Part shown: positions 1 to 51,613 of the stretch, in pieces
How the letters are laid out: every line of letters begins with the position of its first letter
How positions within the stretch are numbered: the first letter of the stretch is position 1
Source of the DNA: an uncultured Legionellales bacterium
GTDB taxonomy: Bacteria; Pseudomonadota; Gammaproteobacteria; PIVX01
Assembly (NCBI GenBank): GCA_964352915.1
Contig: CAYGTQ010000004.1
Coordinates: forward strand, 1 to 51,613
DNA length: 51,613 bases
Direction of reading: 5' to 3'
Made by a program: the position numbers and the translations under genes
The notes under the pieces: model-generated
The model's input: the letters and a program-made list of their open reading frames with translations, nothing else
What the model was told of the DNA's origin: nothing
The model's database searches: none

Positions 1-27
1 ATCTAAGCTCTTTAAGGGTTTGCTAAT

Positions 28-1032
28 TTGACACAGTTATATGAACACTCCCAAAAATATTCCCAACAAACCAGCACAACTGAACTTTCCGGTGCTACAG
101 CAAGGCTCTCTGCCATGACTTTAAAATGGCGAAGCGATCTGGTTGAAGTTTCCAGGAGTTTTCAAACAGTTTTACCTAAGCAACAAGATGTTTTATTTAA
201 CAGGAAGCTCGCACCTTTTCAGGCAGCACAAAGGACTTTGCATCAATTTTCACAAAATCCTAATGAAGAAACCGCACAGAAAGTATTGACACAAATGCTA
301 TCTGTGAGAAAAACTTTAAAGAGCGTAGCAAAGATTTATGCTTCTCATCAAGAATTTACAACTCTTTTTGAAGCCATGCAAGATGCTTTCTCATAATATT
401 TAGGTATTGCCAAGTACGAAGACATTTCAGAAGATGTCATTCCTCTCAACAAACAAGACCAACAGTTCTTACCTGTCTTACAAAAATATCATGCCGGTGC
501 CCAATTATCAGAGACCGCACACGGGCTCCACCAAGCCATTATCAATAATTTAGCACGCCTTGGACGAGCGCTTGATATGCAAAGCGCTGAAGCCATCGTT
601 AAAGTTGTGATGCAAAATCTTAAGCTTATTCTGAAATATCCTGTAGTCGTTGACCAATCAAAAGATTTGACTAATGTGTACAGAGTATTAGGTAGAATAT
701 TGGGTCAGCCTTTTGATTTTTCAATGCAAGCTGTCTCCAGCCAGTGGTTTGAACAACTGTCTCTGCCCGATTTTACCCATGAAATCACATTAATAGCACC
801 CGACTCATCAGATACATTGGGCGTTTTCAATATTCACGCAAAACTCTATGAGCTTACCCAGCTTAGAGGCAGCGAGAATTATGAGGCTACAGCATTGGAG
901 TTGCTTGGTTTAATCGAAGCTCTGCCTACCCTAAGCAATGCACCCAACTTAATGGCCTTATACGATACCATCCAGACTACACTCAAAAACGACTTTGGTC
1001 TGCAACCAGATACTGGTTCACACAGCCTATAG
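28..1032 (+). pseudogene. Interrupted gene for an unknown, probably alpha-helical protein (ORFs 28..396 and 577..1032 are one frame split by a single TAA)
   Basis: Both ORFs are in frame 1. After TAA 394-396 the frame stays open for 60 codons (YLGIAKYEDISEDV...RALD) into ATG 577. No family recognised, and the 5' part may extend outside the window. Confidence 0.6.
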
Positions 1033-1037
1033 AAAAA

Positions 1038-2432
1038 TCACACCACCACAGCAGCCTGGAGGAGTTGTACAGGCTCTTTGATGTCTGCTGACTGTGACTG
1101 CTCCATCACACTCAATCTTAGTTGCTCAGCAGTTCTCTCAACATGAGCGATGCTAACACCTTCAACCATAATGCGCACCAAAGGCTCTGTGCCTGAAGGG
1201 CGAATTAATACTCGGCCTGAATCACCAAGAGATTTTTCAGCACTTTTGACAGCGCTTTGGATTTCATCTGACTGCACCACATCGCGCGGGGACGTTGACG
1301 CCACAGAATGAATCACCTGAGGCAGACGCTCTAAATCTTTAAGTAAGTCCCTCAGAGAACTGTTGGCTTGGCTCATAGCAGCCAGCACTTGCAGCGCTGC
1401 GACGATACCATCGCCTGTTTGATTGATTTGCAAATTGATGATATGTCCTGAGCTTTCGCCGCCTAAGCTCCAGCCTCGCTTAACCAACTCTTCCAACACA
1501 TAGCGATCACCCACAGGGCTTCTGGAAAATTCAATGCCTTGTTTTTTTAAAGACAGCTCAATACCTTTATTAGAGACCACAGTGCCAACCACACCACCTA
1601 ACAATTGTCCAGTTTGGTGCATGTATTTGGCAATGACATACAAAATTTCATCTCCATCGACCACACGACCTAGATGATCCACCATGACTACACGATCACC
1701 GTCACCATCAAACGCCACCCCCACATCTGCTTGATTAGCCAAGACCGCCTTAGCCAATGCTTGGGGTGCTGTGGAGCCGCACTGATTATTGATATTCAGG
1801 CCATTGGGGTCAACCGCCGTCTCAATCACTTGGGCGCCCAGCTCTCTAAGCACGCTTGGAGCAATATGATAGGTAGCGCCATGAGCACAGTCCAGAACCA
1901 CTTTTAAACCACCAAGTTGCATTTGGCTCGGTAGGGTACTTTTACAAAATTCAATATAACGCCCAGGGGCATCCACCACACGGGTGGCCTTGCCTAAAAA
2001 CTGAGAATCAACAGGTATGAGTGTTTTTTCCAGCTGGCTCTCAATAGCTATTTCGACTGCATCAGGTAATTTACGGCCATCAGCTGCAAAGAATTTAATG
2101 CCGTTGTCATGATATTGATTGTGCGATGCGCTAATGACAATACCTGCCTGGGCCCTCAAAGTCCGAGTTAAATAAGCCACTGCAGGCGTAGGCATAGGTC
2201 CCAATAGGTGAATATCAACACCTGCTGCAGACAAACCTGCTTCCAAAGCTGATTCAAACATATAACCCGAGATACGTGTATCTTTACCAATGAGCACAGG
2301 GCCATGGCCTATACGACCAAGCACACAGCCAATGGCCCAACCTAATTTGAGAATGAATTCGGGGTTAATACACTTCGTACCCACTTTACCGCGAATGCCA
2401 TCTGTACCAAAATATTTTCTTTGATTAGACAT
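1038..2432 (-). CDS. glmM: Phosphoglucosamine mutase
   Basis: [10 protein letters not shown]-terminus, ISASHN phosphoserine motif, DGDGDR metal loop, GGESSGH; downstream of folP/ftsH. Confidence 0.98.
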
Positions 2433-2443
2433 GAGTGACCTCT

Positions 2444-3325
2444 TTACTCACTATATTCTTCACCGGGCAGAAGTTGCATCGCTTCCAATATACGCAAAGC
2501 ATCCAAAGTTTCTTCTACATCGTGTGTGCGAATCATGCTGGCACCATTGATGGCAGCCACCACAGCCAATGCCAAGCTTCCAGCCAAACGCTTCTCAGCA
2601 TCATGACCTAGTATATGACCAATGGTTCCTTTTCTGGAAGCACCATAAACAATCGGACAACCTATTTGGTGCAGAGCATCCAGCTCTCTGGTTAAAGTTA
2701 AGTTGTGCTCTGGCTTTTTGCCAAAACCAAAGCCAGGATCGACCAACAAACGCTCTTTACCAATCCCTGCCTGCGAGCAAACCTCAATTCTTTGATTCAG
2801 CCAAGCCACCACATCTGATACCACATCATCATACTGTGGATTTTCTTGCATGGTGCCAGGCTCTCCTTGCATATGCATTAAGCATACCTGCACATCACAA
2901 GCCTGCATAGCCTCTATCGCACCAGGGTTTTGCAAAGCATAGACATCATTGATCATGACCACACCTTGAGCCACTGCTTCATTCATCACTTGAGGCTTTG
3001 AGGTATCCACTGAAACAGGCACATCAAATTCCTCTCGTAGCATTTCGATAACTGGCATCACTCGCTCAAGTTCCTGCTCGACAGAAATAGGCTTGGAATT
3101 CGGCCGTGTGGACTCACCACCAACATCAATAATATCAACACCTGATTTCACCATGCGCTCAATGTGTGTCTTAATCTGATCAAGTGTTTGGTAACGACCG
3201 CCATCAAAAAATGAATCAGGTGTAAGGTTCAAAACACCCATCACCAAAGGGCGTTCTACATCAAGCTTAGAGACACTTTGCTTCTCTGTAACAGTCGATG
3301 TTTGTGGTGGTACAGTGCTTGTCAT
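2444..3325 (-). CDS. folP: Dihydropteroate synthase
   Basis: [38 protein letters not shown] and RTHDV motifs. Confidence 0.97.
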
Positions 3326-3347
3326 GGGTTGTCACTTCGTCCAACGA

Positions 3348-5240
3348 CTAATCGTTGGACGATGCCTCCTCATCAGACTGAGCCTCATCAGCTTTTACTG
3401 TCGTGCCATCAACATCTTGCCAACCTTCAGGCGCTCTGGCAGGCTTTCCAGCCATCAGATCATCAAGTTGTTCAACACCAATGGTTTCATATTTCATTAA
3501 AGCCTCAGACATCATGTGCAGTTTATCCAGATTATCTTCAAGGATTTTTTTGGCTCGATTATAATTACTGTCGATGAGCACTCGCACTTCTTCATCAATA
3601 ATACGTGCTGTGGCATCAGACACATCCTTATGTTTGGTCACACTGTGACCTAAAAAGACTTCGCCATCATCTTCACCATAAGTCTGTGGTCCCAGGCGCT
3701 CTGATAAACCCCATTTTGTCACCATATTGCGGGCTATTTCGGTCGCCCGCTGAATATCATTCGATGCCCCCGTTGTCACAGCATCCTCACCAAAAATTAA
3801 AATTTCAGCAAGTCGGCCGCCAAAAAGACTACTCAGCTGGCTTTCTAAGCGTCGTTTGGAATGACTGTAGCGATCTTCTTCTGGTAAAAACATGGTTACG
3901 CCTAAAGCACGTCCCCGTGGAATGATGGTTACTTTATAAACAGGATCATGCTCGGGTACGGACAAGCCAACAATGGCGTGGCCTGCTTCATGATAAGCTG
4001 TCAGACGCTTTTCTTCTTCATTCATCACCATCGAGCGCCGTTCAGCACCCATCATAATTTTATCTTTGGCTTTATCGAGCTCTTCCATGCTGACAACAGC
4101 TTTGTTGGCGCGCGCAGCAAAAAGGGCTGCTTCATTCACCAAATTCGCCAAATCGGCACCGGAAAAACCGGGGGTCCCTCGGGCGGTCACCGATGCTTTG
4201 ACATCATTAGCCACAGGCACGCCTCGCAGGTGCACCGTTAAAATTTGCTCACGCCCACGGATATCGGGCAGAGGTACCACCACCTGGCGATCAAATCGTC
4301 CAGGTCGCAACAGCGCTGGATCCAGCACATCGGGACGGTTGGTTGCAGCCACCACAATGACGCCTTCATTGCCTTCAAAACCATCCATTTCCACCAACAA
4401 TTGGTTCAGCGTCTGCTCGCGCTCATCATGACCGCCGCCAAGGCCTGCGCCACGATGACGTCCTACCGCATCAATTTCATCGATAAAGATGATGCATGGC
4501 GCTTGGCGTTTGGCTTGTTCAAACATGTCACGCACTCTTGAAGCACCTACACCAACAAACATTTCTACAAAATCAGAGCCTGAAATGGTAAAGAAAGGCA
4601 CTTTGGCTTCACCAGCTACAGCTTTAGCCAGCAAGGTTTTACCTGTACCAGGCGAACCAACCAGCAACACACCTCGAGGAATTTTACCACCCAATTTCTG
4701 GAATTTTGCTGGATTTTTTAAAAAATCAACCAGCTCTTCAACCTCTTCTTTGGCTTCCTCGACACCGGCGACATCAGCAAAAGTGACTTTGACCTGATCC
4801 TCACCCAGCAAACGCGCGCGACTGCGCCCAAAAGACATAGCCCCACGGCCACCGCCACCTTGCATTTGACGCATGAAAAACACCCAAACACCGATGAGCA
4901 GTAGCATGGGGAACCAGTTGATAAAAATATGCATTAAAAGGCTTTGCTGCTGCGGCGGTTGACCACGCACATCCACTCCTTTTTTAATCAAATCAGGCAA
5001 TAAGAACTGATCATGCATAGGAATATAAGTTACAAAAGATCGATTGTTCTTCATCATGCCTTTAATGGTGCGATCCATGATGGTAACAGAGTGGACACCA
5101 CCTTGATTAATGTGGTGCAAAAACTCACTGTAAGTCAGTTTCTCAATACCTTGGTTTTTAGGGCTGAAGCTGCTAAAAACAGACACCAAAATAACAGCCA
5201 CCACCAACCACAGAAATAAATTGCGAAGCATGTAGTTCAA
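3348..5240 (-). CDS. ftsH: ATP-dependent zinc metalloprotease FtsH
   Basis: Two N-terminal TM segments, Walker A GSPGTGKT, Walker [27 protein letters not shown] zinc motif; TTG start after AAGAGG. Confidence 0.99.
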
Positions 5241-5322
5241 AATATAACCTCTTTAATCCTTAAGATGGAATTTTTGTAACCAATCCAAATGGTACAAACA
5301 TCTATTGCATTAAGCTAACTTA

Positions 5323-5943
5323 CTATACTTTATAGCCTATTGCCAACACATAAACCTCTGACGACTGGGTTCTAGACGCTTTGGGTTTACGACACATTAC
5401 CTTAGTAAATCGTTGGCGCAAGGCTAATAGTATGGCATCAACCCCTGCACCTTGAAATACTTTGGCCAATAAAGTGCCACCTGGTGCCAACACATCCTCC
5501 GCACAAGCCACCACGTCCTCAAGTAGCTGTACACTTTTTAGCTTATCCACGCGATCAACCCCTATGGTGTTGGGTGCCATATCTGATAGCAACACATCCA
5601 CAGGCATACCACCGCAAAGAGCCAACACCTCAGACCAAGTTGCTTCTTTTTGAAAATCACCTTGCACAAAAGTCACGCCAGGCAATGAGTCCATTTCCAA
5701 GCGATCAAGCGCTATCAATTTGCCTTGATTCTGCAAAATCTCTGCTGCATACTGCGACCAGCCACCTGGTGCTGCACCTAAATCCACCACACATTGTCCA
5801 GGGCGTATCAATCGATACTTATCCTGCAGCTCCTGAAGCTTATACACAGCACGAGAGCGATAGCCCTCCTGGCGGGCTTGCAGCACAAAAGGATCGCTGT
5901 GGTGAGCCTTTAACCATTGATGACTGGTGCGCGATCGAGCCAT
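5323..5943 (-). CDS. rlmE: 23S rRNA Um2552 2'-O-methyltransferase RlmE (FtsJ/RrmJ)
   Basis: YRSRAVYKL, VVDLGAAPGGWSQ, SDMAP, KPKASR..SSEVY (K-D-K-E tetrad); upstream of ftsH. Confidence 0.97.
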   Translation of the reverse strand: MARSRTSHQWLKAHHSDPFVLQARQEGYRSRAVYKLQELQDKYRLIRPGQCVVDLGAAPGGWSQYAAEILQNQGKLIALDRLEMDSLPGVTFVQGDFQKEATWSEVLALCGGMPVDVLLSDMAPNTIGVDRVDKLKSVQLLEDVVACAEDVLAPGGTLLAKVFQGAGVDAILLALRQRFTKVMCRKPKASRTQSSEVYVLAIGYKV

Positions 5944-5952
5944 AACAATGCT

Positions 5953-6426
5953 TTATTTATACTCGATTTCGATAATTTCATATTCAATCACACCGCTGGG
6001 GGTCTGCACCTTGACGGAATCATCTATTTCTTTACCAATCATAGCGCTTGCTACAGGTGAGGTTACTGAAATCTTGCCTTGTTCAATATTAGCCTCATCT
6101 TCACCTACAATCTGGTAAGTGACCGTTTCACCATTATCGACTTTGCTGAGATGCACTGTTACACCAAACACCACTTGCCCATTTTGTGGCAAAGAAGACA
6201 CATCTATCACTTGCGCATTGGCAAGCTTAGACTCAAGCTCTAAAATCCGCCCTTCGGCAAAGCTCTGCTGTTCACGGGCTGCATGATATTCAGCATTTTC
6301 TTTCAAATCACCGTGCGCTCGCGCCTCAGCAATAGCTTGGATAATCTCTGGTCTTTTAACCGTTGTCAAATGCTCTAACTCTTCGCGCAGCAGCGTAGCA
6401 CCTTGTGATGTCATGGGGACTCGCAT
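5953..6426 (-). CDS. greA: Transcription elongation factor GreA
   Basis: [14 protein letters not shown] signature, C-terminal [11 protein letters not shown]; downstream of carB. Confidence 0.97.
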
Positions 6427-6533
6427 GCCAATCTCCTAATTGCACATATTTTTGCAACATTATACACTGTTTTACCGCTGGGCACATAGCTATTTTGCGC
6501 GCATGCCTCCCTTTATTATGAGTAATACACCGA

Positions 6534-6908
6534 ATGTGGCGGCATGATTACAATATAATCCAGCATCTTCATGCATTGCAGGCTACAAACCCAATACTAT
6601 CTGAAGTTATAAATGCATTAAAAACAAAAAGTTATACAGTTACATTGAAAAGAAGCTGCTATGCTCGCGACACGCCATCAATCATGTTTAGTCGCTATGG
6701 CCATCCTGTACACCAATTAGCGCAGCAATAACGCCTGCATCAAAAATTCTATATATCGGTATTGTATGAGGGTTTTCAAATGATGAAAGCCTATAAACCA
6801 GACACAAGGGGATTATTGAGGGGCCAAAGACAACCAACACAAGAAATAATTTGGTACGTTTTTGTAAAATGTACTCTATATATGGCTTTCTATGACGTAT
6901 CTTGGTAG
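6534..6908 (+). pseudogene. Possible decayed gene between carB and greA
   Basis: ORF 6534..6731 continues in frame past TAA 6729-6731 for 58 more codons to TAG 6906-6908; no family recognised. Confidence 0.3.
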
Positions 6909-6924
6909 CAAATAGGGAATAAGT

Positions 6925-9900
6925 TTACTGGGTTAAAGCCTGAATGGACTTAAAAGTCATGTTTTTCTCATATTTCATCGCTAAGCACATGGCGCGCGCG
7001 CCTTCAAGCGTGGTGGTGTAGGCTATTCGATGTACCAAAGCATTTTGCCGGATCACTTGTGAATCTAAAATGGCTTGCTGCCCTTCGGTGGTATTGACGA
7101 TGAAATCAACTTCATCGTTTTTAATCATATCAACAATATGCGGTTGTCCTTCATGCACTTTATTCACTCTGTCCACAGCCACACCTGCAGCAAACAAAGC
7201 TTGTGCCGTACCACGAGTCGCCAACAGACGAAAACCCTGTTGACAGAGCATGCGGCCAATTTCGGCAATCCTGACTTTATCACTGTCTTTCACACTGACA
7301 AATACCTGACGACGACGCTTAATATGAGTGCCTGCTGCCAATTGCGCTTTGGCATAAGCCTGGCCAAAGCCCTGGGCAATGCCCATCACTTCACCCGTCG
7401 AGCGCATCTCAGGCCCTAAAATAGTGTCCACACCATCAAATCGGTTAAATGGAAACACCGGTAATTTAACCGCATAATATGCTGGATCAGATAAGCGTGG
7501 TATATCTTGTTCTTTTAAGGTTTGCCCCACCATACACCTGGTTGCGATCCGCGTAATCGGTAAACCAATGGCTTTGGATACAAAAGGCACGGTACGAGAA
7601 GCGCGAGGATTGACCTCCAACACATAAATATCTTCTTGTTGAATAGCAAACTGAGCATTCACCAAACCTTTAACCCCTAAATGCAACGCCATTGCTGTAA
7701 TTTGGCGCTTTAAAGTACGCTGCACCACCACACTTAAATGCATGGGTGGTAGTACACAAGCAGAATCACCGGAATGAATACCAGCTTGTTCGATATGCTC
7801 CATAATGCCTGTGATCCAAACTTCCTTACCATCACACACTGCATCCACATCCACTTCAATGGCTTCATTCAAGTAATGATCCAGCAACAAAGGTGATGCC
7901 TGCCAACGGTGACCATGTTTTTGGCAATAAGCACTGAGCTCTTCATCGTTAAACACCACCTTCATTGCGCGACCTCCAAGCACATAAGAAGGCCTGACAA
8001 CAATAGGATAACCAATATCTTTAGCCGCTTGCAGCGCTTGCTCAGGACTGCTGACAATAGCATTGCTGGGTTGCTTTAAATTCAAAGTTTGAATCATTTT
8101 TTGAAAACGTTCACGATCTTCAGCTTCATCAATCGCCTGAGGTGACGTGCCAATGATAACTACACCAGCGGCTTGCAAGTCATTGGCAATTTTTAAAGGT
8201 GTCTGACCACCCAGCTGTACAATCACACCTTGGGGTTTTTCACGCTCCACAATCGCCATCACACTTTCAAAGGTGATGGGCTCAAAATAAAGCCTGTCGG
8301 AGACATCAAAATCTGTAGAAACCGTCTCTGGATTACAATTGAGCATGATGGTTTCATAGCCTACTTCTCGCAAAGCTTGAGCTGCCTGCACACAACAATA
8401 ATCAAATTCGATACCCTGGCCAATTCGATTAGGTCCACTGCCTAAAATCATGATTTTATTTGCAGAGGTAGGTTTGCTCTCACAATAAGTCTGGTAAGTA
8501 GCGTACATAAAAGCTGTGGCTGTAGGGTATTCTCCAGCACAAGAGTCGATACGCTTGAAAACTGGCTTGATATCATATTGCTGGCGCTTGCTGTAAATTT
8601 CAGACTCATCGCATTGCAAAAGCAAAGCCAAATACCTATCTGAAAAACCTTGCCTTTTGAGATGATAAAGCTCATCAGAAGTTAACTCATGCCATGTCTT
8701 ATTTTTTAAAGTTTCTTCTTCAGCAACCAGTTGCGCCATTTGTGCTAAAAACCATGGCGTGATGTGTGTCAATTGATGCACATCATCCACAGACATACCA
8801 AGGCGAAAGCCATCAGCTATGTGCCACAAGCGATCTGGGCTTGGCGCACGCAACTGGCTTTTCAGCCATTGCTGCTTATCACCTTCTGCCTTATGTAAAG
8901 TAGATTCAAAGCCATATTTACCCACATCCAACCCACAGATAGCTTTGAGCAGAGCTTCTCGAAATTGGCTGCCAATCGCCATCGACTCGCCCACCGATTT
9001 CATTTGTGTCGATAGCTGAGGGCTCGCTTGTGGAAATTTCTCAAAATTAAAGCGTGGGATTTTAACCACCACATAATCAATGCTTGGCTCAAACGACGCA
9101 GGTATCTTATCGCCTGTGATGTCATTGGTGCACTCATCCAAGGTATAGCCCACGGCAAGCTTGGCTGCTAATTTAGCAATAGGAAAACCCGTGGCTTTTG
9201 ACGCCAAGGCTGAAGAGCGCGATACCCGTGGGTTCATCTCAATAATGATCACATCACCCGTGGTGGGATGAACACCAAATTGTACGTTGGCGCCACCTGT
9301 GGCTACACCCACCGCTCGCACAATATCAATAGAGTACTGGCGAAGCCTCTGGTATTCTTTGTCAGTCAATGTTAATGCCGGAGCCACAGTGATCGAATCA
9401 CCTGTATGCACCCCCATCGGATCGAAGTTCTCGATAGAGCACACAATAATACCATTGCCTACTTCATCACAAACCACCTCAAATTCAAATTCTTTCCAAC
9501 CAATGAGCGACTCTTCAATCATCAATTCATGAGTCGGTGAAATATCCAGACCACGTTGGCATATTTTGGTGAACTCTTCACGATTATAAGCAATACCGCT
9601 GCCACTGCCACCTAAAGTAAAAGATGGCCGGATGATGGTGGGATAACCTATGTGCGCCTGCACCTGTAGAGCTTCTTCTAAACTGTGTGCCACCGCTGAC
9701 TTTGGAACTTTAAGGCCAATGGAGGTCATAACATCGCGAAATTTTTCACGATCCTCTGCCTTATCAATGGCTTCTTTCGAAGCACCAATCAAGGCCACCT
9801 GATACTTCTCAAGCACACCATGCTTATCTAAATCAAGTGCACAATTAAGCGCTGTCTGCCCGCCCATGGTAGGTAAAATGGCATCTGGTTTGGTTTGCTC

Positions 9901-10134
9901 AATGATAGCTGCCAAAGCTTGCCACTGCAGCGGCTCAATGAAGGTTTCATCGGCCAGTTCTGGATCGGTCATGATCGTCGCAGGATTAGAATTGACTAAA
10001 ATAACATAGTAACCATCTTCTCTTAAAACTTTGCAGGCTTGCACGCCTGAATAATCAAACTCACAGGCTTGACCAATGACGATAGGCCCTGAGCCTAAAA
10101 TCATAATGCGTTTGAGATCGGTACGCTTGGGCAT
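6925..10134 (-). CDS. carB: Carbamoyl-phosphate synthase large subunit
   Basis: [23 protein letters not shown], duplicated ATP-grasp halves ([19 protein letters not shown]), C-terminal MGS domain. Confidence 0.99.
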
Positions 10135-10141
10135 GGTTTTC

Positions 10142-11239
10142 CTACGTCAAAAGTGAAATAAATTGTTGAAACATCATTTGCCAATCCTGGGGACCTGGGC
10201 TTGCTTCCGGATGCCCCTGAACGCCAATAATCGGGCGACTTTGATGCGCAAAGCCCTGCAAACTGCCATCAAACAATGAACGATGGGTAATGACAAATTC
10301 TTTGGGTAAACTGGTTTCATCCACAGCAAACCCATGATTCTGGCTGGTAATAAGCACACGGTTATCTGACAACTGCGCCACAGGATGATTAGCTCCATGA
10401 TGGCCAAAAGGCATCTTATAAGTACGGCCACCAGCGGCCAAAGCCAATACTTGAAAGCCAAAGCAGATCCCAAACAAAGCAATAGGCTTTGCCATTAATG
10501 CCTGCACCAATTTGATGATATCTTGATTAAAATCAGGATTACCAGGACCATTGGAAAGCACCACCGCCTTAGGCTCAAGAGCCATAATCGCATCCAGACT
10601 GGTAGATGCTGGCACCACCGTAAGCCGACACTGATGTTGGTGTAACAAATCCAAGATATGACGTTTAACCCCAAAATCCACCACCACCACATGCGGCCAA
10701 GCTACATCAGATCTCTGTTCTTTTGGCCAAACATAAGGTGCTTTGCAGCTGACCTTATTTGCCAAATCTAAATCGCTTAAATTAGGCGCTTCTTTGGCCA
10801 ATCCAATAACCTTCTCAGGATCATCGTGCTCAGAGCTGATACAGCCATTTTGCACACCGTGCTCTGACAAATGACGTGTCAAAGCACGTGTATCAATGCC
10901 TGCAATACCCACCACTTTCTTTTGTAAAAGCCATGCGCCTAAATCATGTTCAGCACGCCAATGTGAAACCAATGCATCGCATTCACGAACAATCACACCA
11001 GCGGCCCAAAGCTTATCAGATTCATTGTCCTGTGAGTTCACACCATTGATACCAATGTGTGGCTGAGTGAACAAGATCATTTGTTGAGAATAAGAAGGAT
11101 CGGTTAAAATTTCCTGGTAGCCTGTGAGTGCTGTATTGAACACCACCTCACCCACCGTTGTACCTGAAATACCAATAGAGTCACCGTAAAATACCGTGCC
11201 ATCTGCCAAAGCTAACATCGCTGATTGACGCTGACTCAA
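10142..11239 (-). CDS. carA: Carbamoyl-phosphate synthase small subunit
   Basis: [23 protein letters not shown], catalytic [15 protein letters not shown]; TTG start after GGAGGA. Confidence 0.98.
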
Positions 11240-11261
11240 AAATTCCTCCAGAGCATGAATT

Positions 11262-12398
11262 TCACGATGTCATATCTTCAAAAAAACGCTTGACCCCTGA
11301 AAACCAACGATTGGCTTTAGGGCTATGTGTCTTTCCATCAGAAGCAATGGCTTGCTGAAAATCTTTAAGCAATTGCTTTTGTGTTGGATTCAAATTCACA
11401 GGCGTCTCTATCATCACTGTACACATCAAGTCACCCTGCGCTTGGCGGCGCACCGAATTCACACCTTTACCACGCAACCGGAAAGCTTTACCAGTTTGAG
11501 TTTCAGATGGGATTTTCAAAGTCACTCGGCCCTCTAAAGTCGGAACCTCAATGCTACCACCTAACGCAGCTGTTGCAAAATCGATGGGCACCTGACAAAA
11601 CAAATGCTCGCCATCACGTTTAAAAATTGCATGTTCTTTGACTCTTACCTGCACATACAAATCACCTGGCACACCTCCAGAGCCACCTGGATGCTCGCCT
11701 TCACCGGTTAACCGCATTTGATCACCATCATCGATACCAGCTGGGACTTTAATGGACAATTGTTTGCTTTTGCGCACACGCCCTTGACCTGAGCAAGCAG
11801 TACATGGCTTATCAACGCGACTACCTTGCCCTTGACAACTAGGACAGGTCTGTTGAATAGAGAAAAAACCTTGCTGCATTCGTACCTGACCATGGCCATG
11901 GCAAGTCTGGCAAGCCACAGGCTTGCTGCCAGGCTTGGCACCACTGCCATGGCAAGTGTCACATGCACTGTGTCGTGGAATGTCCGCTTGAACCGTCTTG
12001 CCGGTGACGGCCTCTTCGAGGGTTAGGGTGATATTGTACTGCAGATCGGCCCCACGCTGTCCACGCTGTCCACGACCGCCACCCCCGAATGCATCACCAA
12101 AAATGTCCTCAAACACATCACTAAAATTAAAGCCCCCAGCACCTCCGCCTGCTGCGGACTGTTGTGCTTGAGCTCTGACACCCTCATGACCATATTGATC
12201 ATACACACCACGTTTCTCAGCGTCAGATAACACTTCGTAGGCTTCTTTGATATCTTTGAATTTACTCTCGGCCTGCTTATCATCCTTGTTACGATCAGGA
12301 TGATACTTCATCGCCAAACGGCGAAAAGCCTTTTTAATGTCTGCCTCACTGGCGCTTTTAGCAACTCCTAAGGTCTTATAATAGTCATTTTGTGACAT
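11262..12398 (-). CDS. dnaJ: Chaperone DnaJ
   Basis: J-domain with HPD, G/F-rich linker, four CxxCxGxG zinc repeats. Confidence 0.99.
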
Positions 12399-12408
12399 GT
12401 TATATTAC

Positions 12409-14346
12409 CTACGACGCTTTATCGTCCTTAACTTCTTCAAACTCAGCATCCACCACATTGTCTTCTTGCTGCGATGTTTCCTGGGTTGATTCCGCCTGTG
12501 TGCCTTCAGCACCAGCCGCTGATTCTTTTGCATAAGCTTTTTCAGCAAGTTTTGCCGAAACTTCAGTCAATTCGGCAATTTTGCTTTCAATATCCGCTTT
12601 ATCTTCAGCTTCCACCGCTGATTTCAAAGCCGTAATGGCTGTTTCAATGGTTTGCTTCTCATCATCAGAAACTTCTGCACCTAAGTCTTTCAGCATTTTT
12701 TCTGTACCATGGATCATGCTGTCCGCTTGGTTTTTAATACCCACCAAATCTTTGAATTTCTTATCTTCTTCAGCGTTCATTTCAGCATCTTTAACCATAT
12801 TATTGATTTCTTCATCAGACAAACCACTGGATGCTTTAATGACGATAGATTGAGATTTACCTGTCGCTTTGTCCTTAGCAGACACGTTAAGAATCCCATT
12901 GGCATCAATATCGAAAGTCACTTCAATCTGTGGCATACCACGTGGGGCTGGGGAAATATCTGCCAAATCAAATCGACCTAAGGATTTGTTATTCACAGCA
13001 CGCTCACGCTCACCTTGTAGTACATGCACAGTCACAGCTGTTTGATTGTCATCCGCGGTAGAAAATACTTGAGATGCCTTAGTTGGAATGGTGGTATTTT
13101 TTTCAATCAACTTAGTAGACACGCCACCCATAGTTTCAATACCCAGTGATAAAGGCGTGACATCAAGCAACAAGATGTCTTTAACATCACCTGACAATAC
13201 CGCTGCTTGTAAAGCTGCCCCCATAGCAACAGCTTCATCAGGATTCACATCTTTACGTGGCTCCTTGCCAAAGAACGCCTTGACCTTCTCCTGCACCAAA
13301 GGCATACGGGTCTGGCCACCAACTAAAATCACATCATTGATGTCTGAAGCTGATAATTTGGCATCTTTAAGTGCCGTCTGGCAAGGTATGATGGTTCTCT
13401 CAACCAAAGCCTCAACCAGTGACTCAAGCTTGGCACGAGTCAATTTCATATTTAAATGTTTGGGGCCACTGGCGTCGGCTGTGATGTAAGGTAGATTCAC
13501 ATCGGTTTGCTGAGAAGAAGACAGCTCAATTTTAGCTTTTTCAGCAGCCTCTTTTAAACGTTGCAGCGCCAAAGGGTCCTTGTGCAAATCCAAGCCCGAT
13601 TCTTTTTTGAACTCAACCACCAAATGATCAATGAGAGTTTGATCAAAATCTTCGCCACCCAAAAAAGTGTCGCCGTTGGTTGCTAAGACTTCAAACTGAT
13701 GATCACCGTCTACTTCAGCAATTTCAATGATAGACACATCAAAGGTACCACCACCCAAATCATAAACAGCAACCGTACGATCGCCTTCTTTCTTGTCCAT
13801 GCCATAAGCCAAAGCTGCGGCCGTAGGCTCATTGATGATTCGCTTGACTTCAAGGCCTGCAATCTTGCCTGCATCTTTGGTAGCCTGGCGTTGAGAATCG
13901 TTAAAGTAAGCTGGCACTGTGATCACAGCCTCTGTAATGTCTTTACCTAAGTAATCTTCAGCTGTTTTTTTCATTTTCATAAGGATCTCAGCAGAAACCT
14001 GTGGAGGCGCTTTTTTATCTCCTTTGACTTTAACCCACGCATCACCATTGTCAGCAGCCACAATGCCATAAGGCACTTTAGCTATATCTTCTTGCACTAC
14101 TTTTTCATCGAATTTTCGCCCAATGAGACGCTTCACTCCATAAATGGTGTTTTCAGGATTGGTTACCATTTGGCGCTTGGCCGATGCTCCCACCAAAATT
14201 TCGCCTTCATCGGTATACGCAACAATGCTTGGCGTTGTGCGATGACCTTCCTGATTTTCAATCACTTTAGTCTTGCCACCTTCCATCACTGCGACACAAG
14301 AGTTGGTGGTACCTAAATCAATACCAATGATAGGGTTTCCTGACAT
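12409..14346 (-). CDS. dnaK: Chaperone DnaK (Hsp70)
   Basis: [26 protein letters not shown]-terminal DAEFEEV. Confidence 0.99.
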
Positions 14347-14393
14347 AATTCAATCTCCTAGTTAGTAACTTTATCTATATGTTTATGAACATT

Positions 14394-14422
14394 AAGTGAG
14401 GTCATTACAAAGGTTTTTCAAG
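14394..14422 (-). promoter_or_regulatory. Putative sigma32 (RpoH) promoter of dnaK
   Basis: Minus strand reads CTTGAA-N15-CCTCACTT (consensus CTTGAA-N13-17-CCCCATNT), about 50 nt upstream of the dnaK start. Confidence 0.65.
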
Positions 14423-14456
14423 TGCCTCATCTAAAATATGGTTAAATATAAAACAA

Positions 14457-15002
14457 TTATTTCACAACCACCACACGAGCCGGCCTGATGACACGCTCAC
14501 TTAAGCAGTAACCTTTTTGTAGCACATCAAGCACTATCCCTGAGGGCTTTTCAGTGTGTGGTTGCATTGTCATAGCCTCATGGCAATTCGGATCAAATTT
14601 CTCATCCAAAGGATTTAGCACCGTCACACCAAATTTGGCCAGAGCCGCTGTGAACATCTTCAAGGTCAGTTCTACACCAGTGACTACATCCTTACCGGCT
14701 TCAGGGCCTGGCTCTGTTGCTGCACTGATGGCTTGCTCCAAGCTGTCAAGAATAGGTAGCAATTCAACCACCAGTTTCTCAACTCCAAATTTATGGGCTT
14801 GCGCCACATCACGCTCTGAGCGCTTGCGCATGTTATCTAAATCAGAAGCGGCTCGCAATGCCTTTTGCCAATGATCATCGGCCTTTTCAGTCATCGCAGC
14901 CAACTGCTGTTGAAGATCCGAGATGACTAAATCTGGGGTTTTAGGGCCAGCATCTTCCGATGCCTCTGTCTCAGGTTGTATTTTGTCCTCTTCCATTGTC
15001 AC
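14457..15002 (-). CDS. grpE: Nucleotide exchange factor GrpE
   Basis: DNMRKR coiled coil, LLPILDSLE, FDPNCHEAM, QKGY..RVIRPARVVV. Confidence 0.97.
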   Translation of the reverse strand: MTMEEDKIQPETEASEDAGPKTPDLVISDLQQQLAAMTEKADDHWQKALRAASDLDNMRKRSERDVAQAHKFGVEKLVVELLPILDSLEQAISAATEPGPEAGKDVVTGVELTLKMFTAALAKFGVTVLNPLDEKFDPNCHEAMTMQPHTEKPSGIVLDVLQKGYCLSERVIRPARVVVVK

Positions 15003-15040
15003 GCAAAAACTCCTATGGTTTCATTTGATTATTATATTCT

Positions 15041-15068
15041 TTATGGGAACACACGAACATTTTTCAAG
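15041..15068 (-). promoter_or_regulatory. Putative sigma32 promoter of grpE, overlapping the hrcA stop codon
   Basis: Minus strand reads CTTGAA-N14-TCCCATAA. Confidence 0.7.
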
Positions 15069-16110
15069 CCTGATAAGATGACAACAACCGCGCTGTCACG
15101 TCCACAATGGGAACGACTTTCTCATAATCCATACGTCTGGGCCCAATAACCCCCAAAAGACCCAACAAATCACCTTCTTCGTTACTGTAAGGTGCTGCTA
15201 CCACACTGCAATCCACCAAGGCATCGCAGCTGGAATCACGACCAATAAAAATTTGTACACCATCAGCCCGCAAACAACGGTCGATTAATTTCAACATTTC
15301 TTGCTGTTCAGCAAAAGTTTCCAAGAGCTCACGCAAGCTTTCAGCGCCTTTCTCTTGTGCAATTGAAAATAGGTTGGCCTCACCAGACATCACATAATTG
15401 CTCATATCAGACTGAGCGTCTAAAACACGATTGGCCATTAAAAGCGCATGACGCATGTGCTTATCCATCATCTGCCAATCTTGCTCCATGCTATCCAGAA
15501 TAGATTTGCGTACCTCTGATAAGGCCTGACCGCCATAGGCTTCCACCAAAAGCTTGCTTAAGCGGTTCAATTCATCGGTTGTATAATTTTTATCTACATG
15601 AATGATGCGGTTATGCACTTCTTTTTCATTGAGAACAAGAATGATCAAAAGCCTTTGTTCTGATAGAGGTAAAAATTCCACATGCCGCAACAACATTTGT
15701 TTCGGTTTAGGGACCGTGACAAGACTTGCCAGGTTGGTCATTTGAGACAGAAGCTTGGAAATATTAGGCGCTAAGGCCTGCTGGTCATCGTTGGCATCAA
15801 TCGCTGCTTGACAAGCAGCCAATACGGCTTGCTCAATAGGTTGTACTGTCAGTAAGGTATTGACAAATAAACGAAAAGCGTCGTCTGTGGGTACGCGCCC
15901 TGCAGATGTATGCGGCGAACGCAAAAGTCCTTTAGCCTCTAAATCCGCCATCACCGAGCGAATACTGGCAGCGCTGAGCGAGAGCTCACCACTTTGTGCC
16001 AAGCTTTGCGAACCCACAGGCTGGCCGTCACGAATGTACTTTTTCATCAATTCGCGCAGTACCCTTTGAGCCCGCTCTGTTAAGCTATGATCATGCATAG
16101 AAATTTTCAT
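15064..16110 (-). CDS. hrcA: Heat-inducible transcription repressor HrcA
   Basis: YIRDGQPVGS..SAASIRSVMADLE..PHTSAGRVPT winged HTH, C-terminal GVIGPRRMDY; upstream of grpE-dnaK-dnaJ. Confidence 0.97.
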   Translation of the reverse strand: MKISMHDHSLTERAQRVLRELMKKYIRDGQPVGSQSLAQSGELSLSAASIRSVMADLEAKGLLRSPHTSAGRVPTDDAFRLFVNTLLTVQPIEQAVLAACQAAIDANDDQQALAPNISKLLSQMTNLASLVTVPKPKQMLLRHVEFLPLSEQRLLIILVLNEKEVHNRIIHVDKNYTTDELNRLSKLLVEAYGGQALSEVRKSILDSMEQDWQMMDKHMRHALLMANRVLDAQSDMSNYVMSGEANLFSIAQEKGAESLRELLETFAEQQEMLKLIDRCLRADGVQIFIGRDSSCDALVDCSVVAAPYSNEEGDLLGLLGVIGPRRMDYEKVVPIVDVTARLLSSYQA

Positions 16111-16164
16111 TAAAAGCCGATAACCTACCCATGTATCCCATAGGCCTTGAATCAGTCAAACATT

Positions 16165-16191
16165 TTAGCACTCTTACCAAAAGATTGCTAA
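16165..16191. promoter_or_regulatory. CIRCE operator (HrcA binding site) in the hrcA/nadK divergent region
   Basis: TTAGCACTC-ttaccaaaa-GATTGCTAA versus consensus TTAGCACTC-N9-GAGTGCTAA: one mismatch, exact 9-nt spacer. Confidence 0.9.
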
Positions 16192-16239
16192 AAAACTTGA
16201 AGCCTGAAGCAGGGTTATTTTTAAAGCTAAAATAATTTT

Positions 16240-17139
16240 ATGAACAAATATTCACAATCAAAGCCCTTAAAAATCTTCCTCAGTGGCCCCAGGCAAAGTC
16301 TCAACAGCCACCTGCGCATCACGCTGATGGAAGCTTTGGAGATTTTAAGTACGTGGAGCTCTCAAATTTATGTGGACTGCGACACAGCGCCAGGCCTTGA
16401 TATCCCAGCTGAATATGTGCTACCACTGTCTAGCATCGATCCCAGCTGGGATCTGATTGTGGTGGTGGGTGGCGATGGTAGCCTGCTCAAAATTGCACCT
16501 ACAGCAGCTGAACACAATGTACCCATGGTTGGCATCAACCGTGGGCACCTTGGATTTTTGACCGATATTTTGCCGACACAATTAAAGCATGATTTATCAC
16601 AGATCCTTCAGAATAAATGCAACCGCGAACAACGCTTTTTGCTGACCATGCAAACTCAAACAGAAAAAGCCATGGCTCTTAATGACGTCGTGCTGGTGCC
16701 AGACAGCAACCATCCTGGTATGATAGAGTTTACATTGTACGTGGATGCTGAGTTGGTATGCCAACAACGTGCTGACGGTGTCATCATAGCTACACCCACA
16801 GGTTCTACTGCTTACACCTTGTCAGGTGGAGGCCCCATCTTACATCCTAAACTTGACGCTATCGTGCTGGTGCCTATGTTTCCACATACATTGAGCAGTC
16901 GGCCCATTGTGGTGAGCGGGCACAGCACCATCCAACTCACGCTGGACCCCTGCAATGCATCACCTTGCCAACTGCGCTGTGATGGCCAGTTGGTCGGCAC
17001 CATCAACCCTGGGGAAACTCTGACAGTATGTAAAAAAGACAAATTGCTTACTTTAATCCATCCGCTGGGATATAATTACTATGAAACTTTACGCTCGAAG
17101 CTAGGCTGGCAAACCAAACATCGAAATAATACATGCTGA
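16240..17139 (+). CDS. nadK: NAD kinase
   Basis: GGDGS, GINRGHLGFLT, ADGVIIATPTGSTAY..GGPI; upstream of recN. Confidence 0.96.
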   Translation: MNKYSQSKPLKIFLSGPRQSLNSHLRITLMEALEILSTWSSQIYVDCDTAPGLDIPAEYVLPLSSIDPSWDLIVVVGGDGSLLKIAPTAAEHNVPMVGINRGHLGFLTDILPTQLKHDLSQILQNKCNREQRFLLTMQTQTEKAMALNDVVLVPDSNHPGMIEFTLYVDAELVCQQRADGVIIATPTGSTAYTLSGGGPILHPKLDAIVLVPMFPHTLSSRPIVVSGHSTIQLTLDPCNASPCQLRCDGQLVGTINPGETLTVCKKDKLLTLIHPLGYNYYETLRSKLGWQTKHRNNTC

Positions 17140-18818
17140 CACACTTATCCATTAAGCATTTCATCATTGTTGATAGGTTGGCCTGGGATCTGACCGATGG
17201 TTTGACCGTCATCACCGGTGAAACGGGCTCAGGCAAGTCCATCATGCTGCATGCCATTGAGCTGTGCCTTGGGAAACGTATTGATACGCCCGTAGTCCAA
17301 CCTGGCCACAAACAATGTGAACTAACCTTAATTGTTCGCTGCGAACCTTATCCTGCATTAAAGGAATGGCTTCACGAACATGACATCAGCCTGGAAGATG
17401 GCGATTGCGTCATTCGTCGCATCATTACTGAAGATGGCCGCTCCAGAATTTTTGTCAACGACACCCGTATCACGGCTCAATGGCTCAAGCGATTTGCTGA
17501 ACGCATCGTAAATTTTCATGGACAACATGAAAACCAGGCTTTAATGAAACCGGATTATCAACGCATGCTGCTTGACCACTTTGCTAAACACAATGATTTA
17601 GTGAAGGACCTCAATAAAGTGGTGCGCGACTGGCAAGCTACGCAACAAAAAATCGAGACATTAGAGCTGCAAGATTTCAGCGATGAAGAAAGAATTTGGC
17701 TCGGCGAGCAAATCCAAACTCTTGAAAAACAGGCCTTGACACTTAATGACTACCAGACATTGGTCAAACAACACGATCAATTCTCTCACGCTCAAGGCTT
17801 GCAAGAACAAGTGCATCATGCAGTTAAACTGTTGAATGATGATGAACCAGCTTTGATAGCCAAACTTATTCAGGTCAAAAATCAATTGACACCTTTTTCT
17901 GATCTGCACCCACATTTAAACCAAGGCAATCAACTGTTAACCCAAGCCTGCATGGAGCTTGAAGAAGCGTATCATGACTATAAACATTATCTAGATACCG
18001 CACCTAACGAGCAATCAGAGCTTGAAAAAATTGATGCAACGCTCACAAAATTACATGACTTAGCGCGTCATCATAAAACACAGCCTGAAAATTTATTGAC
18101 AACTCTTGAAGAGCTCAGACTCAAGCAGCATCAACTCGAACACCAGTCAGAGTACCTACACAATCTACAAACAGAATTAAGTCAGCTACAAACACATTAT
18201 GACTCTGTGGCTGAGACATTAAGCCAAAAGCGCCAACACGCAGGGGAAAGCTTGGATAAAGGGGTTAACCAATGGTTAAAACAGCTGGGCTTGCCTCATG
18301 GTATTTTGAAAACTTCTCTATCTAAAAAACAAAATACAACCCCACAACGCTTTGGCGCTGAGCATGTGGCGTTTCTCATCCAGACCCATCCAGAGCAGCC
18401 CTTTATGCCGCTACAAAAAATTGCCTCAGGAGGTGAGATGTCACGCATTGCATTGGCATTACAAGTCATCACTGCCCAGCAATTTACTTTGCCCACATTG
18501 ATTTTTGATGAAGTTGACACTGGAATCAGCGGCCAGACTGCCCACATTGTCGGGCAGTTACTACAACAACTAGGACAAAGCTCACAAGTGCTTTGCATAA
18601 CCCATTTGCCGCAAGTGGCCGCCGCGGGCCATCACCATGTACAAATTCAAAAAAGTATCCAAAAAAAAACAACCACAGTCACCATGGATACATTATCAAA
18701 ATCTCAAAGAATCAAAAGTATTGCACATATGTTAGATGGTGAAAATGCCAATAAAACTGTTCAGGAGCATGCCAAACAACTGCTAAAAAACCAAAGTACT
18801 GCAGAGGAACTGAAATAA
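17133..18818 (+). CDS. recN: DNA repair protein RecN
   Basis: Walker A GETGSGKS, HGQHE, long coiled coil, ASGGE signature, LIFDEVD, CITHLPQVA. Confidence 0.97.
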   Translation: MLTHLSIKHFIIVDRLAWDLTDGLTVITGETGSGKSIMLHAIELCLGKRIDTPVVQPGHKQCELTLIVRCEPYPALKEWLHEHDISLEDGDCVIRRIITEDGRSRIFVNDTRITAQWLKRFAERIVNFHGQHENQALMKPDYQRMLLDHFAKHNDLVKDLNKVVRDWQATQQKIETLELQDFSDEERIWLGEQIQTLEKQALTLNDYQTLVKQHDQFSHAQGLQEQVHHAVKLLNDDEPALIAKLIQVKNQLTPFSDLHPHLNQGNQLLTQACMELEEAYHDYKHYLDTAPNEQSELEKIDATLTKLHDLARHHKTQPENLLTTLEELRLKQHQLEHQSEYLHNLQTELSQLQTHYDSVAETLSQKRQHAGESLDKGVNQWLKQLGLPHGILKTSLSKKQNTTPQRFGAEHVAFLIQTHPEQPFMPLQKIASGGEMSRIALALQVITAQQFTLPTLIFDEVDTGISGQTAHIVGQLLQQLGQSSQVLCITHLPQVAAAGHHHVQIQKSIQKKTTTVTMDTLSKSQRIKSIAHMLDGENANKTVQEHAKQLLKNQSTAEELK

Positions 18819-19147
18819 AGTAGTTGGAATTTATATCATCAGTGCAGCCTTGAGTGTAACGCTAATCACCAAAAATTTACTTATGGATATCAATCCTGGA
18901 AATTAAGTTATTCATTAATTTATTTTATTCTAACCAATCTTGTGAACACAGTCTTGTGAGATCCTAAATATCGATCTTGACAAATATAATGGAAGTAAAA
19001 ACTCAAAAATTTTGCCTGTCAATTGTCAAACCGGAAATGTTAGGCACACTTATCGCTTATGCGAAATTTTATGCAATGAATCACCATGCATAAAACAGCT
19101 CGAGATACAAAGGTATTGAAGCCACCATTTCCTTTCTCTTAGGGAAA

Positions 19148-19171
19148 GAGGAGAAGCTGAAGCTTCTCCTC
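19148..19171. terminator. Perfect 10-bp hairpin, probable terminator of the small minus-strand ORF
   Basis: GAGGAGAAGC-TGAA-GCTTCTCCTC, followed by TTT on the minus strand. Confidence 0.5.
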
Positions 19172-19227
19172 AAAAGGCAACAAACATCACGCAGGGATGT
19201 CATTCTAATTTACCTCTGCAAAGATAT

Positions 19228-19350
19228 TTAGTCAAAAATGTCCTTATAATAATCAAACATGTTTAAAAGCTCTCTCTCTTCTCTTTCTAATTCATCTCTA
19301 AGATAAGTAATGTTATCAATATATTTTTCTATGACATTTTCTTTATTCAT
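19228..19350 (-). CDS. Small acidic 40-aa protein (not in ORF track)
   Basis: AAGGAG RBS 6 nt before ATG; MNKENVIEKYIDNITYLRDELEREERELLNMFDYYKDIFD*; downstream hairpin. Confidence 0.5.
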   Translation of the reverse strand: MNKENVIEKYIDNITYLRDELEREERELLNMFDYYKDIFD

Positions 19351-19951
19351 AAAATTCTCCTTATTCAGATCTAAAAATTAAACAAAGAAGGTTATATTAT
19401 CTTATTGTGCATCATAAAATTTCTATCCTGATATTTACTCACCTCCTTTTGTTGATAGCCTTAAATAACAAATATAAAATTCTTCGTCTGAAAAATTTTA
19501 TATGAACCTTTATTTTTACCTCATCTCGATTTTAATTTAAGGACACTTACTCCTTTTTTCAAGCTTTTATTTAAGAATATTTACGAAACAACCCAGTTGG
19601 ATATATTTAATTCATTATAATCATCATTTTGTATACACAATAAACCACAGGGACATAAAACTAAAATATTTTAAGTAACACCGCACCAGTATGTTCTGCA
19701 AAATACTTCCTGACGACAGGTCAAATAAACCATGAAAGCACAAAAACTTTACCGGTTCAAATACTTAACTATGCAAAATAGGTAAGTATCGTCTTAGAGG
19801 CAACAAAACAGATATTTTATAATACGAGCGTAGCAAATTTATCTAAAGTTGATATTAAAATTCTTTGTTAAAATTTCTTATTGTTTGACTGATTTGTTAC
19901 CTAAAATGCTGATTTTTTGATGTATTTTAGTTTAATTATTTAAATTAAAAT

Positions 19952-19979
19952 TTGACAATTTTATGAGGTAATTTATAAT
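19952..19979 (+). promoter_or_regulatory. Consensus sigma70 promoter
   Basis: TTGACA-N16-TATAAT with both hexamers perfect, about 190 nt upstream of ORF 20168. Confidence 0.65.
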
Positions 19980-20167
19980 GAATATTATATAAACTTATTT
20001 AACTATCAAATTGACATAAATTTTGCGTTGATAGTATTTTAAATAAGTGTTCATCATAGTTTTAGTGGTAAGATTAAAAACATGGTAGAACTTTAAATAA
20101 TTTATACCCGCTGCCCAAAAACAACAAAGTAAGAAAACCGACATAAACAGTTAACAAGGAGGTTTAA

Positions 20168-20413
20168 ATGGATAATCAACACAACAAGTTTGCATGTCGA
20201 TCTTCTGATTGGGATACTTTGAAAAATGAAATTAGCATACTTTCAACTTTGGTTGATAAAGAAATCAACAAACTTAATAACGCATGTAACGATGTTCTCA
20301 GTGCAACAGCGAATAGATACTATTTTACTGTCACAGATGAAGAAAAGGGCTTAATTGAAGATCTAAAAGGCCAAATCTCAGCCATGCTTAGCGAGACAAT
20401 ACACGAAACTTGA
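20168..20413 (+). CDS. Hypothetical helical protein
   Basis: Strong AAGGAGG RBS; ends 10 nt before the next gene; no family recognised. Confidence 0.7.
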   Translation: MDNQHNKFACRSSDWDTLKNEISILSTLVDKEINKLNNACNDVLSATANRYYFTVTDEEKGLIEDLKGQISAMLSETIHET

Positions 20414-20423
20414 TAATATCCAG

Positions 20424-21194
20424 ATGTTCGCTAAAAACAGAAAAAAATCCAACATCCACATGAGCCCGAAATTAGTTTTAAGCACAGTTTGTATCGTTAT
20501 TTGTTTTGCGGCTATGTTCGCTTGGATCTCTCATGACTCAAGCACAAAAAAAATTGTCTCTTGGTTAAACATTAACCCCCAAAAGGTGACGCACGGTAAA
20601 GATATCATCACCTCCAAAAATTGGGTTAACATCAAAAATAATGTTAAGCACGCGCAAAACTTTTTTTTAGAAAAATGCCACACATCCAAAGAAGCTGCAG
20701 TTGATGAAATGGAAGACATCATTCAATCTATTGATCAAAGCAAGAATATTAACAAAGCCATCACATTTTTGGGCGGCACAGAAAAAAGAGAGTATTTTTT
20801 ACACAATTACCTGGGGCTGGCACTGGCCCATATCAAGCAACAGCACACAAGACTAACAGATGAAGATTGGGAATACGTAAAGGAAGACACACAAAAATTA
20901 GTTGAGGTTATGTCAAAAAAATATAATATATCTCAAGCAAATTGCATTCATAGATTAAAAAATTCAGTAAAAGAAGCTTACCTGCAACATTACTTACATC
21001 AAACCTGGCATGCCACCCGACACAAATTAATCTCTAAATGGGAAAAAATTGACTTGCACGAAATTGAACATGAAAAATCAAAATTTGATAAAGTTAACCT
21101 AGCTTTACAAACAAACTATGGTTTAACTGCAAAAAAAGCACAAGAAGTTATTTATGAATGGTTAGAAAAAAAGGAAGGCGAATCCTTTGGTTAA
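20424..21194 (+). CDS. Membrane-anchored protein with tandem CsbD/YjbJ-like repeats
   Basis: N-terminal hydrophobic segment; repeats LTDEDWEYVKEDTQKLVEVMSKKYNIS and WHATRHKLISKWEKIDLHEI..LQTNYGLTAKKAQEVIYEW resemble E. coli YjbJ. Confidence 0.7.
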   Translation: MFAKNRKKSNIHMSPKLVLSTVCIVICFAAMFAWISHDSSTKKIVSWLNINPQKVTHGKDIITSKNWVNIKNNVKHAQNFFLEKCHTSKEAAVDEMEDIIQSIDQSKNINKAITFLGGTEKREYFLHNYLGLALAHIKQQHTRLTDEDWEYVKEDTQKLVEVMSKKYNISQANCIHRLKNSVKEAYLQHYLHQTWHATRHKLISKWEKIDLHEIEHEKSKFDKVNLALQTNYGLTAKKAQEVIYEWLEKKEGESFG

Positions 21195-21481
21195 GATGAA
21201 AGAAGTAAAGTTGATTGCATTAATTTAAACTCTATTTGAAGAAGACTCAGCAACTACATACTGCCAAGGGAAGTCCAGCCTCTGCGTTTATGCCACCATG
21301 AGCATGTAAATGTCAGAAAAACTATATTTAATTCTAATCAAACTGTTTCATTACAAAAAATCAGAAGCTTACAAACATAGCAGAATTATGTCTAATTTGT
21401 GTGCGTTTATTATGTTTAATTTATTTGCCAATGTACAGTCATACTACCTAACCAAAATCATGATATTAAATCAACATTTTT

Positions 21482-21510
21482 TTGACCCAGTTTATAAAAT
21501 TTTTTATACT
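21482..21510 (+). promoter_or_regulatory. sigma70-type promoter of the RHH-like gene
   Basis: TTGACC-N17-TATACT followed by AAGGA RBS at 21537-21541. Confidence 0.55.
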
Positions 21511-21547
21511 ATAAAAACTGATATTAATTTAAACTTAAGGAATGACT

Positions 21548-21772
21548 ATGCCCTTAATATCTTCCGACAATCAGAAAAAAATTTATGTGCGTGTTGGCAT
21601 GAACCAAGAGCTGCTTGATAAAGTATCTCAATATTGTTCATGGGCAGGCATAAAAAAACGCGATCATTTTTTTAATGAAGCCATTCGATATATTTTGGAT
21701 CATGATCCTCTTTGGCTTGAACACCAGAAAAAGCTTAGCATCGAAGTTTCACAAATTATCAGTAAAGACTAA
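21548..21772 (+). CDS. Small ribbon-helix-helix-like protein (paralog 1)
   Basis: Alternating beta pattern IYVRVGM, then helix QELLDKVSQYCSWAGIKKRDHFFNEAIRYIL; paralogous to 24707..24904; start moved from 21542 to 21548 on RBS spacing. Confidence 0.7.
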   Translation: MPLISSDNQKKIYVRVGMNQELLDKVSQYCSWAGIKKRDHFFNEAIRYILDHDPLWLEHQKKLSIEVSQIISKD

Positions 21773-22136
21773 ATCAAGTATTTGTAAATTTTCTCTTGTA
21801 GTCGTTTAATTCCTCAATTGAATGATTTGTTGTGTGGTTTTGCGTAAGTAGTTTGACCTATCTGGGTATTTGCATAAAGCTAGAGATTGATTTACAGAAC
21901 AATATATAAGTGCATATTTTATTACCAAAAAACATAAAATTTTTATTTATTATAACTCAGCATAAGAAGCATTCTTACACAGACTGGACAGAGATGACTT
22001 ATTTTAAACGATAGAAATCCACGTCATACTATTTTTATATCAAATATTGCCATCATGCTTGACGTGAACACAAGCACTATCCATCATAATTACAGCCAAC
22101 CATTCTGAAAGCTATGGTGTCTATTTGTAGATCCTA

Positions 22137-22988
22137 TTAAATATTAACGCTGAAACTTAATCCAAAATACTTTCTTTTTAATTTATAAAACTGACCATGT
22201 ATGCTATTACCATTATAGTATTCTAATAATACTTGAAAATTTTTGCCAAGAATTAAACTATTTTCAAATTGCAGCCCCGTTTTAATAGAAAAAGATGGGC
22301 GCCAATCATAATTGTGTGAACCATCTAAATGCACGCCGATAAGAGGACGAACTCTGTTTGCATTATCAATGCAATGATGCCGGTACTCTAAGCCAGTTGT
22401 GTAGGTTAGTGACTTATAGAAACTTGGCTCAGCTGTTATAATATAGCCCGCCCCCCAGTAAGGTCTAAAGCCATGCGTTCTTGAATTATTTAAGCTCAGA
22501 ATCATTTCCAACTTCTCATAACTTAAATTTATTCTATTGGTCTGTTTCCCTTTGTCTGTTAACATGAACTCATCACCCAAATGACCACTGGTGTGAGAAA
22601 CTCGTGTGAATAAAGTAAACGGATCAAACTGATTGGTTAGAGCAAGAGCAACATAATAATCTGTATTAATTAATTTTGTCGGCGTTTGCCCTATTGCCAT
22701 CAGTGCAAAAACACCTCCCTGGATACTAACTTCATAAGCAGTTCTCTTACCTTTACCTCTAATCAATGCCAAATTCCCACCGAAATTAGGCGCAAAAGCA
22801 TGTTTAGCTAATGTATTATTTTCATCATATTGGTAAGCTAAAGTGAACCTAGGCCACTTAGGATCGGCTATTAAAGGTTTAAACATAGAGCCCGCCTCTA
22901 ATATCGATGCTTCTGCAAAAACCAAAGGTAATAACAAAAAATTCAAAGTCAAGGCTACCAAAATTTTACAAATTTTGAATTTGCACAC
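22137..22988 (-). CDS. DUF1207-like exported, probably outer-membrane beta-barrel protein
   Basis: Signal peptide, FKPLIADPKWPRF, HTSGHLGDEF, LEYYNGNSIHGQFY, alternating aromatic C-terminal strand. Confidence 0.7.
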   Translation of the reverse strand: MCKFKICKILVALTLNFLLLPLVFAEASILEAGSMFKPLIADPKWPRFTLAYQYDENNTLAKHAFAPNFGGNLALIRGKGKRTAYEVSIQGGVFALMAIGQTPTKLINTDYYVALALTNQFDPFTLFTRVSHTSGHLGDEFMLTDKGKQTNRINLSYEKLEMILSLNNSRTHGFRPYWGAGYIITAEPSFYKSLTYTTGLEYRHHCIDNANRVRPLIGVHLDGSHNYDWRPSFSIKTGLQFENSLILGKNFQVLLEYYNGNSIHGQFYKLKRKYFGLSFSVNI

Positions 22989-23287
22989 TTTTAAGCAACT
23001 CCTATATTTTCATTAACGTTTTACTGTCAAAAGTATTGTCTAGCAACAACTATGCTGTCTTGTTTTGTGCATTTTAGTCAATATAAAAAAATAAAGTCAT
23101 CACTATAAAATATTTTCCTTAGCTTTCACAGAAAACGACACAATTACTGTCATCCATTTATTTAAAATCAAGACAACCAAAGCATTCATGTATACATCAG
23201 TTTGTGATTCTTTAAGGTTTAATTTCAAGTATTTTGCCACGCCAAAACTGCCAACTTGAAGGTGCTGAGATGTCATCTAAATTGCCA

Positions 23288-23626
23288 TTATAGTTCATTT
23301 TCAAGGGTAAGACGATCAATAACTTTTTCCACTCCTCTAACTTTTTTAGCCAAATAAACTGCATCATGCTTTTGTTGGCTATTTTTCACAACGCCACTAA
23401 GTATAACTGTCGATCCTTTTTTTGTCTCAACATGAATCTGATCAGCACCTACTCTGCTATCAGCAATAAGGGTCCCTTTTACCTTTGCAGTAACAGTTGA
23501 GCCACTTGCATATTGAGTAGCGCTTTCTTGACCACGAATGACTGACATACAACCGGCAACTCCCAATAATAATGGCAGTGTATAAAGTAGCTTAAGCAAT
23601 TTATTTTTTTTAATATTATTTGACAT
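23288..23626 (-). CDS. Single BON-domain lipoprotein (OsmY-like)
   Basis: Lipobox VAGC; VTAKVK..IHVETKKG.VILSGVV...VRGVEKV. Confidence 0.85.
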   Translation of the reverse strand: MSNNIKKNKLLKLLYTLPLLLGVAGCMSVIRGQESATQYASGSTVTAKVKGTLIADSRVGADQIHVETKKGSTVILSGVVKNSQQKHDAVYLAKKVRGVEKVIDRLTLENEL

Positions 23627-23683
23627 GCTAATTCCTTATTTTATCGTCTGTTAGTTAGACATTTTACTTCTGAATTGTATCAT

Positions 23684-24232
23684 TCACGCTGTAAATTTAA
23701 CACTGTGCTCTATATGACTAACGCCATTCACAGCTTCTATTTTGCTAAGAACGGTTTTAAGTACTCGTTTATTCGGCATCCAACCCATAAGGTAGACTAC
23801 ACCATTTTTTGTCTCAACATGTAAAGGCATAAGAGATAATTCATCATTTCCTAAAAGTTTTTCTTTAATGAGTACAATTTTTGCTCGCGTAGTTATTAAG
23901 CCATCTGCAACCAATTGTTTGTTGGAGGAAATTTTTAAGTTTTGAACATCAATGCCTCTAACTCCTGCAACTGATTCAACAGTACTTTGTATTTCTTTGC
24001 GCTGAATTTTAGTATCTAATAGGCCTGACAAGGTCACTAAACCATCGTTGGTTTCAACACTAACGTCTAATGGTAAAATAGGATTTTTAAGCAATTTCAG
24101 CTTAGTTTCTGCTGTAATTAAAGAGTCGCTGCGCTTAATATGCTTGACATCATTTAGAGCCAATGTGTAGGAAGTATAAAAAAAACTTAGAACAAACAAT
24201 ATAAGTGTTGATATTGATTTGGTTGTTTTCAT
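23684..24232 (-). CDS. Dual BON-domain periplasmic protein (OsmY-like)
   Basis: Signal peptide; two BON repeats (DSLIT..VETNDGLVTLSG..VAGV; DGLIT..VETKNGVVYLMG..VNGV). Confidence 0.85.
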   Translation of the reverse strand: MKTTKSISTLILFVLSFFYTSYTLALNDVKHIKRSDSLITAETKLKLLKNPILPLDVSVETNDGLVTLSGLLDTKIQRKEIQSTVESVAGVRGIDVQNLKISSNKQLVADGLITTRAKIVLIKEKLLGNDELSLMPLHVETKNGVVYLMGWMPNKRVLKTVLSKIEAVNGVSHIEHSVKFTA

Positions 24233-24280
24233 GATTATTCTCCTTTGTAGAGTATTTGTGATTGAACATTATCGGCAGCA

Positions 24281-24694
24281 TTAATTATGCATAATGATGC
24301 GCCTTCCTTTCTTGCCAGAATCGCTAATTCCAGGAATTTCTCTAATTAACTGAACTTTAATTACATACGCGATGATGATAAATATTGTAAATACACCACT
24401 TAAAACTTTACACGCATGACTTAACCATTCATCTTTTTCAATAAATTCCTTTAACTCCTTAGTATTTTCTAATTGAGGCATTTGACCTAAAATCTCTGAA
24501 TTCAATGAAGATATCTCACCTTCAGTAACCTCAGCATGGAGCACCTTATGATAATTTTGCCTAAGTTTTGATATTTCACCAGAAGTCACACCCCACATAG
24601 CTAAACTAAATAAGCCAAAAATAGCGAAAACAAATATCAGTACATTTATTGTTTTAACTGTCAGCCAAGCGCTTATCCGCGTTGCTCTATTCAT
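24281..24694 (-). CDS. Hypothetical two-TM membrane protein
   Basis: AGGAGG RBS, two hydrophobic segments around a loop of about 55 aa; inside the operon. Confidence 0.75.
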   Translation of the reverse strand: MNRATRISAWLTVKTINVLIFVFAIFGLFSLAMWGVTSGEISKLRQNYHKVLHAEVTEGEISSLNSEILGQMPQLENTKELKEFIEKDEWLSHACKVLSGVFTIFIIIAYVIKVQLIREIPGISDSGKKGRRIIMHN

Positions 24695-24706
24695 AAAACC
24701 TCCTTG

Positions 24707-24904
24707 CTAAGCTAATTTATTAGAATGAGATTCAATCCACTGAGCATCATTTTTTAAGATAAATCGTGCTGCTTGTACAAAAAAATATGCTTTCTTTTTA
24801 ATGTCCTCCCAATGACAGTAGTCATCTATTTCTTTTAAAAGTTTTTTTTCAATACTGATATGTACAGTAGCCTTTTCTTTTAATTCAAAATTGATAAGCG
24901 ACAT
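24707..24904 (-). CDS. Small ribbon-helix-helix-like protein (paralog 2)
   Basis: ATVHISI..KKLLKEIDDYCHWEDIKKKAYFFVQAARFILKND..W; AAGGAG RBS favours ATG 24904 over GTG 24910. Confidence 0.7.
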   Translation of the reverse strand: MSLINFELKEKATVHISIEKKLLKEIDDYCHWEDIKKKAYFFVQAARFILKNDAQWIESHSNKLA

Positions 24905-24906
24905 GA

Positions 24907-25377
24907 TCACTCCTTAGCAACATGACTGTTCAACATCCAAGCATTTTTTTCATGCTGACTTAAACATTTTGTCAGCATATCAACCGTTACAAAGTCTTGT
25001 GTTTGGCTCAGCGCCTGAATACTTTCACGCATGTGCGAAATAAGTTTACTATAATTCTCAAGCAAAATCATAATGACTTGATCAGACTGGTGCTTACCTT
25101 TTAGACTGTCATTGACCAATGATTTTTTGTACAAATCAAAACCTACTTTTGTTTCAAAACCCAAGGCGCGAATTCTTTCAGCAATTTCATCCGCTGAAAT
25201 TTTAAAAGACTCATATTGGTTTTCAAGTAATTTATGCAAAGCTATGAAATTACTGCCCTGAAGATTCCAATGAGCATCAAGCGTTTGAGTATAAAGAGAA
25301 AACTCATCTGCCAGCAAGGCTTGTAGCACATCGCGCGCCTTTTCTCTGGTAACGCTGTCTAAAGATAAATTCAGCAT
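24907..25377 (-). CDS. dps: DNA protection during starvation protein (Dps family)
   Basis: AHWNLQG.NF..LH, ADEIAERIRALG ferroxidase residues, HEKNAWML. Confidence 0.93.
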   Translation of the reverse strand: MLNLSLDSVTREKARDVLQALLADEFSLYTQTLDAHWNLQGSNFIALHKLLENQYESFKISADEIAERIRALGFETKVGFDLYKKSLVNDSLKGKHQSDQVIMILLENYSKLISHMRESIQALSQTQDFVTVDMLTKCLSQHEKNAWMLNSHVAKE

Positions 25378-25398
25378 CCTTATTTCTCCCTTAGTCTG

Positions 25399-25424
25399 AA
25401 AATGGGCGGGAATAACCCGCCCAT
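25399..25424 (-). terminator. Intra-operon hairpin/terminator between the OmpA-like lipoprotein gene and dps
   Basis: ATGGGCGGG-N5-CCCGCCCAT perfect 9-bp stem followed by a short T run on the minus strand. Confidence 0.65.
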
Positions 25425-25430
25425 GCTAAG

Positions 25431-25946
25431 TTAGTATATGTCAATCGGCGTTATGTTCACACGACGGTTGTAGGCTTCTGCAGGAAGCTCCCAATGGTGT
25501 GGTTGGTGTTTCACCATAACGCCTAAACCTGAAGTATACAAAATATTCTCAGGGCTAACTCCACGAGCAATTAACGCCTTTCGAACTTTTTTCGCTCGCT
25601 TTTCAGATAATTGAGCATTGAACTCATCATTACCTTTCTGGCTTGCAAACCCCTCAATGCATACGGCTATTTTAGGATGCGCTTTCAAGCAATTAGCGGC
25701 TGCATCCAACGCTTTGTGCTGCGCTTTAGGTATGACGCTGCTCGCATTATCAAAAAATACCGCGTAGGGTTTTTCGCTCATTTCGCGCAAACAACTGTGA
25801 GCTTTTATATAAGCTGTTTGGTGCTTACGTGTCATTTTTTCATAATCGGCTTCTGTTGTACGCAGTTGGCTATGATCTTTTGCACAACCGCTTAGCATAG
25901 AAACGCCAACCACGGTAGCTGCGACTATTTGTTTTTTGATATTCAT
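25431..25946 (-). CDS. OmpA-C-like domain lipoprotein (family member 1)
   Basis: Lipobox LSGC; VFF..IEGFAS..N..LSEKRAKKV..L..RGV..NRRV. Confidence 0.88.
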   Translation of the reverse strand: MNIKKQIVAATVVGVSMLSGCAKDHSQLRTTEADYEKMTRKHQTAYIKAHSCLREMSEKPYAVFFDNASSVIPKAQHKALDAAANCLKAHPKIAVCIEGFASQKGNDEFNAQLSEKRAKKVRKALIARGVSPENILYTSGLGVMVKHQPHHWELPAEAYNRRVNITPIDIY

Positions 25947-25987
25947 ACCTCACTCCTTTCTCTATGTTGGGTAATTTCTGCCGATTC

Positions 25988-26200
25988 TTAGAGTTTTTTA
26001 GCTACCTTCTCCATAATGCTTGTTACATGATGTTTTTCCTCCTTTTCAGTAAAGCGGCCGTGCTTCATGAGCGCACCTACAAGCGCCTCATAACCCCCAT
26101 CAAATTTTTCAAGGTCATCATCTGAGATAGCACCTAATATTTGTTTAAGCCCTCCCTTAGCAATTTTCTAGTTAGATTTTAGGTTATTTTTAACTTCTAT
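25988..26200 (-). pseudogene. CsbD/YjbJ-family general stress protein pseudogene (not in ORF track)
   Basis: (ATA)EVKNNLKSN*KIAKGGLKQILGAISDDDLEKFDGGYEALVGALMKHGRFTEKEEKHHV..; the expected ATG reads ATA and the conserved Trp codon reads TAG (26170-26168). Confidence 0.85.
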
Positions 26201-26226
26201 AAAACACCTTTTTGTTTATTTTTTTA

Positions 26227-26255
26227 ATCATATAACATTACATTTTTTATGTCAA
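26227..26255 (-). promoter_or_regulatory. sigma70-type promoter of the csbD-ompA-dps-BON operon
   Basis: Minus strand TTGACA-N17-TATGAT, just upstream of the AAGGTG RBS of the csbD relic. Confidence 0.7.
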
Positions 26256-27435
26256 TTTATTTGTCTATTTATTGCCATAAAATGCCCCTTGAAATATATG
26301 AATTTTTAAGCTAAAAATTTAAAAAACTGTTTAATCTTTTTAAATCAATGAGATAGCGTTTTTATTAAGCCTAATTTGCAAGAAGATTCTTCCTTAAACC
26401 ACACTGAACAGAAGCAAGCATGCTGAATTGTTAGCCAGATACCAGGATGCTCATAAAAAATACCTTGTTTACAGCAGCTTCTATATTTATGAGGCTATGC
26501 TAAAGCAGCCTTTTACTTCATTGAAAAAAATGACCATAGATTATTAGGCCGGGCTTCGTAAAAAGGACTGAATACTTTGGTTTCAGTTTCTGAGAATCAG
26601 AAAAAATTTGTGATTATTTTCAATTAAGCCTAAGTACTTTAAGTGTTAGCTAAGACCTTATGAAAGCCTGATCTTGCAAGCTAGCATGCAAGATAAAGAG
26701 CCCTTATTGATAACTCAGCATTTAAAATACCATTCAACAACTTTTTACCCGAAGTTACATTCGCAGTTTCAGGATAAACATAACTGAAGTTTTAAACTTT
26801 GCATTGTATAAAATGAGACCAAAAATTCAGCTCAAAAATTATTTATAATGCCTATTATAGGGTAAGTGTTAAAATTGTGGCGTACTTCAGGAGCGTAGAA
26901 TCTCTGTTCATAGCGCATCTGTTCCTTTAAAAAAGCCATATTACATTTGCTAAAGTATTCTCGCGTTTTCTAACAGTCTGTCCAGCTTAGAGCCACACCC
27001 ATTTAAAGCGGTGCTTTGTTTGTTCAATTTCCCCGAATTCTCAAAATATCGAGAATAAACCTGAGATTCTCATTTGTAAATTGATCAATGTTGAATCAAT
27101 TCAACAGTATTTTACAGAACCGTTTGTTTTATACAAAAGTATTGGACATTAATTGAGGTACTCATCGCTAAAGAGCTATGTTACCCTTAGTTATGAAAAG
27201 AAACGATAAAGAAGCAGCTTTGAGTCAGCATTAGGCAGTAATATTCTGGAGAAGATACCTCAATATTAGCCATATGCAAGCATCGAAATTATTTAAAATC
27301 GCTTGAAATATATTTAGATGGCGTCCCTTAGGCTACATATCAGATAAATCTTAACCAATGAATATTATCAGATGCTCAGTGAAGATTAAACGTAGGTGTA
27401 TAGAACGTTGAAAATTACTTAAGAGCGCTTGTTTT

Positions 27436-27468
27436 CTTTCATCACTTTGTGTAACCAAGTGGTGAAAG
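27436..27468. other. 12-bp hairpin upstream of the cotransporter gene
   Basis: CTTTCATCACTT-N9-AAGTGGTGAAAG with one G-U pair. Confidence 0.4.
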
Positions 27469-27645
27469 CGTCGCTTCAATTTCATAATTTAAGGTTTTCA
27501 TGAATTTGACAAATACATTTTGCATGCTTAAAAATGTTGTATATTAACAAAAGACAGAGACCATTATTGAAAATAATAACCTTCGTTATTAACTTAATAA
27601 TATTATAAACTTTTATTTAACAATCAATAAATACGTAGGATTAAA

Positions 27646-29832
27646 TTGAATAATAGAAAATTCGGAACGTTTTATGGGATATTTGTACCAAACATCACCA
27701 TGATGTTTGGTGTCATTTTATTTTTGAGATTAGGTGTGATTTCAAGTGCGGTGGGGATAGCTCCCATGCTTGGGATCATCGGCTTATCTTTAGTTTTTAT
27801 GCTGATTACAAGCATTTCTATCGCCGCGGTTGCCTCCAGTCGAGATGTAGGTGCAGGTGGCGTTTACTATTTAATATCTAGAACACTTGGGATTGAGTGT
27901 GGCAGTGCTTTAGGCTTAGCTTTAATTATATGCCAAATATGCTCTATGTGCTTAACCGTCAGTGGCTTCTCGGTGTTATTTCATGAGATTTATCCACAAT
28001 TTTCAATAACAGTGATTGAAATTACAACCATTATTTTATTAACATTAACAGCAGTTATTTCTTCTAATCTCGCTCTTAAAACTCAAGGGATCATTTTTGC
28101 TATTTTGATCATAGCTATTCTGAACGTATTTTTAGGCCAAAATTCACAACTACCACCTATGGAAAGCATCCAACCTTTTTATGAGAATTTATCGTTTTTT
28201 GGTGCTTTTACTTTATTTTATGCTGCACTAACTGGGATTGAAGCAGGTATGGCTTTGTCTGGAAATTTAAAAACCCCTGTTAAGTCGCTTTTGTGGGGTA
28301 ATGTATCATCAGTTATTTTTGCCGCACTGACATACGGTATTCTTGTCATATTCATGCACCTAAATGTGTCAGCTTACCACCTAAGCACCGATCCTTTTGT
28401 GCTGGTAGATTTCAGTTATTCAAAAGAAATTATGTACGTTGGTATTTTTGCAGCCACACTTTCCAGTGCATTAGGCTCTTTGATGGCCGCGCCCAGAATC
28501 ATGCAAATTATGGCTCAAGATGGTGTTTTTCCCAAAGTATTTGCAAAAACCTATGGCAAATACCAAGAACCCCGTCTTGCCCTGTTTTCAATGGCCTTCG
28601 TCACCATGCTGATGGTTATTTATACTCATATTGATCAGATCATTCCTATACTATCTATGATTTGTCTTATTTCCTATTCATTGCTGAACTTTATTGCTGC
28701 TATCAATGCCTATATGAATACAGTCAGCTGGAGACCGGACTTCAAACTACCCTATATCTTGCCAACCATAGGATTTATCATGGGTCTAACTATGATGTTT
28801 ATGATCAATGCTTCTTTAAGTATCTTATCCATCATCATTATAATGCTGTTCTATATAGGTTTTCGGTTAAAATCCATCGATACATCCTTTTCAGATCTAC
28901 GCAACAGTATTATATTTTTCCTATCAAGATACGCGCTATATAACTTATCTAAAAGAGAAGATAATGTTTTAACATGGCACCCTATTGCTATGTTATTAGC
29001 CATTTCCCCAAGACAACACATGAATTTATGCAAACTAATATACTCTCTCACAAAACATAATGGTCTTTTTGTTTTTGGCAGCACATTACCTGATGACACT
29101 ACGCCTGAAAGACTGGTTACTGCAAGATTAGCTATAGAAAACCACTTTAAGAAACATAAATTAAAAGTTTTGGTAGAAATGCAAACATCTGAAAACACGA
29201 TAGATGGTTTCTTAAATTTAGTTCAATCTTACGGCATGGGGAGAATTCAACCCAATACCATTTTTTGGCCTATCATAGATAACTCTGATCTTAACGATGA
29301 CATGCTCTCATTGTTTTCGATCTGTTATCAACATCAAAAAAATATTGTTTTATTTAAAGATAGTTCAAACAAAAAGAAAAAGAATTCAATTTTGTCAAAA
29401 AAAATAAACAATGTTGACATTTGGTGGCACGCAGAAGCAAGAGAAAGCTTCAACGTTAGTCTGCACTTGGTCTCTTTGTTGTTTGATAGTAATTCATGGC
29501 ATAAACCTATTATGACTATTCATGCTTCTGTTAATGATCACAATGCAATTTCTGATATGCAAAATCATTTGCAAGAGTTTGTTTCTAATAGCTACCATAA
29601 GGCTCATGTTAAAGTACACATTGAACCAGAAGGAACCAACAATTTTCAATCCATTAATAACCATAATATCAGCACGAACTTACTGTTCGTGCCATTAAGT
29701 TATGATGAAGCTAATCAAGATGAATTACTTTCAAATATTAAAAAAACAGGCTTAATAGAAAAAAACAATGAATTTCCTGTAATATTTTGCTGCGCTTTAG
29801 ATAATTTAGACCATCAAGATATTTATATATAG
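27646..29832 (+). CDS. Cation-chloride cotransporter (CCC/SLC12-like, APC superfamily)
   Basis: FGVILFLRLG, GGVYYLISRTLG.E.GSALG, TGIEAG..LSGNLK.P, ATLSSALGSL..APR, SWRP.FK; C-terminal domain with GMG..QPNT and DIWW. Confidence 0.88.
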   Translation: MNNRKFGTFYGIFVPNITMMFGVILFLRLGVISSAVGIAPMLGIIGLSLVFMLITSISIAAVASSRDVGAGGVYYLISRTLGIECGSALGLALIICQICSMCLTVSGFSVLFHEIYPQFSITVIEITTIILLTLTAVISSNLALKTQGIIFAILIIAILNVFLGQNSQLPPMESIQPFYENLSFFGAFTLFYAALTGIEAGMALSGNLKTPVKSLLWGNVSSVIFAALTYGILVIFMHLNVSAYHLSTDPFVLVDFSYSKEIMYVGIFAATLSSALGSLMAAPRIMQIMAQDGVFPKVFAKTYGKYQEPRLALFSMAFVTMLMVIYTHIDQIIPILSMICLISYSLLNFIAAINAYMNTVSWRPDFKLPYILPTIGFIMGLTMMFMINASLSILSIIIIMLFYIGFRLKSIDTSFSDLRNSIIFFLSRYALYNLSKREDNVLTWHPIAMLLAISPRQHMNLCKLIYSLTKHNGLFVFGSTLPDDTTPERLVTARLAIENHFKKHKLKVLVEMQTSENTIDGFLNLVQSYGMGRIQPNTIFWPIIDNSDLNDDMLSLFSICYQHQKNIVLFKDSSNKKKKNSILSKKINNVDIWWHAEARESFNVSLHLVSLLFDSNSWHKPIMTIHASVNDHNAISDMQNHLQEFVSNSYHKAHVKVHIEPEGTNNFQSINNHNISTNLLFVPLSYDEANQDELLSNIKKTGLIEKNNEFPVIFCCALDNLDHQDIYI

Positions 29833-29844
29833 CTATAAAATATT

Positions 29845-31101
29845 TTAATAATCAGCCTTTTGCTGTGAAGTTTCATCTATAACAACTGGCTCTGTTTTTG
29901 GAGCCAGTTCTGCAATCAAAGGAGTATTTTGTGGTGACATGCCTACAAAATTTTCTTGCTCTTCTACCGTTAAAGGCGGACGTTGCTGTGCTCTTAGAAA
30001 AATAGTCAATAAAAATAAAGCCAGTACAATCATGATGTAAAAATTAAGCCCTGTTTCACCAGGCAGCACTTTAACTATAGCAGATCCCAATGTTGGTCCA
30101 AAACTTGCCCCTAAAGCATAAACCACCAAGAGACCTTGAATTGCCGCTACGGTATTTCCTTTGTCTAAATAGCCGCAAGCATGTGTGATCGATAAAGGAT
30201 AAATGGTAAAAATACAACCTCCAAACATAAAAAGTAACAACAATCTGATCTCACTCAATTCCATCAGTGTCAGTAACGCCATGATACAAAAGGCGGTAAC
30301 ACAGACACCAATGATGACTTTTTGTCTCGGGATTACATCTGATAAAAGGCCAATAGGATATTGCAAAAGCATACCTCCGAATATAATACATCCCATCGTC
30401 AAAGCTACTTGCTTGGGCTCGAATCCTAATGCACTGTAATGAGAAGGAAATAATGTATAAATAACACTTAACAGCAGGCCAGAGCAACAGCACCCTATGA
30501 CACCTGATGGTGAAATAGAAAATAAATAGGTTAAACCCAAAGGCTCTGTTTTCTCAAAAACAGGCACATCAGCCTTAGAGATGGTTAACGTAGCAATGGC
30601 TAGAGACATAAAAATGCTACAAAGAGACAAAAGAAAGATAAAGTCATACGCTGTTATAAAGTATAATAGAAATTGCCCACCTGTCTGAGCTGCATACATA
30701 CATAACATATAGAGTGCAAGCATAGAGCCCCGATTAAAATCATCGCTGTAAATGAGAACCCAGCTTTCAATAACAATCAATAGCGTTGCAGTGCAGTAGC
30801 CTGATAAAAAACGCAAAATCAGCCAATACCATCCATCGCTGGAGTAGACATGCAATAAAGTTACAACTGTTGTTAAAGCACCAAAAGCTGCAAATGTCCT
30901 AACATGCCCTATCCTAAGCACAAAAGCCTCAGAAAGGAAACTTCCAAACATAATGCCTACATAATACGCTGATGAAATGAAGCCAATCAACATGGTGCCC
31001 GTATTGGCATGTTGTAGCTGCAATGGTACCAGAGTGAGCACCATACTGTTGCCAATAATTAAGAAAATCAGAGCCAATAAAGGCACAAGGACCAAGGACA
31101 T
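29845..31101 (-). CDS. MFS transporter (YcaD-like)
   Basis: About 12 TM segments; RIGHVRTF, IVIESW..RGSMLALY, QYPIGLLSD..R, YPLSITHA. Confidence 0.88.
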   Translation of the reverse strand: MSLVLVPLLALIFLIIGNSMVLTLVPLQLQHANTGTMLIGFISSAYYVGIMFGSFLSEAFVLRIGHVRTFAAFGALTTVVTLLHVYSSDGWYWLILRFLSGYCTATLLIVIESWVLIYSDDFNRGSMLALYMLCMYAAQTGGQFLLYFITAYDFIFLLSLCSIFMSLAIATLTISKADVPVFEKTEPLGLTYLFSISPSGVIGCCCSGLLLSVIYTLFPSHYSALGFEPKQVALTMGCIIFGGMLLQYPIGLLSDVIPRQKVIIGVCVTAFCIMALLTLMELSEIRLLLLFMFGGCIFTIYPLSITHACGYLDKGNTVAAIQGLLVVYALGASFGPTLGSAIVKVLPGETGLNFYIMIVLALFLLTIFLRAQQRPPLTVEEQENFVGMSPQNTPLIAELAPKTEPVVIDETSQQKADY

Positions 31102-31200
31102 ACAATTTCTCCATACATTTTAAACACATGCTTACATTAAAATGCTTCAGCGCAAGGCACATAATTATATCAGTATAGCGTAAAGTGTCTATTTAAATAG

Positions 31201-31456
31201 TGAAAAAGTTCAAATTGCCTTAAGACTGTTGTCCCACAAAAATCTTGCGCTGATCCTGTCCTTGGAATAATAGAATCATAATGTTTAAGGATTTCACCAC
31301 CACGGTAACCAACCTAGGTTGTGCTGATAAAATAGTCATATAGAGCAAAGGGTTAATGATTCTCATCTCATGCCAACCCTGCGCGAACCCTATCATCCAT
31401 TAAACAACGATGTGCAACTCAGGGTAGCGAGCTAAAATATCGATTCGTAGATTCAA
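31201..31456 (-). pseudogene. rimK: Frameshifted, 3'-truncated rimK relic (not in ORF track)
   Basis: Read across frames: MNLRIDILARYPELH / HEMRIINPLLYMTILSAQPR / GYRGGEILKHYDSIIPRTGSAQDFCGTTVLRQFE, colinear with the N-terminus of intact RimK at 41733. Confidence 0.85.
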
Positions 31457-31522
31457 ATTAGTTTACGAACTCACTTGTTAGAGTATAATCTAGAGGAGTT
31501 AATTTAGGGAAGTATATTTTAC

Positions 31523-31993
31523 ATGACCATTAAAAATGCAAATTTACCGATACTAGGCTGGAAAGAATGGTGCTCTCTGCCTGGGCTATCTATTCCCCTA
31601 ATTAAAGCTAAAATAGATACAGGTGCGCAAACATCTTCTTTACATGCCTATGATCTTAAAACTTTCCGCAACAGAGGAAAGGATTGGATTAAATTTAATG
31701 TTCACCCTTTGCAATTTAACCGAAGCGTGACTATAGCCTGTCAGGCACCAATTATAGACAGACGCTACGTCACCAGCTCAAATGGCCAGCGAGAAAAGCG
31801 TTATGTGATCAGCACACTTTTGCAGCTAGGGAATTTATCATTCTCAACAGAAGTGACGCTGACTGATAGAAGCCAAATGAATCTAAGGTTATTGCTCGGT
31901 AGAAAAAGCCTTGAAAGTTTTTGTATTTATCCCTTCAAAGAAATGTGTTTAGGGAAATATAAATCTGATGACGTCAAAGCGCTTTATGAATAA
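31523..31993 (+). CDS. RimK-associated retropepsin-like protease (RimB type, 'ATP-dependent zinc protease' family)
   Basis: LGWKEW..LP.L..IKAKIDTGAQTSSLHA, SSNGQ.E.RY, LTDRS.M...LLLGR. Confidence 0.9.
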   Translation: MTIKNANLPILGWKEWCSLPGLSIPLIKAKIDTGAQTSSLHAYDLKTFRNRGKDWIKFNVHPLQFNRSVTIACQAPIIDRRYVTSSNGQREKRYVISTLLQLGNLSFSTEVTLTDRSQMNLRLLLGRKSLESFCIYPFKEMCLGKYKSDDVKALYE

Positions 31994-32067
31994 CTTGAGA
32001 GGTAATAAGATAGAGGCGCACTGATATGATACATAGCTTCTGGTAACTGATTCACTTGCATTTGATT

Positions 32068-32356
32068 ATGCAAACCTACACTACTGATTTGCTATTAGGA
32101 ATAACTCTAAAAATGGTGGGATGCTCATTTAATCATAACTGTGTAAAACAAACGTAAAGACTTTATAACCATGACAAAGGATCAACAAAGTCCTTATATT
32201 TAAGCGCATGTGTGCTTACAGGACGTGAAGGAGAGCTTAAATCGTAAGTAGCGTGGCCTCCAAGGCCATTCGATTTTGATATAACTGTCAAACATATCCC
32301 CCATCATTGGGAGGCATTCGAGCAGATTCAGTCTAAAACCTTTTGACATGCATTAA
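32068..32356 (+). pseudogene. Internally deleted OmpA-C-like lipoprotein pseudogene (family member 2; not in ORF track)
   Basis: Fragments LLGITLKMVGCSFNH / DFITMTKDQQSPYI*AHVCLQDV / RGLQGHSILI / TVKHIPHHWE / SLKPFDMH* match 25431..25946 in order. Confidence 0.8.
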
Positions 32357-32495
32357 TTTAACACAGACAAGCCTGCTAAATTGTAGGCCTTTGTTGAAGC
32401 AGTAGCATAGCACTACTCTATCGCCGCTTAAAGGTTGTGAAGTCATATTGAAATTATTATAATGAGACTCACGCCATTCCAAAAAGGAAAAGTCC

Positions 32496-33044
32496 ATGAC
32501 AGTATATGTAAAAATCTCAGGTCTGGCTCTGAGCTTGGCTTTTACCTATTGTTTTGCTCAGATTTCAGTTGCGCAAGATATAGCTGATCCAGATGATGGC
32601 TATGCTGCTATCTATCAAGAAGAATTATCATGGCATAATCAATACATTTATCAACACCATTGCTTAAAAGAAATCGCCAAAGCACCTTATATGGTTTTGT
32701 TTGAACCCAATGAATTTAAGATCCCTACACCCTACCTAGTGAACGCGCAATTTACGGCAAATTGCTTAAAAGAACACCCCCAAGTAAGCTTGATCATTGA
32801 AGGGTTTGCATCACGTGAGGGTGATGAAATCAGCAACAACAAGCTATCAATTTCAAGAGCTGAAGCATTTCAAAAAGAACTGTTTAAATTAGGCATAGAA
32901 AAAAGTAGAACCGCAATTTATGGCCTAGGCACTTATGAAAAGACCCCAGCTCATGGTTGGCGCAGCAAAGGAAAATACAACCGAAGAGTAAAGCTTATAC
33001 CATACGTCGATATAAAACGACTTGACCAGATGATTGATAATTGA
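32496..33044 (+). CDS. OmpA-C-like domain periplasmic protein (family member 3)
   Basis: Signal peptide; HCLKEI..APYMVLF, CLKEHP..LIIEGFAS, LSISRAEA, HGW, YNRRV. Confidence 0.87.
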   Translation: MTVYVKISGLALSLAFTYCFAQISVAQDIADPDDGYAAIYQEELSWHNQYIYQHHCLKEIAKAPYMVLFEPNEFKIPTPYLVNAQFTANCLKEHPQVSLIIEGFASREGDEISNNKLSISRAEAFQKELFKLGIEKSRTAIYGLGTYEKTPAHGWRSKGKYNRRVKLIPYVDIKRLDQMIDN

Positions 33045-33260
33045 ACTTTGTCTTCATGCTTTAATTATACGACCATCAAAATGCAATCCACCTTTGCCAT
33101 CTGACTTATAAAAGCTCTAAATTGAATGCGCATTGCCCTTCTCTGCCTAAAATCACATTGCAGTCAAAAACAGCTTTTAGCTGATATAATTAACTGGCTT
33201 TAGGTGCTCATCATTAGTTCAGAATATCTTTTTTGTTACATCTTTTATTAAAAAAATATC

Positions 33261-33288
33261 TTTACAATTTAAAAAAGAGGTATATGAT
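33261..33288 (+). promoter_or_regulatory. sigma70-type promoter of the 80-aa gene
   Basis: TTTACA-N16-TATGAT, followed by leader hairpin GTGCGG-CATA-CCGCAC (33311-33326) and AGGAG RBS. Confidence 0.45.
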
Positions 33289-33368
33289 TTAGATGGTTCC
33301 CCATGTTTATGTGCGGCATACCGCACGTTGGATAGGGTTTAAAAGTACGTTGATATAGGAGAATAACG

Positions 33369-33611
33369 ATGAGCGTGCTTAATCTTCAAAAAAGTTCTTA
33401 CGATACCTCATATGAAGATTTTCTTGATGACTATGATGATTATGGTAGTTATGACACTCCAGATGACTTCTTAATGAATGCTGAAAATGACGATAATTTT
33501 TTCATTGATCTGCATCAGATGAAACAAGATATGACTGTCAAGAGATGTTTTGGACATATGGAAAAGAGAAATAAACCTACAATAAAAAAGATGCGAAAAC
33601 ATTTAGTATAG
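33369..33611 (+). CDS. Small protein with acidic N-half and basic C-tail
   Basis: AGGAG RBS, own promoter candidate and downstream hairpin; no family recognised. Confidence 0.7.
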   Translation: MSVLNLQKSSYDTSYEDFLDDYDDYGSYDTPDDFLMNAENDDNFFIDLHQMKQDMTVKRCFGHMEKRNKPTIKKMRKHLV

Positions 33612-33614
33612 TTT

Positions 33615-35048
33615 TCAAGCCCGAAGCTTTAGCTTCGGGCTGTCTTTGATGCCCTGCAACTTGATTGTATAAAACCTTGATAGCTTACTATTGCAATACA
33701 GCCATAAGATAATGATAGCAAAGAAAACAAGTACAATATAAGGTAAAATACTCATTTGATCACCTGCTGTGACCATGAGAAGACCTCCCTGACCCACTGC
33801 GCTTAAGCTTTTACCGAGCCTCGCCCCAAAAACATCGATAATTGCTTTGCTTTTTGATTTTTCATAAACCGATAGAGGAATATAAAGCAGCTCTTTTGAG
33901 GCATCAAAGAGAGAAAACTTGGACGCTTCGCTCATAGAGTTTTGCATCATACCCAAAATTACTATGACAAATAAAGGCGCTAAGTTGAATCCAGACATAA
34001 TAAAAAAAATAGATGCCGTGCTCCCCATAATGCACGGCGTAATATTTGCAGACAATCTCCAGGGATACCGTGCAAATAGGTAGTTGCTCAATATAACAAA
34101 TAACATAGTAGACAAACCCAACAAAATTGCATAACTTGACATAAATACAGAATATTCGTTGATGCTCGGATATTGCATTTTAACAAAATATTTCCAGGTA
34201 ACTTCACATAAATTTAGGCATATGCCACAACTCAAAACAATAATACATAGGTACATTAAATAAGGATTATCTTTTAGATAAATGAAATCTTCTTTGATCG
34301 ATTTTCTCTGACGATGTTTTGCCAACTGGTTATTTTTTTCTATTATATCGTATTGATTAGAGGCATAATAAATAGCCGTCAAGACCATGATTGAACATGA
34401 AAATACACAAGCTACAACCCTCAACATGCTTTCCATATCTCCATTAAAATATAGATTAGTATTTCTCATGAAAAACCCGGCAACTATGGCAGCTGTCTGT
34501 GATACAAATATAAGTGAGGGGTAAATTTTTCGTGCTTCAGAGATGCTAACATTTGAATTCACGTACCACCAAAATATTAGGTTTAAGATAAGGCTGATCC
34601 ATAACTCTGACATAACATAAAACCAAACACTGAGCCAATGAGCAAGCATTGCTAACGGCCATTGAAACTTCGGGTATTGATATTGTAGGATTTGTATTTT
34701 GTGAAAATTAATTTGCAAGTATGTCATATTAGGGTAGAGTATTAAAAAGAACAAGAGAAAAAAAGCGCAGAAGATAGATGCCAGCACATAAAACACTAGA
34801 TAAGGAGAAATCTTAGATAATAATTTACTGTAAAAAATAATAGATAACAGTGATGCGGGGAGTACAGCAAATATTTTTACAAAAGGAATAACCTCTGCAC
34901 CAGAACCAGGGGATGTAATAAGTAATGCATCTTTTAAGTTATTTAAAATTGTGTAAATAAAAATAATTAAAAACATCATGGATGCTAGGCGTATGAATTT
35001 TCCTTGCCTAAAAAATGATTTTGTTCTAATAGCCATAATGACCCTCAA
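33615..35048 (-). CDS. Nucleotide transporter, ADP/ATP translocase (NTT/TLC) family, divergent
   Basis: KDALLITSPGSGAEVIPFVK, YVMSELW, FW..N..EARK.YP, NLCEVTWK, LFDASKELLYIPL, K.KAIIDV.GARLGKS; likely start ATG 35036. Confidence 0.9.
   Translation of the reverse strand: MRVIMAIRTKSFFRQGKFIRLASMMFLIIFIYTILNNLKDALLITSPGSGAEVIPFVKIFAVLPASLLSIIFYSKLLSKISPYLVFYVLASIFCAFFLLFFLILYPNMTYLQINFHKIQILQYQYPKFQWPLAMLAHWLSVWFYVMSELWISLILNLIFWWYVNSNVSISEARKIYPSLIFVSQTAAIVAGFFMRNTNLYFNGDMESMLRVVACVFSCSIMVLTAIYYASNQYDIIEKNNQLAKHRQRKSIKEDFIYLKDNPYLMYLCIIVLSCGICLNLCEVTWKYFVKMQYPSINEYSVFMSSYAILLGLSTMLFVILSNYLFARYPWRLSANITPCIMGSTASIFFIMSGFNLAPLFVIVILGMMQNSMSEASKFSLFDASKELLYIPLSVYEKSKSKAIIDVFGARLGKSLSAVGQGGLLMVTAGDQMSILPYIVLVFFAIIILWLYCNSKLSRFYTIKLQGIKDSPKLKLRA
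33618..33641. terminator. GC-rich palindrome between convergent genes
   Basis: AGCCCGAAGC-TTTA-GCTTCGGGCT; lies inside the last codons of the translocase gene, 6 nt after the stop of the 80-aa gene. Confidence 0.6.
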
Positions 35049-35751
35049 CTGTGATGGGGAAAATAATGTGAGATGAGCAGTTGTTTATCAGGTCACACTG
35101 GTAAAAAAATAGTATACTCCCTTCATAATATTTTACACAGACACTGAACGGCGATTATCAAGATTTATTATTGAACTCTCCAACACATCATCACTTGAAC
35201 ATGGCCCGATAAATTGCTCAAATAGCTAACATGCTTCAGGCTGATATTGTCTATTAAACAACCATCACTGCCTACAGCCAAGCTGTAAGTCCTTACAATT
35301 TTATCTTTTCTAGTGTATGGATAATCTTTTTACACTGTAATATTGTCCATATTAGAACTTTCTGAGTTGCTAAAAATAATTTTACTGGACTCGCATTGTT
35401 TTAAAAGTGACCCATAAATAGGAATAAGTGCCCTGTGGAGAGATCCCATCATTCTTTTACTGAACAGGTAACATGCTTCGACAATTTAACTATTGCATGC
35501 CTATCAAGATAGGTAGGAAGTAGACTACTACTTTTCTAAAGAAAGCTTTATATTCTGCAATAAATTTTCGCCATTTTCTAGTACAGTGATGATTGCTCCG
35601 GAAATTTCCTATAAAACAATCAGGTTCAATGACTTCGGATTTTACCTAAGAGCAAAATGGATAAGAAGAAAACTCTGACTGTAAAATTTTATACATTTAA
35701 TTTTTTATTTAGTAATTTAATTAAAGTTAAATTCCTCACAAAAGTTATGAC

Positions 35752-36342
35752 TCATTTTTGAGTAGAATTTTCTTCATTTGCATTATGTAAAATGGTAGAG
35801 TTTTCCTCCAACTGTTTTTGCCGCTTAATGTCAACGTAAGGGATAACTTTGATGCGCCGCTTGTATTTATCTCTGCTGTGCCAGCCATGGGCAGAAGTTT
35901 TTTCATAAGCTCCCAAGCCATAAGTAGCTATTCTGCTTTCTTCTATACCTAATTTGATTAATTCTGTTGCAAATGCTTCAGCTCTTAAAATTGACAGCAT
36001 ATCATTGGTATTTTCATTACCTTCAAATGCAGAAAATCCTTCAATAATTAAGCTGATTGGCGGGTGCTCTTTTAAACATTTTGCTGTGAATTGCACGTTT
36101 TTCATAAAAGGTTTGGGGATGTTATATTGATTCACATCAAATAAAACCATATAGGGTGCTTTATTAATCTCTTTCAAGCACTGGTGTGCGCTAATGTACT
36201 CATTTTGCCAGGGCACTTCTTCTTGATAAATCTCATCATAATCTTCGTCAAGTTCACTTGGCATTTGAGCAAAACAAGGCATTATGGATAAACTTATTAC
36301 AAATCCTACAATAGAAATATACGCTTTCATCACATGCTCCAA
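35752..36342 (-). CDS. OmpA-C-like domain periplasmic protein (family member 4)
   Basis: Close paralog of 32496..33044 (IYQEE..W.N.YI..H.CLKEI.KAPYMVLF; GLG.YEKT.AHGW; IPYVDIKR). Confidence 0.87.
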   Translation of the reverse strand: MEHVMKAYISIVGFVISLSIMPCFAQMPSELDEDYDEIYQEEVPWQNEYISAHQCLKEINKAPYMVLFDVNQYNIPKPFMKNVQFTAKCLKEHPPISLIIEGFSAFEGNENTNDMLSILRAEAFATELIKLGIEESRIATYGLGAYEKTSAHGWHSRDKYKRRIKVIPYVDIKRQKQLEENSTILHNANEENSTQK

Positions 36343-36480
36343 AAGACATCTACCGACACTCTATCATCTTTCTGAAGCGTAATCCAAGTTCATCTTGTGG
36401 GTTAGAATAGTACCAAATAGCCCATTAGAACACCTTAGGGCCAAAGAGTCACTCTCTTGCTACTGAACATGGTTCAAGCT

Positions 36481-37443
36481 TTAAATAAATTTTTTGCGTT
36501 TTAAATAAATCACTTCCAAAATAATTAAAAGAATGATGATTGCAAAGGTACCCAGGAAAGAGGGGTTTTTCATATTATCTATCAAATGGCTGGTATTAGC
36601 ACCCAAAATAGATAGAAGGAAGCTTGGTGGGATAAATAAAATGGACATAATAGACAACACATATACTTTTTTATTAGCCTGCTCTGCTACCAGTTGAATC
36701 ATTGCGTCACGAATAATGTCCAAACGAGCCCTAATCATCTCTAATGATTCAGAAGCATTATCCAATTGTCTAATCAAAGACTGCCACTTGATCCTTGCCT
36801 TGCCTTTGATGCGAGCATCCAAATCTACGGCACGGCCATGAGTTAAATCACGTTGAAATGCGAGACTTCTACGAATAAGTAAAGCCGAATGGCGAATTTT
36901 GGCCAGCTTTTGCCTTAAGTGATGGTGCCCTGTCAGCTGATTATCGAGTTTATCGACTTCATTCTCGAGTTCATGAATCGCATCAGAGCGCCTGCACGTA
37001 AAATTTGTTAAAAGAGAAATCATTAATTCTTCAATTGACTTAGGGCCTTGTTTTTTTTCAAAGTCATTCATCAGATCATTGATCAGACTGTTGTCTTGTT
37101 CTTGGACCGTAATCACGTAGTGCTTGTTAAGATATACCCTAAGAGATGTAGTGTGCTGCAAGTTGATTTCATCATTTTTTGCTACACCATTAAGTACCAA
37201 TAAAACACCATTTTCCAGCGCTATGATTCTAGATATAGGTTCTTTTGCCAGAAGCACGCCACTGATCTCGGGATCAATACCGAGCGTTTGCATGGGCAGC
37301 AAAGAAGATAAATTTAACCTAGTACAGTGAAGCCACAAAGGAGTTTCCAGCTCTTGCGAAAAATCCCCTTGATGTGGTGTTATGCCGCCTTCTTGATCGA
37401 GACTGTAGCGCCATAGCGTTTCTGTATCAAAAAGTTGTGTCAT
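36481..37443 (-). CDS. CorA/ZntB-family divalent cation transporter
   Basis: WLH N-domain, SLRVY, long stalk helices, two C-terminal TMs with ILFIPPSF...GAN (GxN motif). Confidence 0.85.
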   Translation of the reverse strand: MTQLFDTETLWRYSLDQEGGITPHQGDFSQELETPLWLHCTRLNLSSLLPMQTLGIDPEISGVLLAKEPISRIIALENGVLLVLNGVAKNDEINLQHTTSLRVYLNKHYVITVQEQDNSLINDLMNDFEKKQGPKSIEELMISLLTNFTCRRSDAIHELENEVDKLDNQLTGHHHLRQKLAKIRHSALLIRRSLAFQRDLTHGRAVDLDARIKGKARIKWQSLIRQLDNASESLEMIRARLDIIRDAMIQLVAEQANKKVYVLSIMSILFIPPSFLLSILGANTSHLIDNMKNPSFLGTFAIIILLIILEVIYLKRKKFI

Positions 37444-38648
37444 GTTGTAACCAAAGATTCTTTTTTATAATCGCTTGATCGCTGATAGGGCTTCAGCTCA
37501 AACAAAGGAAGTATCGCGAGTAAGTGATTAAAGATCTTACTTTGTATGGCTTCATAGCTTCGCCAATCTGTTGTGTTGGTAAAACAATATAGCTGCACTG
37601 GCAGACCGCTGTCAGAGGGCTCAAGGGCTCGTACCAACAAAGTAAATCCTTTATCTGTGATGTCTGGATGACTTTTGAGGTACTGTTCAATATAGGCAAT
37701 CAACAAGTCACTGTTTGTTACTTTAGCTTCTTTTTCAATACAACGATCTATCACAGAAGCAAGCTCAGGAGAAGATTTTTTAATTTTAGCTAATTTTTTA
37801 ATGTCCATAAAATGGACATCATTCACATCGAGGTAAATAGAACGCTTGATACGACGCACACCTGCTTGATACATACCACGCCAGTTTTTCACCGACGAAC
37901 TGACAAGAGCTTGAATAGGCACTGTCGAGAAAGTTTTATCGAAATTTTTAACTTTGACTGTGGTTAAGGTCATATCCATCACATCACCATCAATTTTCTG
38001 TGATGGCACTTCAATCCAATCACCTATACGTACAATATCATGAACTGCAAGTTCAATGCTGGCGATTAAACCAAGCAAAGTCTCTTTGAATACGAACATC
38101 AACACCGCGGTCATAGCACTAATGCCGGCCAACAAAGACCACAGTGATTGACCAAGTAACAAAGCTACCACTAACAACGCAGCCAACGATAGCAACACCA
38201 GCTTTAAAAGCTGAAGATAGCTTTTAACCGGACGTCTTTGAGATATTTCTAGCCTATTATAAGCCTGTTGAAGTGTATCCAGAACAGAAAAAATCAGGGC
38301 TGTTATAACAAAGACCATAGTGATGTTGAGTAACAGCTTAATCAAATCAATGGCTGCAGATTGTACGCCCCATGCTGCCAAAGACGGCAAAATCAAGTGT
38401 GCGATCAAGACAGGCACCATATGCCCAAGCCATGAAATGGCCTTATTTTTTTCAAAGAAATGCTGCCACGGCTTGTAGCTTCTTGCAAGAAGACCCTGAA
38501 CTACCCTAGATAAAGAATGAACAACTGCTCTATCCAACAACACAAACAGAACCATCAGAGATACGACCACGACGAGAGCTGCTAAACTTTGAGCAAAGAT
38601 AGGAGCAACCCCCCATGCGGCAAGATAAGTTTGAATCATAGTAATCAT
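37440..38648 (-). CDS. Mechanosensitive channel, MscS family (YbdG-like)
   Basis: KSYLQ..K, AMTAVLMFVFKETLLG..ASI, GDWIEVP..DGDV...LTTVKVKNFDKT, KNWRGM...RRIKRS, GLPVQLYCF. Confidence 0.92.
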   Translation of the reverse strand: MITMIQTYLAAWGVAPIFAQSLAALVVVVSLMVLFVLLDRAVVHSLSRVVQGLLARSYKPWQHFFEKNKAISWLGHMVPVLIAHLILPSLAAWGVQSAAIDLIKLLLNITMVFVITALIFSVLDTLQQAYNRLEISQRRPVKSYLQLLKLVLLSLAALLVVALLLGQSLWSLLAGISAMTAVLMFVFKETLLGLIASIELAVHDIVRIGDWIEVPSQKIDGDVMDMTLTTVKVKNFDKTFSTVPIQALVSSSVKNWRGMYQAGVRRIKRSIYLDVNDVHFMDIKKLAKIKKSSPELASVIDRCIEKEAKVTNSDLLIAYIEQYLKSHPDITDKGFTLLVRALEPSDSGLPVQLYCFTNTTDWRSYEAIQSKIFNHLLAILPLFELKPYQRSSDYKKESLVTT

Positions 38649-38769
38649 TACATTCTCTACAACTTAACGCTTGTATGGCGGCTATTGTAATGAGTTTTTT
38701 TCTTAAAGCAACTGTGTTAATTGATATTTTAGATAGCTTTTAACGCACCTACGATAAAGCTCTGACCCT

Positions 38770-39702
38770 TTAGGGCAAAGCAAAATGCCAATGCAGGGCT
38801 TGTGAGAGTTGAATCAGAATCTGCTCACCACGCACACTGTTACCTTTGGTATTAACACGTGGGCTTGCCACAGTAATGCCGACTTTTCCAGGTAAAACCG
38901 CTACCATCAATCCAGAAACACTGCTTTTAGCAGGCATGCCTGTTTGTACCAGATGCGCACCAGATTCATTATACAACCCACAAGTAGCCATAATAGATAC
39001 TGTATGCGCTACTGTATTTTCTGAGAGAACCCTCTTGCCATCGTGCTGTCCACCATTGGCTAACAAAGTAGGCAAGCGAGCCAACACTGGTAGTGTCACT
39101 TCAAAAGAGCACAGAGCAAAATAAGTCTCCAAAGTTTCTGTGATGTCACCTTCCATCAAACCATTGCTTTCCATTAAATATGCTAGAGAACGATTACGAC
39201 CGCCTGTGCGGCGCTCTGATGCAAAGACTTTAGCATTTAAATTAGGCTTTTCTCCAAGAATTTTAGCCATCCAATCTTCTATCCAGCGTATTTTTTCCTC
39301 TATATTGCCAGGGATATGGCTGCACAGTGCTATGGCTCCAGCATTAAGCATAGGGTTTGATGGTATAGGGCCAAATTGATCCAAGCGTGCTACAGATGAA
39401 AAATCACTACCAGAAGGCTCTACTCTAACCCATTGCAGCAGCTGCTCAAGACCATACCCCTCCAATAAACCGATCAGCACTATCAGCTTCGAAATGCTTT
39501 GCAATGAAAAGTTATGCTCTAAAGCATTACCGACCTGCACAGTCTTACCCTCAACAGTCTGTGCAACAATGCCTATCAAATCTGGATCAACATCTGCAAG
39601 TTCTGGAATATAATCAGTCACTCGACCCTGATCATTGTCAGCTACTGACTCCAGAATTTCATTAAGGAATGCTTTAGTCAGCTTAGCAGGAGAAGATTTC
39701 AT
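38770..39702 (-). CDS. glsA: Glutaminase A
   Basis: DYIPELA, FSLQSISK (SxxK), EPSG, NPMLNAGAI, TCGLYN.SG, PAKSSVSG, GNSVRG. Confidence 0.95.
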   Translation of the reverse strand: MKSSPAKLTKAFLNEILESVADNDQGRVTDYIPELADVDPDLIGIVAQTVEGKTVQVGNALEHNFSLQSISKLIVLIGLLEGYGLEQLLQWVRVEPSGSDFSSVARLDQFGPIPSNPMLNAGAIALCSHIPGNIEEKIRWIEDWMAKILGEKPNLNAKVFASERRTGGRNRSLAYLMESNGLMEGDITETLETYFALCSFEVTLPVLARLPTLLANGGQHDGKRVLSENTVAHTVSIMATCGLYNESGAHLVQTGMPAKSSVSGLMVAVLPGKVGITVASPRVNTKGNSVRGEQILIQLSQALHWHFALP

Positions 39703-39818
39703 TTTACCACCTAAAATACAAGGGTTGCATTATGTTCTACTTCAATGAAATAGAACAGCCCGATTATTAGATCATGCCATAATAAGCAATCACATATGCT
39801 GGTTCTTAAAAACCAATC

Positions 39819-40922
39819 TCATGACCTGGCGCCATAAGATTCAGCAAGTAACAGCAAAACTCTCAGAAAAGCATTGACAGAAGCCAGGGGGGCTGATTCT
39901 TCCATGGTATGATAGCCAGAAGTGGGTACTTGCAGCGTTGTGCCATCGACTAGCCCATTAGAGGCGTGGATAATACGCCCAAGCTCTGTTGACCCCAAAG
40001 ACAGTGGCATGTCACCTTGCTCAATACGAGCAAGGTTAATACCTTCTAGATAGCTGTCTTTGTAAAGCGTTGAAATATTATGTGAATTGCATATTTTATC
40101 TATTGCTTTGCTCATATTAGTATTAAAAGAGGCATTAGCATCCTTGTTTCTCAATACCAAATCCTGCTCTTTGGCTTTTTCAAAATCGAAAAATGGGCTG
40201 GTATCTACCACTAGAAGTTGATTGGTATCTTTACCAAATCTACGAAACCATTCCAGAAGATAACGCCAACTTTTGCCGGACTCCTCTTCAGCTGTAAAAA
40301 AAGCAGTCCCTTGGAAGCCTTGCTCAAATAAATAAACCAAAGCCGCCACGCTTAAAACATTATCAAGCTGCCCTTTGATGGATTCATCTGCTATCACCAA
40401 TTTATCGGTAAATGCAACAGGTACTCCTGCTTGCAAATGCGCCAAACCTTCTAATTCAAAAATCAAATTATGACGCAATTCACAGATATAAGATTGAGAT
40501 ATGCTTCCTTTACCAAGATAAGTGCCTGACCACGGCTCATAAGCAAAAACATCAGTTTTATGAAAGCGATCAATGATTTTTCGAAGCATACTTTCATCAA
40601 CAGAATTACCTAATAAGTCCGAACGCATGCCCGCAATAAAAGCCGCATATTGAAACTCGTCAGGGCCAGTACAGATCAAGCCATGCCTATCACAGTGAGC
40701 CGAAAGATATAAACTATCTGGCTTATGTCCTTGTGCTACCAGAACACCCTCATACCAAGTTACAAATGCTCCCCTCTCTTCAAGCTCTCGTTGTAGCACA
40801 CGGAAGAATGAATGCTCAGCTCCGACAACGGAAGGATTCCTTATAAGCATAGCTAGCACATCAACAAATGCTCTGGGTAAGGGGCCATGTTTTGAATTGT
40901 TTGGATCAAGCGGGTAGTCCAT
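39819..40922 (-). CDS. Dimetal peptidase, M42/M20/M28 superfamily
   Basis: SAHCDRHG, GQLDN, AEEESG, VDT and GYHT metal/catalytic motifs; start placed at ATG 40922 (AAGGA RBS) rather than 41039. Confidence 0.82.
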   Translation of the reverse strand: MDYPLDPNNSKHGPLPRAFVDVLAMLIRNPSVVGAEHSFFRVLQRELEERGAFVTWYEGVLVAQGHKPDSLYLSAHCDRHGLICTGPDEFQYAAFIAGMRSDLLGNSVDESMLRKIIDRFHKTDVFAYEPWSGTYLGKGSISQSYICELRHNLIFELEGLAHLQAGVPVAFTDKLVIADESIKGQLDNVLSVAALVYLFEQGFQGTAFFTAEEESGKSWRYLLEWFRRFGKDTNQLLVVDTSPFFDFEKAKEQDLVLRNKDANASFNTNMSKAIDKICNSHNISTLYKDSYLEGINLARIEQGDMPLSLGSTELGRIIHASNGLVDGTTLQVPTSGYHTMEESAPLASVNAFLRVLLLLAESYGARS

Positions 40923-41732
40923 TAGACATCCTTTAAACATTATGGTCCTAAGAATTTTCACGTGGTTGGCATTATACCATACTAGCCCATAATAGAAATT
41001 AAAAACATCTTCTAAAGGACAAGGTTCATCAATCCACACTTATCACTAGGTTATGATTATCGAGAATTTTTATTGCCTATGTGCTTTTTAAAAATTTATA
41101 TCACTGATAATTAGGTGGTTGTATGCGTGGAGATGTTAAAAAACAGAATCATGACATGTTTAATTTTGTTAACATGGGTACTTGACTTTGGTTTCTATCA
41201 AACTGAAAAATCTTGCAGACAAAAGAGGGTATCTTTCTGATGCATTTCTACTCTATTTCTACTCATTTAATTCCAAGCATGTGCAATTTCAAGATGGTGA
41301 ATTATTGATGCAAACGGTTATCGTCATAGCGCGGACCATAAAACTCTAGGAACCATCGATTTTTTTACAGTTAAACCTCATAGATAACATCATTATTGGA
41401 CCACCAACCCGCAGAAAAAATGCTAGCTATAAGCAGGTTCTGGATTTACTATAGCAGCAAATATGGATTAATTAAAACTCGCTATGCATACATATTGCAC
41501 CAATCGTGCCTGTTTAATACGGCTAGGACATGCTATCAGTCAACTTATAAACGCTTTACAGTTTTGTGCGTATAATAAAAACTTGATTGATTACCAGCAA
41601 CCGACAAATACCCAACTATTCTTATTCCATAAGAGCTATTTGCATCGAATACAAACGATGTGCTTTTGAACTAACTAGAATGCAAAGTAATTTAGTGCAA
41701 GGCTAACCAATGAACGATATGGGGATATATTT

Positions 41733-42647
41733 ATGAAAATTGGAATACTATCAAGAAATGCCAAGCTTTATTCAACCAAACGTTTGGTTGAAGCCTCAGA
41801 GAAGCGTGGACACGAAGTTAGGGTGGTAGATGCGCTACGTTGCTATATGAACATCACTTCAAGTAAACCAACTGTCTATTACAAAAACCGTGGCAACAAA
41901 GATATTCTTAAATTTGATGCCATTATTCCACGGATCGGTGCATCAATTACAAATTATGGTACTGCGGTTTTAAGACAGTTTGAAGTTGGCAACACTTATT
42001 CCATTAATGAGTCCATAGCTATTTCACGCTCCAGAGATAAATTACGTGCTCATCAACTGCTTGCTCGAAAAAAAATTGATATGCCAATTACGGGGTATGC
42101 AAATCGCGCTGATGCTACAGAAGATTTAATCGAGTTTGTAGGAGGAGCCCCTCTCATAGTAAAAGTGATTAACAGCACTCAAGGAAGAGGAGTATTAATG
42201 GCTGAAACTAATAAAGCTGCCGAAAGCTTGATTAACGCTTTTCGTGATTTACAAACTGAATTTCTGGTGCAGGAATTTATAAAAGAAGCCGATGGGGCTG
42301 ACATACGATGTTTTGTTATTGGAGATAAAGTTATTGCTGCAATGCGCCGCACAGCTAAAGATGGTGATTTTCGTTCAAATTTACATATGGGCGGGACTGC
42401 AGAAATTATAAAATTAAAACCTGATGAGCGTGCATTAGCTATCAAGGCTGCTAAAGTTATGGGCTTGGATGTTGCCGGTGTTGATATCATACGCGCTACC
42501 CGCGGGCCATTAGCTTTGGAGGTAAACTCTTCTCCAGGACTGCAAGGGATCGAAGCAGCTACAGGCAAAGATGTAGCGGGAGCTATTATTGAATACATAG
42601 AAAAAGATTCAAAGAAGGGGCCTAATAAAACAACAGGACAAGGCTAG
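41733..42647 (+). CDS. rimK: Alpha-L-glutamate ligase RimK (ATP-grasp)
   Basis: [65 protein letters not shown]. Confidence 0.96.
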
Positions 42648-42648
42648 C

Positions 42649-43680
42649 ATGATCAATAAGAACCAAAAATTAGTCATTGGAGGCATTCATATTGAACCAG
42701 GAACTAGGACTCAGATTGAGTTGCCCGTGGCCAAATTATTTGATTATACTGAAATGAGCATTCCTGTTGAAATCATTCGCGGCAAAGAAGATGGGCCGAT
42801 TCTCTTTCTGTCTGCGGCTATCCATGGTGATGAAATTAATGGCATAGAATCTATAAAAAGAATGCTATCAAAAAGAAAAGCTTTCTCAAAACTAAAAGGG
42901 ACGCTCATTGCAGTCCCCATTGTTAATATTTTTGGGTTTAATAGAAACATTCGCTATCTTCCTGATCGTAGAGATTTAAACAGGTGCTTTCCTGGTTCAG
43001 CCAATGGCTCTTTAGGTGGTCAAATTGCTAAAATTTTTATGGATGAGATTGTCAACAAATGCACACACGGCATTGATTTGCATACAGCTGCGATTAACCG
43101 CACTAATCTACCTCAAATAAGAGCCTGCCTTGACGACTCAGAAACAAAACGCTTAGCTCTGAACTTTGGAGTTCCTGTGGTTTTAAATTCTGATTTGAGA
43201 GATGGCTCATTGCGGCAAGCAGCTTTGGAGAAGGGAATACCTATGTTGTTGTTTGAAGGTGGTCAAGCTTTGCGCTACGAAGAAAAAATCATAAAATCTA
43301 CGATCAAAGGTATTTTATCCGTGATGCAATCCATTGGTATGATCGAAGGAGAAATAATTACACTGAAGCAGAGAAAAAAAGAAGTTTTTATTGCGCATTC
43401 GAGTCACTGGATCCGCGCTCCGCATAGTGGTAGCCTTAGCATAAGAAAGAAAATAGGCGGCAGGGTAGAAAAGAACGAGTTACTTGGAGTTCTATCAAAT
43501 CCATTTGGCGGAGATAAGATTGAAGTTCGAGCAAAGAAGACAGGTATAATTATTGGCGTTACACTGATGCCTTTGGTTAATAACGGGGATGCATTGTTTC
43601 ATGTCGCAACATTTGATGACTCTGAAGCAGTTGAAGAGCGTGTTGATTTATTTGATGAAATGTTAGGGATAGAGAGTTAG
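42649..43680 (+). CDS. Succinylglutamate desuccinylase/aspartoacylase (AstE/AspA) family protein
   Basis: HGDEING, RDLNRCFPG, DLHT, FEGG, C-terminal biotinyl-like barrel; starts 1 nt after the rimK stop. Confidence 0.93.
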   Translation: MINKNQKLVIGGIHIEPGTRTQIELPVAKLFDYTEMSIPVEIIRGKEDGPILFLSAAIHGDEINGIESIKRMLSKRKAFSKLKGTLIAVPIVNIFGFNRNIRYLPDRRDLNRCFPGSANGSLGGQIAKIFMDEIVNKCTHGIDLHTAAINRTNLPQIRACLDDSETKRLALNFGVPVVLNSDLRDGSLRQAALEKGIPMLLFEGGQALRYEEKIIKSTIKGILSVMQSIGMIEGEIITLKQRKKEVFIAHSSHWIRAPHSGSLSIRKKIGGRVEKNELLGVLSNPFGGDKIEVRAKKTGIIIGVTLMPLVNNGDALFHVATFDDSEAVEERVDLFDEMLGIES

Positions 43681-44323
43681 GCATGCATTGCGAAAAGAAT
43701 TTAATAGGTTGCTAAAAAATACATCGCTCATGCCAGAATCATTAATAAATAGCTGTCCTTGTACGTGGTTATTGCTTTTAAGCATAATACTGTCAAGGCC
43801 TAAAAGTGACCATCTAGTAAAAGTCATGCTAAAATTTACACTTAACAACCTTGCAAAAATACCCGTGTGCAGTATAAATTTTTTGGCCACCTTCGTCATT
43901 ATGAGGCTTGAAAAGAGGTTATCTCCCAATGGCTCTGTTCATTTAGGGTTTAGTCTAAAGAGATTATTTCTCAACTGTATAAAAAATACCGCTGTTCTCG
44001 ACCATGATTGCAGGTGGATAAAATCTCTTGGTGCGTTTTATGCTTATATTATTTCTCGTGGCAACCAACATCATATTGATTCAAATCAATTACTGCTTAA
44101 GAACCGCTTGCTCAGTAACATCTATGCTCGGACCCCGCAGGCATATGAATCACACCGCTCACCCCGATACTTTGGATACAAATCAATACATTCAAACGAT
44201 GAATTTGGCGTGATGCTTTAATCGATAAAACCTGGAGGTAAAAAGTGGTATTCCATCAAATATATACGGTGTATTTAAACATATTGCCCCCGCAAAGTGT
44301 GGTAAGTATAAAGAGGCAAGCTT

Positions 44324-45631
44324 ATGGAAGATAGTTCATTTTTAATGTCCATTTTATCTGTCCTGGGTTTGATATTGTTGTCGGCTTTCTTTTCATGTTC
44401 TGAGACAGGTATAACTTGTATTACACGAGCAAAAATTCATAAACTGAAAATGGAAGGTAATAAGCGAGCAATCGCTCTAAGCAAGTTACGCGAAGATAAA
44501 GAGAGGCTGATTGGCGCCATTCTTTTGGGCAATAATATAGTAAATATTGCAGCCTCAGCCATCGCAACAGCACTAGCCATTCGTTATATAGGCGAAAGCG
44601 GAGTGGCGTATGCTACTGCTGTGATGACCATACTGGTTTTAGTGTTTGCCGAAGTCCTGCCAAAGACCTATGCTGTACGCAATGCAGAAAAAGTTGCGCT
44701 TTTCGTTGTTCCTATATTTGTGCTCATAACAAAAGTGCTTTCTCCCTTTACTAAGGCTGTACAAGGGATTGTCAATGCTACGCTTGGCATGTTTTCAAGT
44801 GAGGCAACTGAAAGCATGAGCGGCGTTGAAGTGTTGCGTGGCGCCGTTGACATGTACCACGAAGAAGGTAATGTATTAAAAGAAGACAAAGATATGCTGA
44901 GAGGCATTCTTGATCTTGAAGCAATTGAAATTGAAGATATTATGATACATCGTAGTGATATGGTCTCAGTTAATATTGATGCGCCAATCAAAACAATTTT
45001 TCGTGATATTGCCAAGAGTTCATATTCACGTGTTCCTCTATGGAAAGGTTCTCCAGAGAACATTGTTGGGGTCGTTCATACAAAAGATATATTTAAAGCG
45101 CTAGAAAATCATGCAGGTGATTTAGACAAGCTTGATATAAAAACACTACTGCAAAAACCATGGTTCGTGCCTAAAACCACTACGCTCAAAAATCAGCTAA
45201 AGGCTTTTCGCGATAACCATCGTCATTTTGCTTTAGTTGTTGACGACTTTGGTAGCATCAATGGTTTAGTAACGCTTGAAGATATCATAGAAGAGATTGT
45301 CGGAGATATAGAAGATGAACATGATGAGCCAAATCACTCACGTATCCGTAAATATAAAAATGGCACGTATAATGTTGATGGAGATGTAAGCATACGTGAT
45401 TTGAATCGAGAAATGGGATGGATCTTGTCTGATGACGATGCCACCACGGTCGCAGGGTTGGTTCTTTCTTCTGCTCAACGCATACCAGAAATAGATGAAA
45501 CATTCGAAGTACAAAATTTTTTATTTAAAGTATTGAAAAAAGAAGGCGCTCAGATAACACGTATTCAGATTCGCGAACCAAAAAAGACCACATTGGATAA
45601 AACAGAAAAATCTGGCAACGACATTACCTGA
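44324..45631 (+). CDS. HlyC/CorC-family (CNNM/DUF21 + CBS pair + CorC_HlyC) transporter
   Basis: SAFFSCSET, ILLGNNIVN, FAEVLPK, YSRVP, VVDDFG..GLVTLEDIIEEIVG.I.DE.D. Confidence 0.93.
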   Translation: MEDSSFLMSILSVLGLILLSAFFSCSETGITCITRAKIHKLKMEGNKRAIALSKLREDKERLIGAILLGNNIVNIAASAIATALAIRYIGESGVAYATAVMTILVLVFAEVLPKTYAVRNAEKVALFVVPIFVLITKVLSPFTKAVQGIVNATLGMFSSEATESMSGVEVLRGAVDMYHEEGNVLKEDKDMLRGILDLEAIEIEDIMIHRSDMVSVNIDAPIKTIFRDIAKSSYSRVPLWKGSPENIVGVVHTKDIFKALENHAGDLDKLDIKTLLQKPWFVPKTTTLKNQLKAFRDNHRHFALVVDDFGSINGLVTLEDIIEEIVGDIEDEHDEPNHSRIRKYKNGTYNVDGDVSIRDLNREMGWILSDDDATTVAGLVLSSAQRIPEIDETFEVQNFLFKVLKKEGAQITRIQIREPKKTTLDKTEKSGNDIT

Positions 45632-46060
45632 ATTTTTCGTCCAACATTCTAAAATTGCATTTGAAAACCTTTTAGGAGATGCTAGATAGGCTGCCTTGTA
45701 ATTGGCTGCGATTTATTGCAAGAGCTTATGCTTTTGCATGATATAGACCTAAATACATTCTTAATAGATTATACACAGATAACTCTTCATAGAGAGTCAG
45801 TAGCGCCAGAGGCGATTTTATAATAGGATGTAAACATATGCAGGCAAAAATCTTCAATGAAAAGTTTTGCCTATGCTCACAACCAGAGGTAAAAAACATT
45901 GTTTGGGAAGCTGAGATCAACACCTATGCTTCAGGCAACCCACACTGTCCTTATTTGACCATTTATTCCACATTGCATTGGCCCCATGGAATAGAATACG
46001 TTTATAGCTCTTGCGCCAACGCATGCTACAACACAACTGTCCTCCATAAGGAACCTAAAT

Positions 46061-46912
46061 ATGAATAAAATAAGCACATTTAATTGGCAAGAATCATTAA
46101 GTCAGACTTATGAGGTCGTTGTTAAACAATTTATCGAAATAGCCCCACAGTTACTGGGAGCAATTGCCCTGTTAATAGCCGGCTGGATTGCTGCTTGTGC
46201 TATGCAAGCAGCAGCAAAAAAACTCGTGGAAGGTCTTGACTCATTATTCAAACGTGCTGCAACAATAGACGGAGCCAAACAGGAAAGAATGAAACGTTCC
46301 TATGCAGTGATTATTGGTAAGTTAATCTTTTGGATCATCATGCTATTTTTTATCACGGCTGCAGGAAATATGCTGGGCTGGAAGATGTTTTCTGGCTGGA
46401 TGGACAGCATTATCAATTATTTACCCAATCTGATCACAGGCCTGTTGATTATTCTTGCAGGTTTCCTCCTAGGTAATGGAATAAGAACAACTATCATCAG
46501 CACAGCCGATGCGACTGGTGTAGAACAAAGCAAACTGTTAGGACGAACTGTCCAAATGCTTGTATTTCTGACTGCCATTATTGTCGGAGCCAGTCAAACC
46601 GGTATAAACGTTGGCCTTTTAAGCAATATCCTCATTATCACCATTGCTGTACTACTTGCTGGCGGGGCGCTGGCATTTGGTTTGGGCGCAAAAACACTTA
46701 TTGCCAATATTATAGGCGCTCAATATATGCGAAAGCATTGCCGCATAGGCGAAGAAATAATCATTGGAGAAGCGCATGGTGTTATTGCAGAGGTAACAGA
46801 AACATCCATTGTACTTGATACAGATGGTCGACGAACGGTAGTTCCTGCAAAGAATTTTCATGAATGCGTTTCTCATTTTTTTTCAGACAATGAACATTCT
46901 AATGAAATTTGA
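46061..46912 (+). CDS. Small MscS-family protein with conserved TM-helix repeats
   Basis: Two TM-helix repeats (APQLLGAIALLIAGW; LPNLITGLLIILAG), ALAFGLG...NIIG, IGEEI..GVI.EV beta domain. Confidence 0.85.
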   Translation: MNKISTFNWQESLSQTYEVVVKQFIEIAPQLLGAIALLIAGWIAACAMQAAAKKLVEGLDSLFKRAATIDGAKQERMKRSYAVIIGKLIFWIIMLFFITAAGNMLGWKMFSGWMDSIINYLPNLITGLLIILAGFLLGNGIRTTIISTADATGVEQSKLLGRTVQMLVFLTAIIVGASQTGINVGLLSNILIITIAVLLAGGALAFGLGAKTLIANIIGAQYMRKHCRIGEEIIIGEAHGVIAEVTETSIVLDTDGRRTVVPAKNFHECVSHFFSDNEHSNEI

Positions 46913-46927
46913 AATGAATACATTATA

Positions 46928-47761
46928 ATGATTGACAAAAAAATAGATTTGGCATTAGCTTTCTTAGAAAGAAAACCTAGTGCTGCTGCAAGAACATTGG
47001 AACAACAACCTATGGAAGAAGTTGCATGTTTTTTAAATGAGCTCCCCTGCGCATGCGCTTCACCAATGTTAGCCCAAATGCTACCTCAATATGCAGCAAG
47101 AATTTTTTTGCAGCTAGATCCAAAGCTCTGCGCAGGGTTTCTAGACGAAATGGAGGTGAGTCAAATAGCCGCTATTCTACGTTACTCCAAACAGAATGTG
47201 CGAAATAAGATCCTAAGCTTTATTTCCGAAAAATCTAAGATTGCCTGCAAGTTACTCTTAAACTACTCCGAAGATTCTGTAGGAGCATGGATGACAACTC
47301 AGGTGGCAGCATTACCTGATTGCTCTGTAGATGATGCTTTGAAGCGACTAACCACTGAAGAGATTTCTATTGATGTCAGTACACTCTATGTAATTGATAG
47401 TGAAAGGCATTTACAAGGCTCAATCAGCGCAGCTGATTTGCTGCGCGCTGATTTAAATGCCCCCATCATGTCGGTGATGCAAAAAAAGACGGCTGTATTA
47501 CAAGGGCGCTCATCCCTATTTTCTATACAAGACCATCAAGGATGGAAGACGCTTGACACTCTCCCTGTTCTTAATAGAAATCACCAATTAGTTGGGGTAC
47601 TGCGCCACATTGATTTAAGAAAAGGCTTAGAGCAAATTGCAACCACAGTTAAAGTTCATAAGAATGGAGACTTTATTAGTAATATTTGTGAAGTATATGG
47701 AAGAACTCTGCTGGCTCTCTTTAGCTCAGTGGGTGAAATGACTAATGCGAAAAAAGAATAG
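46928..47761 (+). CDS. Stand-alone MgtE-like cytosolic protein (MgtE_N + CBS pair, no TM domain)
   Basis: AAARTLE helical repeats, LLNYSEDSVGAWM, CBS motifs LYVID..LQG and LPVLN...LVG. Confidence 0.8.
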   Translation: MIDKKIDLALAFLERKPSAAARTLEQQPMEEVACFLNELPCACASPMLAQMLPQYAARIFLQLDPKLCAGFLDEMEVSQIAAILRYSKQNVRNKILSFISEKSKIACKLLLNYSEDSVGAWMTTQVAALPDCSVDDALKRLTTEEISIDVSTLYVIDSERHLQGSISAADLLRADLNAPIMSVMQKKTAVLQGRSSLFSIQDHQGWKTLDTLPVLNRNHQLVGVLRHIDLRKGLEQIATTVKVHKNGDFISNICEVYGRTLLALFSSVGEMTNAKKE

Positions 47762-47772
47762 GCAAAATAACC

Positions 47773-49098
47773 ATGGCAACTAAAGAAACATCAGCAAGCA
47801 ATCTCTTAGATGCTTTAAAAAAAACATTCTTACTCAATTATCCAACAGAGGCCGCACGCGCAATAGAAATCATGCTGCCGCAAGATGCTGCTGAAGCCTT
47901 AGATGATCAACCAATTTATGTTCTGGAACGGGTTTGTTCGAATCTTGCGCCCGGAATTATGGATGAAGTGTTATTAAAATTATCAGAGGAAAAGGCAAAA
48001 AACCTCTTAATGGCAATGGATGCAGGACCAAGCGCAGCATTAATAAGTCGGCTTGGTTCAGAAAAACAAGAGTATTTTCTTTCTTTATTAGACCAGTCTA
48101 TAACTGAAGAGCTGCGAGAATTGTTAGCGTATCCTGACAATACTGCTGGTAAATTAATGGACACAAAAGTTACTGCGTTTCATGAGGACATCACTGTAGA
48201 GAATGCGATAAAACAATTGAAAAATCAGAAAGTTCAAGCACTAAATCATTTATTCTTGATAGACAGCCGTATGTGTCTAAAAGGTCAGGTAGATATGCAA
48301 AAAATTGCACTGGCGGAAAACAATCAAAAGCTTTCCTCAATTTCTGAACCAATTCATGCTTATGCGACCTTGCTTGAACCCAAAGATGAAGTGATAGGAA
48401 AACTGCAAAAACTTAATATCGCTGTCATTCCTGTGGTTGATGGCAATAATCGCCTTGTGGGAGTGATTCAAGAAAGCAATCTTATTGAAACGCTGAAGGA
48501 AGCTATTGCATCTGATATACAAACCATGGTTGGTGTGAGCAAAGATGAGCATGCCTTATCGAGCGCATGGTTTGCTGTTAAAAAACGCCAGCTTTGGCTA
48601 CAAGTCAATCTGCTTACGGCATTCATGGCTGCTGGTGTGGTAGGTATGTTTGAAGATACAATTGCAAAATATACAGCACTCGCCATTCTTCTACCGATTG
48701 CCGCAGGTCAATCCGGTAATACGGGCGCACAATCCTTAGCTGTCACCATGCGTGGGCTGACATTGCGAGAAATTACTGTAAGACACTGGTTGCGTGTTAC
48801 CATTAAAGAAGCGGGAGCCGCTGCAATTAATGGTGCAGCCATCGCCCTGACATGCAGTATTGGAGTCTATTTTTGGAGTGGTAATCATGGTCTTGCATTA
48901 ATTATTGCTCTCGCTATGATTTCATCCATGATTTTAGCCGCCGTAGCAGGTGCTCTTGTGCCAATTATTCTAAAGCGTATGGGACAAGATCCTGCTTTAT
49001 CGTCATCTATTATTCTGACAACCGTGACGGACATTGCTGGCTTTATGTCTTTCTTAGGCATTGCTTCCTCACTTTCTTATATGTTGGATGCAGCTTAA
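47773..49098 (+). CDS. mgtE: Magnesium transporter MgtE
   Basis: MgtE_N, LLAYPDNTAGKLM, CBS pair, R..WL.VNL, P...GQSGNTGAQ, DPA..S...TTVTD pore Asp. Confidence 0.92.
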   Translation: MATKETSASNLLDALKKTFLLNYPTEAARAIEIMLPQDAAEALDDQPIYVLERVCSNLAPGIMDEVLLKLSEEKAKNLLMAMDAGPSAALISRLGSEKQEYFLSLLDQSITEELRELLAYPDNTAGKLMDTKVTAFHEDITVENAIKQLKNQKVQALNHLFLIDSRMCLKGQVDMQKIALAENNQKLSSISEPIHAYATLLEPKDEVIGKLQKLNIAVIPVVDGNNRLVGVIQESNLIETLKEAIASDIQTMVGVSKDEHALSSAWFAVKKRQLWLQVNLLTAFMAAGVVGMFEDTIAKYTALAILLPIAAGQSGNTGAQSLAVTMRGLTLREITVRHWLRVTIKEAGAAAINGAAIALTCSIGVYFWSGNHGLALIIALAMISSMILAAVAGALVPIILKRMGQDPALSSSIILTTVTDIAGFMSFLGIASSLSYMLDAA

Positions 49099-49384
49099 TT
49101 TGTACCATAAATTTTCTATTAACATGCTGCGGTTGTTTTAGGTTGCTCCAGGCCACATGTTTCCCTGAATGGACCAATACCAGTGTTTTCCTTTATATGA
49201 AGTGGTTATATTTTTTAGAATTCCTAGAATATTTTAAGCTTTAAAAAGCCAAGCCTGCTAATTTTGAGAAAATATATTCTTCTATTATCAATCTTAAATT
49301 CTCGAAAATACCTAAATGAATCATGGATGCCTTTCAACAGAAAATAGGCATGTTCTACTTTGTGGCACAATGGATGCTCTTGAC

Positions 49385-49807
49385 TTACAAAGGAGCTGAT
49401 TGACACTTTGGACAGAGCCCATAGATATTTAAGGCATGATCGTGCATTTCAAATCCATGAGTTTTGGCAATGTTCAATTGACGCTCTTCTATCATCTCAT
49501 CACGAAACTCTTCTATCTGACCACAACGCATGCAGACAAGATGATCATGATGCTCTCCCTGATTCAACTCAAAAGTAGAATGCCCTTCTTCGAAATGATG
49601 TCTGACCACCAACCCAGCTGCTTCAAATTGAGTCAATACACGATACACTGTCGCCAAACCTACATCATGTCCCGCATCACGCAATTGCCGATAAATGGCT
49701 TCGGCCGTTAAATGACGTTCTTTAGGTTGCGATAATATGGCCAGAATCTTAGTACGAGGTACTGTGACCTTGAGCCCAACTTTTTTCAACTGTTCAAGGT
49801 TACTCAT
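49385..49807 (-). CDS. fur: Ferric uptake regulator
   Basis: GLKVTVPR, HLTAE, GLATVYRVL.QFE, HHDHLVCMRC, CPKC; start placed at ATG 49807 (track extends to 49834). Confidence 0.96.
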   Translation of the reverse strand: MSNLEQLKKVGLKVTVPRTKILAILSQPKERHLTAEAIYRQLRDAGHDVGLATVYRVLTQFEAAGLVVRHHFEEGHSTFELNQGEHHDHLVCMRCGQIEEFRDEMIEERQLNIAKTHGFEMHDHALNIYGLCPKCQSAPL

Positions 49808-49949
49808 TACCCTGGGCCCCGAGCCACATTGCATATTGGTTCAGATCTGATTAGAATACCATGGTAGCATAAACAACAAATTAAGTATAAAATTTGTTAA
49901 AATGACCCATTAACAGTTTAATCAGCAAACATTTGAGATTATCTTAGCC

Positions 49950-50282
49950 ATGTTGATAAAAAAATTAAGTATTGCCTGCCTGCTCGTGCTCACGCTAAAT
50001 GCCTGCGAATGGCACCAGCGCTTACAGGAAGATTTTAGGCAAGGGCAGTGGCTTAGAGAACAGCAAATCAACCAATTGTCCCATGGCATGTCACGCAATG
50101 ATGTGGCCCATCTGCTGGGCTCTCCCGTTAAGCAAAGCTTCGATGAGCACGAGTGGACTTATATGGAATACCATAAAAAGCGTGGTAAAGTTCTTGTGCA
50201 TCGTTACGTTAACTTGTTTTTTAACAGTTCCGGACGACTTCACAAAATCCAGCACAGCAAAACCATCAAGCCTAAATCCTAA
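49950..50282 (+). CDS. bamE: Outer membrane assembly lipoprotein BamE (SmpA/OmlA)
   Basis: Lipobox LNAC, QG....QL..GMS...V..LLGSP....W.Y; divergent from fur. Confidence 0.88.
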   Translation: MLIKKLSIACLLVLTLNACEWHQRLQEDFRQGQWLREQQINQLSHGMSRNDVAHLLGSPVKQSFDEHEWTYMEYHKKRGKVLVHRYVNLFFNSSGRLHKIQHSKTIKPKS

Positions 50283-50563
50283 GTTTTTTTAAGCACTCGC
50301 TGCTGTCGAAGCACTTTAGGATCGGCGGTGAGCGCCCGATAAATCTCTATACGCTCACCGCCTGTAATCACTTGCTCAGGTGACACCAGTTTGGCATAAA
50401 CGCCGAGACTCAACTCAGAGTTCTCCAGCTCAGGATAAGCCTGATATAGGCCACTTTGCGCCACAGCGCCTGCCACCGTAGTGCCTTGCATGACATCAAA
50501 ATGAACATGCCACTGAACATGTGCCATAGGTGCATAAATAACTTCAACGGGGTGCATGGCCAT
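50279..50563 (-). CDS. rnfH: RnfH/RatB family ubiquitin-like protein
   Basis: VEVIYA, AV..SGL, GVYAK, ERIEIYRAL.ADPK..R..R; start near 50563/50557 overlapping the ratA end. Confidence 0.9.
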   Translation of the reverse strand: MAMHPVEVIYAPMAHVQWHVHFDVMQGTTVAGAVAQSGLYQAYPELENSELSLGVYAKLVSPEQVITGGERIEIYRALTADPKVLRQQRVLKKT

Positions 50564-50999
50564 AAACATTCTCTGCGCGAGTGATAAAAGCTTGCAGCAT
50601 TTGGCTGGTGAGCTGCTTAAAAATACCATCAAAGGCCAAACGCATCCAACGACTGCTCCAATCAAAGACCAGCTCTAGCTCGATATGAGATACCTTGGCT
50701 GTTAGTACCCGAAACTGCCAGCAGCCTTTAAATTCCTTGAAAGGTCCATCAACCAATTGCATCTCTATGCTCTTGTAAGGACGGAGAATATTACAGGTGG
50801 TGAAAGCCTGGTGCATACCTTTCCAACCTACTGTGAGTTCAGCCACCATCTTCTGATCAGATCGTTCGATGACGGTACTTTGCTCACACCAAGGCAGAAA
50901 ATCCGAGTATAAATCCACCCGATTCACCAAATCAAACATTTGTTCAGGAGCGTAAGGTACTTCTGCCGACTGATGTACATGGCTCATAGTGATACTCAA
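50544..50999 (-). CDS. ratA: RatA/PasT (Coq10/START family) protein
   Basis: VPY..EQMFDLVN.V..Y..FLPWC, FTT.N, LVDGPFK...G.W.F, AFI.RA..VYG; probable start ATG 50987. Confidence 0.92.
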   Translation of the reverse strand: MSITMSHVHQSAEVPYAPEQMFDLVNRVDLYSDFLPWCEQSTVIERSDQKMVAELTVGWKGMHQAFTTCNILRPYKSIEMQLVDGPFKEFKGCWQFRVLTAKVSHIELELVFDWSSRWMRLAFDGIFKQLTSQMLQAFITRAENVYGHAPR

Positions 51000-51071
51000 A
51001 AAACAAAGCCCTTTATAATTGCTATATTAACAGATATGATGGCACTATAGTATGCAGATCAGAATGAAACC

Positions 51072-51533
51072 ATGAGCAGTCAAATTGCGCAACATAAAAA
51101 AGCGCGTTATGAATACCACTTAGCAGAGCGCATTGAAGCAGGGCTTGCGCTTGAGGGTTGGGAAGTCAAAAGCCTACGTGCAGGCAAAGTGCAGATTAAT
51201 GACAGCTATGTGATCATCAAACACAGTGAGATGTGGTTGATTGGCAGCGTGATCCAACCATTGAATACAGCGTCTACCCACAAAACATGCGATCCTCAAC
51301 GTACACGTAAGTTGCTTTTACACCGTACACAAATCAACACGCTGCTTGGCAAAGTGGAACGCAAAGGATTTACCATCGTCCCCACCAATTTGTATTGGAA
51401 AAAAAACCATATCAAGCTTGAAATTGCACTGGCCAAAGGCAAGCATACCCACGATAAGCGCGCCACCATCAAAGAGCGTGAATGGGAAAGGCAAAAGCAC
51501 CGCGTGCTTAAACAACAACGAGATAGTCGATAA
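51072..51533 (+). CDS. smpB: SsrA-binding protein SmpB
   Basis: KKARYEY...[35 protein letters not shown]. Confidence 0.98.
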
Positions 51534-51613
51534 ACCAGCCCATCCGTTGGATTGTCTGAAATGTATTAGCTCAAACTTAATCTGACAGTTGCTATTTATC
51601 AGACATGATTATT

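Follow-up and report, generated by a model that had tools for sequence, protein, structure and literature searches.

A candidate RimK/AstE/RimB glutamyl-chain module adjoining Mg2+ and mechanosensitive channel genes in an uncultured Legionellales bacterium: a possible link with salinity adaptation

The stretch of DNA analysed here (51,613 nucleotides of an uncultured Legionellales bacterium, thereafter referred to as the window) carries a group of genes predicted to handle glutamate, Mg2+ and osmotic fluxes. ORF, Pfam and NCBIfam analyses showed that the gene inventory of the original prediction is real, all the listed genes being located within 31201-49098. These features and two genes of the possible periphery are the following:

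27646-29832, + strand: possible periphery, prokaryotic cation-chloride-cotransporter-like gene (Pfam AA_permease and SLC12)
29845-31101, − strand: possible periphery, MFS transporter adjoining the rimK relic (Pfam MFS_1)
31194-31352, − strand: second rimK, a relic of codons ~34-86 (tblastn with the window RimK)
31523-31993, + strand: RimB-like retropepsin-type aspartic endopeptidase (PF05618, 116.5 bits)
36481-37443, − strand: CorA-superfamily divalent-cation channel, ZntB-like (Pfam CorA, 150 bits)
37440-38648, − strand: MscS-family mechanosensitive channel (PF00924, 50.5 bits; PF21082, 20.5 bits)
38770-39702, − strand: glutaminase A (TIGR03814, 310.6 bits)
39819-41039, − strand: M42-like metallo-aminopeptidase (Pfam M42, 22.0 bits, and named homologues)
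41040-41732, no strand: divergent intergenic region of 693 bp (ORF map)
41733-42647, + strand: RimK, alpha-L-glutamate ligase (ATP-grasp) of the canonical type (NCBIfam NF007764, Pfam RimK and Rimk_N)
42649-43680, + strand: AstE/AspA-family zinc hydrolase (PF24827, 123.6 bits)
44324-45631, + strand: CNNM/CorC-family transporter (Pfam CNNM TM domain, CBS pair and CorC_HlyC)
46061-46912, + strand: small MscS-like membrane protein, triad gene 1 (PF05552)
46928-47761, + strand: soluble MgtE_N and CBS protein, triad gene 2 (Pfam MgtE_N, CBS)
47773-49098, + strand: MgtE Mg2+ channel, triad gene 3 (TIGR00400, 246.4 bits)

MscS and Mg2+-transporter families account for six of the 12 genes located between 36.4 and 49.1 kb, well above chance expectation. 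The intergenic region separates the strand carrying the M42-like, glsA, mscS and corA genes from the divergent rimK-astE strand; it displays an imperfect palindrome with 21-nt arms (41133-41175), and an Rfam search of the region returned no family match. The whole 19-49 kb stretch, from recN to fur-bamE, is compositionally distinct, with a gene GC3 of 0.21-0.39 vs 0.38-0.53 in the backbone; OsmY-like, Dps, OmpA-like and TLC genes are located there as well. Such a setting would fit a chance accretion, in which stress and transport genes with no mutual relation gathered in a variable part of the chromosome; this explanation is taken up below with the comparison of other genomes.

The intact RimK passes the cut-off of the S6-glutamate ligase equivalog (429.5 vs 331 bits) and is close to the RimK of Pseudomonas (7qyr, 400 bits) and of E. 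coli (4iwx/5zct, 378 bits), with 61.5% identity to a RimK encoded on a Vibrio europaeus plasmid. The second, decayed rimK previously proposed does exist, as a tiny relic of about 50 codons covering only RimK residues ~34-86 and surrounded by stops; it shares 48% identity with the window RimK across 33 amino acids, and 46 homologues of RimK encoded at other loci match the same site. This relic is oriented head-to-head with the RimB-like gene, itself distant by 9.7 kb from the live rimK. The RimB-like protein has RimB as its best NCBIfam match, above the RloA1-3 models, at a score below the curated cut-off (116 vs 200 bits). It contains a DTGA motif which aligns with structures of RloA (9g59 and 9g58), and it is 35-39% identical to homologues adjoining rimK elsewhere. 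Because rpsF is absent from the window, the tagging of ribosomal protein S6 and the synthesis of a free polymer cannot be told apart here.

The translational coupling of rimK to the AstE/AspA gene was borne out by the junction between them, TAG-c-ATG, with a 1-nt spacer. The AstE-like protein remains under all NCBIfam equivalog cut-offs (score/cut-off: DoeB 76/402, aspartoacylase 28/180, AstE 20/170), and the HGDE, DLH and FEGG positions together with 11 arginines are invariant among 20 homologues. The closest folds to its AF2 model (pLDDT 80) are those of DoeB (TM 0.75) and of the cyanophycin dipeptide hydrolase CphZ (TM 0.68). From family, fold and gene coupling, we infer that it acts as an exopeptidase or dipeptidase on alpha-glutamyl chains.

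The window carries three channel cassettes: MscS-CorA, CNNM and the small-MscS/MgtE_N/MgtE triad. In the first, the end of mscS and the beginning of the CorA-like gene share the sequence ATGA, in which stop and start codons overlap, indicating translational coupling. The MscS matches rimK-linked MscS genes at the family level alone (26-29 bits) and is 28% identical to that of Salinivibrio. The CorA-like protein scores 134 bits against ZntB (cut-off 292) and 73.6 against CorA (cut-off 200) in NCBIfam, and is 12-26% identical to rimK-linked CorAs; it has GAN where the GMN signature is expected, making its Mg2+ selectivity uncertain. The CNNM/CorC protein (CNNM TM domain 159, CBS pair 62 and CorC_HlyC 72 bits) is 25-30% identical to those encoded next to rimK in four of the loci surveyed below (L018, L050, L051 and L069). 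The triad has orthologues adjoining rimB-rimK-astE in four loci: its small MscS-like protein is 34-47% identical to triad gene 1 in L010, L028, L030 and L048, the MgtE_N and CBS protein, without membrane domain and 23.5% identical to the N-terminal part of the adjoining MgtE, is 29-43% identical to its counterparts, and MgtE, above the TIGR00400 cut-off of 232.75, is 47-56% identical to them. A homologue of the cation-chloride-cotransporter-like gene (24% identity) adjoins CorA-rimK in L066, and an MFS gene 28% identical to that of the window adjoins ZntB and rimB-rimK-astE in Phaeobacter; with one echo each, the placement of these two genes in the periphery of the module is a weak lead.

The association of these enzymes with channels was found in all five annotated plasmid loci containing rimK-astE. 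The gene order is rimK-astE-rimB-MgtE-CorA-MscS-Usp in V. europaeus and rimK-astE-rimB-MscS in V. nigripulchritudo, with ectABC 4 kb away, and the same rimK-astE and channel pattern is present in Salinivibrio, Acaryochloris and Phaeobacter. The proximity of ectABC, the nearest solved relative DoeB being an enzyme of ectoine catabolism, and the MFS genes neighbouring the locus in the window, Phaeobacter and L007 are consistent with a small-molecule product: RimK would make a glutamyl dipeptide or an N-acyl-glutamate osmolyte, recycled by the AstE-like protein as a deacylase and exported by MscS or MFS. The characterised AstE/AspA members indeed act on small N-acyl amino acids. This proposal is nevertheless quite improbable, as RimK is by score an orthodox S6/poly-Glu ligase and the conserved partner RimB, described in PMC11957791 as requiring runs of at least 5 glutamates, would be out of place in a small-molecule pathway.

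The survey covered 80 genomes, all carrying the AstE-like gene through which they were found; their loci are the 80 top-scoring ones among at least 596 AstE matches. The gene rimK is adjacent in 48 of these 80 loci and rimB in 39, and the protease-rimK-astE sub-cluster, already expected to recur in other bacteria, is present in 39/80. The 3962 flanking ORFs were clustered without bias and then assigned to Pfam families. Outside Halomonadaceae-specific synteny, the commonest neighbours are MscS (13 loci), CorA (11), MgtE (9), small MscS (5) and CNNM (5). The predicted co-occurrence of rimK and astE with mscS and Mg2+ transporters was thus recovered: at least one MscS, CorA, MgtE or CNNM gene is located within 10 kb in 20/48 rimK-positive loci vs 2/32 astE-only loci (Fisher p = 6.5e-4). 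Halomonadaceae make up about half of this astE-only set, and an independent-pairs test of rimK vs channel presence, with 5 usable pairs, gave p ~1, so that the dependence of the channel link on rimK is not shown after allowing for relatedness. The other 28 of the 48 loci, including the closest one to the window AstE (L001, 71% identity), have no such neighbour within 10 kb, and the enzyme-channel link is therefore facultative.

At distances of up to 500 bp from the core genes, channel genes number 42 per 100 kb; past 4 kb, their density drops to 2-3 per 100 kb. Most of these channel genes adjoin the core and share its orientation. In 13 loci a channel gene is co-oriented with a core gene and within 200 bp of it, and the stop and start codons of channel and core genes overlap in L015, L060, L069 and L071, with gene orders such as rimK-astE-MscS-rimB (L071) and CNNM-rimK (L069). 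Channel-positive loci include some from Pseudomonadota, Nitrospinota, Spirochaetota, Planctomycetota, Fraserbacteria and Desulfuromusa, and the channel types are interchangeable among loci spread over six phyla. On the AstE tree, the 23 positives require at least 18 changes, and channel-positive loci are therefore not one inherited block. Flanking regions also contain further ion genes (MscL, Na/H and Na/Ca exchangers, CDF, cation-chloride cotransporter, TrkA_N) and OsmC. For the enzyme-channel part, chance accretion is already contradicted by the repeated presence of the same families beside rimK-astE in numerous unrelated genomes and by the steep decay of their density with distance; despite the atypical composition of the region and its non-conserved glsA and M42 neighbours, it is a very improbable account of the locus.

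The glutaminase and the M42-like peptidase present a contrasted situation. Glutaminase A exceeds its cut-off of 255.4 bits, and the M42-like protein, whose probable true start near 40937 gives 373 amino acids, falls just under that of Pfam (23.2 bits); its homologues at 65-70% identity are named peptidase M42/FrvX and carry PF05343, and the H, D, D, EE, D and H positions, of metal-ligand type, are invariant in 15 sequences. Both genes are co-stranded with mscS and corA (gaps of 116, 121 and -4 nt) and divergent from rimK-astE. The conservation of these positions and this arrangement favour the full cycle initially envisaged, in which glutaminase, RimK, RimB/AstE/M42 and MscS would form an integrated glutamate store buffering osmolarity and Mg2+. 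Two other loci point the same way: in L070 a canonical M42 gene comes after CorA in the rimB-rimK-astE locus, and in L007 rimK has an asparaginase-family gene at a distance of 2.5 kb. However, glsA and the window's M42 subfamily were retrieved in 0/80 surveyed loci and in none of the five annotated plasmid loci, the L070 M42 has no detectable similarity to that of the window, and on the Acaryochloris plasmid, the sole one with both rimK and an M42-like gene, the two are 30 kb apart, the latter being surrounded by genes of unrelated function. Glutaminase and M42 peptidase were accordingly not retained as parts of the system, and the integrated store is improbable as a whole; its linkage of rimK and astE to mscS and Mg2+ transporters is the part which stood. 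Both genes look like local additions rather than conserved parts of the module; the operon which they probably share with MscS-CorA is specific to this genome, and they would be at most local accessories supplying and recycling glutamate.

The explanation we favour, tentatively and at slightly less than even chances, is that the window holds one version of a conserved and horizontally mobile RimK/AstE/RimB glutamyl-chain module, coupled to Mg2+ and solute fluxes for salinity adaptation. By analogy with close homologues, RimK would add glutamates to ribosomal protein S6 and/or to free poly-alpha-glutamate. The RimB-like retropepsin, like Pseudomonas RimB, would cut long glutamate runs, and the AstE-like hydrolase would finish the degradation to free glutamate. 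This core is co-encoded in many lineages, often in one operon, with interchangeable genes for Mg2+ channels or transporters of the CorA, MgtE and CNNM families and for MscS-type valves. Its most likely function would be to tune the amount of fixed polymeric charge of glutamate, the main anionic osmolyte, on a salinity shift, the Mg2+ counter-ion and small solutes possibly moving through the co-expressed channels.

The main competing explanation, rather unlikely in our view, restricts the module to ribosome tuning: RimK, RimB and the AstE-like protein would write and erase the S6 poly-Glu tail as in Pseudomonas, and the channels would share the same signal (low salinity, low Mg2+) without coupling to a polymer. 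It agrees with the RimK scores and with the GGDEF genes flanking rimK in L021, V. europaeus and Salinivibrio, which recall the control of the Rim system by c-di-GMP in Pseudomonas. According to PMC8844918, osmotic upshift causes Mg2+ efflux, translation being impaired and limited by its re-import, and according to PMC10219603 the dilution of seawater lowers Mg2+ and salinity jointly; a shared regulon could then be enough for adjacency. On the other hand, channel genes inside operons with overlapping codons (L071, L069) are tighter than regulon membership requires, RimB not only cuts poly-Glu but also stimulates the synthesis of free poly-alpha-Glu (PMC11957791), and an exo-hydrolase related to a polymer-dipeptide hydrolase fits polymer turnover well.

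Compared with known systems, the originality of the salinity-related module proposed here resides in its linkage to channels, of which no published description was found, and in the AstE-like partner. The novelty initially claimed also included a link to glutaminase, lost with the 0/80 loci, and an osmotic function, which the discussions of PMC11957791 and PMC12239564 already raise as an effect on osmolality of the glutamate/poly-alpha-glutamate balance set by RimK/RimB. The salinity reading is backed by the Mg2+ efflux mentioned above and by two further reports: in Photobacterium damselae, rimK and mgtE are reported in PMC10308900 to be 52-fold and 5.35-fold up, respectively, in 1% vs 3% NaCl, and the orthologue groups of rimK, corA and mscL are commoner in brackish than in marine MAGs according to PMC10219603. 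Against it, the salinity-induced rimK of P. damselae stands alone. That these enzymes are repeatedly paired with channels in aquatic bacteria of many unrelated groups suggests that the Rim enzymes may have a hitherto overlooked role in coping with salinity change.

The gene inventory of the feature was confirmed by the ORF map and by Pfam and NCBIfam searches, and the family labels of the original prediction held, those of RimB, M42 and CorA proving weaker than had been implied. The genes concerned are arranged in the window as follows.

Genes of the feature and their arrangement
31194-31352, reverse strand: relic of a second rimK
31523-31993: RimB-like retropepsin gene, facing the rimK relic, about 10 kb (9.7 kb) from the live rimK
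36481-37443, reverse strand: CorA-superfamily gene, in ATGA overlap with the MscS gene
37440-38648, reverse strand: MscS gene, overlapping the CorA-superfamily gene by ATGA
38770-39702, reverse strand: glutaminase A gene, in the same divergent strand group
39819-41039, reverse strand: M42-like peptidase gene, divergent from rimK, with a 693-bp spacer between them
41733-42647, forward strand: rimK (Pfam, NCBIfam)
42649-43680, forward strand: AstE/AspA-family ("AstE-like") gene, 1 base past the rimK stop codon (junction TAG-c-ATG)
44324-45631, forward strand: CNNM/CorC gene, 643 bp past the AstE-like gene
46061-46912, forward strand: small MscS-like gene, 429 bp past the CNNM gene, opening a tight triad
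46928-47761, forward strand: soluble MgtE_N+CBS gene (277 aa), triad
47773-49098, forward strand: MgtE gene, triad

The window RimK is, by its sequence, an orthodox one: it passes the S6-glutamate-ligase equivalog (429.5 bits, cut-off 331), carries the pre-ATP-grasp and ATP-grasp domains (Rimk_N, 137.8 bits; RimK, 223.9 bits) and aligns over its full length to 7qyr, 7qys, 5zct and 4iwx, with 400 bits to the Pseudomonas RimK 7qyr; rpsF is absent from the window. Only codons ~34-86 of the second rimK are recognisable, amid stop codons, and this relic is matched by the window RimK and by 46 RimK homologues of other loci. The retropepsin reaches 116.3 bits on the RimB model NF052261, below its cut-off of 200, RimB being the best of four retropepsin models and the RloA models scoring 58-75 bits; it matches PF05618 with 116.5 bits, and its DTGA (catalytic Asp-Thr-Gly motif) aligns with the RloA structures 9g59 and 9g58. 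The relic is its sole rimK neighbour, and no functional rimK adjoins it.

The AstE-like protein belongs to the AstE/AspA superfamily (PF24827, 123.6 bits, cut-off 25) and stays below every characterised equivalog cut-off (AstE subfamily, 20.1 against 170; aspartoacylase, 27.9 against 180; DoeB, 76.2 against 402.7). H59, E62, H145 and E203 do not vary among the 20 sequences aligned and have their counterparts in 3cdx; we take them to be the zinc ligands and the catalytic base, as in aspartoacylase. Eleven arginines are also invariant in the 20 sequences and would suit an anionic substrate. The AlphaFold model (pLDDT 80, pTM 0.82) has fold matches to DoeB 6twm (TM 0.75), the cyanophycin dipeptide hydrolase CphZ 8ein (TM 0.68, E 2e-17), succinylglutamate desuccinylases proper (TM 0.43-0.51), aspartoacylase (TM 0.46-0.49) and the tubulin deglutamylase CCP5 8v3o (TM 0.41). 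By analogy, CphZ is a useful precedent, as an enzyme of the same fold that hydrolyses small fragments of a polymer made by an ATP-grasp enzyme. RimB requires a run of about five glutamates (PMC11957791) and RloA requires eight (PMC12239564), so that an exopeptidase or dipeptidase acting on short products is the obvious missing activity. The AstE-like protein, highly conserved with 65-81% identity across phyla, would be this enzyme, returning short products to glutamate.

Among the channel and transporter genes, MgtE passes TIGR00400 (246.4 bits, cut-off 232.75) with MgtE_N, CBS and membrane domains all present; the preceding protein of the triad has MgtE_N and CBS only (70.4 bits) and is itself no channel. 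The gene at 37440-38648 belongs to the MscS family (PF00924, 50.5 bits). Membership of the small MscS-like protein is partial, because it matches only the PF05552 TM-helix model (43 bits); a paralogue at locus L028 (Porticoccus) has a weak PF00924 match. The CorA-superfamily protein (Pfam, 150 bits) falls below the equivalogs of both CorA (TIGR00383, 73.6 against 200.75) and ZntB (NF007092, 134 against 292), the score to ZntB being the higher. The GMN motif after TM1 is the selectivity signature of the CorA family; the window protein has GAN, and the CorA proteins linked to rimK elsewhere have GMN in 11 of 12 sequences (11 loci) and GIN in one.

The backbone on either side is ordinary for gammaproteobacteria, with glmM-folP-ftsH-rlmE-greA-carBA-dnaJK-grpE-hrcA-nadK-recN on one side of the module and fur-bamE-rnfH-ratA-smpB on the other. 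Between recN and fur-bamE (~19-49 kb) the DNA is GC-poorer, gene GC3 being 0.21-0.39 against 0.38-0.53 in the backbone; no tRNA gene or integrase was seen in the stretch ~19000-49100. RecN (17133-18818, forward strand) has a best database match of 41% identity, and Coxiella burnetii RecN is 38% identical. Identity to proteins of unrelated bacteria attains 81% for the AstE-like protein, 70% for the M42-like protein and ~61-67% for RimK. Since RecN shows only 38-41% where the module proteins show 61-81%, the host is a deep-branching gammaproteobacterium without a close sequenced relative. The module genes either are under unusual constraint or have been acquired by transfer; horizontal transfer is also the view taken of the rim genes in PMC11957791.

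Stress genes, among them two of OsmY/BON type and Dps, are numerous in the stretch ~19000-49100, which also holds OmpA-like, cation-chloride-cotransporter-like, MFS and TLC ATP/ADP-transporter genes. The TLC-type ATP/ADP transporter (33615-35048, reverse strand, 351 bits) suggests by its family an intracellular, energy-scavenging lifestyle; it is flanked by inverted OmpA-like lipoprotein paralogues (32496-33044, forward, and 35752-36342, reverse), 58% identical to each other, and a third paralogue (25431-25946, reverse) lies 7 kb off. The protein of 728 aa encoded at 27646-29832 (forward strand) combines AA_permease and SLC12 C-terminal domains, as in prokaryotic cation-chloride cotransporters, and a homologue 24% identical to it adjoins CorA-rimK-astE at a planctomycete locus (L066). 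Beside the rimK relic, the MFS gene 29845-31101 (reverse strand) encodes a protein 28% identical over its full length to an MFS protein of a Phaeobacter inhibens plasmid (L086 3728-6006), which stands with ZntB and adjoins rimB-rimK-astE.

The idea that the long intergenic regions might hold a riboswitch or an RNA leader was rejected, as the whole window is without any Rfam match at gathering scores and, at E<=1 over 40900-46200, gave only three chance-level snoRNA/sRNA matches. Scans found 53 promoter-like sites (58 expected) and 22 terminator-like sites (12.7 expected), none of which delimits operons. The rimK relic was the only gene relic retrieved when 3962 ORFs from the flanks of related loci were compared with the window by tblastn, 43681-44323 and 45632-46060 being free of such matches. 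A 177-codon ORF between astE and CNNM (43688-44221, forward strand), possibly not a gene, and an acidic 80-codon ORF (33369-33611, forward strand) match no Pfam or NCBIfam family. Two AT-rich segments, 18819-20167 (1.35 kb) and 26126-27645 (1.5 kb), have neither an ORF of at least 50 codons nor an Rfam match. Within the 693-bp spacer from which the M42-like gene and rimK diverge lies an imperfect palindrome (41133-41175; 21-nt arms, 76% complementary, 1 nt between them), which may be an operator.

The neighbourhood survey was based on a genome scan with an alignment of 20 AstE-like homologues and covered the best 80 of at least 596 relatives with their 10-kb flanks; its scope is loci bearing an AstE-like gene, with or without rimK. 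When 21 proteins of the window were used as phmmer queries on the complete set of 5910 flank ORFs, astE was placed in 80 loci, rimK in 48, rimB, adjacent to rimK, in 39, mgtE in nine, corA and cnnm in six each, small mscS in five, mgtE_N in four and mscS, weakly, in two. As a single divergent phmmer query misses distant members, 3962 ORFs of at least 80 aa were clustered all against all and the representatives searched with Pfam. After clustering, and with the gene order specific to Halomonadaceae (Dus, RND efflux, TetR) set aside in the ranking, the commonest neighbour families among the best 80 of at least 596 loci were MscS (13 loci), CorA (11), MgtE (9), small MscS (5) and CNNM (5).

The predicted co-occurrence of rimK and astE with channel genes was borne out by this survey: MscS, CorA, MgtE or CNNM genes occur in 20 of 48 rimK-positive loci and in 2 of 32 loci with astE only (best 80 of at least 596). 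Fisher's test gives an odds ratio of 10.7 (p = 6.5e-4), a simple statistic that relatedness among the loci inflates. Both an Mg2+-type and an Msc-type gene are present in 13 loci. Channel density, determined with cluster HMMs, is 42 per 100 kb within 500 bp of the core genes (rimB, rimK and astE), 11 at 0.5-2 kb and 4.2, 3.3, 3.4 and 2.2 farther away; astE-only loci have 2 channel genes in ~500 kb. At 13 loci a channel gene is co-oriented with a core gene and less than 200 bp from it, with overlapping codons in four. Gene orders vary, as in rimB-rimK-astE-CorA-MscS (L009), MscS-CorA-rimB-astE-rimK (L060), rimK-astE-MscS-rimB (L071) and CNNM-rimK-astE (L069). Orthologues of the triad adjoin rimB-rimK-astE in L010 (Nitrospinaceae), L028, L030 and L048, with identities to the window of 47-56% for MgtE, 34-47% for small MscS and 29-43% for MgtE_N. 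An adjacent MscS/CorA pair is also found in L009, L029, L033, L050, L054 and L060, the likeness of the window MscS-CorA pair to these rimK-linked pairs being at family level only.

Positive loci span Pseudomonadota, Nitrospinota, Spirochaetota, Planctomycetota, Fraserbacteria and Desulfuromusa. The linkage is not one inherited block, because the 23 positives (22 loci and the window) need at least 18 changes on a tree of 81 AstE-like proteins; on the same tree, an independent-pairs test of whether channels go with rimK had just five usable pairs, too few to give a signal either way. Among the other ORFs less than 3 kb from the core, 273 of 294 were searched with Pfam, the 21 omitted being channels already classed. 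Further ion or osmotic neighbours were MscL directly past astE (L029), Na+/H+ exchangers (L021, L028), Na+/Ca2+ exchangers (L048, L069), a CDF transporter (L010), TrkA_N (L069), OsmC (L033), an Ion_trans channel (L076) and the cation-chloride cotransporter by CorA-rimK (L066); the rest were unrelated housekeeping genes.

Other gene arrangements were met at the same loci. A longer RimK type (402-416 aa), scoring lower to the window RimK, occurs in L027, L030, L031, L054 and L069; in L027, L030 and L054 its gene is divergent or apart from rimB, head-to-head as are the relic and rimB of the window. Transglutaminase-like genes adjoin rim genes in L018 (12198-14353), L054 (12165-12959) and L055 (6508-7383), and in L018 a 7TM-transglutaminase and a second retropepsin form an rlo-like unit. 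A diguanylate cyclase gene stands beside rimK in three cases, L021 (6497-7363) and the plasmid loci L081 (6340-8061) and L082 (10731-12128).

A tblastn search of a plasmid collection with the AstE-like protein returned 514 records, nine of which were inspected. All five inspected plasmid loci with an annotated rimK beside the AstE-like match show the channel pattern. Vibrio europaeus pVeu carries diguanylate cyclase-rimK-astE-retropepsin-MgtE-CorA-MscS-Usp, contiguous on one strand; Salinivibrio proteolyticus has MscS and MgtE, then retropepsin-rimK-astE; Acaryochloris marina has retropepsin-rimK-astE with MscS 1.1 kb off, between two TnpB copies; Vibrio nigripulchritudo has rimK-astE-retropepsin-MscS-Usp with ectABC-ask 4 kb upstream (L085 1-3693); and Phaeobacter inhibens has MFS-ZntB divergent from PsiE-retropepsin-rimK-astE. 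On a second Acaryochloris plasmid, 'unnamed43', rimB and astE are separated by an unannotated gap; MscS and Mg2+ genes are absent there, and a cation:proton antiporter gene is located 2.7 kb away. The match in V. parahaemolyticus is fragmentary and unannotated. The AstE-like genes of Legionella lytica and Haloferax (35-36% identity) were discarded as members of other subfamilies, standing without rimK or channels. On both Vibrio plasmids a universal-stress-protein gene follows MscS (L081 13558-14445; L085 10814-11680).

The original prediction had also counted the glutaminase and the M42-like peptidase as parts of a cycle that makes, stores, breaks and releases poly-glutamate, and for these two genes the comparison speaks otherwise. 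Glutaminase A itself is well assigned (TIGR03814, 310.6 bits, cut-off 255.4). The M42-like protein reaches 22.0 bits in Pfam against a cut-off of 23.2 and has no PDB sequence match; its homologues of 65-70% identity are named peptidase M42 and carry PF05343, and H82, D84, D193, E219, E220, D246 and H344 are invariant, presumably at ligand-type positions typical of co-catalytic metallopeptidases. Neither glutaminase nor the window's M42-like subfamily was found as a module member in any of the 80 loci (best 80 of at least 596) or in the plasmid loci. In Acaryochloris, the sole plasmid record with an M42-like homologue, the gene has unrelated neighbours and is 30 kb away from rimK. Two weak parallels were met: L070 has a canonical Peptidase_M42 gene (222 bits) directly past CorA, which is not detectably similar to the window's M42-like gene, and L007 has a gene of the asparaginase family at 2.5 kb from rimK. 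Co-expression of the M42-like gene and glsA with MscS-CorA is plausible here because they share a strand with short gaps; their placement is a local arrangement.

Comparison of the loci shows that rimK and astE, with or without rimB, form a mobile core, which time and again shares operons with mechanosensitive valves and with Mg2+ channels or transporters that stand in for one another. The association is frequent and not obligatory, since 28 of 48 rimK-astE loci are without such a channel neighbour, including L001, which carries the nearest relative of the window AstE-like gene. The main rival explanation holds that only the S6 tail matters and that the channels are merely co-regulated. Three Mg2+-handling families interchange at the same position, so that Mg2+ or a divalent cation would be the relevant ion; this non-orthologous displacement is the best indication of such an ion, as opposed to a side activity of one family. 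In the reading that we prefer, of a core working together with its channels, the core would determine how much glutamate charge is held fixed in polymeric form, whether on S6, as free polymer or both, and the channels would move the counter-ion and small solutes upon salinity change.

RimK has been known for decades, and the purposes of RimK and of poly-alpha-glutamate are still debated, rimK mutants being pleiotropic. Among the papers listed in literature searches, none treats the AstE-like partner of rimK or the linkage to channels; the 2009 amidoligase survey of Iyer and colleagues may discuss RimK neighbourhoods, so that an earlier mention there is possible. The words magnesium, carboxypeptidase and deacylase are absent from PMC11957791. 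According to that study, RimK glutamylates RpsF and makes poly-alpha-glutamate, and RimB removes glutamates and stimulates polymer synthesis; its discussion adds that making the polymer would deplete the glutamate pool and so alter osmolality (PMC11957791). The RloA paralogues, which are secreted, also cleave poly-Glu, and hypo-osmotic stress makes them necessary, and glutamate/polyglutamate homeostasis is raised as a possibility by the authors (PMC12239564). In Photobacterium damselae, where rimK stands alone, rimK is induced 52-fold and mgtE 5.35-fold at 1% as compared with 3% NaCl (PMC10308900), and the orthologue groups of rimK, corA and mscL are commoner in brackish than in marine genomes (PMC10219603). 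In Pseudomonas, rimK is reported always to share its operon with one or more further genes, such as rimB or rimA, enterobacterial rimK being alone (PMC10092738). Upon osmotic upshift, Bacillus subtilis loses Mg2+ by way of a CNNM protein, and both translation and recovery are then limited by Mg2+ re-import (PMC8844918).

In its boldest version, which we consider doubtful, the RimK/AstE/RimB-channel module would act as an 'osmotic capacitor', in which the main anionic osmolyte is stored as Mg-poly-glutamate and thereby kept osmotically silent. When salinity falls, glutamate would be polymerised to poly-alpha-glutamate and the charge of the polymer neutralised by Mg2+ entering via CorA or MgtE, many osmotically active K-glutamate pairs being turned into one polymer with condensed counter-ions at no loss of carbon or nitrogen. 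When salinity rises, RimB and the AstE-like enzyme would free glutamate at once and CNNM would expel the freed Mg2+. MscS would serve as an overflow valve, and S6 tagging would be a side branch or read-out, not the purpose. Such a store agrees with the induction of both rimK and mgtE at low salt and with the efflux of Mg2+ on upshift. The conserved operon-level link provides a concrete hypothesis, that cells turn over glutamyl chains as part of their ion and osmotic homeostasis. If true, it would give a function to the 'succinylglutamate desuccinylase/aspartoacylase family proteins', a very large family, and would help to account for two observations, that low salinity induces rimK 52-fold in a marine bacterium and that rimK is enriched in brackish-water genomes.

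Among known systems, Pseudomonas RimABK/RimBK (S6 ligase, retropepsin and the EAL phosphodiesterase RimA) resembles the window by its canonical RimK and RimB-like retropepsin, by the adjacency of rimB and rimK in 39 of the 80 loci surveyed (best 80 of at least 596) and by a module distribution resembling horizontal transfer, as reported in PMC11957791. The window differs in that no EAL (RimA) gene occurs among the ORFs searched (23 + 21 ORFs, Pfam/NCBIfam), its live rimK is coupled to the AstE-like gene and not to rimB, which lies 9.7 kb off by a dead rimK, and Mg2+ channel and MscS genes join the locus. The rlo operon of Pseudomonas aeruginosa (secreted RloA retropepsins, the 7TM-transglutaminase RloB and the ATP-grasp RloC) likewise brings together a poly-Glu-cleaving retropepsin and an ATP-grasp protein, its phenotype being one of hypo-osmotic stress (PMC12239564), and in L018 an RloB-like gene and a second retropepsin adjoin the rim operon. 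However, the window retropepsin is nearer to RimB than to RloA1-3, the window has no transglutaminase gene, and RloA is secreted. The osmotic Mg2+ flux of Bacillus subtilis (efflux by MpfA/CNNM, re-import by MgtE) also ties CNNM and MgtE to osmotic adaptation and translation (PMC8844918), whereas it lacks a glutamate ligase and hydrolase, belongs to another phylum and is linked by physiology, not by gene neighbourhood.

Two further parallels concern the enzymes. The cyanophycin cycle comprises an ATP-grasp cyanophycin synthetase, cyanophycinase and the dipeptide hydrolase CphZ, and we know of no channel linkage of its genes. Its logic is alike, with an ATP-grasp ligase building a polymer, an endo-enzyme cutting it and an enzyme of AstE/AspA fold hydrolysing the small product, but the AstE-like protein is only 14% identical to CphZ, and polymer and linkage differ. 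In the tubulin glutamylation code, TTLL ATP-grasp enzymes are the writers and CCP M14 carboxypeptidases the erasers. Fold similarity is distant there (CCP5 8v3o, TM 0.41), and substrate and cellular context are others; the likeness is a functional analogy, that of a writer and eraser pair for glutamate chains whose eraser has a zinc carboxypeptidase fold.
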